Below, piece by piece: positions 1-64,000 of a DNA stretch of 64,000 bases. The notes beneath the pieces were generated by a model. It was not told the origin of the DNA. It saw only the letters and a program-made list of their open reading frames with translations, and ran no database searches. A program made the translations under genes and the position numbers. The stretch comes from a bacterium (lineage in GTDB: Bacteria; UBA10199; 2-02-FULL-50-16; JAJFLM01), in assembly GCA_965216315.1 (NCBI GenBank), contig CBDCFN010000016.1, forward strand, positions 1,728,001 through 1,792,000, written 5' to 3'. The number at the start of each line of letters is the position of its first letter. The stretch's first letter is position 1.

Positions 1-2
1 TC

Positions 3-476
3 GGCAGCGCGGTGGCCGTCGATAGCCGCAGTCATATCATCGCTATTGGAGCGCCTTATGACGATCCGACCGGACATAACTCTGGAGCGGTGTACATCTC
101 AAGCTGGCGACCCCATATCTCCGGCAATCCAGAGCAGGCTCATTTCAACAACACAGTCCGATTGGATGCCGGCGAGACTGGTTACGCCCATGCACATTTC
201 GGAACCTCCGTCGCGGTCGAGCGGGGACATGTCCTCGTCGGGGCCCCGCTGGCCACGACCGAACACGGTGAAGAAATGGGCGCCGTCTATCTCTTTGAAC
301 GCGACAGCAGTCCCTGGTTGCTGAGCGAGACTTTAACTGCCGACTCTAACGGGGAAACCGATGACCATTTTGGTCACACCGTAACGATGAGTGACGACCG
401 AATCGCAGTCGGCGCCTACCGAGCTGACTCCGAGGTGGAGGATTCAGGAACCGTGTATTTATTTCACAATAGATAA
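3..476 (+). CDS. FG-GAP (integrin alpha beta-propeller) repeat protein, 5'-truncated by the window edge
   Basis: Repeated FG-GAP motifs: (F)GSAVAV..IAIGAPYDD..SGAVYI; FGTSVAV..VLVGAP..GAVYLF; FGHTVTM..IAVGAY..SGTVYLF. The frame is open back to position 3. Confidence 0.85.
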   Translation, partial: GSAVAVDSRSHIIAIGAPYDDPTGHNSGAVYISSWRPHISGNPEQAHFNNTVRLDAGETGYAHAHFGTSVAVERGHVLVGAPLATTEHGEEMGAVYLFERDSSPWLLSETLTADSNGETDDHFGHTVTMSDDRIAVGAYRADSEVEDSGTVYLFHNR

Positions 477-496
477 TTCCCGGATCACACGCACCC

Positions 497-534
497 AGCC
501 CCGTCGTCCGTCCGTACCAGCGGGCGGCGGGGCT
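497..534 (+). terminator. GC-rich hairpin downstream of the FG-GAP gene (possible terminator or mRNA stability element)
   Basis: agccccgtcgtccg (497-510) pairs with cgggcggcggggct (521-534), allowing G-U pairs; no strong U-tract follows. Confidence 0.4.
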
Positions 535-569
535 ACTTAAGCAATTATGGAGAAATAAAAGGAGCTATC

Positions 570-1088
570 ATGTCAATTCGAGCCCACATCGTCACAAACA
601 GCGAATCAGGAGAACGCTTTTTACAACTCTATGATACCGAGAATAGGAGTGCTCCAGGCAGTGCCCTGCAAATCACCGAAGAACAAATCCCTGTTGACGG
701 TGAAAATTTCTTTGTCTTGCAAGATGGCAGCGGGAACCGGATTGGATTGTGGCAACCCGGCCGCTCAGCTTTTGTTGGTACGACCGAAGGTGGTTCGCAC
801 CGTCAACTCATCGGTGTCGATCCTGAAGTATTTGGTGGCAGCGAACTTCCACGAGGAACCAGCATGCTATTCTGCGGGGAGTCTCCTCTCCGCTGCCCTC
901 AGAGGTCACTCACGAATGAAGAGCTGGCTGCCCTAATCGAAGGACCAGAGCGGCCCGAACAACAACCATTTAATGGCCTTCGTCTCCTTAATGAGACGAT
1001 CGATGAAATACGAAGTTTTGATCTAGGGACAGAAGTACGTTCACTGATCCGAAGTGCGTTGACGGTTATAGCGAACATGGGAGATTAA
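570..1088 (+). CDS. Hypothetical protein (172 aa)
   Basis: ATG with AAGGAG RBS; no recognisable motif or signal peptide. Confidence 0.7.
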   Translation: MSIRAHIVTNSESGERFLQLYDTENRSAPGSALQITEEQIPVDGENFFVLQDGSGNRIGLWQPGRSAFVGTTEGGSHRQLIGVDPEVFGGSELPRGTSMLFCGESPLRCPQRSLTNEELAALIEGPERPEQQPFNGLRLLNETIDEIRSFDLGTEVRSLIRSALTVIANMGD

Positions 1089-1114
1089 TTGAAATACCTA
1101 AGGAGAAAACGAAT

Positions 1115-1756
1115 ATGGGACTACTCGAATTACTTGGCATAGGTTCAAATGAACCACAGAATAGCTCTCGTGGAGTAATACGACACATCACTCCGCCAGC
1201 GTCAGATCCTGTTGAGAATTTTCGTCGCAACCTCTGCCGTGAGCAAATGGCCGCCCGCCGACAGAATCCGACGCAGATCCCGTTGCAGGGACTCCAATGC
1301 CCAAACGAAGACACACTAAACCCTGTCGATCCCGAACTGAGAAGCGCTATTATCGACGAACACAACTCGAGCTTCTACGGTGAAACGCTTCCCGGACAGA
1401 GCCCCTTGCCATCAATGCGACTGCTGGAAGGCATCTCCATCTGGAACGACAGCAAGATCCAACAGCTCTGCCTTGAGCAAAGTGAACTCCAGGAAAACAA
1501 CCCACTCCAAATGACTTTGCATTCGCTTCCTTGCGTGAACCCTATTTTACGTAGTGCCATTCTTCAGGAGCATGATTCACTCTTCTTTGGGGAGACAACG
1601 CCGCTTCAATCGATATTACCGTCAATGCGCGCATTCGCCCAACTAGAAGCCTGGACCGATGGAATGATCGGACAATTTTGCAGTGAACAGAACTCGCTGA
1701 GAGAAGCTAACCCACACCAACTTACTCTCGAGACGCTGCCCTGTGATAACGATTAG
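1115..1756 (+). CDS. Hypothetical protein with ~2.5 internal ~70-aa Cys-bounded repeats
   Basis: AAGGAG RBS; internal repeat CxEQ..NPxQxxLxxLxC..PxLRSAIxxEHxSxFxGETxPxQSxLPSMR..WxDxxIxQ. Confidence 0.75.
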   Translation: MGLLELLGIGSNEPQNSSRGVIRHITPPASDPVENFRRNLCREQMAARRQNPTQIPLQGLQCPNEDTLNPVDPELRSAIIDEHNSSFYGETLPGQSPLPSMRLLEGISIWNDSKIQQLCLEQSELQENNPLQMTLHSLPCVNPILRSAILQEHDSLFFGETTPLQSILPSMRAFAQLEAWTDGMIGQFCSEQNSLREANPHQLTLETLPCDND

Positions 1757-1768
1757 AGTTTAGACAAC

Positions 1769-2335
1769 TTAACGACAGGCCAGCCAATTAACAAACGATT
1801 TGTGATTCGGAATAATCTGCGAACTAATGCGGCCATTGTGTTTTAACCACTGGCAATAATAAACCCTGAGCTGAGAGGCTAGTTTGCGATCGGGCGCTGC
1901 GTTCAAGTTCATTAAAGAAGCTTTAAGTGCCTCACCGCCCTTATAAATTGATATTTCTGCCTGGCGCAGCGGCCGAACCCCTTGAGTCCCAAGCTCCTCT
2001 ATTCGTTTGGCAAGTAACTCAAGCTGCGGCATAGCATCCTCCGGTCCCTTGACGCGAATACGTGCCCACGGGGCCGCTTGATATTCGGCATCGCTCAAGC
2101 CCCGACCCAACCGATAAGCGAACGCATAATGAGAGAAAGTATTCCCCCGCTGTGGCGGCCAACTGTCGGGAAATGGCGGCGTGATGCGTTCATGCCACAA
2201 CTTAAAAGGCGATGTAACTCCCTGGTTAGGATTTATTTGATCCCACGCCTTGAAGACAAGCGCTTCAACGGAATTGCGCGGGGGCTCTTTTGCCATCGTT
2301 ATAGTAGAGAATAAAAAAAGGGCGATAACTATCAT
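1769..2335 (-). CDS. Hypothetical exported protein (start moved to MIVIALFLFSTITMA)
   Basis: A signal-peptide-like hydrophobic N-terminus begins at 2335; the longer ORF (2419) runs through a palindromic element. Confidence 0.6.
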   Translation of the reverse strand: MIVIALFLFSTITMAKEPPRNSVEALVFKAWDQINPNQGVTSPFKLWHERITPPFPDSWPPQRGNTFSHYAFAYRLGRGLSDAEYQAAPWARIRVKGPEDAMPQLELLAKRIEELGTQGVRPLRQAEISIYKGGEALKASLMNLNAAPDRKLASQLRVYYCQWLKHNGRISSQIIPNHKSFVNWLACR

Positions 2336-2376
2336 AGGGGCTCGCGTCGCCCCCTCCGGTCGGCAAAGCCGCCGGA
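2336..2376. repeat. Double-hairpin palindromic element (REP-like) downstream of etfA
   Basis: AGGGGC..GCCCCT (2336-2354) and CTCCGG-TCGGC-AAA-GCCG-CCGGAG (2353-2376). Confidence 0.4.
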
Positions 2377-2428
2377 GCCTCCCCCTCTCGCTCGCTTTGT
2401 TCGCTAGAAATGCGGCCATGCACCTGCG

Positions 2429-3406
2429 CTACGCTGCCGAGCGAACTTTTTTCAATTCCTCGGTCAGTAGCGGCACAACCTCAAACAGATCGCCGACTAT
2501 TCCGTAGTCCGCCTTTTGAAAGAGCGGCGCTTCCGCATCTTTATTAATCACGACGATCGTCTTGGAGGTACGCATCCCGGCCAAATGCTGAATCGCACCC
2601 GAAATGCCGCACGCAATATAGAGGTTCGGATTCACGACCTTACCGGTCTGTCCCACCTGCATGGAATGTGGCGCGTAACCGGAATCAACCGCAGCGCGTG
2701 AGGCACCAACTGTTGCTCCAATAACATCCGCACACTCACGGAGTATCTTGAAGTTGTCTGCATCCTTCATCGCACGACCACCGGAGATAATGACTTGCGC
2801 CTCTGTTAGGTCAACTTCCTTACTTTCACTCGCTTTGATTTCCGTAATCGGGGCCCGCAGCTCACCCGCTTCTTTCGAAACCTTCTCAACAGTCGCCGCG
2901 CCACCGCCCTGTTCTTCCTTAGTAAAGGAATTAGGCCGCGTCGTCGCCAATGCCGGTGAACAGTCTTCCATTGCAACATCGACTAAGGCCTTGCCCGAAA
3001 AGACAGGCCGCGTAGGCACTAATTTGCCACCCTCTATCTTTAAGTCGACACAATCTGTGGCGAGACCTGTGTCTAATTTGGCCGCCATACGTGGAAAGAA
3101 GTCCTTTGCTGCCGGACCGGCCGTACCAAGCACGATTTCCGGGTTCGTCTCTTTGACGAACTCCGCTAATACCTTGGCAAAACCTTCGCCGTTAAACTTA
3201 TCCAAGCCGGCGCTTTCAATAATTGTGACCTTAGTCACGCCATATTTCCCAAGATCCGCCGCATCACTCGGCTCATTTCCAATAAATACGGCATGGGTTT
3301 CGCCGCCGATGTCCTTCGCCAGCTGTGAGGCCTTGGCCGCAAGTTCAAAACTCGTCCCTTTGACTTTTCCGTCCTGATCTTCTGCAAATATTAAGATGTT
3401 TCCCAT
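2429..3406 (-). CDS. etfA: Electron transfer flavoprotein alpha subunit
   Basis: VGASRAAVDSG, QVGQTGKVV, YIACGISGAIQHLAGM, INKDAEAPLF. Confidence 0.97.
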   Translation of the reverse strand: MGNILIFAEDQDGKVKGTSFELAAKASQLAKDIGGETHAVFIGNEPSDAADLGKYGVTKVTIIESAGLDKFNGEGFAKVLAEFVKETNPEIVLGTAGPAAKDFFPRMAAKLDTGLATDCVDLKIEGGKLVPTRPVFSGKALVDVAMEDCSPALATTRPNSFTKEEQGGGAATVEKVSKEAGELRAPITEIKASESKEVDLTEAQVIISGGRAMKDADNFKILRECADVIGATVGASRAAVDSGYAPHSMQVGQTGKVVNPNLYIACGISGAIQHLAGMRTSKTIVVINKDAEAPLFQKADYGIVGDLFEVVPLLTEELKKVRSAA

Positions 3407-3432
3407 TATCTATTCCTCTCTACAAAAAATTA

Positions 3433-4212
3433 TTAAATAACCTTGGCCTCTTCGTGTAAGAGCTTGACCAGTTCCGACACCATCGCCGCAGGCTCCTCCC
3501 CTTGCAGAATCTTACCGGCATGCTTTTCTTCTGGCAGTCGGAAGTTCTTAAACTTGACCTTGGCCGTCGCGCCATTGGCAAAATCAGCTACTTTCAATAC
3601 TTCTAAAGGTTTTTTCTTCGCCTTCATGATGCCCGGCAGAGAAGCGTAGCGCGGGGTGTTCAGTCCTTTTTCGCAGGCCACAATCGCTGGGAACTTGAGA
3701 TCAATAATCTCTTCCGCACCACCACCGGCACTGCGAGTGACTTTGGCTCCGGATTTATCATCACTCAGCTCAAAACCTTCAACGACAGTCACATGAGCAA
3801 TATCCAAGAACTCAGCCACCATCTGGGCAACAGCACCGCAATCACCGTCAATAGCCTGCTTGCCGGTAAAGATCACATCAAAGTTCTGCTCCTTGATGGC
3901 ATTCGCTAGTACCTTAGCGGTGAGGAGGCTATCGAGCTCAGCGCCTTCATCGTCAATGCGAATAGCCTTATCAGCGCCCATTGCCAAAGCCGTACGCAAG
4001 GCCTCCGTGGCACGTTCAGGACCTACAGAAATAACGGTGACTTCACCATCACCGACTTTTTCTTTACTTTTAATGGCTTCCTCGACGGCAAATTCATCAT
4101 AGGGACTTAGGATATATTTGATTCCATCCGTTTCGATAGAATTTCCATCGGCTGTCGGCTTAATCTTTGTTTCCGTGTCCGGTGTCTGCTTAACGAGAAC
4201 TGCTATTTTCAT
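3433..4212 (-). CDS. etfB: Electron transfer flavoprotein beta subunit
   Basis: MKIAVLVKQTPD, PYDEFAVEEA, ALAMGAD, GKQAIDGD, NTPRYASLPGIMKAKKK. Confidence 0.97.
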   Translation of the reverse strand: MKIAVLVKQTPDTETKIKPTADGNSIETDGIKYILSPYDEFAVEEAIKSKEKVGDGEVTVISVGPERATEALRTALAMGADKAIRIDDEGAELDSLLTAKVLANAIKEQNFDVIFTGKQAIDGDCGAVAQMVAEFLDIAHVTVVEGFELSDDKSGAKVTRSAGGGAEEIIDLKFPAIVACEKGLNTPRYASLPGIMKAKKKPLEVLKVADFANGATAKVKFKNFRLPEEKHAGKILQGEEPAAMVSELVKLLHEEAKVI

Positions 4213-4251
4213 TGCTGATTACTCCTTAAATATTTGGGCATGCATACCCAT

Positions 4252-4851
4252 TTAAATCACGAGGCCATTCAAAAACAGATCCGCTATCTGTTTTGAAAAT
4301 TGCTCCAATGGCCCTTTTCGTTTAGATAAAACCCATTTCAGCCCTACTTCATCTAGGGCCCCAAAAATTGTTCGCCTGAGTACATAGGGGTCGGCTTCAC
4401 GGCGAAAGACACCTTGCGCCTGCCCGTCTTCAATAATTTCATGAATAAACCTTAGATATTGCTTCAATTTATCACCCGTATACTCACGCATAAACATTGT
4501 CGACTGGCGTAATTCAATATGCAGAACTTGCGCTAATTCCCGATGGTTCTCGACTAAGCTAAGATGCAAAGTAATCAGGCGCCGCAATCGATCCTTCACG
4601 TCATCAATACCGGTTAGCGCCTGCTCCATTTCGCGGATAAACATATCCATGCTCGTTTCGAAAATGGAGATAAGCAGATCGTCTTTATTCTTAAAATAGA
4701 GATAGATCGTTCCTTCAGCCACTTCGGCGGCACGCGCCACGTCAGAAACAGTGGACTTGAAAAAGCCCTTCTCCGCAAACACACGGGTCGCAGCCTCAAT
4801 GATGCGTCCGTACTTATCGCTTTCTTCTTTTTTTTGCGCTTGTTCCGGCAT
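4252..4851 (-). CDS. TetR/AcrR family regulator resembling Bacillus FadR (YsiA)
   Basis: TetR HTH (IIEAATRVFAEKGF..VARAAEVAEGTIYLYFKNKDDLL); YsiA-like C-terminus (IELRQS, IFGALDE); directly upstream of etfBA. Confidence 0.88.
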   Translation of the reverse strand: MPEQAQKKEESDKYGRIIEAATRVFAEKGFFKSTVSDVARAAEVAEGTIYLYFKNKDDLLISIFETSMDMFIREMEQALTGIDDVKDRLRRLITLHLSLVENHRELAQVLHIELRQSTMFMREYTGDKLKQYLRFIHEIIEDGQAQGVFRREADPYVLRRTIFGALDEVGLKWVLSKRKGPLEQFSKQIADLFLNGLVI

Positions 4852-4880
4852 CTTCCTACTCCGCAGAGCTTAGGCTTAAC

Positions 4881-4927
4881 TGAATGAGTGTTCATTTTTT
4901 CTAACACTTCGCGTCAAAGACTGTCAA
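4881..4927 (-). promoter_or_regulatory. Sigma-70 promoter with adjacent FadR(YsiA)-type operator
   Basis: Minus strand: TTGACA (4927-4922), TGt-TAGAAA -10 region (~4903-4898), then the imperfect palindrome TGAATGAGTGTTCATTTT (4881-4898, plus strand), which resembles the Bacillus FadR box TGAATGAnTAnTCATTCA. Confidence 0.7.
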
Positions 4928-4953
4928 CCCTGCTCCGCCAAGGGAGTGCGAGG

Positions 4954-6396
4954 CTAAGCCCTTGAAATTCCGTCTATATTTTTCGGGATTTCTCTACCGA
5001 GCCAGGTCAGAATGGTAGGAAAAACATCCACTGAGCGGCAGGTTTCGCCACGCAACGGGACGTTACTGATAATCGGGATATTCATATGTTCCCAGTGGAG
5101 GGAACCATGGGAACCATGGTGTTCGGGGACTTCATAGCGAACCCGCAAATCATGGCCGGATTTGGCGGAAAGCATGACGTCGCCAGCACGAGGCGATCTG
5201 ATTAATTGTAGAAGTTGCATCAAACTATCCGGATAATCGGTATCGCGTGTCGCTTGGAGACTTTCTTCGACGCTCAGGCGCTCCGGAATGTCGCCATAAG
5301 CTAAGGGATCCCCTGCGACTTTTTTGTAGACGAGTTTATCGCCGTCTTCGTAAATGCGCGCTCGCTCCCGACCACGCCTTACCCACACCCCCCCTTCGCG
5401 ACTTCTTAACGCCATCAAATCAACGGCGTCCTGCGCTTCCAATAGCTCGAGCATAGCCAGCTGCTGCTTATTCATATCTTCCGCGTAACAGATGCCCTTC
5501 CAATTATTGCGCGGCACAGCAGCTCCGTTCGCACCACGTGCAAAATACAAATGACTCATGCCATTACCGGATACCATATGAACCGCCGAAAACCCTTTTT
5601 TGAACACCACAGGATAGAATAAAGTCTTGGTCCCATTGTCTTCGAGTAATTGATTGACCCCTAAATGATTATGAGTCGCACTAAGACCGTGATCACTGAC
5701 AATGAGAATAGCCGTGTCATGGAGCCATTTTTTTTGTTCAAGCTTCTGACACAAATCACCGATCGTTCTATCAATTCGTTCATACCCCTCAATCGCTGCC
5801 GGGTGCTCAGGATGACCCATGTGTGAGTATTCATCTATGCCGGGAAAGACAATAAACATATATTCAGGGTCTTCATCAATATGACGCAGCAGGTGATCAC
5901 TTGCATTTTGGTCGACTAACGCCCAACGGTCCGTCAAATGAGCATAATACCAATTCCAGAGCCGCATAAAGCTCGTCTTGTTACGCCGAAAGGAAACTCC
6001 CCGGTTAACTCCGTTAAAAACGTTAATGGATTTAGGAATGAGCTCAAAGAGAGTCTTGATCTCTGTATGAATATCGCTACTCATCTTAAGGGTATCCGCG
6101 CCGACATAACTACGATGCTGAGCACGTGACAGAGGTTTACTTGCATACACATCCCGATCAAACCAGCGGATACCCGGAACATTGCAGGTACCAGGATAAC
6201 AACCCGTCAAATAAGGCAAGTAAGCCGGACCCGTAGTCGAAGGAAAAGTTGTTACCGCGTGCTTAAGGCAGCCCGGCTTGATAAGATATTTTTCAATATT
6301 GGGGAGGCGTCCTTCTTGAATAAGCCGGTCAAAGACATCCGGGCGCGACCCGTCAGCCAGTATCGTCACACAACGCTTATAACTAGCCATTGTCAC
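4954..6396 (-). CDS. Alkaline phosphatase superfamily protein (type I phosphodiesterase/nucleotide pyrophosphatase)
   Basis: ILADGSRPD, TFPSTTGPAY (Thr nucleophile), DEYSH, VSDHG, HGSHGS metal-ligand motifs. Confidence 0.88.
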   Translation of the reverse strand: MTMASYKRCVTILADGSRPDVFDRLIQEGRLPNIEKYLIKPGCLKHAVTTFPSTTGPAYLPYLTGCYPGTCNVPGIRWFDRDVYASKPLSRAQHRSYVGADTLKMSSDIHTEIKTLFELIPKSINVFNGVNRGVSFRRNKTSFMRLWNWYYAHLTDRWALVDQNASDHLLRHIDEDPEYMFIVFPGIDEYSHMGHPEHPAAIEGYERIDRTIGDLCQKLEQKKWLHDTAILIVSDHGLSATHNHLGVNQLLEDNGTKTLFYPVVFKKGFSAVHMVSGNGMSHLYFARGANGAAVPRNNWKGICYAEDMNKQQLAMLELLEAQDAVDLMALRSREGGVWVRRGRERARIYEDGDKLVYKKVAGDPLAYGDIPERLSVEESLQATRDTDYPDSLMQLLQLIRSPRAGDVMLSAKSGHDLRVRYEVPEHHGSHGSLHWEHMNIPIISNVPLRGETCRSVDVFPTILTWLGREIPKNIDGISRA

Positions 6397-7138
6397 TCTT
6401 AGGGGTTTCGGTTGTCGACTGCTGCTCTTTTTCTCTCATGTTGGCTAGCTTTGATTCCATGCGACGGATAAGGTCTTCATAACCGCCTTTTCGAATGATC
6501 GCATCAAACTGATAACGGTAATTATCGAGAAGACTGGCGTCATCCACAATGACATCATAAATTTTCCATCCCTTTGCTACCGGCCAATCATCCGGTACGG
6601 GCAAGCGCATCCCAAAAATAGGGTCACGCGGAGGCAATTCAGCACGGTTGACTTGATGGACTTTATAATTGAGCGATATCTTCATATTTTCCGAAGGAAT
6701 ATTTACCCAACTTTTGACAAGCGCCTTATCTTTATCGCTCAGCAGCTTATGTCCTTTATAGCTGACATGATAACTCGCGCCGGATTTCTTTTTCCCGCCC
6801 TGCTCCTTCGCAAATACAGCCTTCCGTTGCAAAAGCTGACTTAAGACATCTACAAAGTGATCTTGATCTTTTGCTGTAAGCTTCTCCCAATGTTTTGCCA
6901 TTGAGATGCGTGCTAAAGACTGAATATCAAAAGTCCCCCTCAACGCCTGTCTTTTTAGTCGGCGGTTGTGAGCCCTTTCCTCAGCTGTCTTCGGCGATAC
7001 AATATAAGTCTCAAGCATACTATCGAGATCCTGAATCGCCCGAGTAGGAGTCCCCTTCTCGTAAAGGTTTGCGTGAACAGGGCCACCCACCAGGGTGAAC
7101 GCCACTAATAAACTAAATAGGATAACTCTATGCATCAT
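6383..7138 (-). CDS. MlaC/Ttg2D-family periplasmic lipid-binding protein
   Basis: Signal peptide ending VHA; FDIQSLARISMAKHWEKLT; WKIYDVIVDDASLLDNYRYQFDAII. Confidence 0.82.
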   Translation of the reverse strand: MMHRVILFSLLVAFTLVGGPVHANLYEKGTPTRAIQDLDSMLETYIVSPKTAEERAHNRRLKRQALRGTFDIQSLARISMAKHWEKLTAKDQDHFVDVLSQLLQRKAVFAKEQGGKKKSGASYHVSYKGHKLLSDKDKALVKSWVNIPSENMKISLNYKVHQVNRAELPPRDPIFGMRLPVPDDWPVAKGWKIYDVIVDDASLLDNYRYQFDAIIRKGGYEDLIRRMESKLANMREKEQQSTTETPKSDNG

Positions 7139-8598
7139 GAGTTTAACTCCGGTATTGAGTCGATCTTTTGATCGAGTTCGGCAAATGCCACATTATAGTC
7201 AAATACAGCCTTGAAATACTCGCCTCGCGTTTTCATAAACCCTGAGATAGCATCAATTAAGTCCTTCGGCTCGGCTAGTCCAATATCAAAATTGCTCTGT
7301 GTCAAGAACAAGACTTGCCGTGCTAACTTGCTTGATTCTTCAGATCGATGCAATTCTTCACGAGCGGCCTTAACCGTCAAATAGGCCTTCTTTACTTCTA
7401 ATAGGATACCATCGGCCGCCAGGTCTACCTGCAAACGCGTTTTGTTAAATTCCGCCTCTGCTTGGCGTATTTTAGCCGTTCTGGTTCCATAATCGAATTT
7501 CCCTTTAAGCTGAAACCCGAAACCTGCACGCGTATAATTGAACGGATCACTATAATCGTCTGTTGTCGTCACGCCGGTCACACCTGGAGCTCGCCCTACT
7601 TCAAAAAAAGCGCCGACACCCAAGTTTGGTGCAAAGCGGTATTTTTCTAACTCATAGTTTAGCCTGCGAGAGTTTAAGCCGATCTCTAGCAACTTAACAT
7701 CCGCACGCTGTCTATACGCAAGGCCACGATAATGCTCAAAAGACTTTAAACTACGGCCAACCGGAAAAAGCCGTGCGTGTTGCAGATCAAAACTCTGCGA
7801 CCGGTCAAGCCCTAAAAGCACACGCAATGCTTCGAGGGCGAGAATCTCTTTATTATGAGATTCTTGAATTTTCTTATCCATATCACTTCGAAAGATCTTA
7901 AGCTTTAACAGCGCAACAGGATCACCACCGCCTTCGTCTTCACGTTTCTTTATTTCCTTATTTGACTCTTTAAGCGCGTAACGTAAAAGCCGGTTGACCT
8001 CTCGCGCCAGCAGGACCCCATAATAAAGCTGATGAACTTTAAAAACGATTTCTGATTCCTTCTTGATACGCTTGAACCCCTCCGCTTCAATACCCCCCTC
8101 CGCAAGAGCCTTGGCGCGTTTTATTTTGCCGAAGGTCGTCAAGGGAACACCCATGCCCACCTTAAATCGATTCAGCACGGTAATATCGCCGCTAAAAAAG
8201 CTGCCAACCGCGTTAGACACATCTCGAGGTGCCGGACCGAGCAAATTTTCGTATTCAAGGACCGGCCTGCCAATGATATCGGCCTCCTTAAATTTGGCCT
8301 CGGCCTTGCGAATATCATAATCAAAGGCCTTGAGCTCACGATTGTAGATCATGGCCCGCTTGAGGCATTCCTTGAGCGTGAGATAGATCTTCCGAGGTGA
8401 CCGGGGACCCCATAGAGACTCCCCCGTAGCCACAGCCGTGCTAATGACCGTCTCCTCCCCATCCGCTTCGGTTTCGGCCTGCACGACAGGAGGCATACTA
8501 AGGCCATACATCAATAAAGCAGTATAAAGCCCTAATTTAAATATAAATATTCTGCTCAAGGTGGACATGGAATCTACTAAGGAATTTGCGAAATACAA
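7135..8598 (-). CDS. TolC-family outer membrane efflux protein (start uncertain, possibly 8568)
   Basis: LTLKECLKRAMIYNREL; two OEP-like halves (VHQLYYGVLLA; VKKAYLTVKAA); C-terminal AVFDYNVAFAELDQKI. Confidence 0.85.
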   Translation of the reverse strand: MYFANSLVDSMSTLSRIFIFKLGLYTALLMYGLSMPPVVQAETEADGEETVISTAVATGESLWGPRSPRKIYLTLKECLKRAMIYNRELKAFDYDIRKAEAKFKEADIIGRPVLEYENLLGPAPRDVSNAVGSFFSGDITVLNRFKVGMGVPLTTFGKIKRAKALAEGGIEAEGFKRIKKESEIVFKVHQLYYGVLLAREVNRLLRYALKESNKEIKKREDEGGGDPVALLKLKIFRSDMDKKIQESHNKEILALEALRVLLGLDRSQSFDLQHARLFPVGRSLKSFEHYRGLAYRQRADVKLLEIGLNSRRLNYELEKYRFAPNLGVGAFFEVGRAPGVTGVTTTDDYSDPFNYTRAGFGFQLKGKFDYGTRTAKIRQAEAEFNKTRLQVDLAADGILLEVKKAYLTVKAAREELHRSEESSKLARQVLFLTQSNFDIGLAEPKDLIDAISGFMKTRGEYFKAVFDYNVAFAELDQKIDSIPELNS

Positions 8599-8616
8599 GC
8601 GTCTTTTTTGCCCTGG

Positions 8617-9894
8617 TTAGTAGCTTGTAACCTCAAGAGCTCGGATATTTGCAGGTCGGGTCGGCAACGTAAAGTAAAAACGGCTCCCAATTCCGGGACT
8701 CGATTCGACCCACAGGCGCCCTCCATGGAGCTCTATGATCTTTTTCGCGAGCGCCAACCCCAATCCGGCCCCCCCGTGACTTCGCGTCATCCCCCCATCG
8801 ACCTGCCGAAAGGCCTCAAAAATATCCGCAAGATGCGCCGGGTCGATGCCCGTTCCCGTATCCGCAACCGTGATCTTGACCTTATCCCCAGCCAGCTCGG
8901 CCTGAATCCGCACCTCCCCCTGCGCGGTAAACTGAATCGCGTTTTCCAAGAGCTTCTCGAGAACCAAGCGGACCTTCTCTTCATCGCCATACACTGAGGG
9001 AAGTCCTGGTCCCCACGCCTGGATAAGCTGAATGTCACGCGCCTGAATCTGCGCCTGCATCGACTGAATCTGTTCTTCGAGGACTTTGTCGATAGGAAAT
9101 TTTTTGATCGTCAACTGCTCCGGGCAGGACTCTAATTGTGACAGGTCGAGTATCGCGCGATGGATATTAAGGAGCTGCTCACCGGCGGATTTGATCATCG
9201 CCAAGTGATTACGCTGTTCTTCATTGACTACCCCATCCACTCCATCCGCGAGGGCCTGCGCCAAACCGATAATATTATGCAACGGCGTTGCCAATTCATG
9301 GGTCATATTCCCCACAAAATTGCCTTTAAGTACCGACAACTCCTTGAGCTTGGCATTCTGGCGGAGCACTTCATCGTACAAGAGTGAATTTTGAATCGAA
9401 ATGCTTAATTCGTAACCAAATAGGCTCAAGAGTTCGCGTTCTTCCTTATTAAAGCTGCGTCTTCCTTCCGGGGCGGCAATAGCCACAAAGCCCAAAAGCT
9501 TGCCTTCGATGCGCAACGGCACGAGCGCCGAGGCCTTAAGCTCGACAAAGACTTTGAGAAAACGATCGCGATGCTTGGGAAATCGGACTGTCGTGATGGC
9601 CTCAATGGTCAGCGGCTCGTCATGGCTCTTAAGCCAGTTCACGAGTGGAGACCTCCCCGCAAGCTTAAAATGGAGTGGGGCCGCTCCTAGCCGTGATTTG
9701 ACCAAATAAGCCCCTTCATCGCTTGTGCGGAGCAGAATACTCGCACTGCGCACCGCAAAGATCTCGGCTAGCGAGCTCAAAGCGACACTCAACAGCTTAT
9801 CGCGCGATTGAAGCGAACGAAGCCCTGCAATATGTTGGGAAAAGATTTCTTTATAATCGTACGACTCCCGTTGAAAGAGTCGGAGCTGGAACAT
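8617..9894 (-). CDS. Cytoplasmic GAF-domain sensor histidine kinase
   Basis: GAF (LVPLRIEGKLLGFV); H-box THELATPL; N-box LLENAIQFT; G1 VADTGTGI; G2 GAGLGLAL; no TM segment. Confidence 0.92.
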   Translation of the reverse strand: MFQLRLFQRESYDYKEIFSQHIAGLRSLQSRDKLLSVALSSLAEIFAVRSASILLRTSDEGAYLVKSRLGAAPLHFKLAGRSPLVNWLKSHDEPLTIEAITTVRFPKHRDRFLKVFVELKASALVPLRIEGKLLGFVAIAAPEGRRSFNKEERELLSLFGYELSISIQNSLLYDEVLRQNAKLKELSVLKGNFVGNMTHELATPLHNIIGLAQALADGVDGVVNEEQRNHLAMIKSAGEQLLNIHRAILDLSQLESCPEQLTIKKFPIDKVLEEQIQSMQAQIQARDIQLIQAWGPGLPSVYGDEEKVRLVLEKLLENAIQFTAQGEVRIQAELAGDKVKITVADTGTGIDPAHLADIFEAFRQVDGGMTRSHGGAGLGLALAKKIIELHGGRLWVESSPGIGSRFYFTLPTRPANIRALEVTSY

Positions 9895-9915
9895 TGGAAG
9901 GGAGTGTACTAAATT

Positions 9916-11046
9916 TTACGTGCCGTCACAAACGGTATCGTCGTCACCAGCACAAAGAATGGTGGCCTCGATCCGGACGGCGATATCGAGTCCGACGGCG
10001 GCCGACAAAGGACCACTTCCCTCGGTGACGAGTGTCGTGCCGACCAGATGCACCGTCCCATCATCCTGGACTGGCAAGCCCAAAATATTGTTCCCACTGA
10101 TGATAAAATCACCCGCTAAAAGCCGATCATTGGGAACATCAAGCGAGTCGACACTCCCCGACGTAAAAGGCATATCGAGTACCAGGGTTGAGTTGTTGTC
10201 GACCAAATCAACGACGAGATTAGGCAAAGTCAACTCACCGGTGTCTGCATTGTAACTTCCCGTCACCGCGGACCGGGTCGTAATATGCGTCTGGCCGGAA
10301 ATAATACTCAGAACCGGACCCAACGCGGGGACACTGGGATCGGGAGGCGGTAAGAAGAAATTGTCGCCTGAGGTGATTTGCGGAAATGAAAAGTCACCAT
10401 TCGTCGCAATGTTACCCACCAAGGTAACGGGGGCAAAGGCATCGACACCCATCTCGGTATCCATCGGCACACCGAGACCTCCGGTGGACACCACCATATA
10501 AGTAATTGTCAGATCGACATCGCCACTTAAATCAACGGAACTCCCCCCGCTAGAGACTTCAGGGCAATCCTCTTCCCCTTCCGACTTTCCATAGAGCTCA
10601 ATTTGGATGATGCCTGAATTCTCGCCATTAAACGACATATCGACAATAGCCGTATGAATCGAGTCCCCACTCTCTTCTAAGGGACTATAACGGACGCGCA
10701 GCGCATAACTGGCCCCGGCAGGAATCTCCAACGGACTGATTCCACCGGCGGCATCCGACGGGATCTCTGCATCCGAGCCGATTTGAAAACCACGTATCGT
10801 GAAGTGTCCGGCCCCATTTGTGCCGGGTGCCAAGACAGCGCCCAGCATACTGAGGGTTTTACCCGTGGTATTTTGAAAATTGAAAACACGTTCGTTAATG
10901 CCGCACTTGGGCGTCACACTGAAGGCCCCTTGGACGAGATCGCTGAATTGCCCTTGCTGGGTACAGGCACTCATCCAGAGCACCATGAAGGCGCCAATCA
11001 GCAGCTTAAAACGGGAACGTGAATTTTTCATAAGGTGCAGCATCAT
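9916..11046 (-). CDS. Lipoprotein with an Ig-like (choice-of-anchor D/ASH-like) domain and an uncharacterised beta-rich C-terminal domain
   Basis: Lipobox-like WMSAC after a basic/hydrophobic N-terminus; FNFQNTTGKTL..FTI..IPAGASYALRVRYSP Ig-like pattern. Confidence 0.7.
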   Translation of the reverse strand: MMLHLMKNSRSRFKLLIGAFMVLWMSACTQQGQFSDLVQGAFSVTPKCGINERVFNFQNTTGKTLSMLGAVLAPGTNGAGHFTIRGFQIGSDAEIPSDAAGGISPLEIPAGASYALRVRYSPLEESGDSIHTAIVDMSFNGENSGIIQIELYGKSEGEEDCPEVSSGGSSVDLSGDVDLTITYMVVSTGGLGVPMDTEMGVDAFAPVTLVGNIATNGDFSFPQITSGDNFFLPPPDPSVPALGPVLSIISGQTHITTRSAVTGSYNADTGELTLPNLVVDLVDNNSTLVLDMPFTSGSVDSLDVPNDRLLAGDFIISGNNILGLPVQDDGTVHLVGTTLVTEGSGPLSAAVGLDIAVRIEATILCAGDDDTVCDGT

Positions 11047-11050
11047 TCCA

Positions 11051-11078
11051 ATTATCGGTAAAAATCAAGAAAAGTTGC
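11051..11078 (-). promoter_or_regulatory. Sigma-28-like promoter motif, copy 1 (GCAACTTT-N11-ACCGATAA)
   Basis: Minus strand CAACTT 11077-11072, 13-nt spacer, CCGATA 11058-11053, ATG 6 nt downstream. Confidence 0.7.
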
Positions 11079-11095
11079 TACTTCCGAGGAAGCCC

Positions 11096-12589
11096 TTAAA
11101 AAGAGCCGCCTACCCGGACTCCAGCCCCTGTCGGGGTTCTTGAAGCAGGATTGGTCGGGTCCATGGTCAGGAAGAAACCACCACCCAGGCTTCCCACCCC
11201 GGCGGACATGATTTGGATGCCGGAGGTGCGCTGTGCTTCGCCTGAAACGTCGAGGTGCGGGTTCGCATCGGGACCGGCGCCGATCGGCCGATGCGTCAAG
11301 ACGTCATCGGGCCCACTGTTCAGATTAGGAGCCGTCAACATCAACGCCAATCCGACCCCTAACTGCAGGGCACCACAGCCAATCATGGCACCGCGACTGT
11401 GCCAAATATCGTTAGAACCAGCCGCGCGCGGAATACCCGGCGCACCACCACAGAACAAAGCGGCACCAGCTCCGGACATCTCGGGGACATTACCGAAAAT
11501 ACCGCCGAGTTGAATACCCGCTCCTCCGAGCATGGTCACAACCGTCGCAATAGTCGTATTCGTCCGTGATTCAGCACCGTCCGGATCCGCATTGATCACG
11601 ATCTGACCGGTGTTATAAGAAATGTTACCGTAGTTAATCAGGTTAAGTCCGCCAACCAACAAACCGAAATTATCATCGCGCAACCCATCGATATGGGAGA
11701 CGTCGCTGCCGAGACCGGCAACACGAATCGAATGCGTCCCCGCGACACCAATGGCAAATAAACGATAACGGAGTCGCGCCCCCGGCGTTAAGTCTTCGCT
11801 GGTCGGTGTCTCCTCAAAATTGAAGCGTAGATGAAAACCCGTCGTTAAATTGTAAGGAACTCGATTGGGCCCACTTCCACCCAGCTCGGAGCGCTGCTGC
11901 AAACCAATCCCGAGATTGACGTGCCGGCCTAAATCAAGGCTCAAACCGGTAAAATCTTCAACGCCAAAGCTCACCGCACCATCGGCGCGGTCATGATCGA
12001 TCACGCTTAAGTAAAGCCCTGGGTTTTGATCGAGTAAGGTCCGAAAATTCGAATCACCAAAACGGAACAACTCACCGGAATGAGCGAGACCAAGCCCGAT
12101 ACGATGGCGCAGGGCATAGTCCGAGGGAAAACGATCGTCATAAGGGGTATGAAAGAGACCGTAACTCGCAAACAGACGATCCCCAGGTGGCAGGTTGAGT
12201 TCAAGCTGTAAAGACCCACCATTCTCCGGCTGCAAATTAGCAGCATTTTGCCGGATTGCAGGGAACATCCCGAGTTGTCCCCCCAACACAATACTCCCGA
12301 AACGCAGGGCTGGCGTGCGGATGCGCTCATTCGCCTCCGTAGGATTTTCTGTTGCTGTTGGATTGGGATCGGTCGTCGGTTCCGGACAGGGAATTAGGGT
12401 ACCATTTTCGATACGGGGTCGACATGCACCGGAACCGTCCGTTGTCGTTGAGGGAGACGCCGTATTCGGTTCGGGACAGGTATAAAGGTGTCCATCATGA
12501 ATCTCCGGCCGACAGGTCGTCGCCGCGTCGCAGACCATGCGTCTGACATCCGTTCCCCCTTCATTGACTGTACGTGGTTCACATCCCAT
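11096..12589 (-). CDS. Hypothetical protein: N-terminal Cys repeats, beta-barrel-like middle, Gly-rich hydrophobic helices, C-terminal Phe
   Basis: AGAGGAAG RBS; CRPEIHDGHLYTCPEP/CRPRIENGTLIPCPEP repeats; alternating amphipathic strands; ends GAGVRVGGSF. Confidence 0.75.
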   Translation of the reverse strand: MGCEPRTVNEGGTDVRRMVCDAATTCRPEIHDGHLYTCPEPNTASPSTTTDGSGACRPRIENGTLIPCPEPTTDPNPTATENPTEANERIRTPALRFGSIVLGGQLGMFPAIRQNAANLQPENGGSLQLELNLPPGDRLFASYGLFHTPYDDRFPSDYALRHRIGLGLAHSGELFRFGDSNFRTLLDQNPGLYLSVIDHDRADGAVSFGVEDFTGLSLDLGRHVNLGIGLQQRSELGGSGPNRVPYNLTTGFHLRFNFEETPTSEDLTPGARLRYRLFAIGVAGTHSIRVAGLGSDVSHIDGLRDDNFGLLVGGLNLINYGNISYNTGQIVINADPDGAESRTNTTIATVVTMLGGAGIQLGGIFGNVPEMSGAGAALFCGGAPGIPRAAGSNDIWHSRGAMIGCGALQLGVGLALMLTAPNLNSGPDDVLTHRPIGAGPDANPHLDVSGEAQRTSGIQIMSAGVGSLGGGFFLTMDPTNPASRTPTGAGVRVGGSF

Positions 12590-12607
12590 AATAAATTCTT
12601 CCTCTCT

Positions 12608-13717
12608 TTAGGAACCTCCATCTCCATTAGAAGTACTGTCCGGCGGACTGACTAATTCGACGGAAAACGTTGAAGCCGTATTTCCGTCGAGATCGGTACA
12701 GCCGCTACAAAATTGATAAGAACTTGCATCAAAGCCCTGGCCGACATCAAAAATCATATAGCTCTCCCCGCCGGTCAACAGCATAAGCTGCTCATTTTTA
12801 ATGAATCCAGGGGTAGGAACAAACTCACCGGGCTCCGGGTTTTCCGGAACATCTTCCGGCTGCCAAAACTCAGGAAGTCCACTATTGGAGTACAAACTAA
12901 ACACCGACACATCCTGAGGATTGTCAAGGTCCGCCGGCTGGGCACCACCAATCGTATTCCGGCAATGCAGAATCAACTCGCCCAGGGCTAAGTCGTAGGC
13001 CCCAACACAGGAGTAAACCAGACCAATCGGAATCAAGGGGTTTTCAGCCGTATCAATGCCGCAAAAATTAAGCCCGGGGACGGGATAACCATACTCATTA
13101 AAGCCACTGTAGTTGGTTTCATAACCGAGATTACAGATGCTATCCCCATGTTCGCGTAACTGCATCACGGAATTAGCAATATTCGTCCAGGATAGATCCG
13201 GTGACGTTTGAAAATCGGCCGGACGATTGGTCCACTGCCCGATCCCTCTAAAATAGGCAACAGAGGCAGGATCCGCTGTCTGCACCATCGCCACAAGGTC
13301 TGGATCCAGGGCGCTGACGTCATCCGCAGAAATATTTTCACCCGTCCGTGTGACGGTTAAATAACTACTCGTATTCAACGAAGGGTTACCGTTAAAGACG
13401 TGCTCATTCGCAGTCAAACGGAGATGAATATGCGGTGGCAATTGAGGAACGCCATCTCCTTCTTCGGCGAGACAATCGGCCAGGTCTTCTCCTTCGAGCC
13501 CTTCGCAGGGGTCCTCATCGCTCGGATCAGGAACGATCGGATCTTGCGGCGGTCGTCCGCCACCATCCGGCCCGCCTAGCTCATCACCATCGCCACCGCA
13601 ACCACTCAACAGGGCTACTGTCGTGAGCGCAATCGGCGCAATCGTCAATCTTGCCATCGTTCCCATCGCATTCATGACCGGGGCAAGCGTCGTCGCTAGT
13701 GGTGCTAAGAATGACAT
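12608..13717 (-). CDS. Hypothetical lipoprotein
   Basis: ARLTIAPIALTTVALLSGC lipobox followed by an acidic Gly/Pro linker; its start overlaps the stop of the upstream gene (TAATG). Confidence 0.75.
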   Translation of the reverse strand: MSFLAPLATTLAPVMNAMGTMARLTIAPIALTTVALLSGCGGDGDELGGPDGGGRPPQDPIVPDPSDEDPCEGLEGEDLADCLAEEGDGVPQLPPHIHLRLTANEHVFNGNPSLNTSSYLTVTRTGENISADDVSALDPDLVAMVQTADPASVAYFRGIGQWTNRPADFQTSPDLSWTNIANSVMQLREHGDSICNLGYETNYSGFNEYGYPVPGLNFCGIDTAENPLIPIGLVYSCVGAYDLALGELILHCRNTIGGAQPADLDNPQDVSVFSLYSNSGLPEFWQPEDVPENPEPGEFVPTPGFIKNEQLMLLTGGESYMIFDVGQGFDASSYQFCSGCTDLDGNTASTFSVELVSPPDSTSNGDGGS

Positions 13718-16700
13718 TAGTTAAACCTCCAGCTTCTATAAATATTGGGAATCTCGCGTGCTTCATTCATCGTCGCGTCATCGAGTGATTCTTCCATCTC
13801 CATGGGATCGATGGCTTCTGGATCCATTTCGGGAGCTTCATCAGCACCATCAGAACCATCTGCACCATCGGAACCGTCCGTGTCAGGATCCGGATCTTCT
13901 GGATCATCCGAGGGGTCTATATCTTCTGGATCAACAGTTGTATCATTCATATCCATCGACATGCTTTCTGTCCCCTCGGAATCACAAGAATTAAGAACGG
14001 GATCAAAACCAATGCCTAAGTAACGTGGTTCTCCCGACGTGATGCGAATCACGGGATCATCCAAACCAAGCGAACGGAAACCAAAGCCTTGCAATAAATC
14101 TTCCAGGCTATCTTCTTCGGCCGTTCCATCACACACAGCGTCTTTAGGCAGTACGGTATCAATTTCCAAGGCAAATTCATTGCCACCACCGAAATTGAAG
14201 AGATTGAGCGTCGTCCCGTTCAGGTTGGCGTTCATATTAATGGCCAGATCCGCATCCGAATAAGGGGTATTGTTTTCTTTGACCGAGATTTTAAAGAATG
14301 AGGCTTCCGGATCCGGAACAAGGGACACTTGGCCGTTCGGCTTATGCAGTTCTTTAGGCTTCAGTCCGGCCGTGATTTTAAGTTTTCCATCGGACGTATC
14401 CGTCTCATACTGGGCCCAAGCAGTAACCGACGCATCCAGACGGAAACTCAGGATAGGAACATCTTTATCCTCGGTACAATTTGGATGAGCCTGCGGTTGT
14501 CTATCACACCAACTAATCAGATTAACGGTCTCTCCCCCTTCAACTTGGCGACGCAGGTTTGTTTCCGGGTCAACGCGTTTGCCATCCTCATCGGTCAGAA
14601 CCTCATCTTCGAACACCTGCAGTTCGGCGTCGGAAAGAGCCACTTTAAGAGCCAGAGAAATAGCTTGAGGTCGGCCATTAACATCTTCTATCGCCGAACT
14701 GCTCAAAAATTGGACCATCGGCGGCAAATTAGGATTCAACTTGAGGCGGAAACGCAACGGTGTACTCAGTTCTTCCTGAGTCACACTGCCATCGCCGTTC
14801 AAGTCAAATTCACCGATAATTTGATCTACCTGAAGGCGCAGCGGAAAACATTCCTTCGGCTGCTTTTCTACCGGCACGGCCACCAATAAGCCGTCATCAT
14901 CTTTCTTAAAACACTGTTGCGGGGCAACCGTCGCACCGATACCAAAGCGATCCACGACACCAAAGTCATTGGTATCGATAAAGTCTGGTTCCCTATCCAA
15001 GAGCTCGTTCAACATGGTTGCAATACCATGCAGGGCCATGTTCGCCATCTCTTCTTTGAGGGTCAGATTGACGTTCTTACGAAGGCGGCGCGCCGCACTG
15101 ATCGGATCGACTTTGCCGGATTCTGCATCGGCTAAATAACCATTATCGGAATTTTTAATCGATGCCGGCAAATTGTTCATGAAGTCAACCGAATCACGCT
15201 CACTATCGGGAGTCGGATCGCCTTCCTCAAACGCACCCGAAGGCAGCACTAAACTACCACCTTTGAAAGAAATGCCACGCGGACTAAGGATGAGATCCGC
15301 CTTCAAGAGATCTGAGAATATCTCCGTCGTAAACTCTTTACCAAAGAGAGGTACCGTAAGAGGCATGAGTGGATCGTTCGCGAACTTGCCGAGCTCTTTC
15401 GTTAAAATCTTTGGCGTCAAACAAGAAACCTGGCTTTTGATCGTCTCTACGAGCTGCGTCGAAACGTTGGCGCTTGTCGGCGTCGGCTCCAAACTGGAAC
15501 CATTGATCTGCTGATTGAGAGATTCCATCGCCTTACAGGCCGGTTGATCGATCCAAACTTCAGCCGTTTCACTGCTCTCATCGTAACAGCCGTCACCATC
15601 CAGAGTTGTACTCCATGGCCGATCACAACGAAATTTGACTAACCGTCCGCCCGGTCCCCAAGCATCAATCAAGTCGTGACCCGGAATCGGATTAACCGCT
15701 GTTACAGTAAGCCCGCTCTCGTCCTTGGAAAGTTGGATCTCCAGATTAACGGTCAACCAATTGACTTGCAATTCAACCGGAAGAACACCCAAACCAAGGT
15801 CCTGATCTTTGTCAAAGCAGGCACCCTGGAGCTTGTTGTCAACAAGATCTAAGCCGGCACAGTCCGTCTCATTACATTTGATCGTAAAAATTTCCGTGAA
15901 ACCGCTAAGCCCCGCGATTTCTAAACGCACCCAGGCGCGATTCTTATTCAAGAAATGAAGGGAACTGATATCAAGAGCCCCAATCGTCGGATCAATAATA
16001 TTGAAGGTCCGAAAAAGGTTGGGTTGCGGTCCGACCCAATCGCATTGATCAACCGCTTCTTGAGTCGGCGCTTGCGGCTTAAAAAGAGCTAAGAAAATAT
16101 CTTTTTTAAACTTGTCCGTGTTCATCGCCGTTTCGATGTCGTCTATCAAGGCGCCCTGACCGCTTTCCGTCACCTCAAGATAAGAGGCCGGAATGTGTCC
16201 AGCCAATGCCGCATCAACTTCCGTCCTAATTAAATTTCCTTCATCATCGAAGCGGCTTCGCATCTCACCATAACCAAAGCTCACGGACTTTTGCGTATCA
16301 CGGCCTTCATCCGCCGCTTTCACCGTCACGGCTTTGAGTGGGAAACTAAGTCCGCCCTCCTTCAACTTGAATACATATTTTTTATCTTCGGCTGCCGTCG
16401 GACACATTTCATAGAATTCATCGAGCTGCTTATCCGGGTTGCCGCGCTCAAAGATCGGCAAGGTCTCATTATCTTCCTGGATACAGGCTCGATCCATCGT
16501 TACCGGAACGACTTCAAGCGCTGTCGTGCAAATAATTGATGTGGGACTTGGGCACGGAGAAATATTTATCTGGTTGAGAAATGTCTCGCAATCCTCGACA
16601 CCAAGGTTGTCGCAGATTTCTTGGCAGGTAAAATCCTGACCCTCTTCTCCCTCGGCCGCGGCAATGTCACATATACCGTCGTTGTCGTTATCCGGATCGT

Positions 16701-18003
16701 CAATATCGAGGAGTCCATCCTTGTCAAAATCATTGCAAAGGCGTCGGGCATCAAGGTCACAACCCGCTTCCACTGAAGGAATAAAGGTCGGTGCTTCTTC
16801 CGGACAGGCCCCTACACCAGCCACGACCACCATATCGGTTATTTCATCGGCGCGGACAGGCCAACCATCAAGTTTCTCGATATAGTGACCCTCCTGATCA
16901 AAGAATTGGAGACATAACTCTGGGGCGGCTACTTGGTTGTCCAGCGGAGCGACTTCAATGACCTGACCATCACCGGGATTATACCCTGTCACCGTATTTT
17001 GAACGCGGATGGAAATGTCATTGCTGCCGTTACCTAGAGGAATACCTGTAATCAAAAAGCCATTCGTATTCCCCGCCGCGCAGAGCGCGTTACGTCCGCA
17101 AAAAATTTCAACCGTGGGACAGGCTAATTCGGCAATTTTGGCGTCCGTACAATCTTCTTCAGCCACCTCAGCCGCAGTACAACAAACAGAGTCTGATTCA
17201 GCCTGCGCGTTATCCACATCCTCAACGGTCGGACAGGGTCGACTCAAGGTCCAGTGCTTGCCCGTTTCCTCTTCCGTTGCTTCATCGATTTCATTAGTTA
17301 CGGTCACAACAACCTTGGCACCCGATGCATCTCCCTCTGGATTAGCCAGACAGATGTCGAGCGTTTTAGAAGCAATCGGGTCAGAACTCAGAGTGTATTC
17401 ACCGGTTCCAGCATCTTGCGTAATGCCTGGCGTCAGATCTTCGTCGGCCTGATTGAGTTCGGCCATGGTAATTTTCAGATCAGGGGCAGAAACTTTAACA
17501 AACTGGCGATTGATAACAACGATGTTCGGAAGACCCATGTTGGCAATGAAGAGAGCATTTGTACTCGCAACATAGAGGCCCGGATCGGAAGACGGGAGAG
17601 TGACGTTCGCTTCAAAATCACCGCCGGTCAGCGAATTAGGATCGATAACGACTCGCGGCGGCACATCGACAGGATTATCGACAGAATTAACTTCTACGAA
17701 AAAATTGGCTAGGTTTGGAACCTGGGTCGCCAACCCACTAACACAAATACTCGTCCCGAGGACCTCCGGCGGGGTGCCCGCATTAGGCGGCGCTGGCTCG
17801 GCCACACAAAGCATTCCCGAATCTCCGCCTTCGAAATTCTCAGGGTGAGCGATCTCATCACAAAAATCACTGACCGGATTGGTAGGCGGAGTGCAGACGG
17901 CATAGGCCGCTCCGCACACCGCTAATGACACCCCATTAAGGAGTAAGCCTAGAACCAAAAAACGTCGTAATTTCAACAACATTAGCGTAAGAATCTCCCT
18001 CAT
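13717..18003 (-). CDS. Giant (1428 aa) secreted Cys-rich acidic protein with Ca-binding-like loops
   Basis: Signal peptide ending AAYA; many Cys; DFDKDGLLDIDDPDNDNDGICD and DLNGDGSVTQEE motifs; Asp/Glu low-complexity tail. Confidence 0.85.
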   Translation of the reverse strand: MREILTLMLLKLRRFLVLGLLLNGVSLAVCGAAYAVCTPPTNPVSDFCDEIAHPENFEGGDSGMLCVAEPAPPNAGTPPEVLGTSICVSGLATQVPNLANFFVEVNSVDNPVDVPPRVVIDPNSLTGGDFEANVTLPSSDPGLYVASTNALFIANMGLPNIVVINRQFVKVSAPDLKITMAELNQADEDLTPGITQDAGTGEYTLSSDPIASKTLDICLANPEGDASGAKVVVTVTNEIDEATEEETGKHWTLSRPCPTVEDVDNAQAESDSVCCTAAEVAEEDCTDAKIAELACPTVEIFCGRNALCAAGNTNGFLITGIPLGNGSNDISIRVQNTVTGYNPGDGQVIEVAPLDNQVAAPELCLQFFDQEGHYIEKLDGWPVRADEITDMVVVAGVGACPEEAPTFIPSVEAGCDLDARRLCNDFDKDGLLDIDDPDNDNDGICDIAAAEGEEGQDFTCQEICDNLGVEDCETFLNQINISPCPSPTSIICTTALEVVPVTMDRACIQEDNETLPIFERGNPDKQLDEFYEMCPTAAEDKKYVFKLKEGGLSFPLKAVTVKAADEGRDTQKSVSFGYGEMRSRFDDEGNLIRTEVDAALAGHIPASYLEVTESGQGALIDDIETAMNTDKFKKDIFLALFKPQAPTQEAVDQCDWVGPQPNLFRTFNIIDPTIGALDISSLHFLNKNRAWVRLEIAGLSGFTEIFTIKCNETDCAGLDLVDNKLQGACFDKDQDLGLGVLPVELQVNWLTVNLEIQLSKDESGLTVTAVNPIPGHDLIDAWGPGGRLVKFRCDRPWSTTLDGDGCYDESSETAEVWIDQPACKAMESLNQQINGSSLEPTPTSANVSTQLVETIKSQVSCLTPKILTKELGKFANDPLMPLTVPLFGKEFTTEIFSDLLKADLILSPRGISFKGGSLVLPSGAFEEGDPTPDSERDSVDFMNNLPASIKNSDNGYLADAESGKVDPISAARRLRKNVNLTLKEEMANMALHGIATMLNELLDREPDFIDTNDFGVVDRFGIGATVAPQQCFKKDDDGLLVAVPVEKQPKECFPLRLQVDQIIGEFDLNGDGSVTQEELSTPLRFRLKLNPNLPPMVQFLSSSAIEDVNGRPQAISLALKVALSDAELQVFEDEVLTDEDGKRVDPETNLRRQVEGGETVNLISWCDRQPQAHPNCTEDKDVPILSFRLDASVTAWAQYETDTSDGKLKITAGLKPKELHKPNGQVSLVPDPEASFFKISVKENNTPYSDADLAINMNANLNGTTLNLFNFGGGNEFALEIDTVLPKDAVCDGTAEEDSLEDLLQGFGFRSLGLDDPVIRITSGEPRYLGIGFDPVLNSCDSEGTESMSMDMNDTTVDPEDIDPSDDPEDPDPDTDGSDGADGSDGADEAPEMDPEAIDPMEMEESLDDATMNEAREIPNIYRSWRFN

Positions 18004-18007
18004 GGCG

Positions 18008-18035
18008 AGTATCGGTTTCTACGGTCAAAAGTTGT
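18008..18035 (-). promoter_or_regulatory. Sigma-28-like promoter motif, copy 2 (ACAACTTT-N11-ACCGATAC)
   Basis: Minus strand CAACTT 18034-18029, 13-nt spacer, CCGATA 18015-18010, ATG 6 nt downstream. Confidence 0.7.
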
Positions 18036-18088
18036 CAGGTTTTCAGGGGTAAAAATGGTGAATTTTCGCAAGAAGCTCGGCTAAGCCG

Positions 18089-21000
18089 CTAATTGATATT
18101 ACAAGAACCGGCGCCACCTTGCGGAACACAGGCCTTGATGATCACGTACATATCGCGAGGCGCCGCCAACTGCGGAGAATTATGCTTCAGGCGGAAAGCC
18201 CCCGCCAGGTCAAAGGTCAGACCCGATGGGACCGAGTTACTGTCCAAATGGGTCGTTGTATTCGTATCTGGTACGGAATCAACTGCCGGTATTCCCATGC
18301 GGCGACCGCGCATCACATTCGCCCCAGCAGCGCAATCCGGCATGGTATCCATATGTTGCTTCAACGGATTGTCCCCAAAAATCGTATTCTTGTTGCTTCC
18401 ACCGGCATCCAACTCCGTGGCGCCGAAGACCTGAGTGGTTAAGAGAGCCGCCGGTATCGCCGCGCTGAGACCCGGTTCAGCAACCAGTACATTACCCTCT
18501 GCATCCGCTAGACATTCCGTACTCAACGTTCCTACCATCGCCGAATCAACTCGATCGGTCAGATCTGTCTTAGGATGCATGAAAAGTCGAATCGCCACGT
18601 TATTGGTAAACTGAATCTTACCGCCGGCCGGATCGTAAACACCCAAGGCTTCCTCAAAATCCGCGTCAGAGGAAAAGTCGACCGATTCCGGATTCTTCGC
18701 AATAATACTGAGCGCATCCGAAGATGAATAGTTCGTATAAATGGAGGGTGCCGGCGCAGAAGACTCAAAGCTGGTTTGGTCTTTTGCAATGTAAAGATAG
18801 AATTCCGAACAACCAGCCCCTGGACTACTCTGACAATCATCCCGGAACAACCACTGACCGCCACTGCCTGGACCGGACGCGGTCGGATTGAAGAGACGCA
18901 TCTGCCCCGTGCCACCGGTAAATGCGGGCGGCAACGGTGTGAATACAGGGTCCAGCGTGATAATTCCATTCGCCGCGTCAAAGGTAACCGGCAGTTTAAA
19001 GGTATCAAACCCACTCAGGCTGGCGCGATCACGTTGGCCTGGTGTCACGGTCGAAGTCATTTTGGTCCCATCAGGAAGGGCCGTATTGATACCTCCAACC
19101 ATCCTCAAGACGTGAAGGTTGGCTCCTCCATTCGGCGCCCCGCTCACCCCTTGCAGGCTGCCGTTGAGAACCAAGGGCTCATTCGCAGCACTCTCACAGG
19201 TTCCGCCTTGATTGATCGCGTCACCCGTTACATCCAAAGTCGCACTATGAAGTGTCCGTGAAGTCGCGCCGCCATCCGTAATATAAGCAATGTCACCAAT
19301 TTTAAGTGCTTCGCCAGGATTCAAGATGAGACAACCACTATCAAAGAGCGTCGGTTCTGGAATCGTTGCATTCCACTGAGCCGCATCAACACCCCCAGCG
19401 AAAGTTATATTGCCGTTGGTTACGCGTAAAGCATCCGCCAGGAGCGCGGCATTTCCATTGACAAGATAAACACCGCGGGTGGACGTATCACTTCTGAAGG
19501 CCGTATAGCCTTCGACGGGATCGACTCTGACCGCAGCCTTCGTATTTCCTTCGACACAAATAACATTGGAAGGAAGAATCCCGCTGCAATCAATCAAATG
19601 CGGATTATCCGTAATTCCAGCGTCTAATAGGACCGGATCTTCGATATAAACTTCCAGTCGCGCTGCGAGATCCAAGGTCATCGCGCCGCTCAAACTCAAT
19701 AAGCGATTACCGGCATCGGTCTGAATCAATACACTCGCAGCATCCTGGCGGCAGGGTTTGCCCTCACAGTCATCGGGCTCCGTGGGCAGATTACCGCTGG
19801 GCCAGTAGACTTCATAGAAATAAAGCTTATCGCTGCCATCCGTCGATACCGTTGCCGGCATGGGGCTGAAACTAAACAGCGCATCTTCGAGAGATTCACC
19901 CTGAAGGGTGGCCCCTTTCATGAAATTAAAGGTCAGATCATTTGATTGAACGGAGGTCACCGTCAGGTCACGAACACCACTATTACTGATCTCGTAGGCC
20001 TTGATCACCGGTGTCCCGACCGGGGTCGTTCCATAAGCGACTTCACCATCGCCGGGAATCAGTTCCGGCATCACAGGAAGATTATACGTCTCGCCCTGGA
20101 TCGCACCAACCTCCGTAACCTTAACATCCGCTGCGGGTGGCCGTGCCGTCCCGGTTACGGTAATTGTTAAGGAGCCGCCCTCAAATATATCAATCTCGGC
20201 GGTACAATCCCATTTGGTCGGATCAATGTCATTGTCGACGCATCCACTTGGCTTCGGATCCGTCGGTGCAAAGCGCACCTGAATGTTTTTTGATTCACCG
20301 GAGTTTAATGAGGTCCCATTCAAAAGACCCGCCGCCGCAATTTCAAAGGCCGTATTGTCAGAACTTATATCAAAGACCGGCGCCGCATCAGAAGGCGTCC
20401 CGTCATTTGTAATCGTCAAAGAAATAATCGTCTCGAAACGGGCCAGAACATTGATATCCGTAATCCCGGCATCGACTTCTTCTTTATAAAAAGGCTCATC
20501 GGCCAGATCCACCTCGGCCGTAAAGACATTGGCATCACCCTCAGTGAGCGGAAGGTCCTCCCCATCGAGATCCACACTAATATTAAGATCACCCGAACCA
20601 CCGCCATTATTGCCACCGCTGCTGCCTGTCTTCGCACAGGCCGTTGCTAGGTCGACAAAGGGGGTTCCATCGGCATTCTCAACCGGTCCCTCAATTTCAG
20701 CACCCAAGGCCGCTCCCTGTAATCCGGCCAGGCAGGTCTCGGTTGGAATTGATAAGCCCGTCACCAGGCGCAACCAAGGTTGATTCGGGTTACTCCCGGG
20801 ATTGGTTCCGCACGCCGGAGAGTCCACATCACCATCCGGATCCATTGTGCAATCACACTCACTCGCAGGCGCTATCGGGCAACCGGTAAAAGTAATCGTT
20901 CCTGATGAATCCGCAATGCTGGCATGCGGTTGGGCATCCGAATTCGTTCCCGTCGTAAATGTCAGCGGTAACCCCTCAAGCGGAGGCAACACGGATACGC

Positions 21001-22171
21001 CCTGCAAACCGGTCGTCGAACAGGTCACGCCGGACATCTTAATCAATGGGTCTTCAAGGTTAAATCCGGGATCGGTAAAATCACTGACATAGGCATCGAA
21101 GATCGCCGGCGGAGGTGCCGTATGATCCGTAAAAGGAAACTTGATCAGATTGATCGCGCGAAAATGTAACGGCAAAGCAGTTACGGAAACACGGCCCGAT
21201 TCATCGACAGAGTAATCCCCCTGTCCCACAATTTCAGGTATTTGAATCCCCGGCGCAATGAGCTCACCGTGACCGGCGTCAACCGCGAGATTGGCCTGCA
21301 GGTCTTCACTCGTATTATAAATCAGATAGTCCGGAAACTCAGAAGCCTTGATAAAAATCTTTCCGCCAGCATTGGGATCAGACGCATTATCGGGAACAAA
21401 ATAGAGATTGATGGGATCCTGGTCACGCGTCGCAAAGGGAATCAGCGGCACATTGGTTCGGGCCAGACAATCCGTTTTAGAATCTCCGGAAAACTTGTTG
21501 CATTCAGTAATAAGCGCCGGGTCGTCCTCCGGACCACTGTTCTTCACGCACCCAAACTCAGTGACCTCGTTATCAGTACTACAGGCGTTAGGCAAATCTT
21601 GCGCGGGAAACTGGGCATCGATATAAAGTTTGAGCCCGACATTGTCAGGTGACTTCAGTCCCGCCTGCCACACGACCTTACAGGTATCCGTCGGAATATT
21701 GACGCACTCACACTTGACTAGGTCTATGGTCTGACTTGCGGTACATGTTGGAGGGGTCGGGCACGAATTAACGACACAGGAATTACTCGAGGTATTACAG
21801 GTTTCACCGTCCGCACAATCCTCGTTAACACGACATCCGACCTGACAAACATCACTCTCACAAATCTGATTGTCGCCGTTACTATCATCGGGGCAATCAG
21901 AATCGCTACTACAGTCGGGAGCAGGTGTACTGACATTACAACTCCCGTCCGACTTATTACACTCCTGCCCCGTCGGACAGGTCACGTTGGCACATAGATC
22001 CGTACCGCTACCGCTCCCGCCATCACCTGAATCATCGTCGACGCCGGGGAAGGTAAACGGTGCATCGGAGTTGGGCTCGCTAAACAAGCCGCAGCCGGCC
22101 GTCGTAAAAACGAGCGCAAGTGTGACTAGGAGTGGCAGGAATCGAATCTTATGTGACCTGATTAATCGCAA
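18089..22171 (-). CDS. Giant (~1360 aa) Cys-rich lipoprotein with Ig-like (choice-of-anchor D-like) domains; start moved to TTG at ~22171
   Basis: GAGG 6 nt before the TTG; RSHKIRFLPLLVTLALVFTTAGC lipobox; Cys repeats (CANVTCPTGQEC, CSSDSDC, CRVNEDC); ISLTITNDG..LNSGESKNIQVRFAP and YEISNSGVRDLTVTSV Ig-like patterns. Confidence 0.82.
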   Translation of the reverse strand: MRLIRSHKIRFLPLLVTLALVFTTAGCGLFSEPNSDAPFTFPGVDDDSGDGGSGSGTDLCANVTCPTGQECNKSDGSCNVSTPAPDCSSDSDCPDDSNGDNQICESDVCQVGCRVNEDCADGETCNTSSNSCVVNSCPTPPTCTASQTIDLVKCECVNIPTDTCKVVWQAGLKSPDNVGLKLYIDAQFPAQDLPNACSTDNEVTEFGCVKNSGPEDDPALITECNKFSGDSKTDCLARTNVPLIPFATRDQDPINLYFVPDNASDPNAGGKIFIKASEFPDYLIYNTSEDLQANLAVDAGHGELIAPGIQIPEIVGQGDYSVDESGRVSVTALPLHFRAINLIKFPFTDHTAPPPAIFDAYVSDFTDPGFNLEDPLIKMSGVTCSTTGLQGVSVLPPLEGLPLTFTTGTNSDAQPHASIADSSGTITFTGCPIAPASECDCTMDPDGDVDSPACGTNPGSNPNQPWLRLVTGLSIPTETCLAGLQGAALGAEIEGPVENADGTPFVDLATACAKTGSSGGNNGGGSGDLNISVDLDGEDLPLTEGDANVFTAEVDLADEPFYKEEVDAGITDINVLARFETIISLTITNDGTPSDAAPVFDISSDNTAFEIAAAGLLNGTSLNSGESKNIQVRFAPTDPKPSGCVDNDIDPTKWDCTAEIDIFEGGSLTITVTGTARPPAADVKVTEVGAIQGETYNLPVMPELIPGDGEVAYGTTPVGTPVIKAYEISNSGVRDLTVTSVQSNDLTFNFMKGATLQGESLEDALFSFSPMPATVSTDGSDKLYFYEVYWPSGNLPTEPDDCEGKPCRQDAASVLIQTDAGNRLLSLSGAMTLDLAARLEVYIEDPVLLDAGITDNPHLIDCSGILPSNVICVEGNTKAAVRVDPVEGYTAFRSDTSTRGVYLVNGNAALLADALRVTNGNITFAGGVDAAQWNATIPEPTLFDSGCLILNPGEALKIGDIAYITDGGATSRTLHSATLDVTGDAINQGGTCESAANEPLVLNGSLQGVSGAPNGGANLHVLRMVGGINTALPDGTKMTSTVTPGQRDRASLSGFDTFKLPVTFDAANGIITLDPVFTPLPPAFTGGTGQMRLFNPTASGPGSGGQWLFRDDCQSSPGAGCSEFYLYIAKDQTSFESSAPAPSIYTNYSSSDALSIIAKNPESVDFSSDADFEEALGVYDPAGGKIQFTNNVAIRLFMHPKTDLTDRVDSAMVGTLSTECLADAEGNVLVAEPGLSAAIPAALLTTQVFGATELDAGGSNKNTIFGDNPLKQHMDTMPDCAAGANVMRGRRMGIPAVDSVPDTNTTTHLDSNSVPSGLTFDLAGAFRLKHNSPQLAAPRDMYVIIKACVPQGGAGSCNIN

Positions 22172-22208
22172 CAGCAACCTCGCTTTGAGGGCTCTAAGCC
22201 CTGCCGCA

Positions 22209-22236
22209 TCTATCGTCAATTGATTTCGATTGTTGC
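22209..22236 (-). promoter_or_regulatory. Sigma-28-like promoter motif, copy 3 (GCAACAAT-N11-GACGATAG)
   Basis: Minus strand CAACAA 22235-22230, 13-nt spacer, ACGATA 22216-22211, upstream of the giant lipoprotein. Confidence 0.55.
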
Positions 22237-22337
22237 TAACGCGAGGCGTCAATTCAAACAAAATAAAATGAACATTTTCAAAAACTTGCGAAAACTCTGC
22301 TTGCCTCCTGGCCGGTGTATTTGACATCTTGAGAAGC

Positions 22338-22796
22338 ATGACAGTCGAGCATTCCGGACCCCACAAAAAGCCCAAGATCAGCCTCGTCGAGGTGATGGTT
22401 GCCGTCGCCATTATCGGAACGGCAGCCTCGCTCGCCGTTCCCCGCTACATGAAAGATATGAAAGCCGAACGGCAAGCGGAATGCCCCCGCGAACTCAATA
22501 AAATAGTCGCGGCTCAACAGGCTTTTTTTCAAGCCCATCAGCGCTATAGCGCTAATTTAGCTGACCTTGACTGGAAGCCCCCGGCTAAAGCCGTTTATCT
22601 CTATGGCTTTCACAATGGATCGGTGTCCAAGACAGATAATCCGGAGCTCAGCGCCGACAAACTGCCGAAAACAACGCTTTCGCCACAACATTTCATCATC
22701 GGCTGTATCGGCAATCTCGATACCGATCCGGAACTAGATATTTTTACCATCGATGAGCAAGCAAAGCTCGTCCACCTCCACAACGACCGGCAATAA
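22338..22796 (+). CDS. Type IV pilin-like protein with an atypical cleavage site
   Basis: KKPK-ISLVEVMVAVAIIGTAASLAVPRY..AERQAEC..LNKIVAAQQAFF..RYS; C-terminal GNLDTDPELDIFTIDE. Confidence 0.85.
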   Translation: MTVEHSGPHKKPKISLVEVMVAVAIIGTAASLAVPRYMKDMKAERQAECPRELNKIVAAQQAFFQAHQRYSANLADLDWKPPAKAVYLYGFHNGSVSKTDNPELSADKLPKTTLSPQHFIIGCIGNLDTDPELDIFTIDEQAKLVHLHNDRQ

Positions 22797-22959
22797 CTCA
22801 TTGCTTCTAAGCACTTTTTTGGCTGCCAATATGATGACGTTTTGCGGCAAAATGGGTGATTTTTGACCCCAAATCAGCCATCTCAGGGCCTTGCTGCCGC
22901 AGCACCCAGAGCTCTGTAAATGATATCAGAGACTTACAACCAGCATTCCTAGGCCATTT

Positions 22960-22975
22960 TGGCATGAGATTTGCT
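22960..22975 (+). promoter_or_regulatory. Sigma-54 (-24/-12) promoter for the response regulator
   Basis: TGGCATG-AGAT-TTGCT, i.e. GG-N10-GC; IHF-like TATCAGAGACTTA ~25-35 nt upstream. Confidence 0.75.
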
Positions 22976-23002
22976 TTTTATAAGCAGGGAAGGAACGTTG
23001 GC

Positions 23003-23491
23003 ATGGATAATCTCGCTGAGCGCCTCTCGCATGGAGGCCGAAAACGCATCTTGGTTGTTGATGACAATGAGATGCTGCTCAAGTTCTGGGACCGCTTGTT
23101 GGGTGCCAAGCACCTCAACTATTCTCATTATCAAATCACCAAGAGTGCTGAAGAAGCCCTCCAACTGATGGGTACAACTAAATTCGATATTGCCATTATT
23201 GATATCGTGATGCCCAATATCGATGGTTTTGATTTTGTCCGCGAGGCGTGGACTCAAAACCCTGATATGCAACTTGTGTTCACAACCGCATATGAATGCG
23301 ACTTCCGTCATGTCTCTCTGAGTGCAACTGAAGATAACCGTCGTGACGTGCATGTCTTGTTAAAACCTTACCAAGACATCAGTAAGATTGAAGAATTTAT
23401 CGCGCGTTTGAGCGATGAAGATGCCTCACTCAATAATACGCCGCCCATTAAAAATGAAACCAATCTTCGTTTCCACTTGTGGCGACTTTAA
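23003..23491 (+). CDS. Single-domain response regulator (receiver) with a short C-terminal tail
   Basis: RILVVDD, IIDIVMPNIDG (phospho-acceptor Asp), FTTA, LLKP; AAGGAA RBS before ATG 23003. Confidence 0.88.
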   Translation: MDNLAERLSHGGRKRILVVDDNEMLLKFWDRLLGAKHLNYSHYQITKSAEEALQLMGTTKFDIAIIDIVMPNIDGFDFVREAWTQNPDMQLVFTTAYECDFRHVSLSATEDNRRDVHVLLKPYQDISKIEEFIARLSDEDASLNNTPPIKNETNLRFHLWRL

Positions 23492-23502
23492 TTCAGTAAA
23501 TT

Positions 23503-25701
23503 TCAGTTTGTTAGTAACGTCAGGTGAGCGTAACGAACAAGGAGCTTCTTCACGCGTCCACTTTGGAAAGATACGGTAACTTTCTGGTCTTCGCCCTTGC
23601 CTTCACAACGACGCACCATACCCACTCCAAACTGAGGGTGTTGAACATGGGCCCCCTCGCGAAAGGGCGAAGCCTCACTATCATCAACCGGTCGCTGATC
23701 AAAGTCGCTAAACTCTGGATCGACAGGAAAATCATCATCAAACGAGTCGTGAGCAGATGCAACAAGCGGTGCCTCTATATTACCAGTGCGTTCAATTAAT
23801 TCAGCCGGCATCTCCTCCAAAAAACGTGAAGGCAGGTTCATTTGATCTCCCCCATACAGCCGCCGACGTACTGCCGAGGTCATATAGAGTTTTTGGCGTG
23901 CTCGCGTGACGCCCACATAACAAAGCCTCCGCTCCTCTTCCAATTCCTCGGTATCATCAATTGAACGTGAATGAGGAAAGAGATTTTCCTCCATCCCGGC
24001 CATGAAAACCACATCGTACTCCAGGCCCTTGGCAAGATGAAGCGTCATCAAGGGAACAACACCCAATTCAGGATCATAGGTATCGTTATTGCCCACCAGC
24101 ATCGCACGTTCTAAAAAAGTCGTCAGCGACGGCTCCTCTTCACTCCGTTCGAATTCAGCAACGACGTTCAGGAATTCATCGAGATTCTCAAGTCTTTCCT
24201 CCGCCTCCGTCGTCTGTTCTTTTTCGAGTGATTCACGATAGCCTGATTCATCTAATATGGCCTCGACAAGATTTCCCAAAGTCACTTCCTGCGCGAGCGT
24301 TTGAAACCGGCTCAACAACGAACCCAATACTTTCATCTTGGCCTGCATGGCACTCGGAATCTCTACAAAGCCGCCACATTCCTGGGCTATCTGCACAGCG
24401 GTCTTTTCATATTTCTCTGCCGCAATCATGATGTATTCATAGGCCTTAGCCCCCAGCCCGCGCGCCGGTGTATTAAAAATCCGCTTAAAGGCAACATCAT
24501 CGGCCGGGTTGACCAACAGCCGCATATAAGCCAATACGTCTTTGATCTCCTTGCGAGCATAAAAACTGACCCCGCCATAAATCACATACGGTATCTGACG
24601 TTTACGCAATTCATCCTCAAAAAGGCGTGACTGTGCATTCGTCCGATAAAAAATGGACATTTCAGCATAGGATCGCCCTGATTGGCATTCTTGGCCGATC
24701 GTTTCGGCCACATAGGCGGCTTCCGCACGATCATCCGCCGCTAGATACCATGTGGCATCATCACCTGCAGCACTTTCAGTCCATAAGCGTTTTTCTTTCC
24801 GACCAGAATTGTTGGCAATCACGTTAGACGCTATCTCAAGAATCTTAGCAGTCGATCGATAATTTTGTTCTAACTTGATAACTTTGGCTCCCGGATAGTC
24901 ATCTTCAAAACGCAAAATATTTTCAATATCGGCACCACGCCAGCGATAAATGGACTGATCATCATCACCGACCACACATAGATTGCCATGCTTCTCCGCT
25001 AAGAGACGTACCCAATGATATTGGGCCGCATTCGTATCTTGATACTCATCAATTAAAATATATTGAAAAAATTGCTGATAATATTGAAGAACAGTCGGAT
25101 TGTTCCGGAGCATAAAAACACACTCCATCAAGAGATCTCCAAAATCGAGGGCCTGATTCTCACGCAGTTTGCGCTGATAAAGCTTGTAGAGCTCCGCAAC
25201 CTGCGTTTCATAAAATGTCTCCGCCTGTTCTGCATAATCATCCGGAGTCTTTAGATAATTCTTAGCTCCTTGAATACGCGACAATACAGCCGTTGGATTA
25301 AATGTCTTTGTATCCAGCTTCAACTCGGCAAGACATTGCTTCAGGAGAGTCTTCTGATCATCAGCATCGTAGATCGCGAAATCGCGGATGAGTCCCAAAC
25401 GATCATAATTGGCTCTCAACATCCGTACACACGAAGAATGAAAAGTGGAAACCCACATTCGCCTGACAGAATCCGGAACCAATGTCTGAATCCGCAGCTT
25501 CATCTCTTCAGCGGCCTTATTTGTGAACGTAACGGCCAGAATATTGTCGGAAGGAATGCCAACCTCTGTAATCAAACGCGCAATACGATGGACAATAACG
25601 CGGGTTTTTCCCGACCCGGCCCCTGCGAGCACTAACAAGGGACCCTCGGTAGTCTCAACGGCTTCTTGCTGTTGGGGATTAAGGTTCACCTGTTTATTCA
25701 A
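23503..25701 (-). CDS. pcrA: ATP-dependent DNA helicase PcrA/UvrD
   Basis: LAGAGSGKT, DEYQDTN, VGDDDQSIYRWRGA, LEQNYRST, TLHLAKGLE, EERRLCYVGVTRA; C-terminal Tudor-like VQHPQFGVG. Confidence 0.95.
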   Translation of the reverse strand: MNKQVNLNPQQQEAVETTEGPLLVLAGAGSGKTRVIVHRIARLITEVGIPSDNILAVTFTNKAAEEMKLRIQTLVPDSVRRMWVSTFHSSCVRMLRANYDRLGLIRDFAIYDADDQKTLLKQCLAELKLDTKTFNPTAVLSRIQGAKNYLKTPDDYAEQAETFYETQVAELYKLYQRKLRENQALDFGDLLMECVFMLRNNPTVLQYYQQFFQYILIDEYQDTNAAQYHWVRLLAEKHGNLCVVGDDDQSIYRWRGADIENILRFEDDYPGAKVIKLEQNYRSTAKILEIASNVIANNSGRKEKRLWTESAAGDDATWYLAADDRAEAAYVAETIGQECQSGRSYAEMSIFYRTNAQSRLFEDELRKRQIPYVIYGGVSFYARKEIKDVLAYMRLLVNPADDVAFKRIFNTPARGLGAKAYEYIMIAAEKYEKTAVQIAQECGGFVEIPSAMQAKMKVLGSLLSRFQTLAQEVTLGNLVEAILDESGYRESLEKEQTTEAEERLENLDEFLNVVAEFERSEEEPSLTTFLERAMLVGNNDTYDPELGVVPLMTLHLAKGLEYDVVFMAGMEENLFPHSRSIDDTEELEEERRLCYVGVTRARQKLYMTSAVRRRLYGGDQMNLPSRFLEEMPAELIERTGNIEAPLVASAHDSFDDDFPVDPEFSDFDQRPVDDSEASPFREGAHVQHPQFGVGMVRRCEGKGEDQKVTVSFQSGRVKKLLVRYAHLTLLTN

Positions 25702-27532
25702 CAGTTACACTTTTAGCGAGATTACGTGGTTGATCAACGTCCGTTCCCTTGTGATCAGCTATATGATAGGCCAGCAGTTGGAGTGGAACGACTTCGACGA
25801 CAGGCTGAAGAAACCAAGGAACTCTAGGGACAAACAAAGTATAATCCGATCGTTCAGGAACTACTTTGTCACCACGATTAGCAACAGTAATTACTTCGGC
25901 TCCGCGCGCCCTCACCTCTTCGATATTTCCCAGCACTTTTTCATAAGTCACATCATCACGTGGCGCCAAAACAAGTACGGGCATCCCTCGGTCGATCAAG
26001 GCGATCGGACCGTGCTTCATTTCGCCGGCAGAATAACCTTCGGCATGAATATAAGAGATTTCCTTTAGTTTCAATGCCCCTTCCAAAGCAATCGGATAAT
26101 GGACGCCACGCGCGAAATAGAGAAAACTGGCCGCACCCGTGTAACGGCGCGATAAGGCATCTATTTGATCATCAAGGGCAAGTACCTGACGAATTTTATC
26201 CGGCAATCGGGTCAGGCCTTGAACGGCCTGAGCGAGCTCTTCTTTATTCATATGACCGCGACGACCGGCCCACTCCAGCGAGAGCAGAATGAGCAGCACC
26301 AATTGCGTTACAAAAGCTTTCGTTGAGGCAACACCGATTTCAGGACCTGCCTGTGTATAAAGCGTCACATCAGAAGCACGTGGTATACTGGAATCAATAA
26401 CATTACAAATCGACAGTATCTTTGCTCCCTGCTCGCGAGCATTCTGCATGGCCGCTAAAGTATCCGCCGTCTCCCCTGATTGAGAAACCGCAATAATAAG
26501 GGTCTTTTTATCTATAATAGGGTTTCGATACCGAAATTCAGAGGCCTGATTAACAGATACAGGCAATCGCGCCAGACTCTCCATCAGATACTTGCCAACC
26601 ATACCCGCATGATACGACGTGCCACAGCCAATAATATAAACTTTGTCGAAAGGAAATTTGTTGTCGGGCATTAAGGTTTCCATATCCTCTAAAATCACCT
26701 CTCGATGATCTTCCCCGAGTCGCCCGGCGAGAGTCTGCGCAATGGCTTCAGGCTGCTCATAAATTTCCTTCAACATGAAGTGGCGAAAACCACCCTTCTC
26801 CGCCATAGCCTGGTCCCAGCTAATATGACGTGAATTCCGACTTACCGACTCATTCTCAGCATCATAGAGTTCAAGCGCGTCACGTGTGAGCATCCCATAG
26901 TCACCATCTTCCAGGAAAATGACTTCTCGCGTGTAAGGAAGCAGCGCAGGGACATCGGACGCTAAATAATGAGAACCCGATCCGACCCCAACAACTAAAG
27001 GGGACCCACGACGTGCAATATAGAGATGATCAGGGTCCTGTTCGTTAAGCACCGCCAAGGCATAAGAGCCTTCGAGGTCACCAAGGGCTTTTTTAAAGGC
27101 ATCAAAAATCGTCGGACTCTTTTCGATGTAATGGTCAATCAAATGTGCAATAACTTCCGTATCGGTATCCGAATCAAAGCTATGTTTGCCTCCCTTGGAA
27201 AGCCGTTTGCGCAATTTATCATAGTTCTCAATGATTCCGTTATGGATCACCATCACTGATCCGACACAATGCGGATGTGCATTCCGCTCAGAGGGACCCC
27301 CATGCGTCGCCCAACGAGTATGTCCGATGCCAATGTTTCCTTTAGGAGCCGCACGAAAAACTTCTCTCTCTAAATTAATGAGTTTTCCTTCAGCGCGATG
27401 AATTTGGGGACCAGCCCCATTGAGCACGGCAAGTCCCGCGGAATCATAGCCCCGATATTCCAAACGCCTGAGACCATCCAATAAAATCTCAGTGGCATTT
27501 TCGTTACCTATGTATCCAACTATCCCACACAT
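25694..27532 (-). CDS. glmS: Glutamine--fructose-6-phosphate aminotransferase
   Basis: MCGIVG, LEYRGYDSAG, GHTRWATHG, SQSGETADT, DQPRNLAKSVTVE. Confidence 0.98.
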   Translation of the reverse strand: MCGIVGYIGNENATEILLDGLRRLEYRGYDSAGLAVLNGAGPQIHRAEGKLINLEREVFRAAPKGNIGIGHTRWATHGGPSERNAHPHCVGSVMVIHNGIIENYDKLRKRLSKGGKHSFDSDTDTEVIAHLIDHYIEKSPTIFDAFKKALGDLEGSYALAVLNEQDPDHLYIARRGSPLVVGVGSGSHYLASDVPALLPYTREVIFLEDGDYGMLTRDALELYDAENESVSRNSRHISWDQAMAEKGGFRHFMLKEIYEQPEAIAQTLAGRLGEDHREVILEDMETLMPDNKFPFDKVYIIGCGTSYHAGMVGKYLMESLARLPVSVNQASEFRYRNPIIDKKTLIIAVSQSGETADTLAAMQNAREQGAKILSICNVIDSSIPRASDVTLYTQAGPEIGVASTKAFVTQLVLLILLSLEWAGRRGHMNKEELAQAVQGLTRLPDKIRQVLALDDQIDALSRRYTGAASFLYFARGVHYPIALEGALKLKEISYIHAEGYSAGEMKHGPIALIDRGMPVLVLAPRDDVTYEKVLGNIEEVRARGAEVITVANRGDKVVPERSDYTLFVPRVPWFLQPVVEVVPLQLLAYHIADHKGTDVDQPRNLAKSVTVE

Positions 27533-27533
27533 A

Positions 27534-28949
27534 TTATTTTTTTCTCTTGTTCTTACGACTCTTTCTTTTCGCCCAACCTTTAATATTCTTTTGTTCCACG
27601 CGCGTCAATGCCAGTGAACCCGCAGGGACGTCTTTTGTAATGGTCGAGCCGGCACCAATCCATGAATCCGCTCCTAAAGTAACCGGAGCCACTAATTGCG
27701 TGTCACTGCCAATAAACGAGCGAGCACCAATCTTCGTCTCAAATTTATTCACCCCGTCATAATTGCATGTAATCGTCCCTGCTCCGATGTTGCTTAACTC
27801 GCCAATTTTTGAATTGCCCAGATAAGAAAGGTGATTCGCTTTGGCACCTTGGCCTAATTGTGTTTTTTTGAGCTCAACAAAATTCCCAACTCGCGCACCC
27901 TTCTCTAAATACGAATCCGGACGTAGATGCGCAAAGGGGCCAACCTGCGCGCCCGCATCAAGCTTACTCTTTTCGAGCACACTATAGGGTTTAATATGTA
28001 CGTCCTGACCAATACGAGAATCAGTGATTACACAGCCCGCATCAATACGAGTGCCCTGTTTCACCTGAGTGTGCCCTTTTAATGAACAGCCGGGGCCAAT
28101 AACAACATCAGGGGCAAGACGAACAGAGCGGTCAATATAAGTCGTCTCGGGATCCTGCAAACTGACTCCTTTTTCCATCCAGGCCCGATTGATGCGGTCG
28201 CGGATGACGCGGTTGGCGGCCGCTAACTCAGCGCGGTTATTAATCCCCATCACTTCTTTGGAATCTGCAACGCAATAGCTCCCTACACTCCCACCTGACT
28301 TCACGGCACGATCAACTAAATCAGTCAAATAATATTCACCCTTGCGTTGATTTTTCTTAATTTTGGGCAATTCTCTAAAGAGAAGTGGTTTGTTAACCAA
28401 GTACAAGCCTGTATTGATTTCTTTGATCTTGCGCTGTTCAGCATTCGCATCTATTTGTTCGACGACGGATTGGATAAGCCCTTGACCATTTCTAACAATG
28501 CGCCCGTAGCCTTTCGGCTCTTGAAATTCTGCCGTCATAACCGTCAGGCTATTGCCTTGACTACGATGCTGTTTTAAAAAAGCCTTGAGCGTCTGGGCCG
28601 TAATTAAGGGAACATCCCCATAGAGAATTAACACATCACCAGAAAAACTTTTGAGTGCCCCCAAGGCCGCTTTGACCGCATCAGCCGTCCCACGCTGTTG
28701 CGTTTGTTTAACACAACGTAACTGACGATGCCCATTGCCACGTCCATACGCAGCCGTTAAAACTCCCTGAACGGTCTCCATATCGTGACCCAAGACCACC
28801 ACTAAACGCTCGGCACCCAGACTCTTCGCAACACTCAGCGGATAAAGAAGCATGGGGTCGCCTTGAACCGGATGGAGCACTTTCGGCAACGCCGAGCGCA
28901 TACGTGTCCCCTTACCGGCGGCCAAAATTATTGTCGCTAATCCTGCCAT
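27534..28949 (-). CDS. glmU: Bifunctional UDP-GlcNAc pyrophosphorylase/GlcN-1-P acetyltransferase
   Basis: ILAAGKGTRMRSALPKVLH, GEYYLTD, VGNFVELK, GAGTITCNYDG, hexapeptide repeats. Confidence 0.98.
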   Translation of the reverse strand: MAGLATIILAAGKGTRMRSALPKVLHPVQGDPMLLYPLSVAKSLGAERLVVVLGHDMETVQGVLTAAYGRGNGHRQLRCVKQTQQRGTADAVKAALGALKSFSGDVLILYGDVPLITAQTLKAFLKQHRSQGNSLTVMTAEFQEPKGYGRIVRNGQGLIQSVVEQIDANAEQRKIKEINTGLYLVNKPLLFRELPKIKKNQRKGEYYLTDLVDRAVKSGGSVGSYCVADSKEVMGINNRAELAAANRVIRDRINRAWMEKGVSLQDPETTYIDRSVRLAPDVVIGPGCSLKGHTQVKQGTRIDAGCVITDSRIGQDVHIKPYSVLEKSKLDAGAQVGPFAHLRPDSYLEKGARVGNFVELKKTQLGQGAKANHLSYLGNSKIGELSNIGAGTITCNYDGVNKFETKIGARSFIGSDTQLVAPVTLGADSWIGAGSTITKDVPAGSLALTRVEQKNIKGWAKRKSRKNKRKK

Positions 28950-29154
28950 TGAAACCTCGTTACCCCCCTTCCAGGAAAAAGCTATTCTTTCCCATGACTT
29001 TAGTGAAAGTCGGGTTCACCCCGTGCGAGCGAACGGTGCGCCTATATATAATGATGAACCGATATGTGGCAACCTTATATAAAGGGGGCCATTTCGTTGA
29101 ATAAATGACTAATATGGATGAAGCTTGTCTTTCACGGGAGCGGTTTGTTAAGGG

Positions 29155-29868
29155 ATGACTATGTGGATCCGAGCCATCTTATTGTTTTTCTTAGTAATTT
29201 CGACCTGCCTGCATGGCTGTTCACGCTTGGCCAAGCAGTTTCCTAGCTTTACGGTGCGGGAGGATGTCGTCGAAGACCAACTGAAGGCCGCCATGGAGGC
29301 CTATACGCTCGCGGACGCGGCCGGGACACGCGGAGAAAAAATGGGCTTTGCCAAAAAAGGCGTCACCTATGCGAAACAATGTGCCCAACTCGATCCAAAA
29401 CGGGCCGCCTGTTACTTCTATCAGGCCTTGAATACCGGACTGTATTACCAGGCGAAGATCTTTGGTTATCCTAAGGCGATGATCCGCATTGCAAAAGCGG
29501 CGCACAAGGTCAACGAACTCGACCCCCTCTACGAACAGGCCGGCGGCTACCGCATCCTTGGTAAACTCTACCTCGAAGCCCCAGCCTTCAATCTGGGCAG
29601 CAACGTGGTCCGAAAAGATCTGGATAAATCGCGCGCTTATTTGGAACAGGCGGTCAAGTCAGCCCCTGACTATCCGGAGAATCATCTATTTCTAGCCGAA
29701 ACACTAGTCGCCCAAGACGAATGGGATAAAGCCCGCAACCACCTGAACACTGCGGAAAAACAAATCGCATCCTCTGAATACACGGAAAAAGAACTTAATG
29801 ATTGGAACAAAATCATTCGTAAACTTAAGAAAACTTTTAAACGAAAAAGACACAAATTGGGGCCCTGA
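29155..29868 (+). CDS. TPR-like helical-repeat lipoprotein
   Basis: Lipobox LHGC; TPR-like AQLDP, NELDP..GGYRILGKLY, KSAPDYPENHLFLAETL. Confidence 0.75.
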   Translation: MTMWIRAILLFFLVISTCLHGCSRLAKQFPSFTVREDVVEDQLKAAMEAYTLADAAGTRGEKMGFAKKGVTYAKQCAQLDPKRAACYFYQALNTGLYYQAKIFGYPKAMIRIAKAAHKVNELDPLYEQAGGYRILGKLYLEAPAFNLGSNVVRKDLDKSRAYLEQAVKSAPDYPENHLFLAETLVAQDEWDKARNHLNTAEKQIASSEYTEKELNDWNKIIRKLKKTFKRKRHKLGP

Positions 29869-29870
29869 CT

Positions 29871-31247
29871 ATGTTTAAAAAACTTAATTCTATCTTGGTT
29901 ATTATAGGCTTCGTACTCACTGCCAATCATGCGGCGTGGGCCGAAGACATACGCGTCGTGAACATCCTCAAAGAACTGATTGAGGCCGATACAACCAACC
30001 CGCCAGGAAGTGAATTGCGTGGTGTCCTCGTCCTTGAAAAATGGCTCAAACAAATCCCCAATATTGAGCTTGAGCGGCTGGAGTCGGAACCCGGCCGTAC
30101 AAGTCTCATCGCCCGCATACATGGTAAGGGCGACCAGCCTGCCTTGATTCTTCTCGGCCACATTGATGTCGTCGCGGCTGATCCCAAGGAATGGAAACAT
30201 CCACCGTTTAAGGCCACCATTGCCGACAACTATGTTTGGGGGCGCGGGGCTATCGATATGAAGGGAATGCTGGCAATGCAAGTTGATGCCATGCTCAACC
30301 TGTCTGAACAAAAAAAATCTTTCAACGGTGACCTCATTCTCGTGGCAACTGCGGATGAAGAAACCGGCGGTGCAAAAGGAGCCGAATGGCTGCTTACAAA
30401 AAGGCCGGACCTGTTAAAAGCCGGCTGGGTGTTAAATGAAGGATCCATCGGGGTCCGCCGCGAAAATTTTGATATTTTTCCGATTCAGGTCGCTGAAAAA
30501 GGCGTCTGTTGGCTTCGGCTCACCAGTCAGGGGCGATCAGGTCATGGTTCGATGCCCGACAAAGATAATGCCGCACTCAAATTAATCACTGCTATGGATG
30601 TGATTGGGAACTATCGATTCCCACTACAAGCGACGCCTGTAACAAAAGAATTTCTGAGATCCATTAGCAGTCAATTTTCATTTCCGCAGTCGTTCGTTCT
30701 CAAAAATCTATTTCAACCGCTTATCGGACTTATTCTGCGGCCGCTGGCTCGTCCGCAAATTGCCAAAGATCGCGCCATTCACGCTATTTTAACCCATACC
30801 GCCGCACCGACACGACTCACCGCCGGCAATAAAGTCAATGTCATCCCCCACACGGCCGAAGGTTACGTTGACGCACGCATACTCCCCGGAACCACTCCCG
30901 TTGAATTCCGTAATTTCCTCCAAGGCTTGGTGGGCAATGAGGTCAAATTAGAAATTGTCACTTCGAGCCTGCCCAACGAAACTCAGTGGGATACGCCTTT
31001 TTACCGAGCTCTCGCACGCTCCCTAAAAAAACATTTTCCTGAGGCCGTCATCACACCCATCATGTCCGCAGGGGCGACCGACTCGCGTTTTTTTCGCGAT
31101 GCAGGGGTGCCCGCTTACGGTTTAATCCCGGCTTTGATCACTGAAGAAGATCTCGAAGGGCTCCACGGCAAAAATGAACGCATTCCCATTAAGGGACTGA
31201 AAACGGGTGTCAAAATTATAACTGAAGTTATTGATGAGGTCCTCTAA
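29871..31247 (+). CDS. M20/M25/M40 family metallo-hydrolase (exported)
   Basis: GHIDVV, GRGAIDMKG, ADEETGG, NEG, GHGSMP, GATDSRFF, HGKNERI; N-terminal signal peptide. Confidence 0.92.
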   Translation: MFKKLNSILVIIGFVLTANHAAWAEDIRVVNILKELIEADTTNPPGSELRGVLVLEKWLKQIPNIELERLESEPGRTSLIARIHGKGDQPALILLGHIDVVAADPKEWKHPPFKATIADNYVWGRGAIDMKGMLAMQVDAMLNLSEQKKSFNGDLILVATADEETGGAKGAEWLLTKRPDLLKAGWVLNEGSIGVRRENFDIFPIQVAEKGVCWLRLTSQGRSGHGSMPDKDNAALKLITAMDVIGNYRFPLQATPVTKEFLRSISSQFSFPQSFVLKNLFQPLIGLILRPLARPQIAKDRAIHAILTHTAAPTRLTAGNKVNVIPHTAEGYVDARILPGTTPVEFRNFLQGLVGNEVKLEIVTSSLPNETQWDTPFYRALARSLKKHFPEAVITPIMSAGATDSRFFRDAGVPAYGLIPALITEEDLEGLHGKNERIPIKGLKTGVKIITEVIDEVL

Positions 31248-31624
31248 TGGCTCGTTGCATTTATTGTCAGTGCCGATCAGGATTTATATCGCAAGTATGC
31301 CGTGATTGCCGCACTTTAACCCGCGCTTTCAAAACTCTTAATGAGAATTTTGGGTACCGTGAGTTGCTTGATAAACTTTTGGATACCGGTGTCGATCCAG
31401 ACAAAATAGAAAAGTTTCTCGACACGGATACCGAAGGAACCGGCAGTATCAGTCAACGGATCACCGCTCGGATGACCAATCAACTGATGGCAGATCTGGG
31501 CCAACCGACAAAAATGAGCGGTCAGGATGTAAAAGAGGTTGAAAAGAGCATCGCAAACGGCGAAAGTTACCTGGATATGCCGGATGTGGTCGCGCATCCC
31601 AAAAGCGAACCAGAGGAAGAATAG
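31247..31624 (+). CDS. Hypothetical protein with an N-terminal CxxC..CxxC zinc-ribbon-like motif
   Basis: MARCIYCQ..VCRDC; translationally coupled to the upstream gene (TAATG) and 2 nt from mgtE. Confidence 0.7.
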   Translation: MARCIYCQCRSGFISQVCRDCRTLTRAFKTLNENFGYRELLDKLLDTGVDPDKIEKFLDTDTEGTGSISQRITARMTNQLMADLGQPTKMSGQDVKEVEKSIANGESYLDMPDVVAHPKSEPEEE

Positions 31625-31626
31625 TA

Positions 31627-32979
31627 ATGCCATTGGCCCCGATCAAAGCGAAGCTGTTTCGCCGCCTTCTTGAGGTTGGATCGGACGATAATATCCGCAA
31701 GAGCCTTGAAAAGCTCCACCCTGCTGACATTGCCCCCTTCTTTTCAGAACTAGCCCCTGGCGACCGGTCCCGACTGCTCAAAATACTCTTCTCGATGAAA
31801 AAGGCCGCCAAGGTGCTTCGCGAGATGCCTGAATTTTTTCTTTCGGAGATACTCTCAGAGATCGACGACAAGCAGGTGGCCACGACCTTAATCAATCTCG
31901 AACCCGATGATGCCCTCTATTTCCTGGAGAGTCTTAGCTCCGAACGGCAGGAAACCGTCCTGACCCTCGTTCCCACATCAACCCGTAATTTGCTCGAGCA
32001 GATGATTTTGTATCCGGAAGATTCAGCCGGCAGCATCATGAATGTGAGTATCGTAACCCTCAAAGAAGACATGACAGCCCAGGATGCGATTGATCATATT
32101 CGAGCCAACAAGGAACACATGGGGGTTTATTACCTCTATGTCGTCGACAGCGATGGAATGCTCAGCGGCATCCTCAGCCTACGTGACTTGTTGTTAGCCA
32201 AAGCGGATACAAACATTAATGAACTTATGAATCGGCAAATTGTCACGGTAGAGCCGACGGTTGATCGAGAAGAAGTCGCACAACTGTTTTCACAATATAA
32301 CCTGTTAGGCATGCCGGTCGTAGACGAGAATCGCAAACTCTTAGGTGTTATTACCGTCGATGATGTTATTGATATCATCGAAGAAGAGGCGACCGAAGAT
32401 ATTTATTACATGGCGGGACTCTCTGAAGCGGATCGAGCCTTTTCACCGCTCAAAGAATCGGTGCGCCGGCGACTTCCCTGGATTACACTTAACATTGGGA
32501 CGGCCTGCCTTTCCGCCTTAGTCGTCGGCTTTTTCCAAAAGTCCATTGTTCAAGCCGTTGCTTTAGCCGTTTTTATGCCGGTCGTCGTTCAAGTCGCCGG
32601 AAGCGTCGGCATTCAAACACTTACCGTTATTACGCGGTCCATCGCCCTCGGTGAATTAGAGTTTGCCACCGCTGGACGAGCAATCGGCAAAGAGATGGGG
32701 TCGGGACTGATTATCGGCCTGATTGCTGGCATCCTGGTCGGTGGCGTCGGCTATCTGTGGATGGGAAACATGTATCTGGGGCTGGTGCTCGCATCTGCAA
32801 TGGTACTGACGATGGTGTTGGCTGGGACCATCGGAGCGCTCATCCCTCTGACCTTACGGGCCATGGACTTTGACCCGGCACTCGGCTCCGGTGTGGCCGT
32901 CATCGCCATTACAGACGTCTGCGGCTTTGTCATTTTTCTGGGCTTAGGAACGATGTTTTTAAGCTATTTAGGGGTTTAA
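31627..32979 (+). CDS. mgtE: Magnesium transporter MgtE
   Basis: HPADIA, YPEDSAGSIM, CBS pair, GVITVDD, RRRLPW, DPA, ITDVCG. Confidence 0.95.
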   Translation: MPLAPIKAKLFRRLLEVGSDDNIRKSLEKLHPADIAPFFSELAPGDRSRLLKILFSMKKAAKVLREMPEFFLSEILSEIDDKQVATTLINLEPDDALYFLESLSSERQETVLTLVPTSTRNLLEQMILYPEDSAGSIMNVSIVTLKEDMTAQDAIDHIRANKEHMGVYYLYVVDSDGMLSGILSLRDLLLAKADTNINELMNRQIVTVEPTVDREEVAQLFSQYNLLGMPVVDENRKLLGVITVDDVIDIIEEEATEDIYYMAGLSEADRAFSPLKESVRRRLPWITLNIGTACLSALVVGFFQKSIVQAVALAVFMPVVVQVAGSVGIQTLTVITRSIALGELEFATAGRAIGKEMGSGLIIGLIAGILVGGVGYLWMGNMYLGLVLASAMVLTMVLAGTIGALIPLTLRAMDFDPALGSGVAVIAITDVCGFVIFLGLGTMFLSYLGV

Positions 32980-32996
32980 TATTTAAGGGGGGAGTC

Positions 32997-34145
32997 ATGC
33001 AGGGATTCGGATCACGCCTACTGGGATCAATAAAAGGGATATTCATCGGTTTAGTCATCTTTGTCGCGGCCTTTCCCGTTTTATGGTGGGGAGAAGGTCG
33101 TCAAAACCTTGCCGAGTTCGTAGAGGAAGCGACAGCAATCGAATCAAAAGGTACACCTTCCGTTGAAGCGAACTCCCTGATTAAAACAACTGGAATCATT
33201 ACTTCGCCCCAAAAAATCCAAGATGCTAAATTCTTGCCGGGCTTTGCAGGCGACAATGTCCTCCAATTAAACCGCAACGTCGAGATGTACGCCTGGAAAG
33301 AGACGGTTACAACAACTAAAAACGGCGACAAAGAAACTAAAACCTATACTTACGACACCGTATGGACTTCCTCCCCGAGTGATTCATCTCGATTTCATGA
33401 GCAGGCAGGCCACACCAATCCTAAACCCAAGGTGAAAAATGAACAATTTCGCGTAAGCCAGGCATCTGTCGGCGACCTTGCTATTGATGCAGCTCAATCC
33501 CGTTTCTATAAGACAGTCCCGCTCGTCCTGAAAAAACCTGATGTCATCACAATGCATGGCAAAGAGAAAACTTCTCTTTCTGGAGATGGCACCCATCTCT
33601 ATCTACCAATTCAAAAACTCTCAGCAGGCTTTTCTTTCAGCAAGCCAAGAAATGTCGCGGCCGCACCAAAAGTGGGCGACCTCCGCTTATCCTACGATCA
33701 CTACCCCGCTAACCAAGAAGGCAGTGTCGTCGGGCGATGGAGCGGAAGCAAAATTGTCCCCCACATTTACGACAAAACTGATACCTTCCTAGGCATCTAC
33801 CCGGGAAGTCCTGATCTGTTCGCAGCGTATCTCCACCAACAGCATAAAATCATGACCTGGTTTATCCGGATCGCAAGTTTTATCATGTTGTGGATCGGTC
33901 TGAACATGGTGCTCGGACCGGTCTTTTTTCTCATTGGCGCCATTCCGATTGTGGGTGAGCTCGGCAAAGGCATGATTTCCATAATGACCGGCGCGATCGC
34001 CTTTGGCCTCTGGTTACTGACCTTGTTACTCGCTAATTTCTGGCTCATCCTGATCATATTACTTGCCTTAGGAATTGGTTTATTGATCTACGCCAAAAAG
34101 AAAGATGCCGACTCACCACCGCAGGTTCCTGCTGAGGCCGGCTAG
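32997..34145 (+). CDS. TMEM43/DUF1625 family membrane protein
   Basis: N-terminal TM ending LWWGEGR; LNRNVEMYAWKE; YDTVW; GHTNP; PKVGDLRLSY; C-terminal TMs after TWFIR. Confidence 0.82.
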   Translation: MQGFGSRLLGSIKGIFIGLVIFVAAFPVLWWGEGRQNLAEFVEEATAIESKGTPSVEANSLIKTTGIITSPQKIQDAKFLPGFAGDNVLQLNRNVEMYAWKETVTTTKNGDKETKTYTYDTVWTSSPSDSSRFHEQAGHTNPKPKVKNEQFRVSQASVGDLAIDAAQSRFYKTVPLVLKKPDVITMHGKEKTSLSGDGTHLYLPIQKLSAGFSFSKPRNVAAAPKVGDLRLSYDHYPANQEGSVVGRWSGSKIVPHIYDKTDTFLGIYPGSPDLFAAYLHQQHKIMTWFIRIASFIMLWIGLNMVLGPVFFLIGAIPIVGELGKGMISIMTGAIAFGLWLLTLLLANFWLILIILLALGIGLLIYAKKKDADSPPQVPAEAG

Positions 34146-34156
34146 TAAAGACTATC

Positions 34157-35173
34157 ATGCGCTGGCAGCAGAAACTGCTTACATGGTACCGCCAACATCA
34201 ACGCGACCTGCCCTGGCGTCGACGACCGACGCCCTATCGCGTTCTCGTGAGCGAAATCATGTTGCAACAAACGACGGTTAAAACGGTCATCCCCTACTAC
34301 CGCAACTTTCTAAAAAAGTTCCCTTCGATGCGTTCCCTCGCCAATTCACAGGAGGAAGAAGTCCTGGCCGCATGGTCAGGACTTGGTTACTATTCACGGG
34401 CTCGCAATTTGCATAAAACAGCGAAGATCTGTCTAAAAGAGTACAAAGGAAAATTACCGAATAGTGCAGACACTCTCATCAGACTTCCCGGTATAGGTGC
34501 CTATACGGCGGGAGCCATTGCGTCGATTGCTTATGATCAACCAGCCGCCATCGTCGACGGGAATGTCGCGCGCGTTCTGTCACGTCTTTTTCGGATGAAG
34601 GCCGATCCCAAAAACGCCACCGGACTCAAGGAATATTGGCGCCAGGCAAGAGAACAAATGCTACAACATGATTGTGGAGACTACAATCAAGCATTGATGG
34701 AATTAGGCGCAACTATCTGCACACCGACGCGCCCGCTCTGCGAATTTTGTCCCGTTCAAAAAAATTGCTCTGCCTTTCAAGAAGACGATCCAGGTCAATA
34801 TCCGCGGATACAAAAGCGCATGCAATACCGTAACGTTCACCTCACTGCCGCATTGATCGCCCATGGAGAATCTTTCTTAATGGTCAAACGTCCCAACCGA
34901 GGAGCCTTGCGCAACATGTGGGAATTCCCTATGATCGAGGGTGAGATCCAAGATCTAGCTTCGGCCTATTCGCTTACACTACCAACCGGAACAGCCTTAC
35001 GCCCGGTACGTCATAGCATTATGGACCAACGAATTCGGGTTAGCCCGTGGCTATTTGAAAAAACACGGTCAATTAGCAAACCCAAGCAGGGTCGCTGGTT
35101 TCAATTGGCGGACATACAACAGCTACCCAGTTCTTCTCTTGTTACGAAACTCCTCGCCCAATTGCCCGATTAA
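34157..35173 (+). CDS. mutY: A/G-specific adenine glycosylase
   Basis: RDLPWR, SEIMLQQT, WSGLGYYSRARNL, LPGIGAYTAGAI, VDGNVARV, CTPTRPLCEFCPVQKNC Fe-S motif. Confidence 0.97.
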   Translation: MRWQQKLLTWYRQHQRDLPWRRRPTPYRVLVSEIMLQQTTVKTVIPYYRNFLKKFPSMRSLANSQEEEVLAAWSGLGYYSRARNLHKTAKICLKEYKGKLPNSADTLIRLPGIGAYTAGAIASIAYDQPAAIVDGNVARVLSRLFRMKADPKNATGLKEYWRQAREQMLQHDCGDYNQALMELGATICTPTRPLCEFCPVQKNCSAFQEDDPGQYPRIQKRMQYRNVHLTAALIAHGESFLMVKRPNRGALRNMWEFPMIEGEIQDLASAYSLTLPTGTALRPVRHSIMDQRIRVSPWLFEKTRSISKPKQGRWFQLADIQQLPSSSLVTKLLAQLPD

Positions 35174-35234
35174 CCCTCATTGTTTTTCACCGCCCATCCG
35201 CTATAATTAGCATGACGGAGTGGATGGGTGTCGC

Positions 35235-36062
35235 ATGAGTGAAATAGAAAATCTTCAATCATTATCACTGGTTAACCTTGAAACCATCGCCATTGAAGAG
35301 ATTGCATTACTGGTCGCCAAGGACCACTATCCGGAACTGGATACCTCCGCTTATCTCAATCAACTCGATGAGTTTGCGCGTCGGGCCCGCTATCGCATTG
35401 AGGGCGTTGCGGGTGACGCCGCGATCGCGCGCGCACTCAGCCACTATCTCTTCGACGAAGAAGGTTTTCGTGGGAACACAGCAGACTACTACAATCCATC
35501 CAATAACCTCTTTAATGATGTCATGGATCAGCGAACGGGCATGCCAATTTCCCTGTGCGTTCTTTATATTGCAATTGGTCGCCGCCTCGGACTTGATGTT
35601 GCTGGCGTCAATTTTCCGGGACACTTCTTAGTTCATTTTAAAAGCGCACCTACGAGTTTTTACGTTGATGCCTTTGCGAAGGGGAAACTTCTATCGAAAG
35701 ATGAGTGTAATAAGCGATTGGTCGATCGCTATGGAGATGCGATTCCACCGCAAGATCAATTTTTTCAACCTGCCAGTCATCGAGAAATCCTGATCCGTAT
35801 GTTGACCAATATAAAAATGTCGTTTGTACGCCGTAGAGACTTTGAAAATGCCTTGAGAGCACTCAACAGTATTCTCCTCTTTGCACCCAATGGCGCTGAA
35901 GAATTAAAAGAACGCGGGCTCATCTATTTTCATCTGGAGTGCTTTCGGTCCGCCCTCACCGATCTCGAATCTTACCTTGATCTTGAGCCACAGGCACCGG
36001 ATCGCGAAGAAATTGAGGCGTGTGTGGCGGACTTGAGGGATCGCGTGTCACAAATATCGTAG
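35235..36062 (+). CDS. SirB1/YchA family transglutaminase-like TPR protein (alternative start 35220)
   Basis: GFRGNTADYYNPSN, RTGMPISL, GVNFPGHF, ILIRMLTNIK, ERGLIY. Confidence 0.88.
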   Translation: MSEIENLQSLSLVNLETIAIEEIALLVAKDHYPELDTSAYLNQLDEFARRARYRIEGVAGDAAIARALSHYLFDEEGFRGNTADYYNPSNNLFNDVMDQRTGMPISLCVLYIAIGRRLGLDVAGVNFPGHFLVHFKSAPTSFYVDAFAKGKLLSKDECNKRLVDRYGDAIPPQDQFFQPASHREILIRMLTNIKMSFVRRRDFENALRALNSILLFAPNGAEELKERGLIYFHLECFRSALTDLESYLDLEPQAPDREEIEACVADLRDRVSQIS

Positions 36063-36141
36063 GCGCGCTGCTTGCTGCGCCCGCAAGTACCATCATGCAA
36101 ATCCTTTACATTGCCCTGAAATTCCGCTTTGTTACGCGGCA

Positions 36142-37872
36142 ATGACCGCAGTAATAGCCACCTTGATCTGCCTGCTCGCATACGCCCTCGGCTATCGTTT
36201 CTATTCGCGTTATCTCGCTAACAAAATCTTCGGGCTCCGACCAGAAGCCGTCACACCGGCCCACGCGCTCCGTGATGACGTGGACTATGTCCCCTCTCCA
36301 CGACTCATCCTCTTTGGCCACCATTATGCCTCGATCACCGGTCTGGCCCCGATGCTGGGGCCAGCCGTCGCCGTCATCTGGGGCTGGATCCCCGCAATGC
36401 TGTGGGTGGTACTAGGCGCCTTGCTCGTCGGCTGTGTCCACGACTTTGGTGCCTTGGTCATTTCGATACGCGCCAGAGGTATGAGCATCGGCAAGGTAAC
36501 GGAAGGAATTATCGGTCATCGCGCCAAAACGCTCTTTTTATTGCTGATCTTTTTCGGGATTTCACTGGCGATGGGAGTCTTTGTCTTTGTCATCTCCACC
36601 CTGTTCACGACTAAGTTCTATCCTCAAGCCGTTTCTCCGTCCGCCATTATTATGATTCTTGCAGTGATAATGGGTTATCTTATCTTTAAAAAAGGCTGGC
36701 AACTGCCCATGCTAACCGGCCTCGCCTTCGCGTTGAGCCTACTCGGCATTTGGGTGGGACTGGCCGCTCCGACCATGGGCGTGGCAAATGAAACGTGGCC
36801 TGACGTTCATACATGGTCATGGATCTTGTTGGCCTACGCCTTCATTGCCAGCGTACTGCCCGTCTGGGCCTTACTGCAAAGCCGCGATTTCATTAACTCC
36901 CTTTTACTCTATTTAGGGCTCGGCACCATGTATATTGGCTTTTTCGTGCTCAAGCCGGAGTTTGCCTCACCGGCTTTTAACGCCCATCCGGAGGGAGCGC
37001 CCTCAATCTTCCCCTTCGTGTTCATCGTCATCGCCTGCGGCGCGGCCAGTGGATTTCATTCGCTGGTAAGCTCCGGAACGACAGCAAAACAAATTAACCG
37101 CGAACCGGACGCCCGCTTCATCGGCTATGGTGGGATGATTGGCGAGTCACTGTTGGGATTGATGGCCGTTCTCGCCTGCACCGCCGGATTCATCTCAAAA
37201 GAACATTGGCATTCCCATTATGTTGACTGGACCAGCGTGCAGGGTCTGGGCAATACCATCAGTGCTTTCATCGAAGGATCGGCCCGCTTTATCAGTGGTC
37301 TCGGAATTCCCGGCAAGGTAGCGTCCTCATTTGTCGCCGTCGTGGTGGTGAGCTTTGCACTGACGACTTTGGATTCGGCAACCCGCCTCCTCCGCTATAA
37401 TATCGAAGAACTTGCCGAGGCCGCCGGCATCAAAGTGCGTCTCAACCGCTATCTGAGTTCCCTCCTCGCTGTGGCCGCCATTGCCTTCTTTGCCTTCTAT
37501 GAAATTAACGGCAAACCTGCCGGGCTGACACTCTGGCAACTCTTTGGCACAACCAACCAATTATTGGCCAGCCTAGCCCTCCTGGTCGTGACGCTTTATC
37601 TCAAGCAACGAGGCCGCAACTATTGGTTTACGCTTATTCCAATGGTATTCATGCTTGGCACGACATTAGCCGCCATGGTGAGCCAACTCAGTAAATTCTG
37701 GCACACGGATAATATCCTCCTCTTCATTGTTGGGTCGATATTGATGCTCCTGGCCTTATGGTTGCTCTTTGATGCCGTGATTACCCTTAGGAAACCGACG
37801 CGGCATTTGGAAGGCACGCTGGATATCAAGTTTAAAGACGGCTCAGAAGATCATCCCGTTCCAAGCGTTTAA
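36142..37872 (+). CDS. cstA: Carbon starvation protein A (peptide/pyruvate transporter family)
   Basis: TPAH..DDVDYVP, LFGHHYASITG, IACGAASGFHSLVSSGTT, TTLDSATRL, WQLFGTTNQLLA. Confidence 0.93.
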   Translation: MTAVIATLICLLAYALGYRFYSRYLANKIFGLRPEAVTPAHALRDDVDYVPSPRLILFGHHYASITGLAPMLGPAVAVIWGWIPAMLWVVLGALLVGCVHDFGALVISIRARGMSIGKVTEGIIGHRAKTLFLLLIFFGISLAMGVFVFVISTLFTTKFYPQAVSPSAIIMILAVIMGYLIFKKGWQLPMLTGLAFALSLLGIWVGLAAPTMGVANETWPDVHTWSWILLAYAFIASVLPVWALLQSRDFINSLLLYLGLGTMYIGFFVLKPEFASPAFNAHPEGAPSIFPFVFIVIACGAASGFHSLVSSGTTAKQINREPDARFIGYGGMIGESLLGLMAVLACTAGFISKEHWHSHYVDWTSVQGLGNTISAFIEGSARFISGLGIPGKVASSFVAVVVVSFALTTLDSATRLLRYNIEELAEAAGIKVRLNRYLSSLLAVAAIAFFAFYEINGKPAGLTLWQLFGTTNQLLASLALLVVTLYLKQRGRNYWFTLIPMVFMLGTTLAAMVSQLSKFWHTDNILLFIVGSILMLLALWLLFDAVITLRKPTRHLEGTLDIKFKDGSEDHPVPSV

Positions 37873-38402
37873 ATAATTAAATTTTGCAGAACTTTTTGGT
37901 GGGCTTGCAAGTCACTCTCACTGAATAACACAAAACGAACGAGTCGCAGGGCGCTTATTTGGGGCGCATAGTGCATGACTGTCTCGAAGGCAATGGTCGC
38001 TGCCTCTTTCAAAGGATAGCCAAAAATACCGGTGGAAATAGCGCAACTCGCCAGCGATGAGATCTTTTTGTCGTCGCACAACTGAAGCGCATTCCGATAG
38101 CAATTAGCCAGCAAGTCAGCCTCTGGCCTATCGACGCCGTAAATGGGGCCTAAACAATGGATCACGTAATCATTGGGCAATTGATGTGCCGACGTAATTA
38201 CGGCATCTCCCGGCTTAATGGGCGCTAGCGGGCGGCATTCGACCTCTAGGCCTGGACCCGCGGCACGGTGAATCGCCCCCGCAACCCCACCTCCTGATAT
38301 CAATTCTGCATTGGCGGCGTTGATAACCGCTTGGCAGTCGGGCTGCTCCACGATATCGCCTTGAACGCATTCCAAGGTAAAATTTCCAAACTGATGCTTC
38401 AT
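37869..38402 (-). CDS. Macro domain protein (ADP-ribose/O-acetyl-ADP-ribose hydrolase); possible upstream in-frame start at 38504
   Basis: QGDI, INAAN..GGGVAGAIHRAAG, VIHCLGP, AISTGIFGYP. Confidence 0.92.
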   Translation of the reverse strand: MKHQFGNFTLECVQGDIVEQPDCQAVINAANAELISGGGVAGAIHRAAGPGLEVECRPLAPIKPGDAVITSAHQLPNDYVIHCLGPIYGVDRPEADLLANCYRNALQLCDDKKISSLASCAISTGIFGYPLKEAATIAFETVMHYAPQISALRLVRFVLFSESDLQAHQKVLQNLII

Positions 38403-38526
38403 CGGAGGCCCGATTCTACCCGAATCAAAGCCCAAGTGAAAGTTTCCCGCGGCACAAAGAGAAGTCGCTGCCGGATAAGTCAACATCCTCGCTGGCACAA
38501 CCATAACCACCTCCTCAGCGAGAGTG

Positions 38527-38554
38527 ACTATCGTCCACCACAACGATAAGTTGT
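38527..38554 (-). promoter_or_regulatory. Sigma-28-like promoter motif, copy 4 (ACAACTTA-N11-GACGATAG)
   Basis: Minus strand CAACTT 38553-38548, 13-nt spacer, ACGATA 38534-38529, followed by GAGGAGG and an ATG at 38504. Confidence 0.65.
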
Positions 38555-38581
38555 GCTCATTGCGGATGCATTTTAATTTAC

Positions 38582-40066
38582 TTACGGCAGGTTCGTAGAA
38601 CCCATGAGGTAACGATCCACTTCACGCGCCGCTTCACGCCCTTCGTTAATCGCCCATACCACCAAGCTCTGGCCGCGGCGCATGTCACCCGCGGCAAAGA
38701 CTTTATCGACGCTGGTTTTATACTGGCCATAGGCGGCCTTGGCATTAGAGCGCTCGTCGCGTTCGACTTTTAACTGTTCGAGCACGGTATCTTCGGGGCC
38801 GAGAAAGCCTAAGGCAAGAAAGACTAATTGCACGGGCCAGATTTTTTCAGTCCCGGGAATTTCCTTCGGGAACATGCGGCCATTTTCGTCTTTGGCCCAT
38901 TCAATCTCTACCGTATGGAGTTCCTTGAGCTGCCCCTCTTCATCACCAACGAATTGTTTCGTCATGATGAGATAGGTCCGTGGATCTTTACCGAACTTAG
39001 CCTTGGCCTCTTCTTGCCCATAATCCAATTTGTAAATTTTTGGCCACTGCGGCCAAGGATTATCCGGTGCACGCTCCAAGGGAGGCTGCGGCATGATCTC
39101 AAACTGAACGACGCTTTTGCATTTATGCCGCATCGACGTGGCCACGCAGTCTGTTCCGGTATCCCCACCGCCGATGACAATGACATCTTTTCCTTCAGCG
39201 GAGATGAACTGACCGTCTTTATGGTTGCTGTCGAGCAGACTCTTGGTGTTCTTCGTCAAAAATTCCATTGCAAAATGAACACCTTTTAAGTCCCGGCCTT
39301 CAATAGGCAGGTCACGGGGCTTCGTCGCGCCGCCACAGAGTACGACGGCGTCAAAATCGTCGACTAACTTTTGGGCCGGAATATCCTTACCTATCTCGGT
39401 ACTCGTCACAAATTTCACACCCTCTTCCACTAACAGGCTAACCCGGCGCTCAACCTTCTTCTTGTCAAGATGGGGATTGGGAATGCCATACATCAACAGG
39501 CCGCCCACTCGATCCGCTCGCTCATAGACAGTTACTTGATGACCGGCCTTGTTGAGTTGGGCCGCACAGGCAAGACCCGAGGGCCCTGACCCGACTATGG
39601 CTACCGTCTTACCCGTCCGTTGTTCCGGAGGATCCGCGACAACCCAACCTTCGGCAAAACCACGCTCAATAATGTTGTTTTCGATGTTTTTAATCGTCAC
39701 CGGGGGCTCATTGATGCCTAAGACGCAAGAACCCTCACACGGGGCCGGACAGACCATCCCGGTAAATTCAGGAAAGTTATTGGTTTTGTGGAGACGCTCC
39801 AAGGCTTGTTTCCAGAGCCCTCGATAAACCAGGTCATTCCACTCGGGAATCAGGTTATTAATCGGGCACCCGGAGGCCATGTTGTTGATCAACATTCCGG
39901 TATGACAAAAAGGCACCCCGCAATTCATGCACCGCGAACCTTGTTCACGCAGATTCTTTTCTTCCGCGTGCTGATGAAGCTCGCCCCAGTCGTTAACCCG
40001 TTCTTCAGGAGAACGATCGAGCGGCAACTCCCGCGTAAATTCCATGAATCCCGTCGGCTTACCCAT
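38582..40066 (-). CDS. gltD: Glutamate synthase small subunit
   Basis: [56 protein letters not shown]. Confidence 0.97.
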
Positions 40067-40068
40067 CT

Positions 40069-43000
40069 CTAGTTTCCTGCCACCCTCGCTTTTGCCTGAA
40101 CATTCGCTTCAAAGGCCGCCATGACCGCTTCGTCACCGCTCATCCCCGTCGCCTCAACCTGCTTCAAGGCCTCAAGCACACGTTTATAGTCCATCGGCAT
40201 CACCTTGATAATTTTTTCATTCAGCGCGTCCCAATCTTTTAGGACGCGTCGCCCCACCTCACTATCGGTATATTCAATATGCTTTTGAATCATCCCCTTG
40301 ATCGTCGCCTCATCTTCCGCGTCGAGCCGTTCCAGACATACCATCTGAGGATTGCAATCACGCGCAAAAGTACCGGCCTCGTCGAGAACGTAGGCAACCC
40401 CACCGGACATACCCGCCGCAAAGTTTCGTCCGGCCGGACCCAAAATAACCACACAACCGCCCGTCATGTACTCACAGCCATGATCGCCAACCCCTTCAAC
40501 CACAGCACGAACCCCACTATTACGGACACAAAAGCGCTCTCCGGCCACACCACGGATATAAGCTTCACCCCCGGTCGCGCCGTAAAAGGCCACATTGCCG
40601 ACGATAATATTGTCTTCCGGGACAAAACTCGCTGCGGCTGAGGGAAAGACCATAATCTTGCCCCCATTTAGCCCCTTGCCGATATAATCGTTGGCATCCC
40701 CTTCGAGCCGTAGGGTCATTCCATTGGGCACGAAGGCCCCAAAACTTTGGCCGGCAGAACCCTGAAACGTCAATCGGATCGTATCATCCGGTAAACCCTC
40801 CGCCCCGTAGCGTTTAGAGATCTCGCTACCGACAATCGTCCCCACGACCCGATTGATATTCCTGATGGGCAGCGTCGCTTCCACCGGTCGCTTCTCTTCA
40901 AGCGCCTTCTTACAGATATCCAGCAAATGCGTGTTATCTAATGCTTTATCCAGTCCGTGATCTTGCTCGATTGTCTGGCGGATCTCCACGCTCTCCGGAA
41001 CATCAGGCCGATAGAGAATCTTGTCAAAATTGATGGTCTTGGCCTTCCAGTGATCAACTTTGCGAGGCTGTAAAATATCAGTCCGGCCGATCATCTCATC
41101 GAGACTCCTAAACCCCAGCTCGGCCATAAGCTCGCGGGCCTGCCGTGCGACCATCTGCATGAAGTTAACGACATGGGCCGGATCACCGGTAAATTTCCGG
41201 CGTAACACCGGATTCTGCGTTGCCACGCCTACAGGACACGTATTCAAGTGACAGACCCGCATCATGATGCACCCCAGTGTCACCAAAGGCGCGGTGGAAA
41301 ACCCGTACTCTTCGGCGCCTAGTAACGCGGCTATCACCACATCACGACCGGTCTTAAGCTGCCCATCCGTCTCCAACACGACACGACTCCTCAGATCGTT
41401 CAGCACCAGGGTCTGGTGCGTCTCCGCCAACCCAAGTTCCCATGAGATACCGGCGTTCTTGATACTCGTTTGAGGTGAGGCCCCCGTACCGCCGTCATAC
41501 CCCGCAATTAAAATGACATCGGCATGGGCCTTTGCCACCCCGGCAGCAATGGTTCCCACACCAACTTCCGAGACGAGTTTGACGTTAATGCGGGCATTCG
41601 GGTTTGAATTTTTTAAATCATGAATCAATTCAGCCAGATCTTCGATAGAATAAATATCATGATGCGGCGGTGGCGAAATCAGACCCACGCCCGGGGTTGA
41701 AAACCGCACCTTCGCCACCCAAGGATACACTTTATGGCCGGGCAGCTGTCCCCCTTCGCCGGGCTTGGCCCCTTGAGCAATTTTGATTTGAATTTCTTGG
41801 GCATTGACCAAATAGTGGCTGGTGACACCAAAACGTCCTGACGCGACCTGCTTGATGGCACTGCACCGAGAATCACCGTTTTCATCCGGAATAAAGCGCG
41901 CGGGATCTTCACCCCCTTCACCCGTATTGCTTTTACCACCAATACGGTTCATCGCAATGGCGAGGCTTTCGTGCGCCTCACTGCTGATTGACCCATAAGA
42001 CATGGCTCCCGTCTTGAAGCGACGGCAGATCGCATCCACTGATTCGACTTCGTCAAGAGGCACCGGCTTGGCACCGGCTTTAAAGTCAAGGAGTCCGCGC
42101 AAGGTGCACCAACGCTTTTCTTGATTGTCGACGGCAGCCGCGTAACTCTTAAACAACTCATAATCATTCGTTTTGACTGCCGCCTGCAGCTTGTGAACCG
42201 TTGTCGGATTAAAGAGATGCTCTTCACCACCCTTCCGCCACTGGTAATCCCCACCGGCCTGCAAGGCCGCTCCGTCTGTTTCACGCTCGGTATATCCCAA
42301 CTGATGACGAAGTCGGGTTTCTTCGGCGACTTCCGCTAAACCGATTCCGCCAATCCGCGTCGCGGTCCAGGTAAAATACTTATTAATAAACTCTTCATTC
42401 AGACCAACCGCCTCAAAGATCTGTGCGCCACGATAACTTTGTATGGTCGAGATCCCAACTTTAGAGAGGACTTTGACCACCCCTTTCATCGCCCCCTTGA
42501 GATAATTTTTTACAGCCTCTTCGTGACTGATATCGGTCAAGAGACCCTGACGAATCATGTCATCCAAAGACTCAAAGGCAAGATAAGGATTGATCGCGCC
42601 GGCACCATAACCCAACAACATACAAAAATGATGAACTTCCCGTGGCTCCCCTGATTCGAGCACGATATTACAGCGTGTCCGCGTCCCTTGCCGTATCAAG
42701 TGATGATGAAGCCCGGCGACAGCAAGCAACGCCGGAATGGGGGCCTTTTCATGACTAATCTCACGATCAGTAAGGATGATAATATTATGCCCGGTTTCGA
42801 TCGCTTGATCCGCCTGTTTAAATAGGGATTCAAGTGCCGATTCAAGAGCTTTGGCTCCCCCCTCTACGTCATAAAGGATAGGAAAGGTCGCTGATTTAAA
42901 ACCAGGTTGATCCAGATGAGTTAATCGAGCCATTTCTTCGTTGTCGAGAATCGGGGACTTCATCTTGATCAAACGGCATGAATCGGGTTGAGGGTCGATC

Positions 43001-44661
43001 AAATTCCCCTCAGATCCGATTGTCGTCTGCGTCGCCGTCACAATTTCTTCTCGAATCGCATCGATGGCCGGGTTGGTCACTTGAGCAAACATCTGCTTAA
43101 AATAGTTGTAGAGCAGTTGCGGTTGATTCGAGAGTATCGCCAAAGGAGCATCGTTACCCATGGACCCAATCGCCTCAACGCCACTGACAGCCATTGGCTC
43201 GATTAAAAGTCGTAGCTGCTCAAACGTGTACCCAAAGGCTCGCTGTCGTTGCAGTACGGTTTCATGGTCCGGCACCGGAACTTGCGGTGGTTTCGGCAAA
43301 TCCTCTAAGGCAATAAGGTTTTGATCAAGCCATTCTTTATACGGTTCGGCTTCCGCAAGTTCCTGCTTTAACTCTTCATCACCGATGATGCGCTGCTGTT
43401 GAGTATCAATCAGGAACATGCGCCCGGGCTGCAAACGTCCCTTAAACGCGACATTCGCCGGATCGACATCCAGAACCCCCACTTCGGAGGCCATAATAAC
43501 CTTGTCATCCTTAGTCACATAATAGCGGGACGGACGCAGTCCATTGCGATCCAGCACCGCCCCCACACAAAGACCGTCCGTAAACGTTATCGAGGCGGGA
43601 CCATCCCAGGGCTCCATAAGGCAGCTGTGATATTCGTAAAAAGCTTTCTTTTGCGGATCCATTGAAACATGACGAGACCACGGTTCGGGTATCATCATCA
43701 TAACGGCATGTGGCAATGAACGCCCGGACAGGGTAAGAAATTCCAAGCAATTATCAAACATCGCCGAGTCACTGCCTTCTTGATCAATAACCGGAAATAT
43801 CTTCTTGATATCGTCACCAAAATGATTCGAAGCAAGCATAGCCTCACGGGCATGCATCCAGTTGACATTTCCTCTGAGCGTGTTGATTTCTCCGTTATGC
43901 GCCATGTAGCGATTGGGATGGGCACGGTCCCAATTCGGAAAGGTATTAGTGCTAAACCGGGAGTGAACCAAAATAATCGCGGACTCCATGTCCGGATCCG
44001 CAATTTCAGGAAAATATAAAGGCACCTGATCACACATCAGCATCCCTTTATACACCATCGTCTTGTACGATAAGCTGGCAATATAGAAGTTATCGCATTC
44101 GTGTATGCCCGCCGCCCGAGTCTCATTGACAACACGTTTATTGATCACAAAAAGTTTGCGCTCAAAAGCTATCTCGCTGGTGATATCTTTACTGCGCCGG
44201 ATGAAAACCTGACGAACAAAGGGCTGGCAATCCCGGGCCGTTTTACCCAGCGAGCTATCGTCAGTGGGGACATCCCGCCACCCAATCAACTCCTGACCCT
44301 CTTCTTCAATAACCTTTTTAAAGATCTCTTCGCATTGTTGTCGCAGTTTTGGCTGCTGCGGCAAAAAGATCATCCCGACCCCATATTGCCCGGGTTCGGG
44401 TAGCTCAAGGCCGGCATCCTGTTTGGCGACTTTCTTGAGCAACTTATGCGGGACCTGAATAAGAATTCCCGCCCCATCTCCCGTATTATGCTCACTCCCA
44501 CACGCGCCTCGATGGGCCAGCCGAAGCAAGACTTCGAGGCCATCTTCAACAATCTCGTGCGAGCGCACTCCCTTGATATTGACGACAAAGCCTGCCCCGC
44601 AGGAGTCGTGCTCATAATACGGGTCATAGAGTCCCTGTTTTTGAGGGCGCTTCAGAGTCAT
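40069..44661 (-). CDS. gltB: Glutamate synthase large subunit
   Basis: [69 protein letters not shown]. Confidence 0.98.
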
Positions 44662-44785
44662 TCACCTTCCTTATAAATAAGGGGTTGTTACGAAAATAGC
44701 CCTGGATGGAGAGCCAGTGCCAAAATCATCTCAGCCGGAGAGATTTACCGAGAATTGATCCTAATTTCAAGCCCTAAGCCCAAAT

Positions 44786-45661
44786 TTAGTCTTCTCCCAG
44801 GGCTACGGCCTTGCGGTCCTTAAGGTTGAGTCGCGCAATATGGATGCCGGCGGCCACGATCAGAACCATCCCAATAAACTTATATATATCAGGGGTTTCT
44901 CGCCAAAACATCAGGCCATAGATAAAGGACATGGCAACCCCCACATAGGAGAACGGTGCCAGCCGCGCTGCCTCTTCGTAGCGATAGGAAACGGTCATGA
45001 ATATCTGCCCCCCCGTACCAAAGACACCGGCCCCCAATAAGGCGAGCCACTGAAACGGCGTCGGCGGTACAAAATTGAGGGTCATCAGGGGCAGCGCAAG
45101 CAACGATGAAATCGAGGCAAAATGAAAGGCTATTACCCAGGAGCTCTCGGTCTGGTGCAGGTGCCGGACGGTCACATAAGCCAGTCCCGCAGCCGCCCCA
45201 CCCAACACGGCGATCACACCATAGACATTAAATACCGACCAGCCCGGCTTCAAAATAAGGATCACTCCCGTTAAGGCGATCACCATATACAGAACCAATC
45301 GCCCTCCCACTTTTTCTTTCAGAAATAGCATGGCAAAAAGCGCCACAAAAAAAGGTGAGGTTTGGTGCAACACGGCGGCGTCGGCGAAGGGAATATGCGC
45401 CAACGCATAAAAACCACAACTCATTGCCGCAAACCCAGCAAGACTTCGAAACAGCAGTGCCCTGCGATTTTGGCCGAGTATGGGCAATCCACGCCGTACG
45501 ATGACAAGACCGATGAGTAAGGAACTTACAATCGTACGAAAAAAAACCGCTTGATAGACGGGGATCTCCGCCAGTGCATATTTCAGACAGGCCCCCATGG
45601 AGGCAAAAAAGACCGCCGAAATGACCATAAAGAGGATTCCGCGAACGGCTGAATGACTCAT
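44786..45661 (-). CDS. DMT/EamA family transporter
   Basis: About 10 TMs in two EamA halves; FFR, SPFF..FLKEK, GQ..LAPFSY. Confidence 0.9.
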   Translation of the reverse strand: MSHSAVRGILFMVISAVFFASMGACLKYALAEIPVYQAVFFRTIVSSLLIGLVIVRRGLPILGQNRRALLFRSLAGFAAMSCGFYALAHIPFADAAVLHQTSPFFVALFAMLFLKEKVGGRLVLYMVIALTGVILILKPGWSVFNVYGVIAVLGGAAAGLAYVTVRHLHQTESSWVIAFHFASISSLLALPLMTLNFVPPTPFQWLALLGAGVFGTGGQIFMTVSYRYEEAARLAPFSYVGVAMSFIYGLMFWRETPDIYKFIGMVLIVAAGIHIARLNLKDRKAVALGED

Positions 45662-46593
45662 TTTATTTCAATACGATTCGATAGCATCGAGTCGGGCATT
45701 TCTTCATGGGATTTATTACAGAAGTCGACGCGGATATATAAGGGCGCAGCAAGCGGCGCCCCTACACGTTTAGGAATCTTCCAATGAATGCGTCGCGCCT
45801 CTTTTCTATCTCTGATCACGCGGCAAGCCTGGCTACCCGCATGGTTCAAGAAAGTCGGCTTAAATTTTTTGATAATTTTTTCATCTCCCTCTTCACTCAG
45901 AGAGACTAACTTCATTTGATCTCGAATCCCAAAGGGGTACTCAGTGATACGGATGACATTCAGCTTAAGCATCTCTTCACTGTGATAAATATCACGATCT
46001 GTGCGGACCAGGATCTTTTTGTTATGGTCACTAATCTTAGTTTTGACCTTTGAAGTCGCTCCCGTCCACCAGCGAGCAGGCCCGGTATCGACGTGAACCG
46101 ACTGTTTTCCGTACCAACCAACCCCACAACAATTCTTGTCCCTCATTTTTTCCCAAAGGTACTTCCCTTGGACGCCCTTGATCTCAATATCCGCGGCCAT
46201 TCCTTCCATATGCGTACTCGCCTTGGCGACGGTTCTCCCTTTATCCCGTAATCCCTGATTGTATTTAGGTGATCGGTAGGCAGAGTTTAATTGTATTGTT
46301 TTTTCACCATCACCAAACTCATCTTGAATGAAATCCAGTAAGGCGATAAAGCGCAGGGACATGTGCTCAATAGGATCACTCTTCTTGAGACCAAAGAGCT
46401 GGTCGATCTGTTCTCGAGCTTCCAGCGGATAAGAACCGTCCGCTAAACGATACTGAATGGTTTCACGTCGGCCATTCTTGGGGTTGAACAGGCGCACCGC
46501 CCCATCCCCTTCCATGAAAAACCGGCCTATCGGGCCGGCTGCAAAACTACTCAGCGGCAACAGCACTGCTAAAAAGAATAATATGTATCTCAC
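45658..46593 (-). CDS. YcbK/DUF882 (peptidase M15A-like) exported protein with a C-terminal extension
   Basis: Signal peptide; SAYRSPKYN, STHMEGMAADI (HxxxxxxD), GVGWY..VHVDTG. Confidence 0.85.
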   Translation of the reverse strand: MRYILFFLAVLLPLSSFAAGPIGRFFMEGDGAVRLFNPKNGRRETIQYRLADGSYPLEAREQIDQLFGLKKSDPIEHMSLRFIALLDFIQDEFGDGEKTIQLNSAYRSPKYNQGLRDKGRTVAKASTHMEGMAADIEIKGVQGKYLWEKMRDKNCCGVGWYGKQSVHVDTGPARWWTGATSKVKTKISDHNKKILVRTDRDIYHSEEMLKLNVIRITEYPFGIRDQMKLVSLSEEGDEKIIKKFKPTFLNHAGSQACRVIRDRKEARRIHWKIPKRVGAPLAAPLYIRVDFCNKSHEEMPDSMLSNRIEIK

Positions 46594-46709
46594 GCCCGCT
46601 ACAGTGCTAACAGAGACAAAGCATTGTCAAGATTACCCCAAACTGATTGAAAATTAATGATTTTGAGCCCTTGACTTGAAAGCAAAATCTTCGTTAGCCT
46701 TCGGACTCA

Positions 46710-47852
46710 ATGCGCCACGTCTACCTCGACCACAATGCAACGACTCCATTAGCTTCCGAAGTATTTGCAGCCATGAAGCCTTACCTCAGTGGTTGGGTCG
46801 GCAATGCATCTAGCCTCCACTGGGCCGGAGCCTCGGCAAAGCAAGCGATCGAGAAGGCACGCGGACAGGTTGCAACACTTATTAATGCCCTCCCCAAAGA
46901 AATAGTTTTTACCAGCGGCAGCACTGAGTCGATCAATCAAGTCCTCAAAGGAATCTTTGCTCCGAGGAACCGGAAAAAAAATCACCTCATCATCAGCACA
47001 GTAGAGCACCATGCCACCCTTGATTGCGCAGAAACCTTGGCATCATGGGGCGTCGATGTTGATACGATTCCGGTGAACTCTTCAGGGTGCATTGATCCCA
47101 CTGAGATTATCGCCAGGGTTCGAGAGGATACGGGGCTCATCTCTTTACTCTGGGCTAATAATGAAACCGGTACTATTTATCCTGTTGAGGCCATCGTTAA
47201 CATCGCACATGAAGCTGGCATTCCTGTCCACCTCGATGCCGCCCAAGCCCTGGGCAAGATTGCTATCGATGTGAGGCGCGTCCCCGTCGATTATCTCTCG
47301 TGTTCAGCGCACAAAATTTATGGCCCACAAGGAGTAGGCGCGTTGTTTATTCGACACGACCGCAAACTGAGACGCCTACATGATGGTGGCGATCAAGAAC
47401 GCAAACGCCGCGGTGGAACGGAAAATGTCGCCGGCATTGTTGGCTTTGGACAGGCCGCTGAAATCAGCCAACGTCGCTTTGACGATGACAAGAACCAACA
47501 GTCGCAGCTTAGAGACCGTCTGGAACAAGGCCTCAAAAACTTATTCACCGATATTATTATTAACGGCGAGTCGTCTCCTCGCCTCTATAATACCGTTAAT
47601 GTCCGCTTCCCTGGCATTGCAAATGAAACCCTGTTAATCGCCCTTGACCTGGAAGGAATCGCGGTCAGTTCAGGTTCCGCGTGTAGTAGCGGCGCTATTG
47701 AGCCGTCTCACGTCCTCATGGCGATGGGTTGCACGGCAGAGGAAGCGAGAAGTGCTATTCGTTTTAGTCTTGGGCGCGGTAATACTCTCGCCGATATCAA
47801 TTATGTTCTCGACGTCCTTCCCCGGCTCGTTCGGCAACTGCAAGCGGCTTAA
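46710..47852 (+). CDS. Cysteine desulfurase (IscS/NifS group I)
   Basis: YLDHNATTP, FTSGSTES, NNETG, SAHKIYGPQG (PLP Lys), SSGSACSS. Confidence 0.95.
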   Translation: MRHVYLDHNATTPLASEVFAAMKPYLSGWVGNASSLHWAGASAKQAIEKARGQVATLINALPKEIVFTSGSTESINQVLKGIFAPRNRKKNHLIISTVEHHATLDCAETLASWGVDVDTIPVNSSGCIDPTEIIARVREDTGLISLLWANNETGTIYPVEAIVNIAHEAGIPVHLDAAQALGKIAIDVRRVPVDYLSCSAHKIYGPQGVGALFIRHDRKLRRLHDGGDQERKRRGGTENVAGIVGFGQAAEISQRRFDDDKNQQSQLRDRLEQGLKNLFTDIIINGESSPRLYNTVNVRFPGIANETLLIALDLEGIAVSSGSACSSGAIEPSHVLMAMGCTAEEARSAIRFSLGRGNTLADINYVLDVLPRLVRQLQAA

Positions 47853-47893
47853 TATCCTTTACAAGCCAACTCTCTAAGTATAATGAAGTAAAC

Positions 47894-48205
47894 ATGCATC
47901 TCGGCGTCGTACTCTGGAAAGAGCAGCACACACCGAAGGCAACGGAATTACGTGACCGCATGAAAGATGATGGTTTCGATGTCATCGATTGGTCCGACCC
48001 TGCAGGAGCCGTTTACCAACCACACGCCCATAATCACGATGAAGTGATTGTCCCTTACGATGGCCGAATTGAGTTTATTATTGAGGGACAAAACTATCTC
48101 CTTGATCCCGGCGATGCGCTTTTCTTGCCGAAGGGAACGATCCATTCTGCGCGCGTGGGCGGTGACGGGGCTTCATACCTGATAGGACAGCCCAGCACGC
48201 GTTGA
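47894..48205 (+). CDS. Cupin domain protein
   Basis: PHAHNHDE..G..F....LDPGDALFLPKGTIHSA. Confidence 0.88.
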   Translation: MHLGVVLWKEQHTPKATELRDRMKDDGFDVIDWSDPAGAVYQPHAHNHDEVIVPYDGRIEFIIEGQNYLLDPGDALFLPKGTIHSARVGGDGASYLIGQPSTR

Positions 48206-48224
48206 ATCGGGTTCGTCAGGTGGG

Positions 48225-48254
48225 TTGACAGACTCCACCAAGATTCCTTATTAA
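48225..48254 (+). promoter_or_regulatory. Sigma-70 promoter predicted to give a leaderless mRNA
   Basis: TTGACA 48225-48230, N18, TATTAA 48249-48254; ATG at 48261 with no SD. Confidence 0.55.
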
Positions 48255-48260
48255 GCCGCC

Positions 48261-49415
48261 ATGTCTCACACCTTAAGCCATGACTTGACGAACCATTTTC
48301 CTGAATTTGCCCGCTTTAATTCAACCCCGGATCTGGAATCGTCCTCCCTGTTCCAGCAACTCAAACCGCAGATCATGAAGGTTCTTGAAGGTTTTGAGCA
48401 TGAAAGTTTTGCGCCCACGGCCGCCCCCAAACAGAATTACAAGGCGGTCGCCTGGAATATTGAACGAGGCCGGCATTATAAAGGTGTTCGTAGCATCTTA
48501 GGCGAACATCCTGAAATCGCGGATGCAGACATTTTTCTGCTAACGGAATGTGACCTCGGGATGGCGCGTTCGGAAAACCGGCACGTCGCGCGCCAACTAG
48601 CCGAAGAACTAAACCTTAATTATTTTTTCGCACCCTCCTATATCAACCTGAGCAAGGGTTGCGGTCACGAAGTCGAATATGACGGTGAGAATACACTTGG
48701 GATTCATGGAAATGCGATTTTTTCGCGTTATCCGCTCAGTAATTTCAGGACGGCCGACCTTCCTAACGGTAAGGATAAAATGAAAGGCAACGAAAAGCGC
48801 ATCGGTCAGCAAAAAGCGCTCGTTGCTGACGTCGAACTAGGCAATCAGACTGTCACCGTAGCCTGCGCTCATTTGGATGCCCATTCTTCACAAAACCGTC
48901 GCGCTGAACAATTGAGCTGCGTGATTGACCTCATTGAAAAAAGCGGTGAGCCTCATCCAATTATTTTGGGCGGAGACTGGAATACAAGTACTTACAATTC
49001 AAGTCGCGCTATTCATGCGATCATCGGTTTTTGGGTCCGTGTCTGCAGCGGCATTGATAACATGATCGTTAACCATTATCCTCATCCGGATCGCTTCTGG
49101 GAAAAAAAGCTCTTTGAAATGCTCGAGGAGCGCGGCTTTGATTACAAAAACGCTAATAAATATGGAGCGGGCACGCTCATTTACGACATCAAAGACCCGG
49201 AGCAAGAGAAAAACCTCAAAGAATGGGTGCCCCCATGGTGTTTCCGCTTTATTGAGTGGGCTCTACGCAATCATAACGGCCGCCTTGAGTTCAAACTCGA
49301 CTGGTTAGCGGGACGAAAGCTCGAGACATTCAATCCAAAAGTCATCGAAAATGTTGTTGTCGACGGCAAAAGGTCCAGCGACCATGCTGCGATTACAACA
49401 GAGTTCCGCTTCTAG
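48261..49415 (+). CDS. Endonuclease/exonuclease/phosphatase (EEP) family protein
   Basis: AWNIERG, LLTECD, GNAIFSRYP, AHLD, GGDWNT, KLDW, SDH. Confidence 0.9.
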   Translation: MSHTLSHDLTNHFPEFARFNSTPDLESSSLFQQLKPQIMKVLEGFEHESFAPTAAPKQNYKAVAWNIERGRHYKGVRSILGEHPEIADADIFLLTECDLGMARSENRHVARQLAEELNLNYFFAPSYINLSKGCGHEVEYDGENTLGIHGNAIFSRYPLSNFRTADLPNGKDKMKGNEKRIGQQKALVADVELGNQTVTVACAHLDAHSSQNRRAEQLSCVIDLIEKSGEPHPIILGGDWNTSTYNSSRAIHAIIGFWVRVCSGIDNMIVNHYPHPDRFWEKKLFEMLEERGFDYKNANKYGAGTLIYDIKDPEQEKNLKEWVPPWCFRFIEWALRNHNGRLEFKLDWLAGRKLETFNPKVIENVVVDGKRSSDHAAITTEFRF

Positions 49416-49515
49416 CCGGCTATTAGGATAAGTACTCTCCCCGATAAGGGCCCAATCCCTATTGGAATAAACTTTGATGACAACGTACATTAATTTTGTT
49501 AAATTACGTATCACT

Positions 49516-50511
49516 ATGCGATGGGGAATTGCGTTATTCTGCCTGCTGTTTGCCGTGACGCCGTTGAGCGGAAAACCGGCGGACGCAGAAGAAAAAGACC
49601 CACTGGCCAATAAATCGGCGATGGAAATCGTCATCATTGCCTCAGAGGGAATGGCGGAGTCGCTCGATAAGAGCACCAAGCTGGATGCGGTTCGTCAGGC
49701 CCTGAGTAAATCCCTCAAATTTGTGGCGAAAGACACGCATGTCGCCTTGCGTGTCAGCGGACATCGCGTTGCCAAAAGCGACGCCGAACAGAGCTGCGCC
49801 GACAGCGAGCTTATGATTCGCCCCGACGCAGGAACCATCGATGCGGTAGCGGCGAAACTCGGCGACATCCGCCCGCAAGGCAAACACTCGGTAGTGAAGA
49901 GCCTTTCCTTAGCGCTCGCCGACCTTGCCAAGTACGGCGGAACCAAAACCCTGATGCTCTTCACCGATGGCAAGGACGACTGTCTCGACCAGGATCCCAT
50001 CGCCTTTCTAGCCCCCGCATCGCTGAAAAACCAAAACTACGTGATCCACATTCGGGGTGTCGGACTCAGCGAAGACGCGGCTGCCTCCCTTAAAGCCATT
50101 GCCGATGGCACGGGCGGAACCTTCACGACGGCCAATGACAGTTCGACTCTGGCCCAACAAATGGGAATCAGCCCGGCAAAGGAAGCTCCTCCGCCTAAAC
50201 CAGCTCAGCCAGGACAACCAGAAACGCCCATAGCTCCCAAACCGGGACAACCTGAGGCCCCCATAGCAAAGGCACCACCACCGCCGCCTCCTCCGCCACC
50301 GACGTTAGACACGAAGAAGCTCGTGCGCGAGATAGTCAAAGAGGTCAACGCGGCGATCGCGAAAATGCCAAAACCTAAGGAACCAAAACCACTGCCACTA
50401 CCTCCACCCAAAACTTTTTCAAAGGTCTCTCTGTTAATTATCGGCATTGAAACCCTCTTACTCATTCTTTCTTTTGCGGTCATTATTCTCCTAGCCATTA
50501 AGAAACGCTGA
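49516..50511 (+). CDS. Exported VWA-domain protein with Pro-rich linker and C-terminal TM anchor
   Basis: Signal MRWGIALFCLL; KLDAVRQAL, ALRVSGH, LFTDGKDDC, IHIRGVGL, IADGTGG VWA pattern; poly-Pro; TM followed by KKR. Confidence 0.82.
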   Translation: MRWGIALFCLLFAVTPLSGKPADAEEKDPLANKSAMEIVIIASEGMAESLDKSTKLDAVRQALSKSLKFVAKDTHVALRVSGHRVAKSDAEQSCADSELMIRPDAGTIDAVAAKLGDIRPQGKHSVVKSLSLALADLAKYGGTKTLMLFTDGKDDCLDQDPIAFLAPASLKNQNYVIHIRGVGLSEDAAASLKAIADGTGGTFTTANDSSTLAQQMGISPAKEAPPPKPAQPGQPETPIAPKPGQPEAPIAKAPPPPPPPPPTLDTKKLVREIVKEVNAAIAKMPKPKEPKPLPLPPPKTFSKVSLLIIGIETLLLILSFAVIILLAIKKR

Positions 50512-50523
50512 GATTAGGATTCC

Positions 50524-51342
50524 GTGCGCAATCAAGACATAATCGACGTTCTGGAAGATTTTGCTCCTTTAGGTCTTGCTGAGGAATGGGATGCCGTCGG
50601 CCTCCAAGTAGGAGATCCACAGCAAGAATGCAATACGGTCGCCCTCGCCCTTGATCTCACCGCCGAGAACTTAGCTGAAGCGCAGGCGGTCGGAGCCAAT
50701 ATGATTGTCGTGCATCATCCTATTCTTATGCGCGCTACCAAGACGATTCGTTATGATCAGCCACTCGGACATCTTATCCAACAATTATGTACCCACAAAC
50801 TATCGCTCTACGTCATGCACACCAATCTTGATTCAACTCGCGGAGGGCTCAATGATCATCTGGCGAATGCAATCGGGCTAATCAACGTACGCAGTCTCTT
50901 ACCTGCCCCTGCAACAACTCCCGAGCGTTTTCAGGGACAAGTTGTCGGGCTCGGCCGCATTGGTGAACTACAGGAAGGCATCCCCCTCGCTACTCTTGCA
51001 ACACGGCTCCAAGAGGAGCTCCGCCCGGAAGCCCTGCGCATCATCGGGCCTGATCAGCGCCAGATTCAAAGTGTCGCTTTGTGCTCGGGAAGTGGTGGCT
51101 CCTTAGTCCATCAAGCCATTAACAGTGGAGCGGACTGTTATGTCACCGGTGACGTCAAATATCACCAGGCGCTTGATGCGGAAGCGGCTGGGCTCTGCAT
51201 TCTTGATGCCGGTCACTATGCCACCGAGATTTCAAGCATTGCCATTATGCAATCCGTCCTCACGACAAAATTTGGAAATGATTTGAATATCGTACGCCTC
51301 GAAAAGGCACGTGATCCATTAAGAGCTTTTCATTCTGTCTAA
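50524..51342 (+). CDS. Nif3-like dinuclear metal centre protein (YbgI/YqfO family)
   Basis: AEEWDAVGLQVG, HHP, HTNLD, CSGSG, TGDVKYH, DAGHYATE. Confidence 0.93.
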   Translation: MRNQDIIDVLEDFAPLGLAEEWDAVGLQVGDPQQECNTVALALDLTAENLAEAQAVGANMIVVHHPILMRATKTIRYDQPLGHLIQQLCTHKLSLYVMHTNLDSTRGGLNDHLANAIGLINVRSLLPAPATTPERFQGQVVGLGRIGELQEGIPLATLATRLQEELRPEALRIIGPDQRQIQSVALCSGSGGSLVHQAINSGADCYVTGDVKYHQALDAEAAGLCILDAGHYATEISSIAIMQSVLTTKFGNDLNIVRLEKARDPLRAFHSV

Positions 51343-52152
51343 TACACCTGCATAATATTCTGTTGCGCTAGCGTTATCCCTTTTCGCAAAACCTTTAATC
51401 AGAATATCACAGCGTCTCCTAATATCACTCTTAACAATTTTTTTTTGTTCTTCATTGATAGCCGCATCATCCAAAATCTTTAGTAGGGCCTGAATTCGAT
51501 AACGATCCAAACCCCATTGACGCGATAGCTGGTCTTCATGGCCGCCACGCTTAATGGTCAAGGCATCACGCAGCGTTTCAACCTTAAAATGTAGCGCGAT
51601 ACGCAACCACAGGTCGTAGTCTTCGCACGCAGGCAATTCTTCATCAAAGTGGCCGCATCGATCAAAAACCTCGCGATGGATCATGACTGCTGAGGGAGAA
51701 ACCAGACATAAAGGAATCATTTCTTCAAAAACCCAACCGGACGGCTTACGGTGAATTTCCCGGGGATTGACGCGACGGCCATTACGAATCCAGATTTCTT
51801 CCGTCTGCAGGACCCGCAATGAGGAATCAGCCTGAATGGCGTCCCACTGTCGTCTAAGTTTATCCGGCACCCAGAGATCATCGGAGTCGAGTAAGGCGAT
51901 CCAATCGTAACGGGCTGCTGCGATTCCGCGATTGCGGGCGGCACTCACTCCTCGTTGATCCTGGTAAATGTATTCCAGTTCCATTGGAAATTCGCGACAG
52001 AGCGCTGCTGTCTGGTCCGTAGAGCCATCATCGACGACAATGAGCTCCAGCGGCTGCAGCGTCTGGTTTCGGACTGATTCAAGGCATTCTCGAAGCCAGT
52101 CCGCCCGGTTATAGGTCGGAATGACCACGCTAATAGCAGGCTTTTTCATCAT
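51319..52152 (-). CDS. Glycosyltransferase family 2
   Basis: SVVIPTYNR, VDDGSTD, GVSAARNRG, LDSDD, CEDYDLWLR. Confidence 0.93.
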   Translation of the reverse strand: MMKKPAISVVIPTYNRADWLRECLESVRNQTLQPLELIVVDDGSTDQTAALCREFPMELEYIYQDQRGVSAARNRGIAAARYDWIALLDSDDLWVPDKLRRQWDAIQADSSLRVLQTEEIWIRNGRRVNPREIHRKPSGWVFEEMIPLCLVSPSAVMIHREVFDRCGHFDEELPACEDYDLWLRIALHFKVETLRDALTIKRGGHEDQLSRQWGLDRYRIQALLKILDDAAINEEQKKIVKSDIRRRCDILIKGFAKRDNASATEYYAGVLDRMKSS

Positions 52153-52205
52153 AACTAGCTAAAATCATTAATTTAATTCTAACTGACGCATTGCGTCTTT
52201 TTCAC

Positions 52206-52233
52206 GCAACTTCTAACGCACCGTGTCGATACT
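52206..52233 (+). promoter_or_regulatory. Sigma-28-like promoter motif, copy 5 (GCAACTTC-N11-GTCGATAC)
   Basis: CAACTT 52207-52212, 13-nt spacer, TCGATA 52226-52231, ATG at 52244. Confidence 0.65.
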
Positions 52234-52243
52234 GGGCGGCACT

Positions 52244-53407
52244 ATGTCGATCAATCCCGGTTTACTCATGCCGCGTGTGGCCCTCGTCCTCCCTGGAGAT
52301 GCGATGTGGGGCGCCTTCCAAACAGCCTTTTCTATCGAACTTGCTGGGCAATTGGAAGGGCTCGGTTATGGGGCACAACCCTTCGACTTAACCGTGGGGA
52401 GCTCGTCCGGTAGCCTCGTCGCAACCGTTGCGGCCGCGGGAACCAACATCGATCACGACCTTGCCCACGATAGCTGGGTCTCGTTTGCACAGCGCACAAA
52501 CCGCAAGCGCGTTGTCATCCAACGAGCCTTGCGAGGAAAGTTTGCCCCTCCTCACCGCGAGGCCATGGCCGAAATTTTTTCAAGTGGACTCATTGACACC
52601 GCGGCAGCTTTTGCCAGCCGCAGCACCGTCGTCGTCTCGGCCAGCTACTTTGATAAGCACCGGACCCTTGAATCAACAGGCCTGAGCGCTGCGGCTCTGC
52701 TGGATAGCCTGCGTCACCTGTTAAATAGACATCATTCACGCGGAACAGCGGAATTAAGCGATCGATTCGTTCGACTCATCGAGACAAGCGCGGAAATATT
52801 TTCGCCACGCTACTTTACTAGTAAAAGTTGGAGGGATCACACTGAGGAACAATTACCGGCGCAATGGAACATACTGCGCGATAAAGATGAATTCCTTCAA
52901 GCCGTCATGGCGTCATCCTTAGTTCCTTATCTCTATGGCAAGCCCGAAGACGTTCTGGGAGAAACACTTATTGATGGCGTATTTTCGGACAACGCTCCCG
53001 TGGAATTAGCGTTCCTTTTTGGAGCCACGCACGTCTTTGTCGTCAATAGCAGCCGTAAAGGCAATGTGTTTCCACGACCCGTGCAAAGTCTCATCCGCCG
53101 CGGACTCTTCAAGGCTATTCAAACATCACCGCGTCTTGCTGAAAGGCTGCCCTTGGAACCTGCCGCTCCACTGGACATTAAAGCGCTGGAGCAACGCTAT
53201 CCGGGCCAGCACATCCATGTTATTTCCCCAAAGAAAGCCCCTTCGGTAAACCGTTTTTTTGCCCGACCGGAGACAGTCTCTCATATCTACGCATTGGGGC
53301 GTCAAGCGGCCCATGATATCAGGCACTTACTGCCGCCCCCCCTCCACAACTTCAGGTCGAGCCACGCTAGCAACAAATCTCATCGCAATACGATAGACGC
53401 TGCATGA
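52244..53407 (+). CDS. Patatin-like phospholipase, paralog 1
   Basis: ALVLPGDAMWG, VGSSSGS (GxSxG), MASSLVP, LIDGVFSDNAP; start moved to ATG 52244, downstream of the promoter motif. Confidence 0.82.
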   Translation: MSINPGLLMPRVALVLPGDAMWGAFQTAFSIELAGQLEGLGYGAQPFDLTVGSSSGSLVATVAAAGTNIDHDLAHDSWVSFAQRTNRKRVVIQRALRGKFAPPHREAMAEIFSSGLIDTAAAFASRSTVVVSASYFDKHRTLESTGLSAAALLDSLRHLLNRHHSRGTAELSDRFVRLIETSAEIFSPRYFTSKSWRDHTEEQLPAQWNILRDKDEFLQAVMASSLVPYLYGKPEDVLGETLIDGVFSDNAPVELAFLFGATHVFVVNSSRKGNVFPRPVQSLIRRGLFKAIQTSPRLAERLPLEPAAPLDIKALEQRYPGQHIHVISPKKAPSVNRFFARPETVSHIYALGRQAAHDIRHLLPPPLHNFRSSHASNKSHRNTIDAA

Positions 53408-54555
53408 GCATAGCCGTAGTGATCCAGGGTGAGGCCATCTGGGGGGCATTCTCCCATGGGGCCCTGAATCAATTGACCCAACACCTTCAAGCCGCCGGCC
53501 ATGACGAAACGCCGTATCAATTAGCCGTCGGCAGTTCGACCGGCAGCCTTCTGGCCGCCATTGCATCACTTCCTCCTCACGCTCACGAAGAAACCCGCGC
53601 AGCTTGGATGGCGCTGGGTCGAGCCGGTACCGGCGTGCGCTCGCTAGGACGACGTCTACTACAGCGCAATTTTAGCAATCCGCATGAAGCGGCACTACAA
53701 TATATCATCGAGCATCAACTTCCCAGTGGTCGACAGCTCGTCAACATCAATGATGTTCTGACTAGTGACACTCTTTCGGTCATTGTCACCAGTGATTTTG
53801 AACTCACACAATTTCTAGACGCCACCGAAGCCGCCTTCAATCTAGTTGAACACGGTCTGCACCGTTTTCTTAAGAGTGACGAAACTCTCTCACCTGAAAG
53901 AATGAGCCACCTACTTCACACAAGTGCGAATCTGTTTGCGCCGCGTTACTTCGCCACGGGACCCTGGCCCGTAACCCATGCAGACGACGAACCGGAACAA
54001 TGGCAAATCATGCGAGATGAAGCCGAAGTACGAACGGCAATTGCGGGATCGACCCGTATCCCCCTCTTCTTCGGAGGCCCTGTCGGCCTTGGCAATAGTC
54101 GCCTCTTTGATGGGGCCTTTGCGGACAACGTCCCCGTCGAGCTAGCACTGCGTTATGGAGCCGAAGATGTCTTTATCATTACAAGCAGCCACCGAGGCAA
54201 TATCTATGAGCGCCCGGCACAGAGTATGCTGCAGCGACAAATACGGAATGCCTTAGGCGTCTCCGGTGCCCTCGCGGACTTCCTGACTTCGTCGGAGCGA
54301 ACCCGTGGCCTTGGCGAACGCTTGGGTCATCTGGGCGAACTGTGGAATGAGATCCCTAAGCCGCGTCCTTTGGACCTTGATGCCCTCCGCAGCGCCTACC
54401 CGAATCAGCGCATTCATGTCATCCACCCGCCGCGCAACACTCCGGGAGTCATGCGCTTTGGCGAGTGGCGCCCTGAAATCATTGGCGAGCTTTATGACCT
54501 AGGTACTCAAGCGACTGATCTACATGAAGACGCCATTATCTCGACTTCTTATTGA
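53404..54555 (+). CDS. Patatin-like phospholipase, paralog 2
   Basis: AVVIQGEAIWG, VGSSTGS, AGSTRIP, LFDGAFADNVP; ATGA overlap with paralog 1. Confidence 0.82.
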   Translation: MSIAVVIQGEAIWGAFSHGALNQLTQHLQAAGHDETPYQLAVGSSTGSLLAAIASLPPHAHEETRAAWMALGRAGTGVRSLGRRLLQRNFSNPHEAALQYIIEHQLPSGRQLVNINDVLTSDTLSVIVTSDFELTQFLDATEAAFNLVEHGLHRFLKSDETLSPERMSHLLHTSANLFAPRYFATGPWPVTHADDEPEQWQIMRDEAEVRTAIAGSTRIPLFFGGPVGLGNSRLFDGAFADNVPVELALRYGAEDVFIITSSHRGNIYERPAQSMLQRQIRNALGVSGALADFLTSSERTRGLGERLGHLGELWNEIPKPRPLDLDALRSAYPNQRIHVIHPPRNTPGVMRFGEWRPEIIGELYDLGTQATDLHEDAIISTSY

Positions 54556-55298
54556 CCGATTTCCGACAAGAACTTATCGAGACTCTCAATATATTTCTCG
54601 GCATCGGCATGGATGCCCCCGTGTTCCGTGCCTTCAAAAGTCACCATGCGCTTGGGATGCGGGGCGGCTTCATAGAGAATCTTGCCCATGTGATATGGCA
54701 CGACATTATCTTCCTTGCCATGCATGATTAACAGCGGCTCATGCAACTCTTTGATCAGATCAATCGATCGGTAGACATCGGGTGCCAAGCCGGAGATGAT
54801 CGAATAGGCGGACTTCGCCATATCTTTAATCGAAGTGAAGGTGCTATCCAAGATGAGAGCTGCGTATTTTTTCTTAGCAGCAACCTGCACCGCCATTGCT
54901 CCGCCAAGCGATTCCCCGTACAAAATGATATGATTTGGATCTATGTCGGATCGTGAGAGCACATATTCGTAAGCCGCTATCGAATCACCAACAACGCCAT
55001 TAAGACTTGGCGACCCTTCGCTGCCACCATAGCCACGATAATCGAAAATAAAGACATTCATGCCTAAACCATGAAGCAATTTTATTTTAGGCAGACGATC
55101 GCCTATATTGCCGGCATTCCCGTGATAAAAAATGAGGGTTCGGTTAGGCGGTCCTCCGGGAAAGAACCAACCATGCAATTTGAGTCCATCCGTGGATTCA
55201 ACAAAGACTTCCTCAAATTTCAGATCCCATTCTTGAGGATAAAGGGAGACAAGTTTATCAGGGAAAAAAATGAATTTGATGGCGAGCCAAGTGAGCAT
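54549..55298 (-). CDS. Alpha/beta hydrolase (ABHD13/Bem46-like); alternative start 55331
   Basis: LHGWF, YHGNAGNI, DYRGYGGSEG, YGESLGG, HGKEDNVVP, EH. Confidence 0.9.
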   Translation of the reverse strand: MLTWLAIKFIFFPDKLVSLYPQEWDLKFEEVFVESTDGLKLHGWFFPGGPPNRTLIFYHGNAGNIGDRLPKIKLLHGLGMNVFIFDYRGYGGSEGSPSLNGVVGDSIAAYEYVLSRSDIDPNHIILYGESLGGAMAVQVAAKKKYAALILDSTFTSIKDMAKSAYSIISGLAPDVYRSIDLIKELHEPLLIMHGKEDNVVPYHMGKILYEAAPHPKRMVTFEGTEHGGIHADAEKYIESLDKFLSEIGQ

Positions 55299-55367
55299 AT
55301 TGGTCACAATGTTGCCACTATACCGAATCACAAGGGTTTTTGTATAGTTTTTGGAGGGCGTGATTCA

Positions 55368-56105
55368 TCATGCTTTTACCAGATTCTTCAAATTTGCGAC
55401 CTCCGTCGCGGTCAGCACCCGATATTTGCCCGGCTCAATCCCATCGACAGCAAGCGACCCGATAGCGACGCGGACTAGACGCAGCACCGTATGCCCGACG
55501 GCCTCGCAGAGACGGCGCACAATGCGATTACGTCCCTCGGTCACGGCAATTTCGAGCCAACAGTTGTGGGGATTCTGCTTGATGATTTGAGCGGATACGG
55601 CGCGTGCCGGGCCGTCCTCCAACGAAACGCCTTCCAGCAACTCAGTAAGCTTCTTTTTATCAATGAGGCCCTTTATTTTGACGTGATAAATTTTAGAAAC
55701 TTCCGATGAGGGATGTGTGAGCTGGTGTTGCAGTTCGCCGTCATTAGTTAGCAATAAGAGACCTTCCGAATCAAAATCGAGTCGACCGACTGGATGCAGT
55801 AATGTTGGTAGCTCTTTTAAATAGTCGTAGATCAAAGGGCGGTCCCCGGGGTCATTCCGTGCTACGAGCACATTGCGAGGTTTATGAAAGGCATAATAAA
55901 ATAGTGACGCCTTGCTGGGCAGAGGTTCACCGTCAACCGTAATTTTATCAGTAACCGAATCCGCCTTGGTCCCCGCCTCGGTTACAACCGAACCGTTGAC
56001 GCTCACCCGCCCAGCTGCAATCCATTGCTCCGCTTCCCGCCTTGAAGCCACCCCACTCTTCGCAATGATTTTCTGCAATCGTTCCCTAATGCTCACACCC
56101 CTCAA
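55368..56105 (-). CDS. rluB: 23S rRNA pseudouridine synthase (RluB/RsuA family)
   Basis: S4 domain ERLQKIIAKSGVASRR; VGRLDFDSEGLLLLTNDG; EGRNRIVRR. Confidence 0.88.
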   Translation of the reverse strand: MRGVSIRERLQKIIAKSGVASRREAEQWIAAGRVSVNGSVVTEAGTKADSVTDKITVDGEPLPSKASLFYYAFHKPRNVLVARNDPGDRPLIYDYLKELPTLLHPVGRLDFDSEGLLLLTNDGELQHQLTHPSSEVSKIYHVKIKGLIDKKKLTELLEGVSLEDGPARAVSAQIIKQNPHNCWLEIAVTEGRNRIVRRLCEAVGHTVLRLVRVAIGSLAVDGIEPGKYRVLTATEVANLKNLVKA

Positions 56106-57033
56106 TATATTCTTTGTCCGCTAAAAATTCTCGCAAGCGTTTATGAAATAACTTGGGTTGTTCTAGCATTGGGTAGTGCCCGCATTCAGGAATGATAGCC
56201 AGACGCGCTAACGGAACTTCTTTGTGTATTTTCAACGCAAGATCCGCCGGAAGCAACGTATCGTCTTCACCCCAAACTACCAGCATAGGGGTTCGAATTA
56301 CGGCCAGTTCCCCATGCACGGTAAAATGCATGAGATTCGCGGCCGCATTCTGCAAAGTGTGGCGTATCAGTTTCCATTCCGGATCATCCGGTAGGCCTTG
56401 CGCATGAAAGATCATATCGAGCACCGCGTCCGTTCGTTGAACAGCGCATCGCTCCAGGCTCTTGGCCAACATGCTGCGAGCAAAAGGCGAACGTAACATG
56501 AACCCAGCTATCGTCCGCAACACACGATGTTGGGGGATACGTATCCCTGCAGGAGCAACAACCCCTACACGCACGACAGGACCTGGATCTTCAATTAAGT
56601 AACGTAGAACCGTGGCCCCTCCCAACGAATGACCGATCAAAGTCAATGCTTTCAAATCAAGTTTTTCAATGAGCTCTCGCAATATACGTGCATAGAAACG
56701 AATACTGTAACTCTCATGGCCCTTATCACTTTTACCGAAACCTGGTAGATCAACAGCCATCACGCGATAGTCAGCTGAAAGGTCCTCAATCGTTTGCGAC
56801 CACCGACCTATATGCGCCCCCAACCCATGAACTAAAAGCAACAGGGGCCCTGATCCTTTTTCGGTAATGCACACGCGTCCGCAGGATAACTCGACAAACC
56901 GCTCTTCTCCGACGTAAACACGGTCAGCAAGATTCGTATAGCAACGCCCTTCCATTTCATGTTCATCTAAGGGGCGTCCCGAAAAAAAGGCTTTGATCGC
57001 GTATGAAATGTGTTTTTGCTTGGGCGGCGCCAT
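56086..57033 (-). CDS. Alpha/beta fold hydrolase
   Basis: VHGLG, DLPGFGKS, GHSLGG, WGEDD, CGHYP. Confidence 0.92.
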   Translation of the reverse strand: MAPPKQKHISYAIKAFFSGRPLDEHEMEGRCYTNLADRVYVGEERFVELSCGRVCITEKGSGPLLLLVHGLGAHIGRWSQTIEDLSADYRVMAVDLPGFGKSDKGHESYSIRFYARILRELIEKLDLKALTLIGHSLGGATVLRYLIEDPGPVVRVGVVAPAGIRIPQHRVLRTIAGFMLRSPFARSMLAKSLERCAVQRTDAVLDMIFHAQGLPDDPEWKLIRHTLQNAAANLMHFTVHGELAVIRTPMLVVWGEDDTLLPADLALKIHKEVPLARLAIIPECGHYPMLEQPKLFHKRLREFLADKEYIEGCEH

Positions 57034-57147
57034 GCTTCTAAAATACCCGATTGCCTACCCATGTGGCAAGGGAAGGCTTATCATTTCAAGGACTTATAAA
57101 AGCACCCATCACTTGTTCTTGATCACATATCCCGGTATCGTCTGAGT

Positions 57148-57510
57148 ATGGGTCAGGAATGTATCTTATTAATTGCACATGGCAGTCGTGCCAACCTCGC
57201 GAATGAGGAAGTCGCCGCGCTCGCCAACCAACTTGCGGAGGAAACCGGCACTCATGTTGAGGTCGCGTTTCTCGACAAAATCGCCCAACCGAACATTCCG
57301 GAAATGATCGATAAAATTGCCGCATCAGGAACTCAGAAAATCATCGTGCTTCCCTATTTTCTTAATACAGGGATGCATGTTCAGAGGGATATCCCGGAAA
57401 TAGTCAGCGCAAGCCAAAAAAAATATCCGCAATTAGCAATCTCAATAAAAGAGCACTTCGGTTCAAGTGGCCACGTCTTGGAATTACTCAAGAAAATTCT
57501 AGAAGAATAA
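57148..57510 (+). CDS. cbiX: Small CbiX/SirB-family sirohydrochlorin chelatase (single domain)
   Basis: LIAHGSR, VAFL, VLPYFL.TGMHV..DIP. Confidence 0.8.
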   Translation: MGQECILLIAHGSRANLANEEVAALANQLAEETGTHVEVAFLDKIAQPNIPEMIDKIAASGTQKIIVLPYFLNTGMHVQRDIPEIVSASQKKYPQLAISIKEHFGSSGHVLELLKKILEE

Positions 57511-57546
57511 AAAAGCCCCGGCGGGTTTTATCCCACCGGGGCCTTT
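57509..57546 (-). terminator. Intrinsic terminator (possibly bidirectional) between cbiX and the porin gene
   Basis: gccccggcggg-tttta-tcccaccggggc stem 57515-57542 with an A-run on the left, i.e. a U-tract on the minus strand. Confidence 0.8.
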
Positions 57547-57568
57547 CATGAGCATTTACGCTTCGAAC

Positions 57569-58717
57569 TTAGAAGTCGTAGTAGAACGCTCCAGCCACGC
57601 CATAGACATGGTACTTACCACCGGCAGACGCTTTACCAAGGTCATAACGACCTTCGATGGAGAAGCGTGCGCCATCCGTGATTTCGTAACCTGTCGCAAG
57701 CGTCAGGTCATGTTGTTGACCTGCGAATGCACCGGTACCGACACCAGCAACCATCGGGTTAGCAGGCACAATGCCTACGCCGCCCGCTTGGCCGTTGTCC
57801 AGATCCCAGAGGAAACCATAACGAAGGGTTCCATCCCAGATGTCGGAGAATGCATAACGGAACTGAAGAGTACCAGCCATATACTGGAAGTTCTCTGTTC
57901 CGGGACCACCGGCACTATTGTCCTGACGGTAGAGACCTTCAAGATCAATATAGAAGCCTTCGGTCACGTTAATGGCCGCAGCAAGGTCACCAGCAAAGCT
58001 GTAACCTTTCTTAGTGGCACGCTCAGGTCCGATCATACCTGTAAAACGGACCCAAGATCCTTCGCCAGCTTCGGCATTGGACCATTCCACGTTGAAACCA
58101 CCAGACGGCATATCCGTGGTGACACCAACGCCGGCATCCTGAAGATCATTGACGATAAAGACGTCAAGTGACCAATTTTCATTGAAGCCGTAGTAGAAGT
58201 TTAAACCGGTAATGTTGTGCGGTAACAGTGCACGGTGAATCGTGCTGAACGAAATCGTGCTCAGCTCGTTTCGATCGATAGGATCGAGACCGATACCACT
58301 GTTAAAGCGACCGAATAACAGCTCACCGCCGTTACCGATCGGCACGTTCACAGTCACATAAGCTTGCTCAACACCTACTTGACCCGCAGCAGGACCAACG
58401 CGGTTACCTGCCGGAGTAAAGTCGATATCAGCACGCAGACGGATATTTTCTCCGAACTGCTTAGCTAAGTCCAATTCCACTTCATCAACGAAGAAATGGA
58501 ACTGATCCGTGGTGGCCGCACCTGGAGCAACCAGACCGTCATTCAACAGTCCAGCGGCTTGACCTGGTGCAATGGCAGAACTCCCGTGGGTGCGCTGCCA
58601 ACCGTCAACGATATTCACGTGTCCAGAGATCTCAAGATCTCCTTCAGCACGCGCATCGCTCACGCCCATGAGGCCAGCCACGGCAACAACAAGTGCCATA
58701 GCTATGAATTTCTTCAT
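57569..58717 (-). CDS. Outer membrane beta-barrel porin (BBP2/OmpL-like)
   Basis: Signal peptide ending ARA; VEQAYV, LFGRFNSGIG, EGRYD; C-terminal AFYYDF; AAGGAG RBS. Confidence 0.85.
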   Translation of the reverse strand: MKKFIAMALVVAVAGLMGVSDARAEGDLEISGHVNIVDGWQRTHGSSAIAPGQAAGLLNDGLVAPGAATTDQFHFFVDEVELDLAKQFGENIRLRADIDFTPAGNRVGPAAGQVGVEQAYVTVNVPIGNGGELLFGRFNSGIGLDPIDRNELSTISFSTIHRALLPHNITGLNFYYGFNENWSLDVFIVNDLQDAGVGVTTDMPSGGFNVEWSNAEAGEGSWVRFTGMIGPERATKKGYSFAGDLAAAINVTEGFYIDLEGLYRQDNSAGGPGTENFQYMAGTLQFRYAFSDIWDGTLRYGFLWDLDNGQAGGVGIVPANPMVAGVGTGAFAGQQHDLTLATGYEITDGARFSIEGRYDLGKASAGGKYHVYGVAGAFYYDF

Positions 58718-58936
58718 GGAGTACTCTCCTTAAGTTTGATTATTAACACGCCTTAACTTTTGTAACACTGGGCCCGGTTAGGGTGGAACACCCGCCCCAA
58801 AGCCCAAACTCTTAAAAATTTTTTATTAGGTGCAGCGTAAAAAACCCCTCAAAACGGCCCGAATGGTTGCGACCGCCTCCTGAGAAGGTTCCAACTGAAA
58901 ATGATGCTTGCTACTGCCAACCCTAATTTGCCGGCT

Positions 58937-58965
58937 TAGATACAGAATATTCCCCCCCCTGTCAA
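58937..58965 (-). promoter_or_regulatory. Candidate sigma-70 promoter of the porin gene
   Basis: TTGACA (58965-58960)-N17-TATCTA (58942-58937), ~220 nt upstream of the ATG. Confidence 0.55.
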
Positions 58966-59145
58966 GCTTAACTAGTGTTATCTCTTTTTAGCTTTCGGGT
59001 TAATCTTATACTAAAATAGCAATTAAATTAAGTAAAATTATACGACAATTACTGCATTGCGTCATAGCTTTTATTTTGCGCTCATTTCGTTCGGTAAAGT
59101 GAGAAATTGCGATTCGCAGGAAAAAGCTCTCGCTGATGAACGCCT

Positions 59146-59607
59146 TTAAAGACCCTTAACTTCGCATATCATATCAATCTCGACAGGCGCGCCCATGGGG
59201 AGCTCGACGACACCAACGGCGGCGCGGGCGTGCTTGCCAGCAGGGCCAAAGACCTCGACGAGCAGTTCACTCGCGGCATCGAGAACTTTATGCTGTTCGC
59301 GAAAACCGACGCCACTGGTAACATAACCGGTGATTTTGACAACGCGCGTCACTTTATCGAGCTTGCCAATCTCACTCTTTAAGGCAGCGAGGCAGTTGAT
59401 AATGCAGAGGCGCGCGGCCCGTCGGCCCGCCTCAAGAGTCAATTCGCGGCCTACCCGTCCCACATAGGCAATGCGCCCTTCTGATTTGGGTAACTGACCG
59501 CTGATATGAACAAAGCGGCCTGACTTGACCGCCGGTTTGTAATTCCCGAGGGCCTCGACTTCGGGTAAATCAATCTGAAGTTCTTGGATCCGCTTATCAA
59601 AACTCAT
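59146..59607 (-). CDS. RidA/YjgF family protein
   Basis: NYKPAV..G..HISGQLP, SELLVEVFG..GKHARAAVGV..LP..APVEID; start at MSFDKRI. Confidence 0.92.
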   Translation of the reverse strand: MSFDKRIQELQIDLPEVEALGNYKPAVKSGRFVHISGQLPKSEGRIAYVGRVGRELTLEAGRRAARLCIINCLAALKSEIGKLDKVTRVVKITGYVTSGVGFREQHKVLDAASELLVEVFGPAGKHARAAVGVVELPMGAPVEIDMICEVKGL

Positions 59608-60332
59608 TTGGTCTTCTTTGCAAAGATGATGATCGCCAACGGTTCGCGGCGGTGTTTTTGGTACCAATTCTTATCTTCATCTGTTTCCATTAACTTGCGC
59701 ATCCCGCCATCGACAAAGATCTCGCGTATTTCAGTCGCCATAAGCCCTACTTTACTGAAAGCCCTAAAATACTTTTCCAATCCAATCCCTTCGGCCTCGT
59801 CAACGGCAGGACGCTGACGTACGGCCTCGAGAACCGCCTTACTATAGGGATGCCAGTCAATAATCGCCGCCCCCCCACCGGGCTCGATGATACGGCCCAA
59901 TTCCTGAATCAAACGGGATGTCGGAGCCGAGGGGATCGTCGGAGCGGACATAAGCGCCCAGCGACAACACCATTCTTTTAAGGGCAAACGATCCGCCATG
60001 GTTTTAAACCGCAGCTCGGTTTCATTAGGACTTCGTTGGGTACGAACTCGCCCCATATAACCAACTAAGACCTTGCCCGCACCCTTTTCTCTAAAGCTGG
60101 CGGTCAGCGGCGACCCGGTAAAAAGCAAGTGGGCGACAAACTTACCTGCAAAATCATCAGGTAAACGCGGTACAACCTCGCGCAATTGAATAACTTCAAA
60201 AAGCTCTCGCGATTTTGGTACTGAAAGACCGCCGGCAACCGAACGCGTTTCGGTAATTTCAGGCGCCTCGGGAATAGGTTTTGCCCTGGTAGCCGCCTTG
60301 GTTTCCTTTTTTCCAAATGGCCAGAGTCCCAT
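59604..60332 (-). CDS. Hypothetical protein, degenerate class I methyltransferase-like fold
   Basis: DRLPL..; IQELGRIIEPGG..IIDWHP resembles post-motif-I methyltransferase elements, but no Gly-rich SAM loop is visible. Confidence 0.55.
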   Translation of the reverse strand: MGLWPFGKKETKAATRAKPIPEAPEITETRSVAGGLSVPKSRELFEVIQLREVVPRLPDDFAGKFVAHLLFTGSPLTASFREKGAGKVLVGYMGRVRTQRSPNETELRFKTMADRLPLKEWCCRWALMSAPTIPSAPTSRLIQELGRIIEPGGGAAIIDWHPYSKAVLEAVRQRPAVDEAEGIGLEKYFRAFSKVGLMATEIREIFVDGGMRKLMETDEDKNWYQKHRREPLAIIIFAKKTK

Positions 60333-60401
60333 TGTGCCGCCGACCTTACCGGAAAGCCTTTGACGGCACAACTCATTAACGCCCTGCAACACAGCCTCTA
60401 C

Positions 60402-60430
60402 TTGACGTGCCGAAAGCAGACAGATATTGT
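60402..60430 (+). promoter_or_regulatory. Sigma-70 promoter of pepA
   Basis: TTGACG-N17-TATTGT; ATG 9 nt after the -10 box. Confidence 0.6.
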
Positions 60431-60439
60431 CTCTGTTTC

Positions 60440-61927
60440 ATGAACTTTAAACTCTCCACTACCAAGATCGAACAAAGCTCCGCTGCGTTGCTTGTTGTTG
60501 GCTCCGATGCCGCCGCTCCAAAGACCGGCTCTTCACTCGACCGTATCGACAAAAAATTGGGGGGTTCGCTCCGCAAAATTTTAAAAAACGAGGGGTTTAA
60601 GGGGAAAAATAGCGAATCTAAATTTGTTCATAGTCACGGCCCTTTAAAAGCTAATGCGGTTCTCGTCATTGGGTTGACCTACAAAGATGATGGCGACCTG
60701 CCGATGCATCCGCTCGAACAGCTCCGTCAGGCTGCCGCTGCTGCCGCACGACTCGCCAATCAAAAGAAATGTAAATCGGTCGCTTTTGACCTGAGTGCCT
60801 GGTCGGATCGCACTATTGATGAGGCGGATCAGGTTCAGGCCGTCGTGGAAGGCATGGAACTCGCGGTTTACCGATTTGAAAAGTATCTGAAATCTCAAAA
60901 GGTCGCCGTTCAATCAGTTGACATCTTTGGAGCTCACTCCAATACGGCCAATCGTCAAGCTATTACGCGGGGGCAAGCAATCGCAGAGGGGACAAAACTT
61001 GCACGCGATCTGGTCAATACCCCGGCCTGCGACATGACGCCTAAACGCATTGCCCAGGAGTCGCGGCGTATCAGAGGCATTAATTGCCGCGTATACAATC
61101 GATCTGAAATTGCGCGGCTTAAAATGAATTCTTTTCTTTCTGTTTCCTTGGGAAGTGAACAACCACCGGCACTCATTCATATGACCTATCGTCCGCGCAG
61201 CCGGACGAAGAAATCGATTGCTATCGTAGGCAAAGGCGTCACGTTTGACAGCGGGGGTCTTTCCATTAAACCAGCCGTTTCAATGGAGACGATGAAAGAT
61301 GACATGGCTGGTGCGGCCGCCGTCGTGGGTCTCATGGCGACGTTGTCCAAATTGAAACCGGACTGCACAGTCCATGGGATTATCGCCGCCACCGAAAATA
61401 TGCCCTCGGGGAATGCCGTCAAACCCGGCGACGTTGTTAGGGCGATGAATGGCAAAACGATTGAAGTTCTTAACACGGACGCCGAGGGACGCCTCACGCT
61501 GGCGGACGCTATTCATTTTGTGCTCCAGAAAAAACCGGACCTTGTCATTGATATGGCCACCCTTACGGGAGCGTGTCTTGTCGCTTTAGGTGAGCGCGTC
61601 TCCGGTATCATGGGTAATGATGATGAGTTAATCGACAGTCTCATTGAAACAGGTGATGCCGCGGGAGAGCTCATGTGGCAATTACCCCTCATCAACGAAT
61701 ATGCCGACCAGATTAAAAGTTCGATTGCGGATGTAAAAAATATTGGCGGACGTTGGGGCGGCACCATCACCGCAGGTCTTTTTCTCAAACAATTTGTCGA
61801 TGATACCCCCTGGGCCCATATCGACATCGCCGGGCCTTCTTGGACCGACAAACCGCTGCCCTATGCCCCGCGGGGTGGGACCGGTTGTCTCGTCAACACC
61901 CTCACCCGCTTCATCCTAGATTACTGA
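60440..61927 (+). CDS. pepA: Leucyl aminopeptidase (M17)
   Basis: VGKGVTFDSGG, MKDDMAGAA, NTDAEGRLTLAD, DMATLTGA, WAHIDIAG. Confidence 0.95.
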   Translation: MNFKLSTTKIEQSSAALLVVGSDAAAPKTGSSLDRIDKKLGGSLRKILKNEGFKGKNSESKFVHSHGPLKANAVLVIGLTYKDDGDLPMHPLEQLRQAAAAAARLANQKKCKSVAFDLSAWSDRTIDEADQVQAVVEGMELAVYRFEKYLKSQKVAVQSVDIFGAHSNTANRQAITRGQAIAEGTKLARDLVNTPACDMTPKRIAQESRRIRGINCRVYNRSEIARLKMNSFLSVSLGSEQPPALIHMTYRPRSRTKKSIAIVGKGVTFDSGGLSIKPAVSMETMKDDMAGAAAVVGLMATLSKLKPDCTVHGIIAATENMPSGNAVKPGDVVRAMNGKTIEVLNTDAEGRLTLADAIHFVLQKKPDLVIDMATLTGACLVALGERVSGIMGNDDELIDSLIETGDAAGELMWQLPLINEYADQIKSSIADVKNIGGRWGGTITAGLFLKQFVDDTPWAHIDIAGPSWTDKPLPYAPRGGTGCLVNTLTRFILDY

Positions 61928-62176
61928 CCGCACTTCGAGAATGACACATCTGCGGTGTTGAGTTCACTGCAAATTATTACCGGCTCTCAAATCAAGTGAA
62001 ATAGCACCTCTGCCGATTGTGCAGCCAAAAAACCCTTGAGCCACAAGGCTTTCGCAAGATGGGCCTGAACGGTTTTTTTTGACACAGCGCATCCCTACCC
62101 AACTCCCTGATTTCATAAAAGCATTGCCATTCTTGCCCGAGATCCTTCGACACGCCACGTCATTTACCAACACGGC

Positions 62177-62229
62177 TTGACACACTACATATTGTGGCTC
62201 TAAATGGCGCATACCACAATATGATGTAT
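62177..62229 (+). promoter_or_regulatory. Tandem NrdR boxes overlapping the nrdJ promoter
   Basis: ACACTACATATTGTGG (62182-62197) and CCACAATATGATGTAT (62214-62229), 32 nt apart, matching acaCwAtATaTwGtgt; TTGACA at 62177. Confidence 0.8.
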
Positions 62230-62292
62230 CAACAGCTTATCGACAGGCTGTAAACAAGTTATAATATAAACATTAATCTGAGGGGGTTTTTC

Positions 62293-64000
62293 ATGGGCAA
62301 TACGGCGATCGCACGGACAAAAGTCACTAAAGCAGGGAGCACAGCGCGCAAAAAGACCCAACCCAAACTTAAACGCGCGGGCCTGGCGATCTCACGCCAT
62401 TTCACCGTCGAGGGACAGGATCCCCTCGATCAAGTGACGTGGACCCAACGGGATGCGGTCATTACGGAACCCGATGGGACGGTTGTCTTCGAACTCAAAG
62501 ACGCCGAAATCCCTGAGAGCTGGTCCCAGCTGGCGACGGATATCGCGACAGCCAAGTACTTCCGCAAAGCCGGAGTTCCTGACGCCAGTCGCGGAGCTCC
62601 TGGCACCTCGGGCGTCGGAGACGCTGAACCGACGGGACGTGAGACCAGCGTTCGCCAGCTAGTCTATCGCGTAGCCCATACCCTGCGCGTCTCCGGCGAA
62701 GACCAAGGTTACTTTGATGGAGCCGAATCCGCTCAGGCCTTCGAAGATGAATTGACCCATCTCCTCGTGAATCAAATGGGCGCCTTTAATTCACCGGTCT
62801 GGTTTAACTGCGGGCTCTATCACCAATATGGAATCGTCGGCTCGGCAGGCAATTGGTATTGGGATACCAAGAAAGGGGCGCTCACGCCGCTCGACAACTC
62901 CTATGCGCAACCGCAATGCTCGGCCTGTTTTATTCAGAATGTCGATGACGATCTGATGAGTCTGTTTGATCTCGCCAAGAACGAGGCGCGGCTCTTCAAA
63001 TATGGTTCCGGAACCGGAACCAATTTTTCGTCGATTCGTGGACGTCAGGAAAAACTCTCCGGTGGTGGCACCTCATCGGGACTGATGAGTTTCCTCGAAG
63101 TCCTCGATAAAGGGGCCGGAGCCACGAAGTCGGGTGGAACCACGCGCCGCGCAGCCAAGATGGTCTGCCTCGATATGGACCACCCCGAAATTGCTGACTT
63201 CATTACTTGGAAAGAAAAAGAAGAAGACAAGGCCAAGCATCTCATCGCCGCCGGTTATGATGCGGACTTCAACGGCGAGGCCTATCACACCGTATCCGGA
63301 CAAAACTCGAATAATTCGGTCCGTATTACCGACGAGTTTATGGAGGCCTATCTCAATGACGGCGAATGGCAAACAACCATGCGCACCACTGGTGAAGTCT
63401 GCGACACTTACAAGGCCCGCGACTTGATGAAGATGATCGCCCGCGCCGCCTGGTCTTGTGCCGACCCCGGAGTACAATACGACACGACGATTAATGATTG
63501 GCATACCTGTGCGGCGACCGACCGTATTCATGCCTCCAATCCCTGTTCCGAATATATGTTCTTGGATGATTCGGCCTGCAACCTCGCCTCGCTCAACTTG
63601 ATGAAGTTCCGGCGTGCAGACGGTAGTTTCGATGTCGAGGCGTACAGGCACGCCAATCGCGTCTTTATTACGGCTCAAGAGATCATCGTCGACTTTGCCT
63701 CCTATCCGACTAGGACGATTGCACAAAACAGTCACGACTATCGCCCTTTAGGAATCGGTTATGCCAACCTGGGCACGCTGCTCATGACCAATGGCATCCC
63801 TTATGATTCCGACAAGGGACGCGCCTGGGCCGGCGCCATTACCGCCATTATGACAGGCGAATCGTATGCGACCTCCGCCGAAATCGCCGGGGTCACCGGA
63901 CCTTTTCCGGGATTCAAACCCAACCGCGAATCGATGCTCAGGGTCATGAACAAGCACCGTGATGCGGTCCAAGATATTGATGCCCGTTATTGCCCCCAAG
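62293..64000 (+). CDS. nrdJ: Adenosylcobalamin-dependent (class II) ribonucleotide reductase, 3'-truncated; absent from the ORF track
   Basis: Manual translation: WSQLATDI..KYFRKAGVP, FNSPVWFNCG, PQCSACFI, KSGGTTRRAAKM, NPCSEYMFLDDSACNLASLN, RPLGIGYANLG. Confidence 0.95.
   Translation, partial: MGNTAIARTKVTKAGSTARKKTQPKLKRAGLAISRHFTVEGQDPLDQVTWTQRDAVITEPDGTVVFELKDAEIPESWSQLATDIATAKYFRKAGVPDASRGAPGTSGVGDAEPTGRETSVRQLVYRVAHTLRVSGEDQGYFDGAESAQAFEDELTHLLVNQMGAFNSPVWFNCGLYHQYGIVGSAGNWYWDTKKGALTPLDNSYAQPQCSACFIQNVDDDLMSLFDLAKNEARLFKYGSGTGTNFSSIRGRQEKLSGGGTSSGLMSFLEVLDKGAGATKSGGTTRRAAKMVCLDMDHPEIADFITWKEKEEDKAKHLIAAGYDADFNGEAYHTVSGQNSNNSVRITDEFMEAYLNDGEWQTTMRTTGEVCDTYKARDLMKMIARAAWSCADPGVQYDTTINDWHTCAATDRIHASNPCSEYMFLDDSACNLASLNLMKFRRADGSFDVEAYRHANRVFITAQEIIVDFASYPTRTIAQNSHDYRPLGIGYANLGTLLMTNGIPYDSDKGRAWAGAITAIMTGESYATSAEIAGVTGPFPGFKPNRESMLRVMNKHRDAVQDIDARYCPQ

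Follow-up and report, generated by a model that had tools for sequence, protein, structure and literature searches.

The flagellar sigma factor FliA of Bdellovibrio bacteriovorus accounts for 92 of 140 attack-phase promoters, which serve genes for surface proteins and proteins of unknown function (PMC3627812). In Chlamydia trachomatis, sigma-28 binds two promoters only (hctB and tsp), which were compared with the bacterial sigma-28 consensus (PMC12282069). A sigma factor tied to a T3SS (type III secretion system) is known from Pseudomonas syringae, where HrpR/S and sigma-54 switch on HrpL, which recognizes the hrp box (PMC8228185), and Myxococcus xanthus uses a non-flagellar T3SS without a dedicated secretin in prey lysis (PMC3459982; PMC10849154). 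Here, we describe a promoter motif of the phylum UBA10199 that resembles each of these systems in part. We consider it very likely that a sigma-28 paralogue encoded in the T3SS cluster reads this motif under a sigma-54 cascade and drives the injectisome genes together with scattered genes. A search of titles and abstract openings found no description of an RCAAC promoter or of its sigma factor.

The window, a stretch of 64,000 nucleotides of the source genome (G000), contains six matches to the pattern CAACWW-N13-HCGATA, compared to 0.06 expected (100 shuffles, largest count 1). The sites and their predicted targets are as follows.

9916..11046, minus strand: target of site 1, orphan lipoprotein-like gene (371-376 aa), with a hydrophobic stretch ending in Cys as read from the sequence
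11052..11078, minus strand: promoter site 1, RCAAC-N16-CGATA match
11096..13717, minus strand: two more orphans (369 aa, lipoprotein-like; 497 aa), with a 1-nt overlap and an 18-nt gap
13717..18003, minus strand: target of site 2, Cys-rich orphan (1421-1428 aa, 39 Cys) with a signal-peptide-like N-terminus
18009..18035, minus strand: promoter site 2, RCAAC-N16-CGATA match
18089..22177, minus strand: target of site 3, Cys-rich lipoprotein-like orphan of about 1360 aa, start codon uncertain
22210..22236, minus strand: promoter site 3, RCAAC-N16-CGATA match
37869..38504, minus strand: target of site 4, macrodomain protein (Pfam Macro, E 1e-38)
38528..38554, minus strand: promoter site 4, directly after a gltD-like gene
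52206..52232, plus strand: promoter site 5, RCAAC-N16-CGATA match
52244..53407, plus strand: target of site 5, patatin-like protein 1 (Pfam Patatin, E 8e-14)
53370..53396, plus strand: promoter site 6, within the 3' end of the patatin 1 gene, ATG at the predicted +1
53404..54555, plus strand: target of site 6, patatin-like protein 2 (Pfam Patatin, E 1e-10), predicted to be leaderless

Five of these sites had been listed in a preliminary description of the window. All five are real, and their sequences and coordinates were given correctly, but site 6 was missed. Two ATGs had been placed 6 nt past CGATA; both are present, yet the predicted +1 is probably 2 nt further downstream, and other in-frame starts are possible for these genes (at 11043 or 11031; at 17982). 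The site 1 motif recurs upstream of the orthologous gene in other genomes, exactly in 12 of 16 and with one mismatch in 2 more. Its target, which gave no Pfam match, has relatives in 17 of the 93 phylum genomes and is closely followed by genes for a GAF histidine kinase, a TolC-like protein and MlaC. Neither the site 2 target nor the two orphans behind it matched any Pfam or NCBIfam family, and the latter are probably co-transcribed from site 2 as a putative operon. For the site 3 target, a choice-of-anchor D match below the cut-off (E 0.004) was the only one obtained. The macrodomain protein carries about 42 extra N-terminal residues that start with an uncharged tail, and its NCBIfam matches begin at residues 36 to 46. 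A patatin gene resembling the site 5 target has the same promoter in front of it in G002 (locus L186). Patatin-like protein 1 retains GxSxG, has a degenerate glycine-rich loop and lacks a long tail. The patatins of the window do not carry a secretion-like tail; their uncharged N-termini were considered and rejected, being mostly the first strand of the enzyme. Two in-gene matches, at 10173-10199 (N17) and 19828-19855 (N18), were taken as chance.

The pattern had been fitted to the window post hoc, which is what speaks for regarding it as chance or as a scar of a repeat or mobile element. Therefore, it was retested out of sample, genome-wide. CAACWW-N13-HCGATA occurred 73 times at its own spacing, 23 times with one additional base and 1 to 14 times at each of 17 other spacings. 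RCAAC-N16-CGATA was found at 127 sites, 107 of them in intergenic DNA, which makes up 9.7% of the genome. The N17 and N18 spacers gave 39 sites (23 intergenic) and 44 sites (26 intergenic), respectively, and the 13 remaining spacers tested gave 0 to 6 intergenic sites apiece. Most of the N16/N17 sites (126 of 166) were intergenic with the next gene on the same strand. Upstream of orthologues, the motif is preserved at 26 to 54% protein identity, while the spacer sequence varies. All 93 phylum genomes (records labelled UBA10199) had the motif in excess of a reversed-pattern control; in several of 65 genomes, the 18-nt form did not rise above its own. The enrichment outside the window, the spacer specificity, the orientation bias, the varied spacers and the conservation upstream of orthologues refute an origin by chance or as a scar, whose probability we regard as negligible. 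The objection that the motif might merely occur at background frequency, which had been raised at the outset, fails on the same genome-wide enrichment, spacer specificity and orientation bias.

The consensus derived for the motif is MRCAACTTT-N11-GYCGATAA, with a gap between RCAAC and CGATA of 16 nt, sometimes 17 to 18 nt, and about 230 promoter copies are present in the source genome. The positions left free in the search turned out as in sigma-28 promoters: T follows CAAC at 62, 79 and 74 of the 127 sites (positions 1 to 3), G and C precede CGATA at 62 and 53 sites, respectively, and A follows it at 80. Thus, the -10 element corresponds to the sigma-28-class GCCGATAA, with a strict CGATA core and enriched flanking G, C and A, and the 107 intergenic sites have the 16-nt gap of this class between the -35 pentamer and CGATA. 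The -10 element, the register of the elements and an extended -10 arginine of the sigma factor are shared with sigma-28 of E. coli and Pseudomonas aeruginosa, whereas the -35 is TCTAAAG there and MRCAAC in UBA10199 (PMC12784957; 10.1101/2020.01.02.893370). The sigma-28-class -35 (TAAAG or TCTAAAG) is replaced by RCAAC, and TAAA..CGATA was not enriched in the source genome and stayed mostly at control level across 65 genomes. The N16 spacing with CCGATA and a regulon reaching well beyond flagella recall the FliA promoters of Bdellovibrio; however, the -35 there is TTAAG and the sigma factor is the flagellar FliA, while UBA10199 has RCAAC and a sigma gene in an injectisome cluster (PMC3627812). 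In-frame ATGs peaked 8 nt past CGATA (12 of 166 sites; offsets 7 to 11 together, 37), which is the +1 predicted from the -15 to -8 numbering used for sigma-28 (PMC12784957). Transcription would accordingly start about 8 nt after CGATA.

A tolerance for spacers of 16 to 18 nt is sigma-70-like, and RpoD is universal, so that recognition by RpoD, by an RpoH-like sigma factor or by a two-site DNA-binding regulator had to be weighed. We consider this highly improbable. A distinct TTGAC(A/T)-N16-18-TAnnnT class exists in the source genome (58 intergenic sites, compared to 36 for six control spacers), and none of 13 probe genes, for the most part housekeeping genes, has the RCAAC motif, in line with the early impression that core housekeeping genes lack it. 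No RpoH-sized sigma factor is encoded in G004, and a peak of ATGs at the expected +1 suits a core promoter rather than an operator. The motif is a real promoter, most likely read by the FliA/WhiG-like sigma factor of the T3SS cluster.

The preliminary description had postulated a divergent factor of the sigma-28 family, with changes to be sought in region 4.2, and such a factor was found as part of the phylum core. Its gene lies at C16:350583-351410 of G000, outside the window, within a non-flagellar T3SS cluster, and is present in 91 of 93 phylum genomes and in 63 of 63 good ones. Within the phylum, gene and motif are universal alike, so that no genome serves as a negative case for their co-occurrence. 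The T3SS-cluster sigma is the sole alternative sigma-70 common to all motif-rich genomes examined; G004 (97% complete, 95 sites) encodes one RpoD-sized sigma-70 and the T3SS-cluster sigma only. The best-matching families and solved relatives are FliA/WhiG, although the score on the best family, TIGR02479, is 133 bits and thus below the cut-off of 189.6, which was passed by 10 flagellar paralogues only. No Pfam region-3 match was obtained; the alignment is continuous there, yet 9 to 15 residues shorter than sigma-28 of E. coli and P. aeruginosa. In a quick tree, the protein sat on a long branch, apart from both extracytoplasmic function (ECF) sigma factors of the genome, with its place relative to FliA not fixed. 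The nearest Atlas clusters are commonest in Myxococcota; locus L057, followed as an out-of-phylum relative, was a false lead. Also unlike the E. coli and P. aeruginosa systems, no FlgM-like anti-sigma was found by Pfam, and the source genome (98% complete) gave no flagellin, FlgM or rod match. In many loci, the sigma gene is immediately preceded by an open reading frame of about 105 to 125 aa, which gave no homology matches. The retention of a sigma-28 in a non-flagellated bacterium with a T3SS recalls C. trachomatis (PMC12282069).

The residue pattern agrees with the form of the promoter. In regions 2.4/3.0, R91, A95, D98, R101 and R108 are invariant where aligned (45 to 46 of 47 rows), and R108 aligns with R97 of P. 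aeruginosa, a reader of the extended -10. In region 4.2, K-S-W-x-S-R is found in 47 of 47 rows (K225, S226, W227, S229 and R230 invariant) instead of ESRVSQ, so that the helix reads KSWTSR in the source genome. R230 aligns with the -35-reading Q228 of P. aeruginosa; this Q-to-R exchange is accompanied by changes of adjacent helix residues (PMC12784957). Regions 2.4/3.0 would thus read an ordinary -10 box, while the altered helix would read RCAAC rather than TAAAG.

ECF promoters combine an AAC-type -35 with a CG about 16 nt further on, and the RCAAC motif is similar to them. An ECF sigma factor could therefore read the motif, with its AAC-type -35 and a -10 that starts with CG, as HrpL and BtrS do in other T3SSs, and two ECF-sized sigma factors are indeed encoded in the source genome. 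However, these have orthologue-level matches in just 15 and 18 of 93 genomes, and within the 63 good genomes, matches of whatever kind at E<=1e-8 were obtained in 30 and 38. Moreover, G004 is without a third sigma-70, G030 and G021 have one extra only, which is RpoH-sized, and the free motif positions agree with sigma-28. We regard recognition by an ECF factor as very unlikely.

The sigma-28 paralogue would itself be under control of sigma-54. A sigma-54 motif precedes its gene in 31 of 38 loci, compared to 1 of 38, 5 of 36 and 3 of 37 in controls and 73 of 3,800 in shuffles. rpoN is present, and beside the cluster lies a gene for an FHA-domain enhancer-binding protein, which has a Ser/Thr kinase neighbour and of which 61 of the 63 good genomes encode an orthologue. 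This activator may act, with sigma-54, on the predicted promoter of the sigma gene and switch it on. Such an arrangement would resemble the cascade from HrpR/S and sigma-54 through HrpL to the hrp box in tying a sigma factor to a T3SS, in the (here predicted) sigma-54 promoter with an enhancer-binding protein, and in one box for structural and scattered genes; HrpL, however, is an ECF sigma factor, whereas the UBA10199 protein is a group-3 sigma factor of the FliA/WhiG type (PMC8228185). The FHA domain and kinase neighbour of the candidate activator and a regulon of about 9% of the genes set the UBA10199 system further apart.

Within the T3SS cluster, SctV and SctN scored above the cut-offs, and SctU reached 357.1 against a cut-off of 358, exceeding its FlhB score; further matches were SctJ, L, O, P, Q, R, S and T. 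RCAAC boxes lie before sctV and the needle-like and tip-like genes of the source genome, and these genes would be transcribed by the sigma factor, mostly over spacers of 17 to 18 nt. Among the 27 related loci for which upstream DNA was available, 26 have a strict site in front of the needle-like gene. The profile of the needle-like C-terminus best matched 7Y6C (a chain of 43 residues, E 4e-4) and then nine PrgI/MxiH chains (E 0.1 to 0.8; 11 matches in total), below the curated cut-offs. Likewise below these, the rod-like profile matched MxiI (E 0.0075, ranked behind an unrelated match), and 9 of 26 members of the rod-like family matched TIGR02497; the needle-like and inner-rod-like assignments, as judged from these profiles, appear coherent. 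Two SycD-like chaperones are present, and no hydrophobic hairpin was found in the genes adjoining them. Word-based homologue searches with two of the tip-like proteins yielded no more than 3 and 2 sequences, the query included; Atlas leads, all below 0.9, were DUF720, EspA, IpaD/SipD and LcrV. No dedicated T3SS secretin SctC was found in the source genome, where only GspD, encoded in a type II cluster, and one weak match (253 aa) came up. Being non-flagellar and without a dedicated secretin, the system is like the early-branching NF-T3SS (T3SS*) of the Myxococcales, which have been described as lacking SctF, tip and translocon (PMC3459982; PMC10849154). UBA10199, in contrast, has needle-like and inner-rod-like genes, the two chaperones and tip-like paralogues. 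The main text of Abby and Rocha contains neither "fliA" nor "sigma"; sigma genes from loci of the Myxococcales may appear in the PMC3459982 supplements.

Beyond the cluster, the sigma factor would transcribe about 230 scattered genes, mostly over 16-nt spacers, for lipoproteins, DUF4423 regulators and orphans. Orphans were over-represented, as the motif scan suggested initially had envisaged: 117 of 149 targets were without a Pfam match, compared to 52 of 140 controls drawn from genes nearby (p 8e-13). The targets also include surface lipoproteins, subtilases, alpha-2-macroglobulin and four DUF4423 regulators. Since many are Sec-type lipoproteins, the regulon is not an effector list. Many targets are predicted to be leaderless and carry an uncharged N-terminal tail, which is probably a secretion signal. 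At most one charged residue in residues 2 to 21 was seen in 34 of 43 leaderless 16-nt targets and in 105 of 575 controls; conversely, 43 of 76 tail genes had a matrix match upstream, compared to 161 of 1,955 others. The tail was seen in family f1 (G000, G001 and G002); five other families together showed it in about 1 to 2 of 30 loci, and G003 in 0 of 10. It was therefore rejected as a phylum-wide signal.

These data also bear on a second reading, in which the sigma factor is assigned correctly but controls a developmental or envelope programme of general scope, comparable to the Bdellovibrio attack phase, with the T3SS as one of many clients and tails that are non-secretory, e.g., leader peptides aiding leaderless translation. 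The many lipoprotein, subtilase, alpha-2-macroglobulin and regulator targets would fit such a programme, as would the restriction of the tail to one family, its strength in leaderless genes and the failure to find a dedicated secretin or a clear translocon. However, the sigma gene lies inside the cluster, and no sites seen are more conserved than those in front of the needle-like gene. Genes that have a ribosome-binding site carry the tail as well (15 of 45), and enzyme domains, among them the macrodomain of the window, have it grafted on. We give this second reading a limited but real chance.

Flagellin is encoded in 10 of 65 genomes. A canonical TAAAG-N16-CGATA enrichment in these flagellated relatives failed to appear, with counts mostly at control level and such a site before flagellin in G087 only; a different motif emerged instead. 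In 8 of 10, the second FliA system has a normal -35 and an altered -10, the reciprocal of the change in the T3SS-cluster sigma.

Given the injectisome, the life-stage, predation or host-contact programme proposed in the preliminary description is plausible. Somewhat short of an even chance, in our estimate, is a wider reading, in which a re-specified flagellar sigma factor in a needle-bearing, secretin-less injectisome cluster is the phylum-wide master switch of a contact-dependent attack on a target cell, and the tail marks about 75 injected substrates in family f1. Wherever flagella are retained, the -10 specificity of the flagellar FliA would have changed as well, so that the two sigma-28 circuits would be insulated. 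If so, the box would be a direct key to the effector repertoire of family f1. The sigma-28 reading as such would show that a flagellar late sigma factor can survive the transition from flagellum to injectisome, rewired for the new machine, as a regulatory counterpart of the structural exaptation that Abby and Rocha described. The natural variants of sigma-28, altered in -35 and -10 specificity, lend themselves to tests of the recognition code and may give orthogonal sigma-promoter pairs, and the sigma and promoter readings are testable in E. coli without growing the source organism. For a phylum known from metagenomes only, a strict, searchable box would provide a list of secretion-linked genes.

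The five promoter-like sites quoted in the preliminary description were all found in the window with the sequences given for them, and a sixth match to the pattern used there (CAACWW-N13-HCGATA) was located at 53370-53396, upstream of the second patatin gene. These six matches compare with 0.06 expected in the window (100 shuffles); since the pattern had been derived from the window, the rest of the genome constituted the test that counts. The source genome (2.96 Mb, 98% complete; the window corresponds to C16:1728001-1792000) is only 9.7% intergenic when genes are called with a custom dicodon model. The box RCAAC-N16-CGATA occurred 127 times, with 107 copies between called genes. The fixed spacing held in part: the 16-nt spacer was dominant, but spacers of 17 nt (39 sites, 23 intergenic) and 18 nt (44 sites, 26 intergenic) also exceeded the remaining 13 spacers in the range of 10 to 25, which had 0 to 6 intergenic sites each. 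Most N16/N17 sites (126 of 166) were intergenic and faced a gene on the same strand. Single-base variants of the box were mostly at background level, with some excess for RAAAC, CGAAA, CGATG, and CGATT. A matrix was trained on sites outside the window, and spacers 16 to 18 were scored against six control spacers. The 250 intergenic matches, compared to 37 at the control spacers, correspond to a net number of about 230 sites, and 235 of the 2,582 called genes displayed an upstream hit. All 13 probe genes, mostly housekeeping, lacked a hit, as had been noticed for core housekeeping genes.

The free positions of the box agree with sigma-28 promoters, in line with the sigma-28-type spacing and -10 element originally proposed: T was found at three successive bases after CAAC in 62, 79, and 74 of 127 sites, and CGATA was preceded by G and C (62 and 53 of 127) and followed by A (80). 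In the Pseudomonas aeruginosa sigma-28 structure, GCCGATAA covers -15 to -8 and the -35 element is TCTAAAG (PMC12784957); this numbering puts the predicted +1 eight bases past CGATA. In-frame ATGs of called genes peaked at this very offset (12 of 166; 37 at offsets 7 to 11), and many targets therefore appear to be leaderless. The two ATGs described 6 nt after the box fall just 5′ of the predicted +1; other in-frame starts are available. The Bdellovibrio FliA box, TTAAG-N16-CCGATA (PMC3627812), has the same register but a different -35. In the source genome, sites with the 18-nt spacer carry their own extension, GCAAC-T-C-R-A, and favor type III secretion structural genes and lipoproteins (6/23 versus 5/107 by a rough lipobox rule).

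The 16-nt motif exceeded a reversed control in 93 of 93 genomes of the phylum UBA10199 (14 to 128 versus 0 to 14 sites, kin not being independent), and the 18-nt form did so in most, not all, of 65. Relatives of the lipoprotein-like gene at site 1 were present in 16 other genomes (26 to 54% identity); upstream, 12 had the exact motif, 2 a one-mismatch variant, and 1 a doubtful site, while 1 lacked upstream DNA.

Five proteins of the source genome matched sigma-70 region 2: RpoD, one that we take from its sequence to be RpoH-like, two of ECF size, and a 275-aa protein encoded within a type III secretion cluster (the cluster sigma; C16:350583-351410). Its best families were FliA and WhiG, at 133 bits, below the cut-off of 189.6. 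It was present in 91 of 93 genomes, including 63 of 63 good ones, and the two ECF factors were matched at orthologue level in 15 and 18 of the 93. The sigma complement was examined by family search in five genomes. G004 (97% complete, 95 sites) had one RpoD-sized factor and the cluster sigma only; G030 and G021 each had one further factor of RpoH size; G006 and G075 had four and five matches, respectively. The anticipated alteration of region 4.2 was observed: the helix reads K-S-W-x-S-R in 47 of 47 aligned rows, compared to ESRVSQ in FliA and WhiG, while R91, A95, D98, R101, and R108 were kept wherever aligned. R230 aligned to P. aeruginosa Q228, which touches -36T and lowers activity when mutated (PMC12784957), and R108 aligned to R97, named there as the extended -10 reader. 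This residue pattern predicts a retained -10 and a changed -35. For E. coli, a preprint describes contacts that are strong at the -10 element and weak at the -35 element (10.1101/2020.01.02.893370). In a quick tree, 21 cluster sigmas formed one clade on a long branch (SH-aLRT, 99), with placement relative to FliA undecided. The box is a genuine, phylum-wide variant of the sigma-28 promoter, and its reader is very probably the injectisome-linked cluster sigma.

The flagellated relatives provided a natural control. Flagellin was found in 10 of 65 genomes, exactly those with a second sigma factor above the TIGR02479 cut-off, and all 10 retain the cluster sigma. No RCAAC site occurred within 300 nt before flagellin in 10 of 10 cases. 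Their FliAs carry the FliA-type helix (ESR or EAR, then I/V-S/C-Q). Eight flagellin upstream regions (among L215-L224) contained T(A/C/T)AAG-N16/17-CGT(T/C) with TC in front of each copy, a pattern spotted by eye; G087 had a canonical site, and G048 had no site by this pattern. In these eight promoters the -35 is normal and the -10 is altered; they appear to represent a second sigma-28 variant. The corresponding FliAs (among L231-L240) are changed in region 2.4 and form one clade (SH-aLRT, 96), so that the altered -10 probably arose in a single event; the G048 FliA has the region-2.4 A-to-Q change too, yet lacks the altered motif. The control suggests two insulated sigma-28 circuits and rules out flagellar FliA as the factor that reads RCAAC.

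In the cluster around the sigma gene, SctV and SctN scored above their NCBIfam thresholds. Matches were also obtained for SctJ, L, O, P, Q, R, S, and T, for genes resembling FliO, FliG, and FliM, and for two chaperones of the SycD type; SctU is encoded elsewhere. Searches of the source genome for flagellin, rod, and FlgM found none. A profile built from the C terminus of a 183-aa gene (24 sequences) had 11 PDB matches: a 43-residue chain of 7Y6C (E 4e-4), presumably a needle fragment bound in a chaperone complex; PrgI/MxiH chains in nine cases (E 0.1 to 0.8); and one unrelated chain. The adjacent gene resembles CdsG and SctY chaperones. The gene 3′ of the sigma gene matched MxiI (E 0.0075, ranked below an unrelated protein), and 9 of 26 members of its family matched TIGR02497. 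Based on these similarities, the cluster likely has needle and rod genes. The search of the source genome found no dedicated secretin, the only strong one being GspD in a type II cluster. Tip-like genes gave Atlas leads only, all under 0.9 (DUF720, EspA, IpaD/SipD, LcrV), and showed no hydrophobic hairpins. In the source genome, sctV, the needle-like gene, two of the tip-like genes, and a 151-aa gene that is conserved each carry a strict site upstream. Excluding two related loci without upstream DNA, 26 of 27 needle-like genes were preceded by a strict site (18 nt in 25, 17 nt in 1).

Of 38 loci with sufficient upstream sequence (L011-L056), 31 had a sigma-54 motif within 300 nt before the sigma gene, compared to 1/38 on the reverse strand, 5/36 downstream, 3/37 further upstream, and 73/3,800 in shuffles. 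The source genome has the same motif:

L059:4540-4560 (C16, just 5′ of 350583): sigma-54 motif

It also has rpoN. The cluster is flanked by genes for a Ser/Thr kinase and for an FHA-domain sigma-54 activator, the latter with an orthologue in 61 of the 63 good genomes. The activator, with sigma-54, would drive the cluster-sigma promoter. The same logic applies to HrpR/S, sigma-54, HrpL, and the hrp box (PMC8228185), with a group-3 sigma here replacing the ECF type. A 119-aa ORF directly 5′ of the sigma gene (L059:4010-4366) is a candidate anti-sigma or secreted regulator; many relatives have a similar-sized but dissimilar ORF in this slot.

A literature search of titles and abstract starts found no published description of the box or the cluster sigma. 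The nearest precedents are the expanded Bdellovibrio FliA regulon (PMC3627812), HrpL, an ECF-type sigma reading a type III secretion box (PMC8228185), Chlamydia sigma-28 with two promoters only (PMC12282069), and the Myxococcales type III systems, described there without secretin, needle, tip, or translocon (PMC3459982, PMC10849154). The source genome differs from the latter in its needle-like gene; a dedicated secretin was found in neither. The Atlas clusters closest to the cluster sigma occur most often in Myxococcota.

The proposed bias toward orphan genes was confirmed: 117 of 149 strict-site targets lacked a Pfam hit (E ≤ 1e-8), compared to 52 of 140 controls (P = 8e-13), which were first-in-unit neighbor genes drawn at random from 473. 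The 32 targets with hits include patatins, a macrodomain, GNAT, RtcB, phosphoesterases, subtilases, alpha-2-macroglobulin, a helicase with sigma region-4 domains, and four DUF4423 regulators. PanD, a DEAD helicase, and an AcrB-type pump are also among them, and some of these may be chance neighbors. Both window patatins (52244-54555) keep GxSxG and DG motifs; the degenerate glycine-rich loop makes lipase activity uncertain. A tandem array at C16:2163562-2201381 (L145-L147) comprises about 13 orphan genes, each with its own promoter copy, several being paralogous and Cys containing. Some promoters have a palindrome, GT(T/C)CAC-N4-GTG(A/G)AC, 44 to 68 nt on their 5′ side; DUF4423 genes, targets in their own right, lie nearby. 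Further features are as follows:

L097 (C16:94505, 98645, and 105034 regions): palindrome examples
Window 4954-9894, minus strand: GAF histidine kinase, TolC-like, MlaC-like, and phosphodiesterase genes, closely 3′ of the site-1 lipoprotein gene, with which they may be cotranscribed
Window 22338-22796, plus strand: small gene divergent from promoter site 3, with an N terminus that we take to be prepilin-like

Many targets share an uncharged N-terminal tail. Among leaderless 16-nt targets, 34 of 43 had at most one charged residue at positions 2 to 21, compared to 105 of 575 controls; residues 61 to 80 of the same proteins were equally uncharged in 2 of 43. Conversely, a matrix hit preceded 43 of 76 tail genes and 161 of 1,955 others, the tail definition having been tuned on targets and start choice differing between the sets. 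S, A, L, and T are abundant in the tails, which frequently end in LLA(A)S and lack the basic N-region typical of Sec signals. About 75 unrelated proteins of the source genome bear one, for example:

L094, L113, and L132: tail examples

The tail also occurs in G001 and G002 and was not found in G003; in the samples seen it was confined to family f1, with only 1 to 2 exceptions in 30 loci of five other families. One tailed target (L097:2777-5770) combines a ResIII/DEAD helicase domain with sigma-70 region-4 matches and is possibly a factor acting on bacterial transcription. The window macrodomain has the tail and the patatins do not; the large window targets have ordinary signal- or lipoprotein-type N termini. 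We lean slightly toward the tail being a type III signal. No ankyrin, F-box, SET, or LRR hits occurred among the targets (Pfam), a weak hint that the target cell is not eukaryotic. We infer that target proteins would be secreted and that the regulon would serve a predatory or host-contact stage of life.
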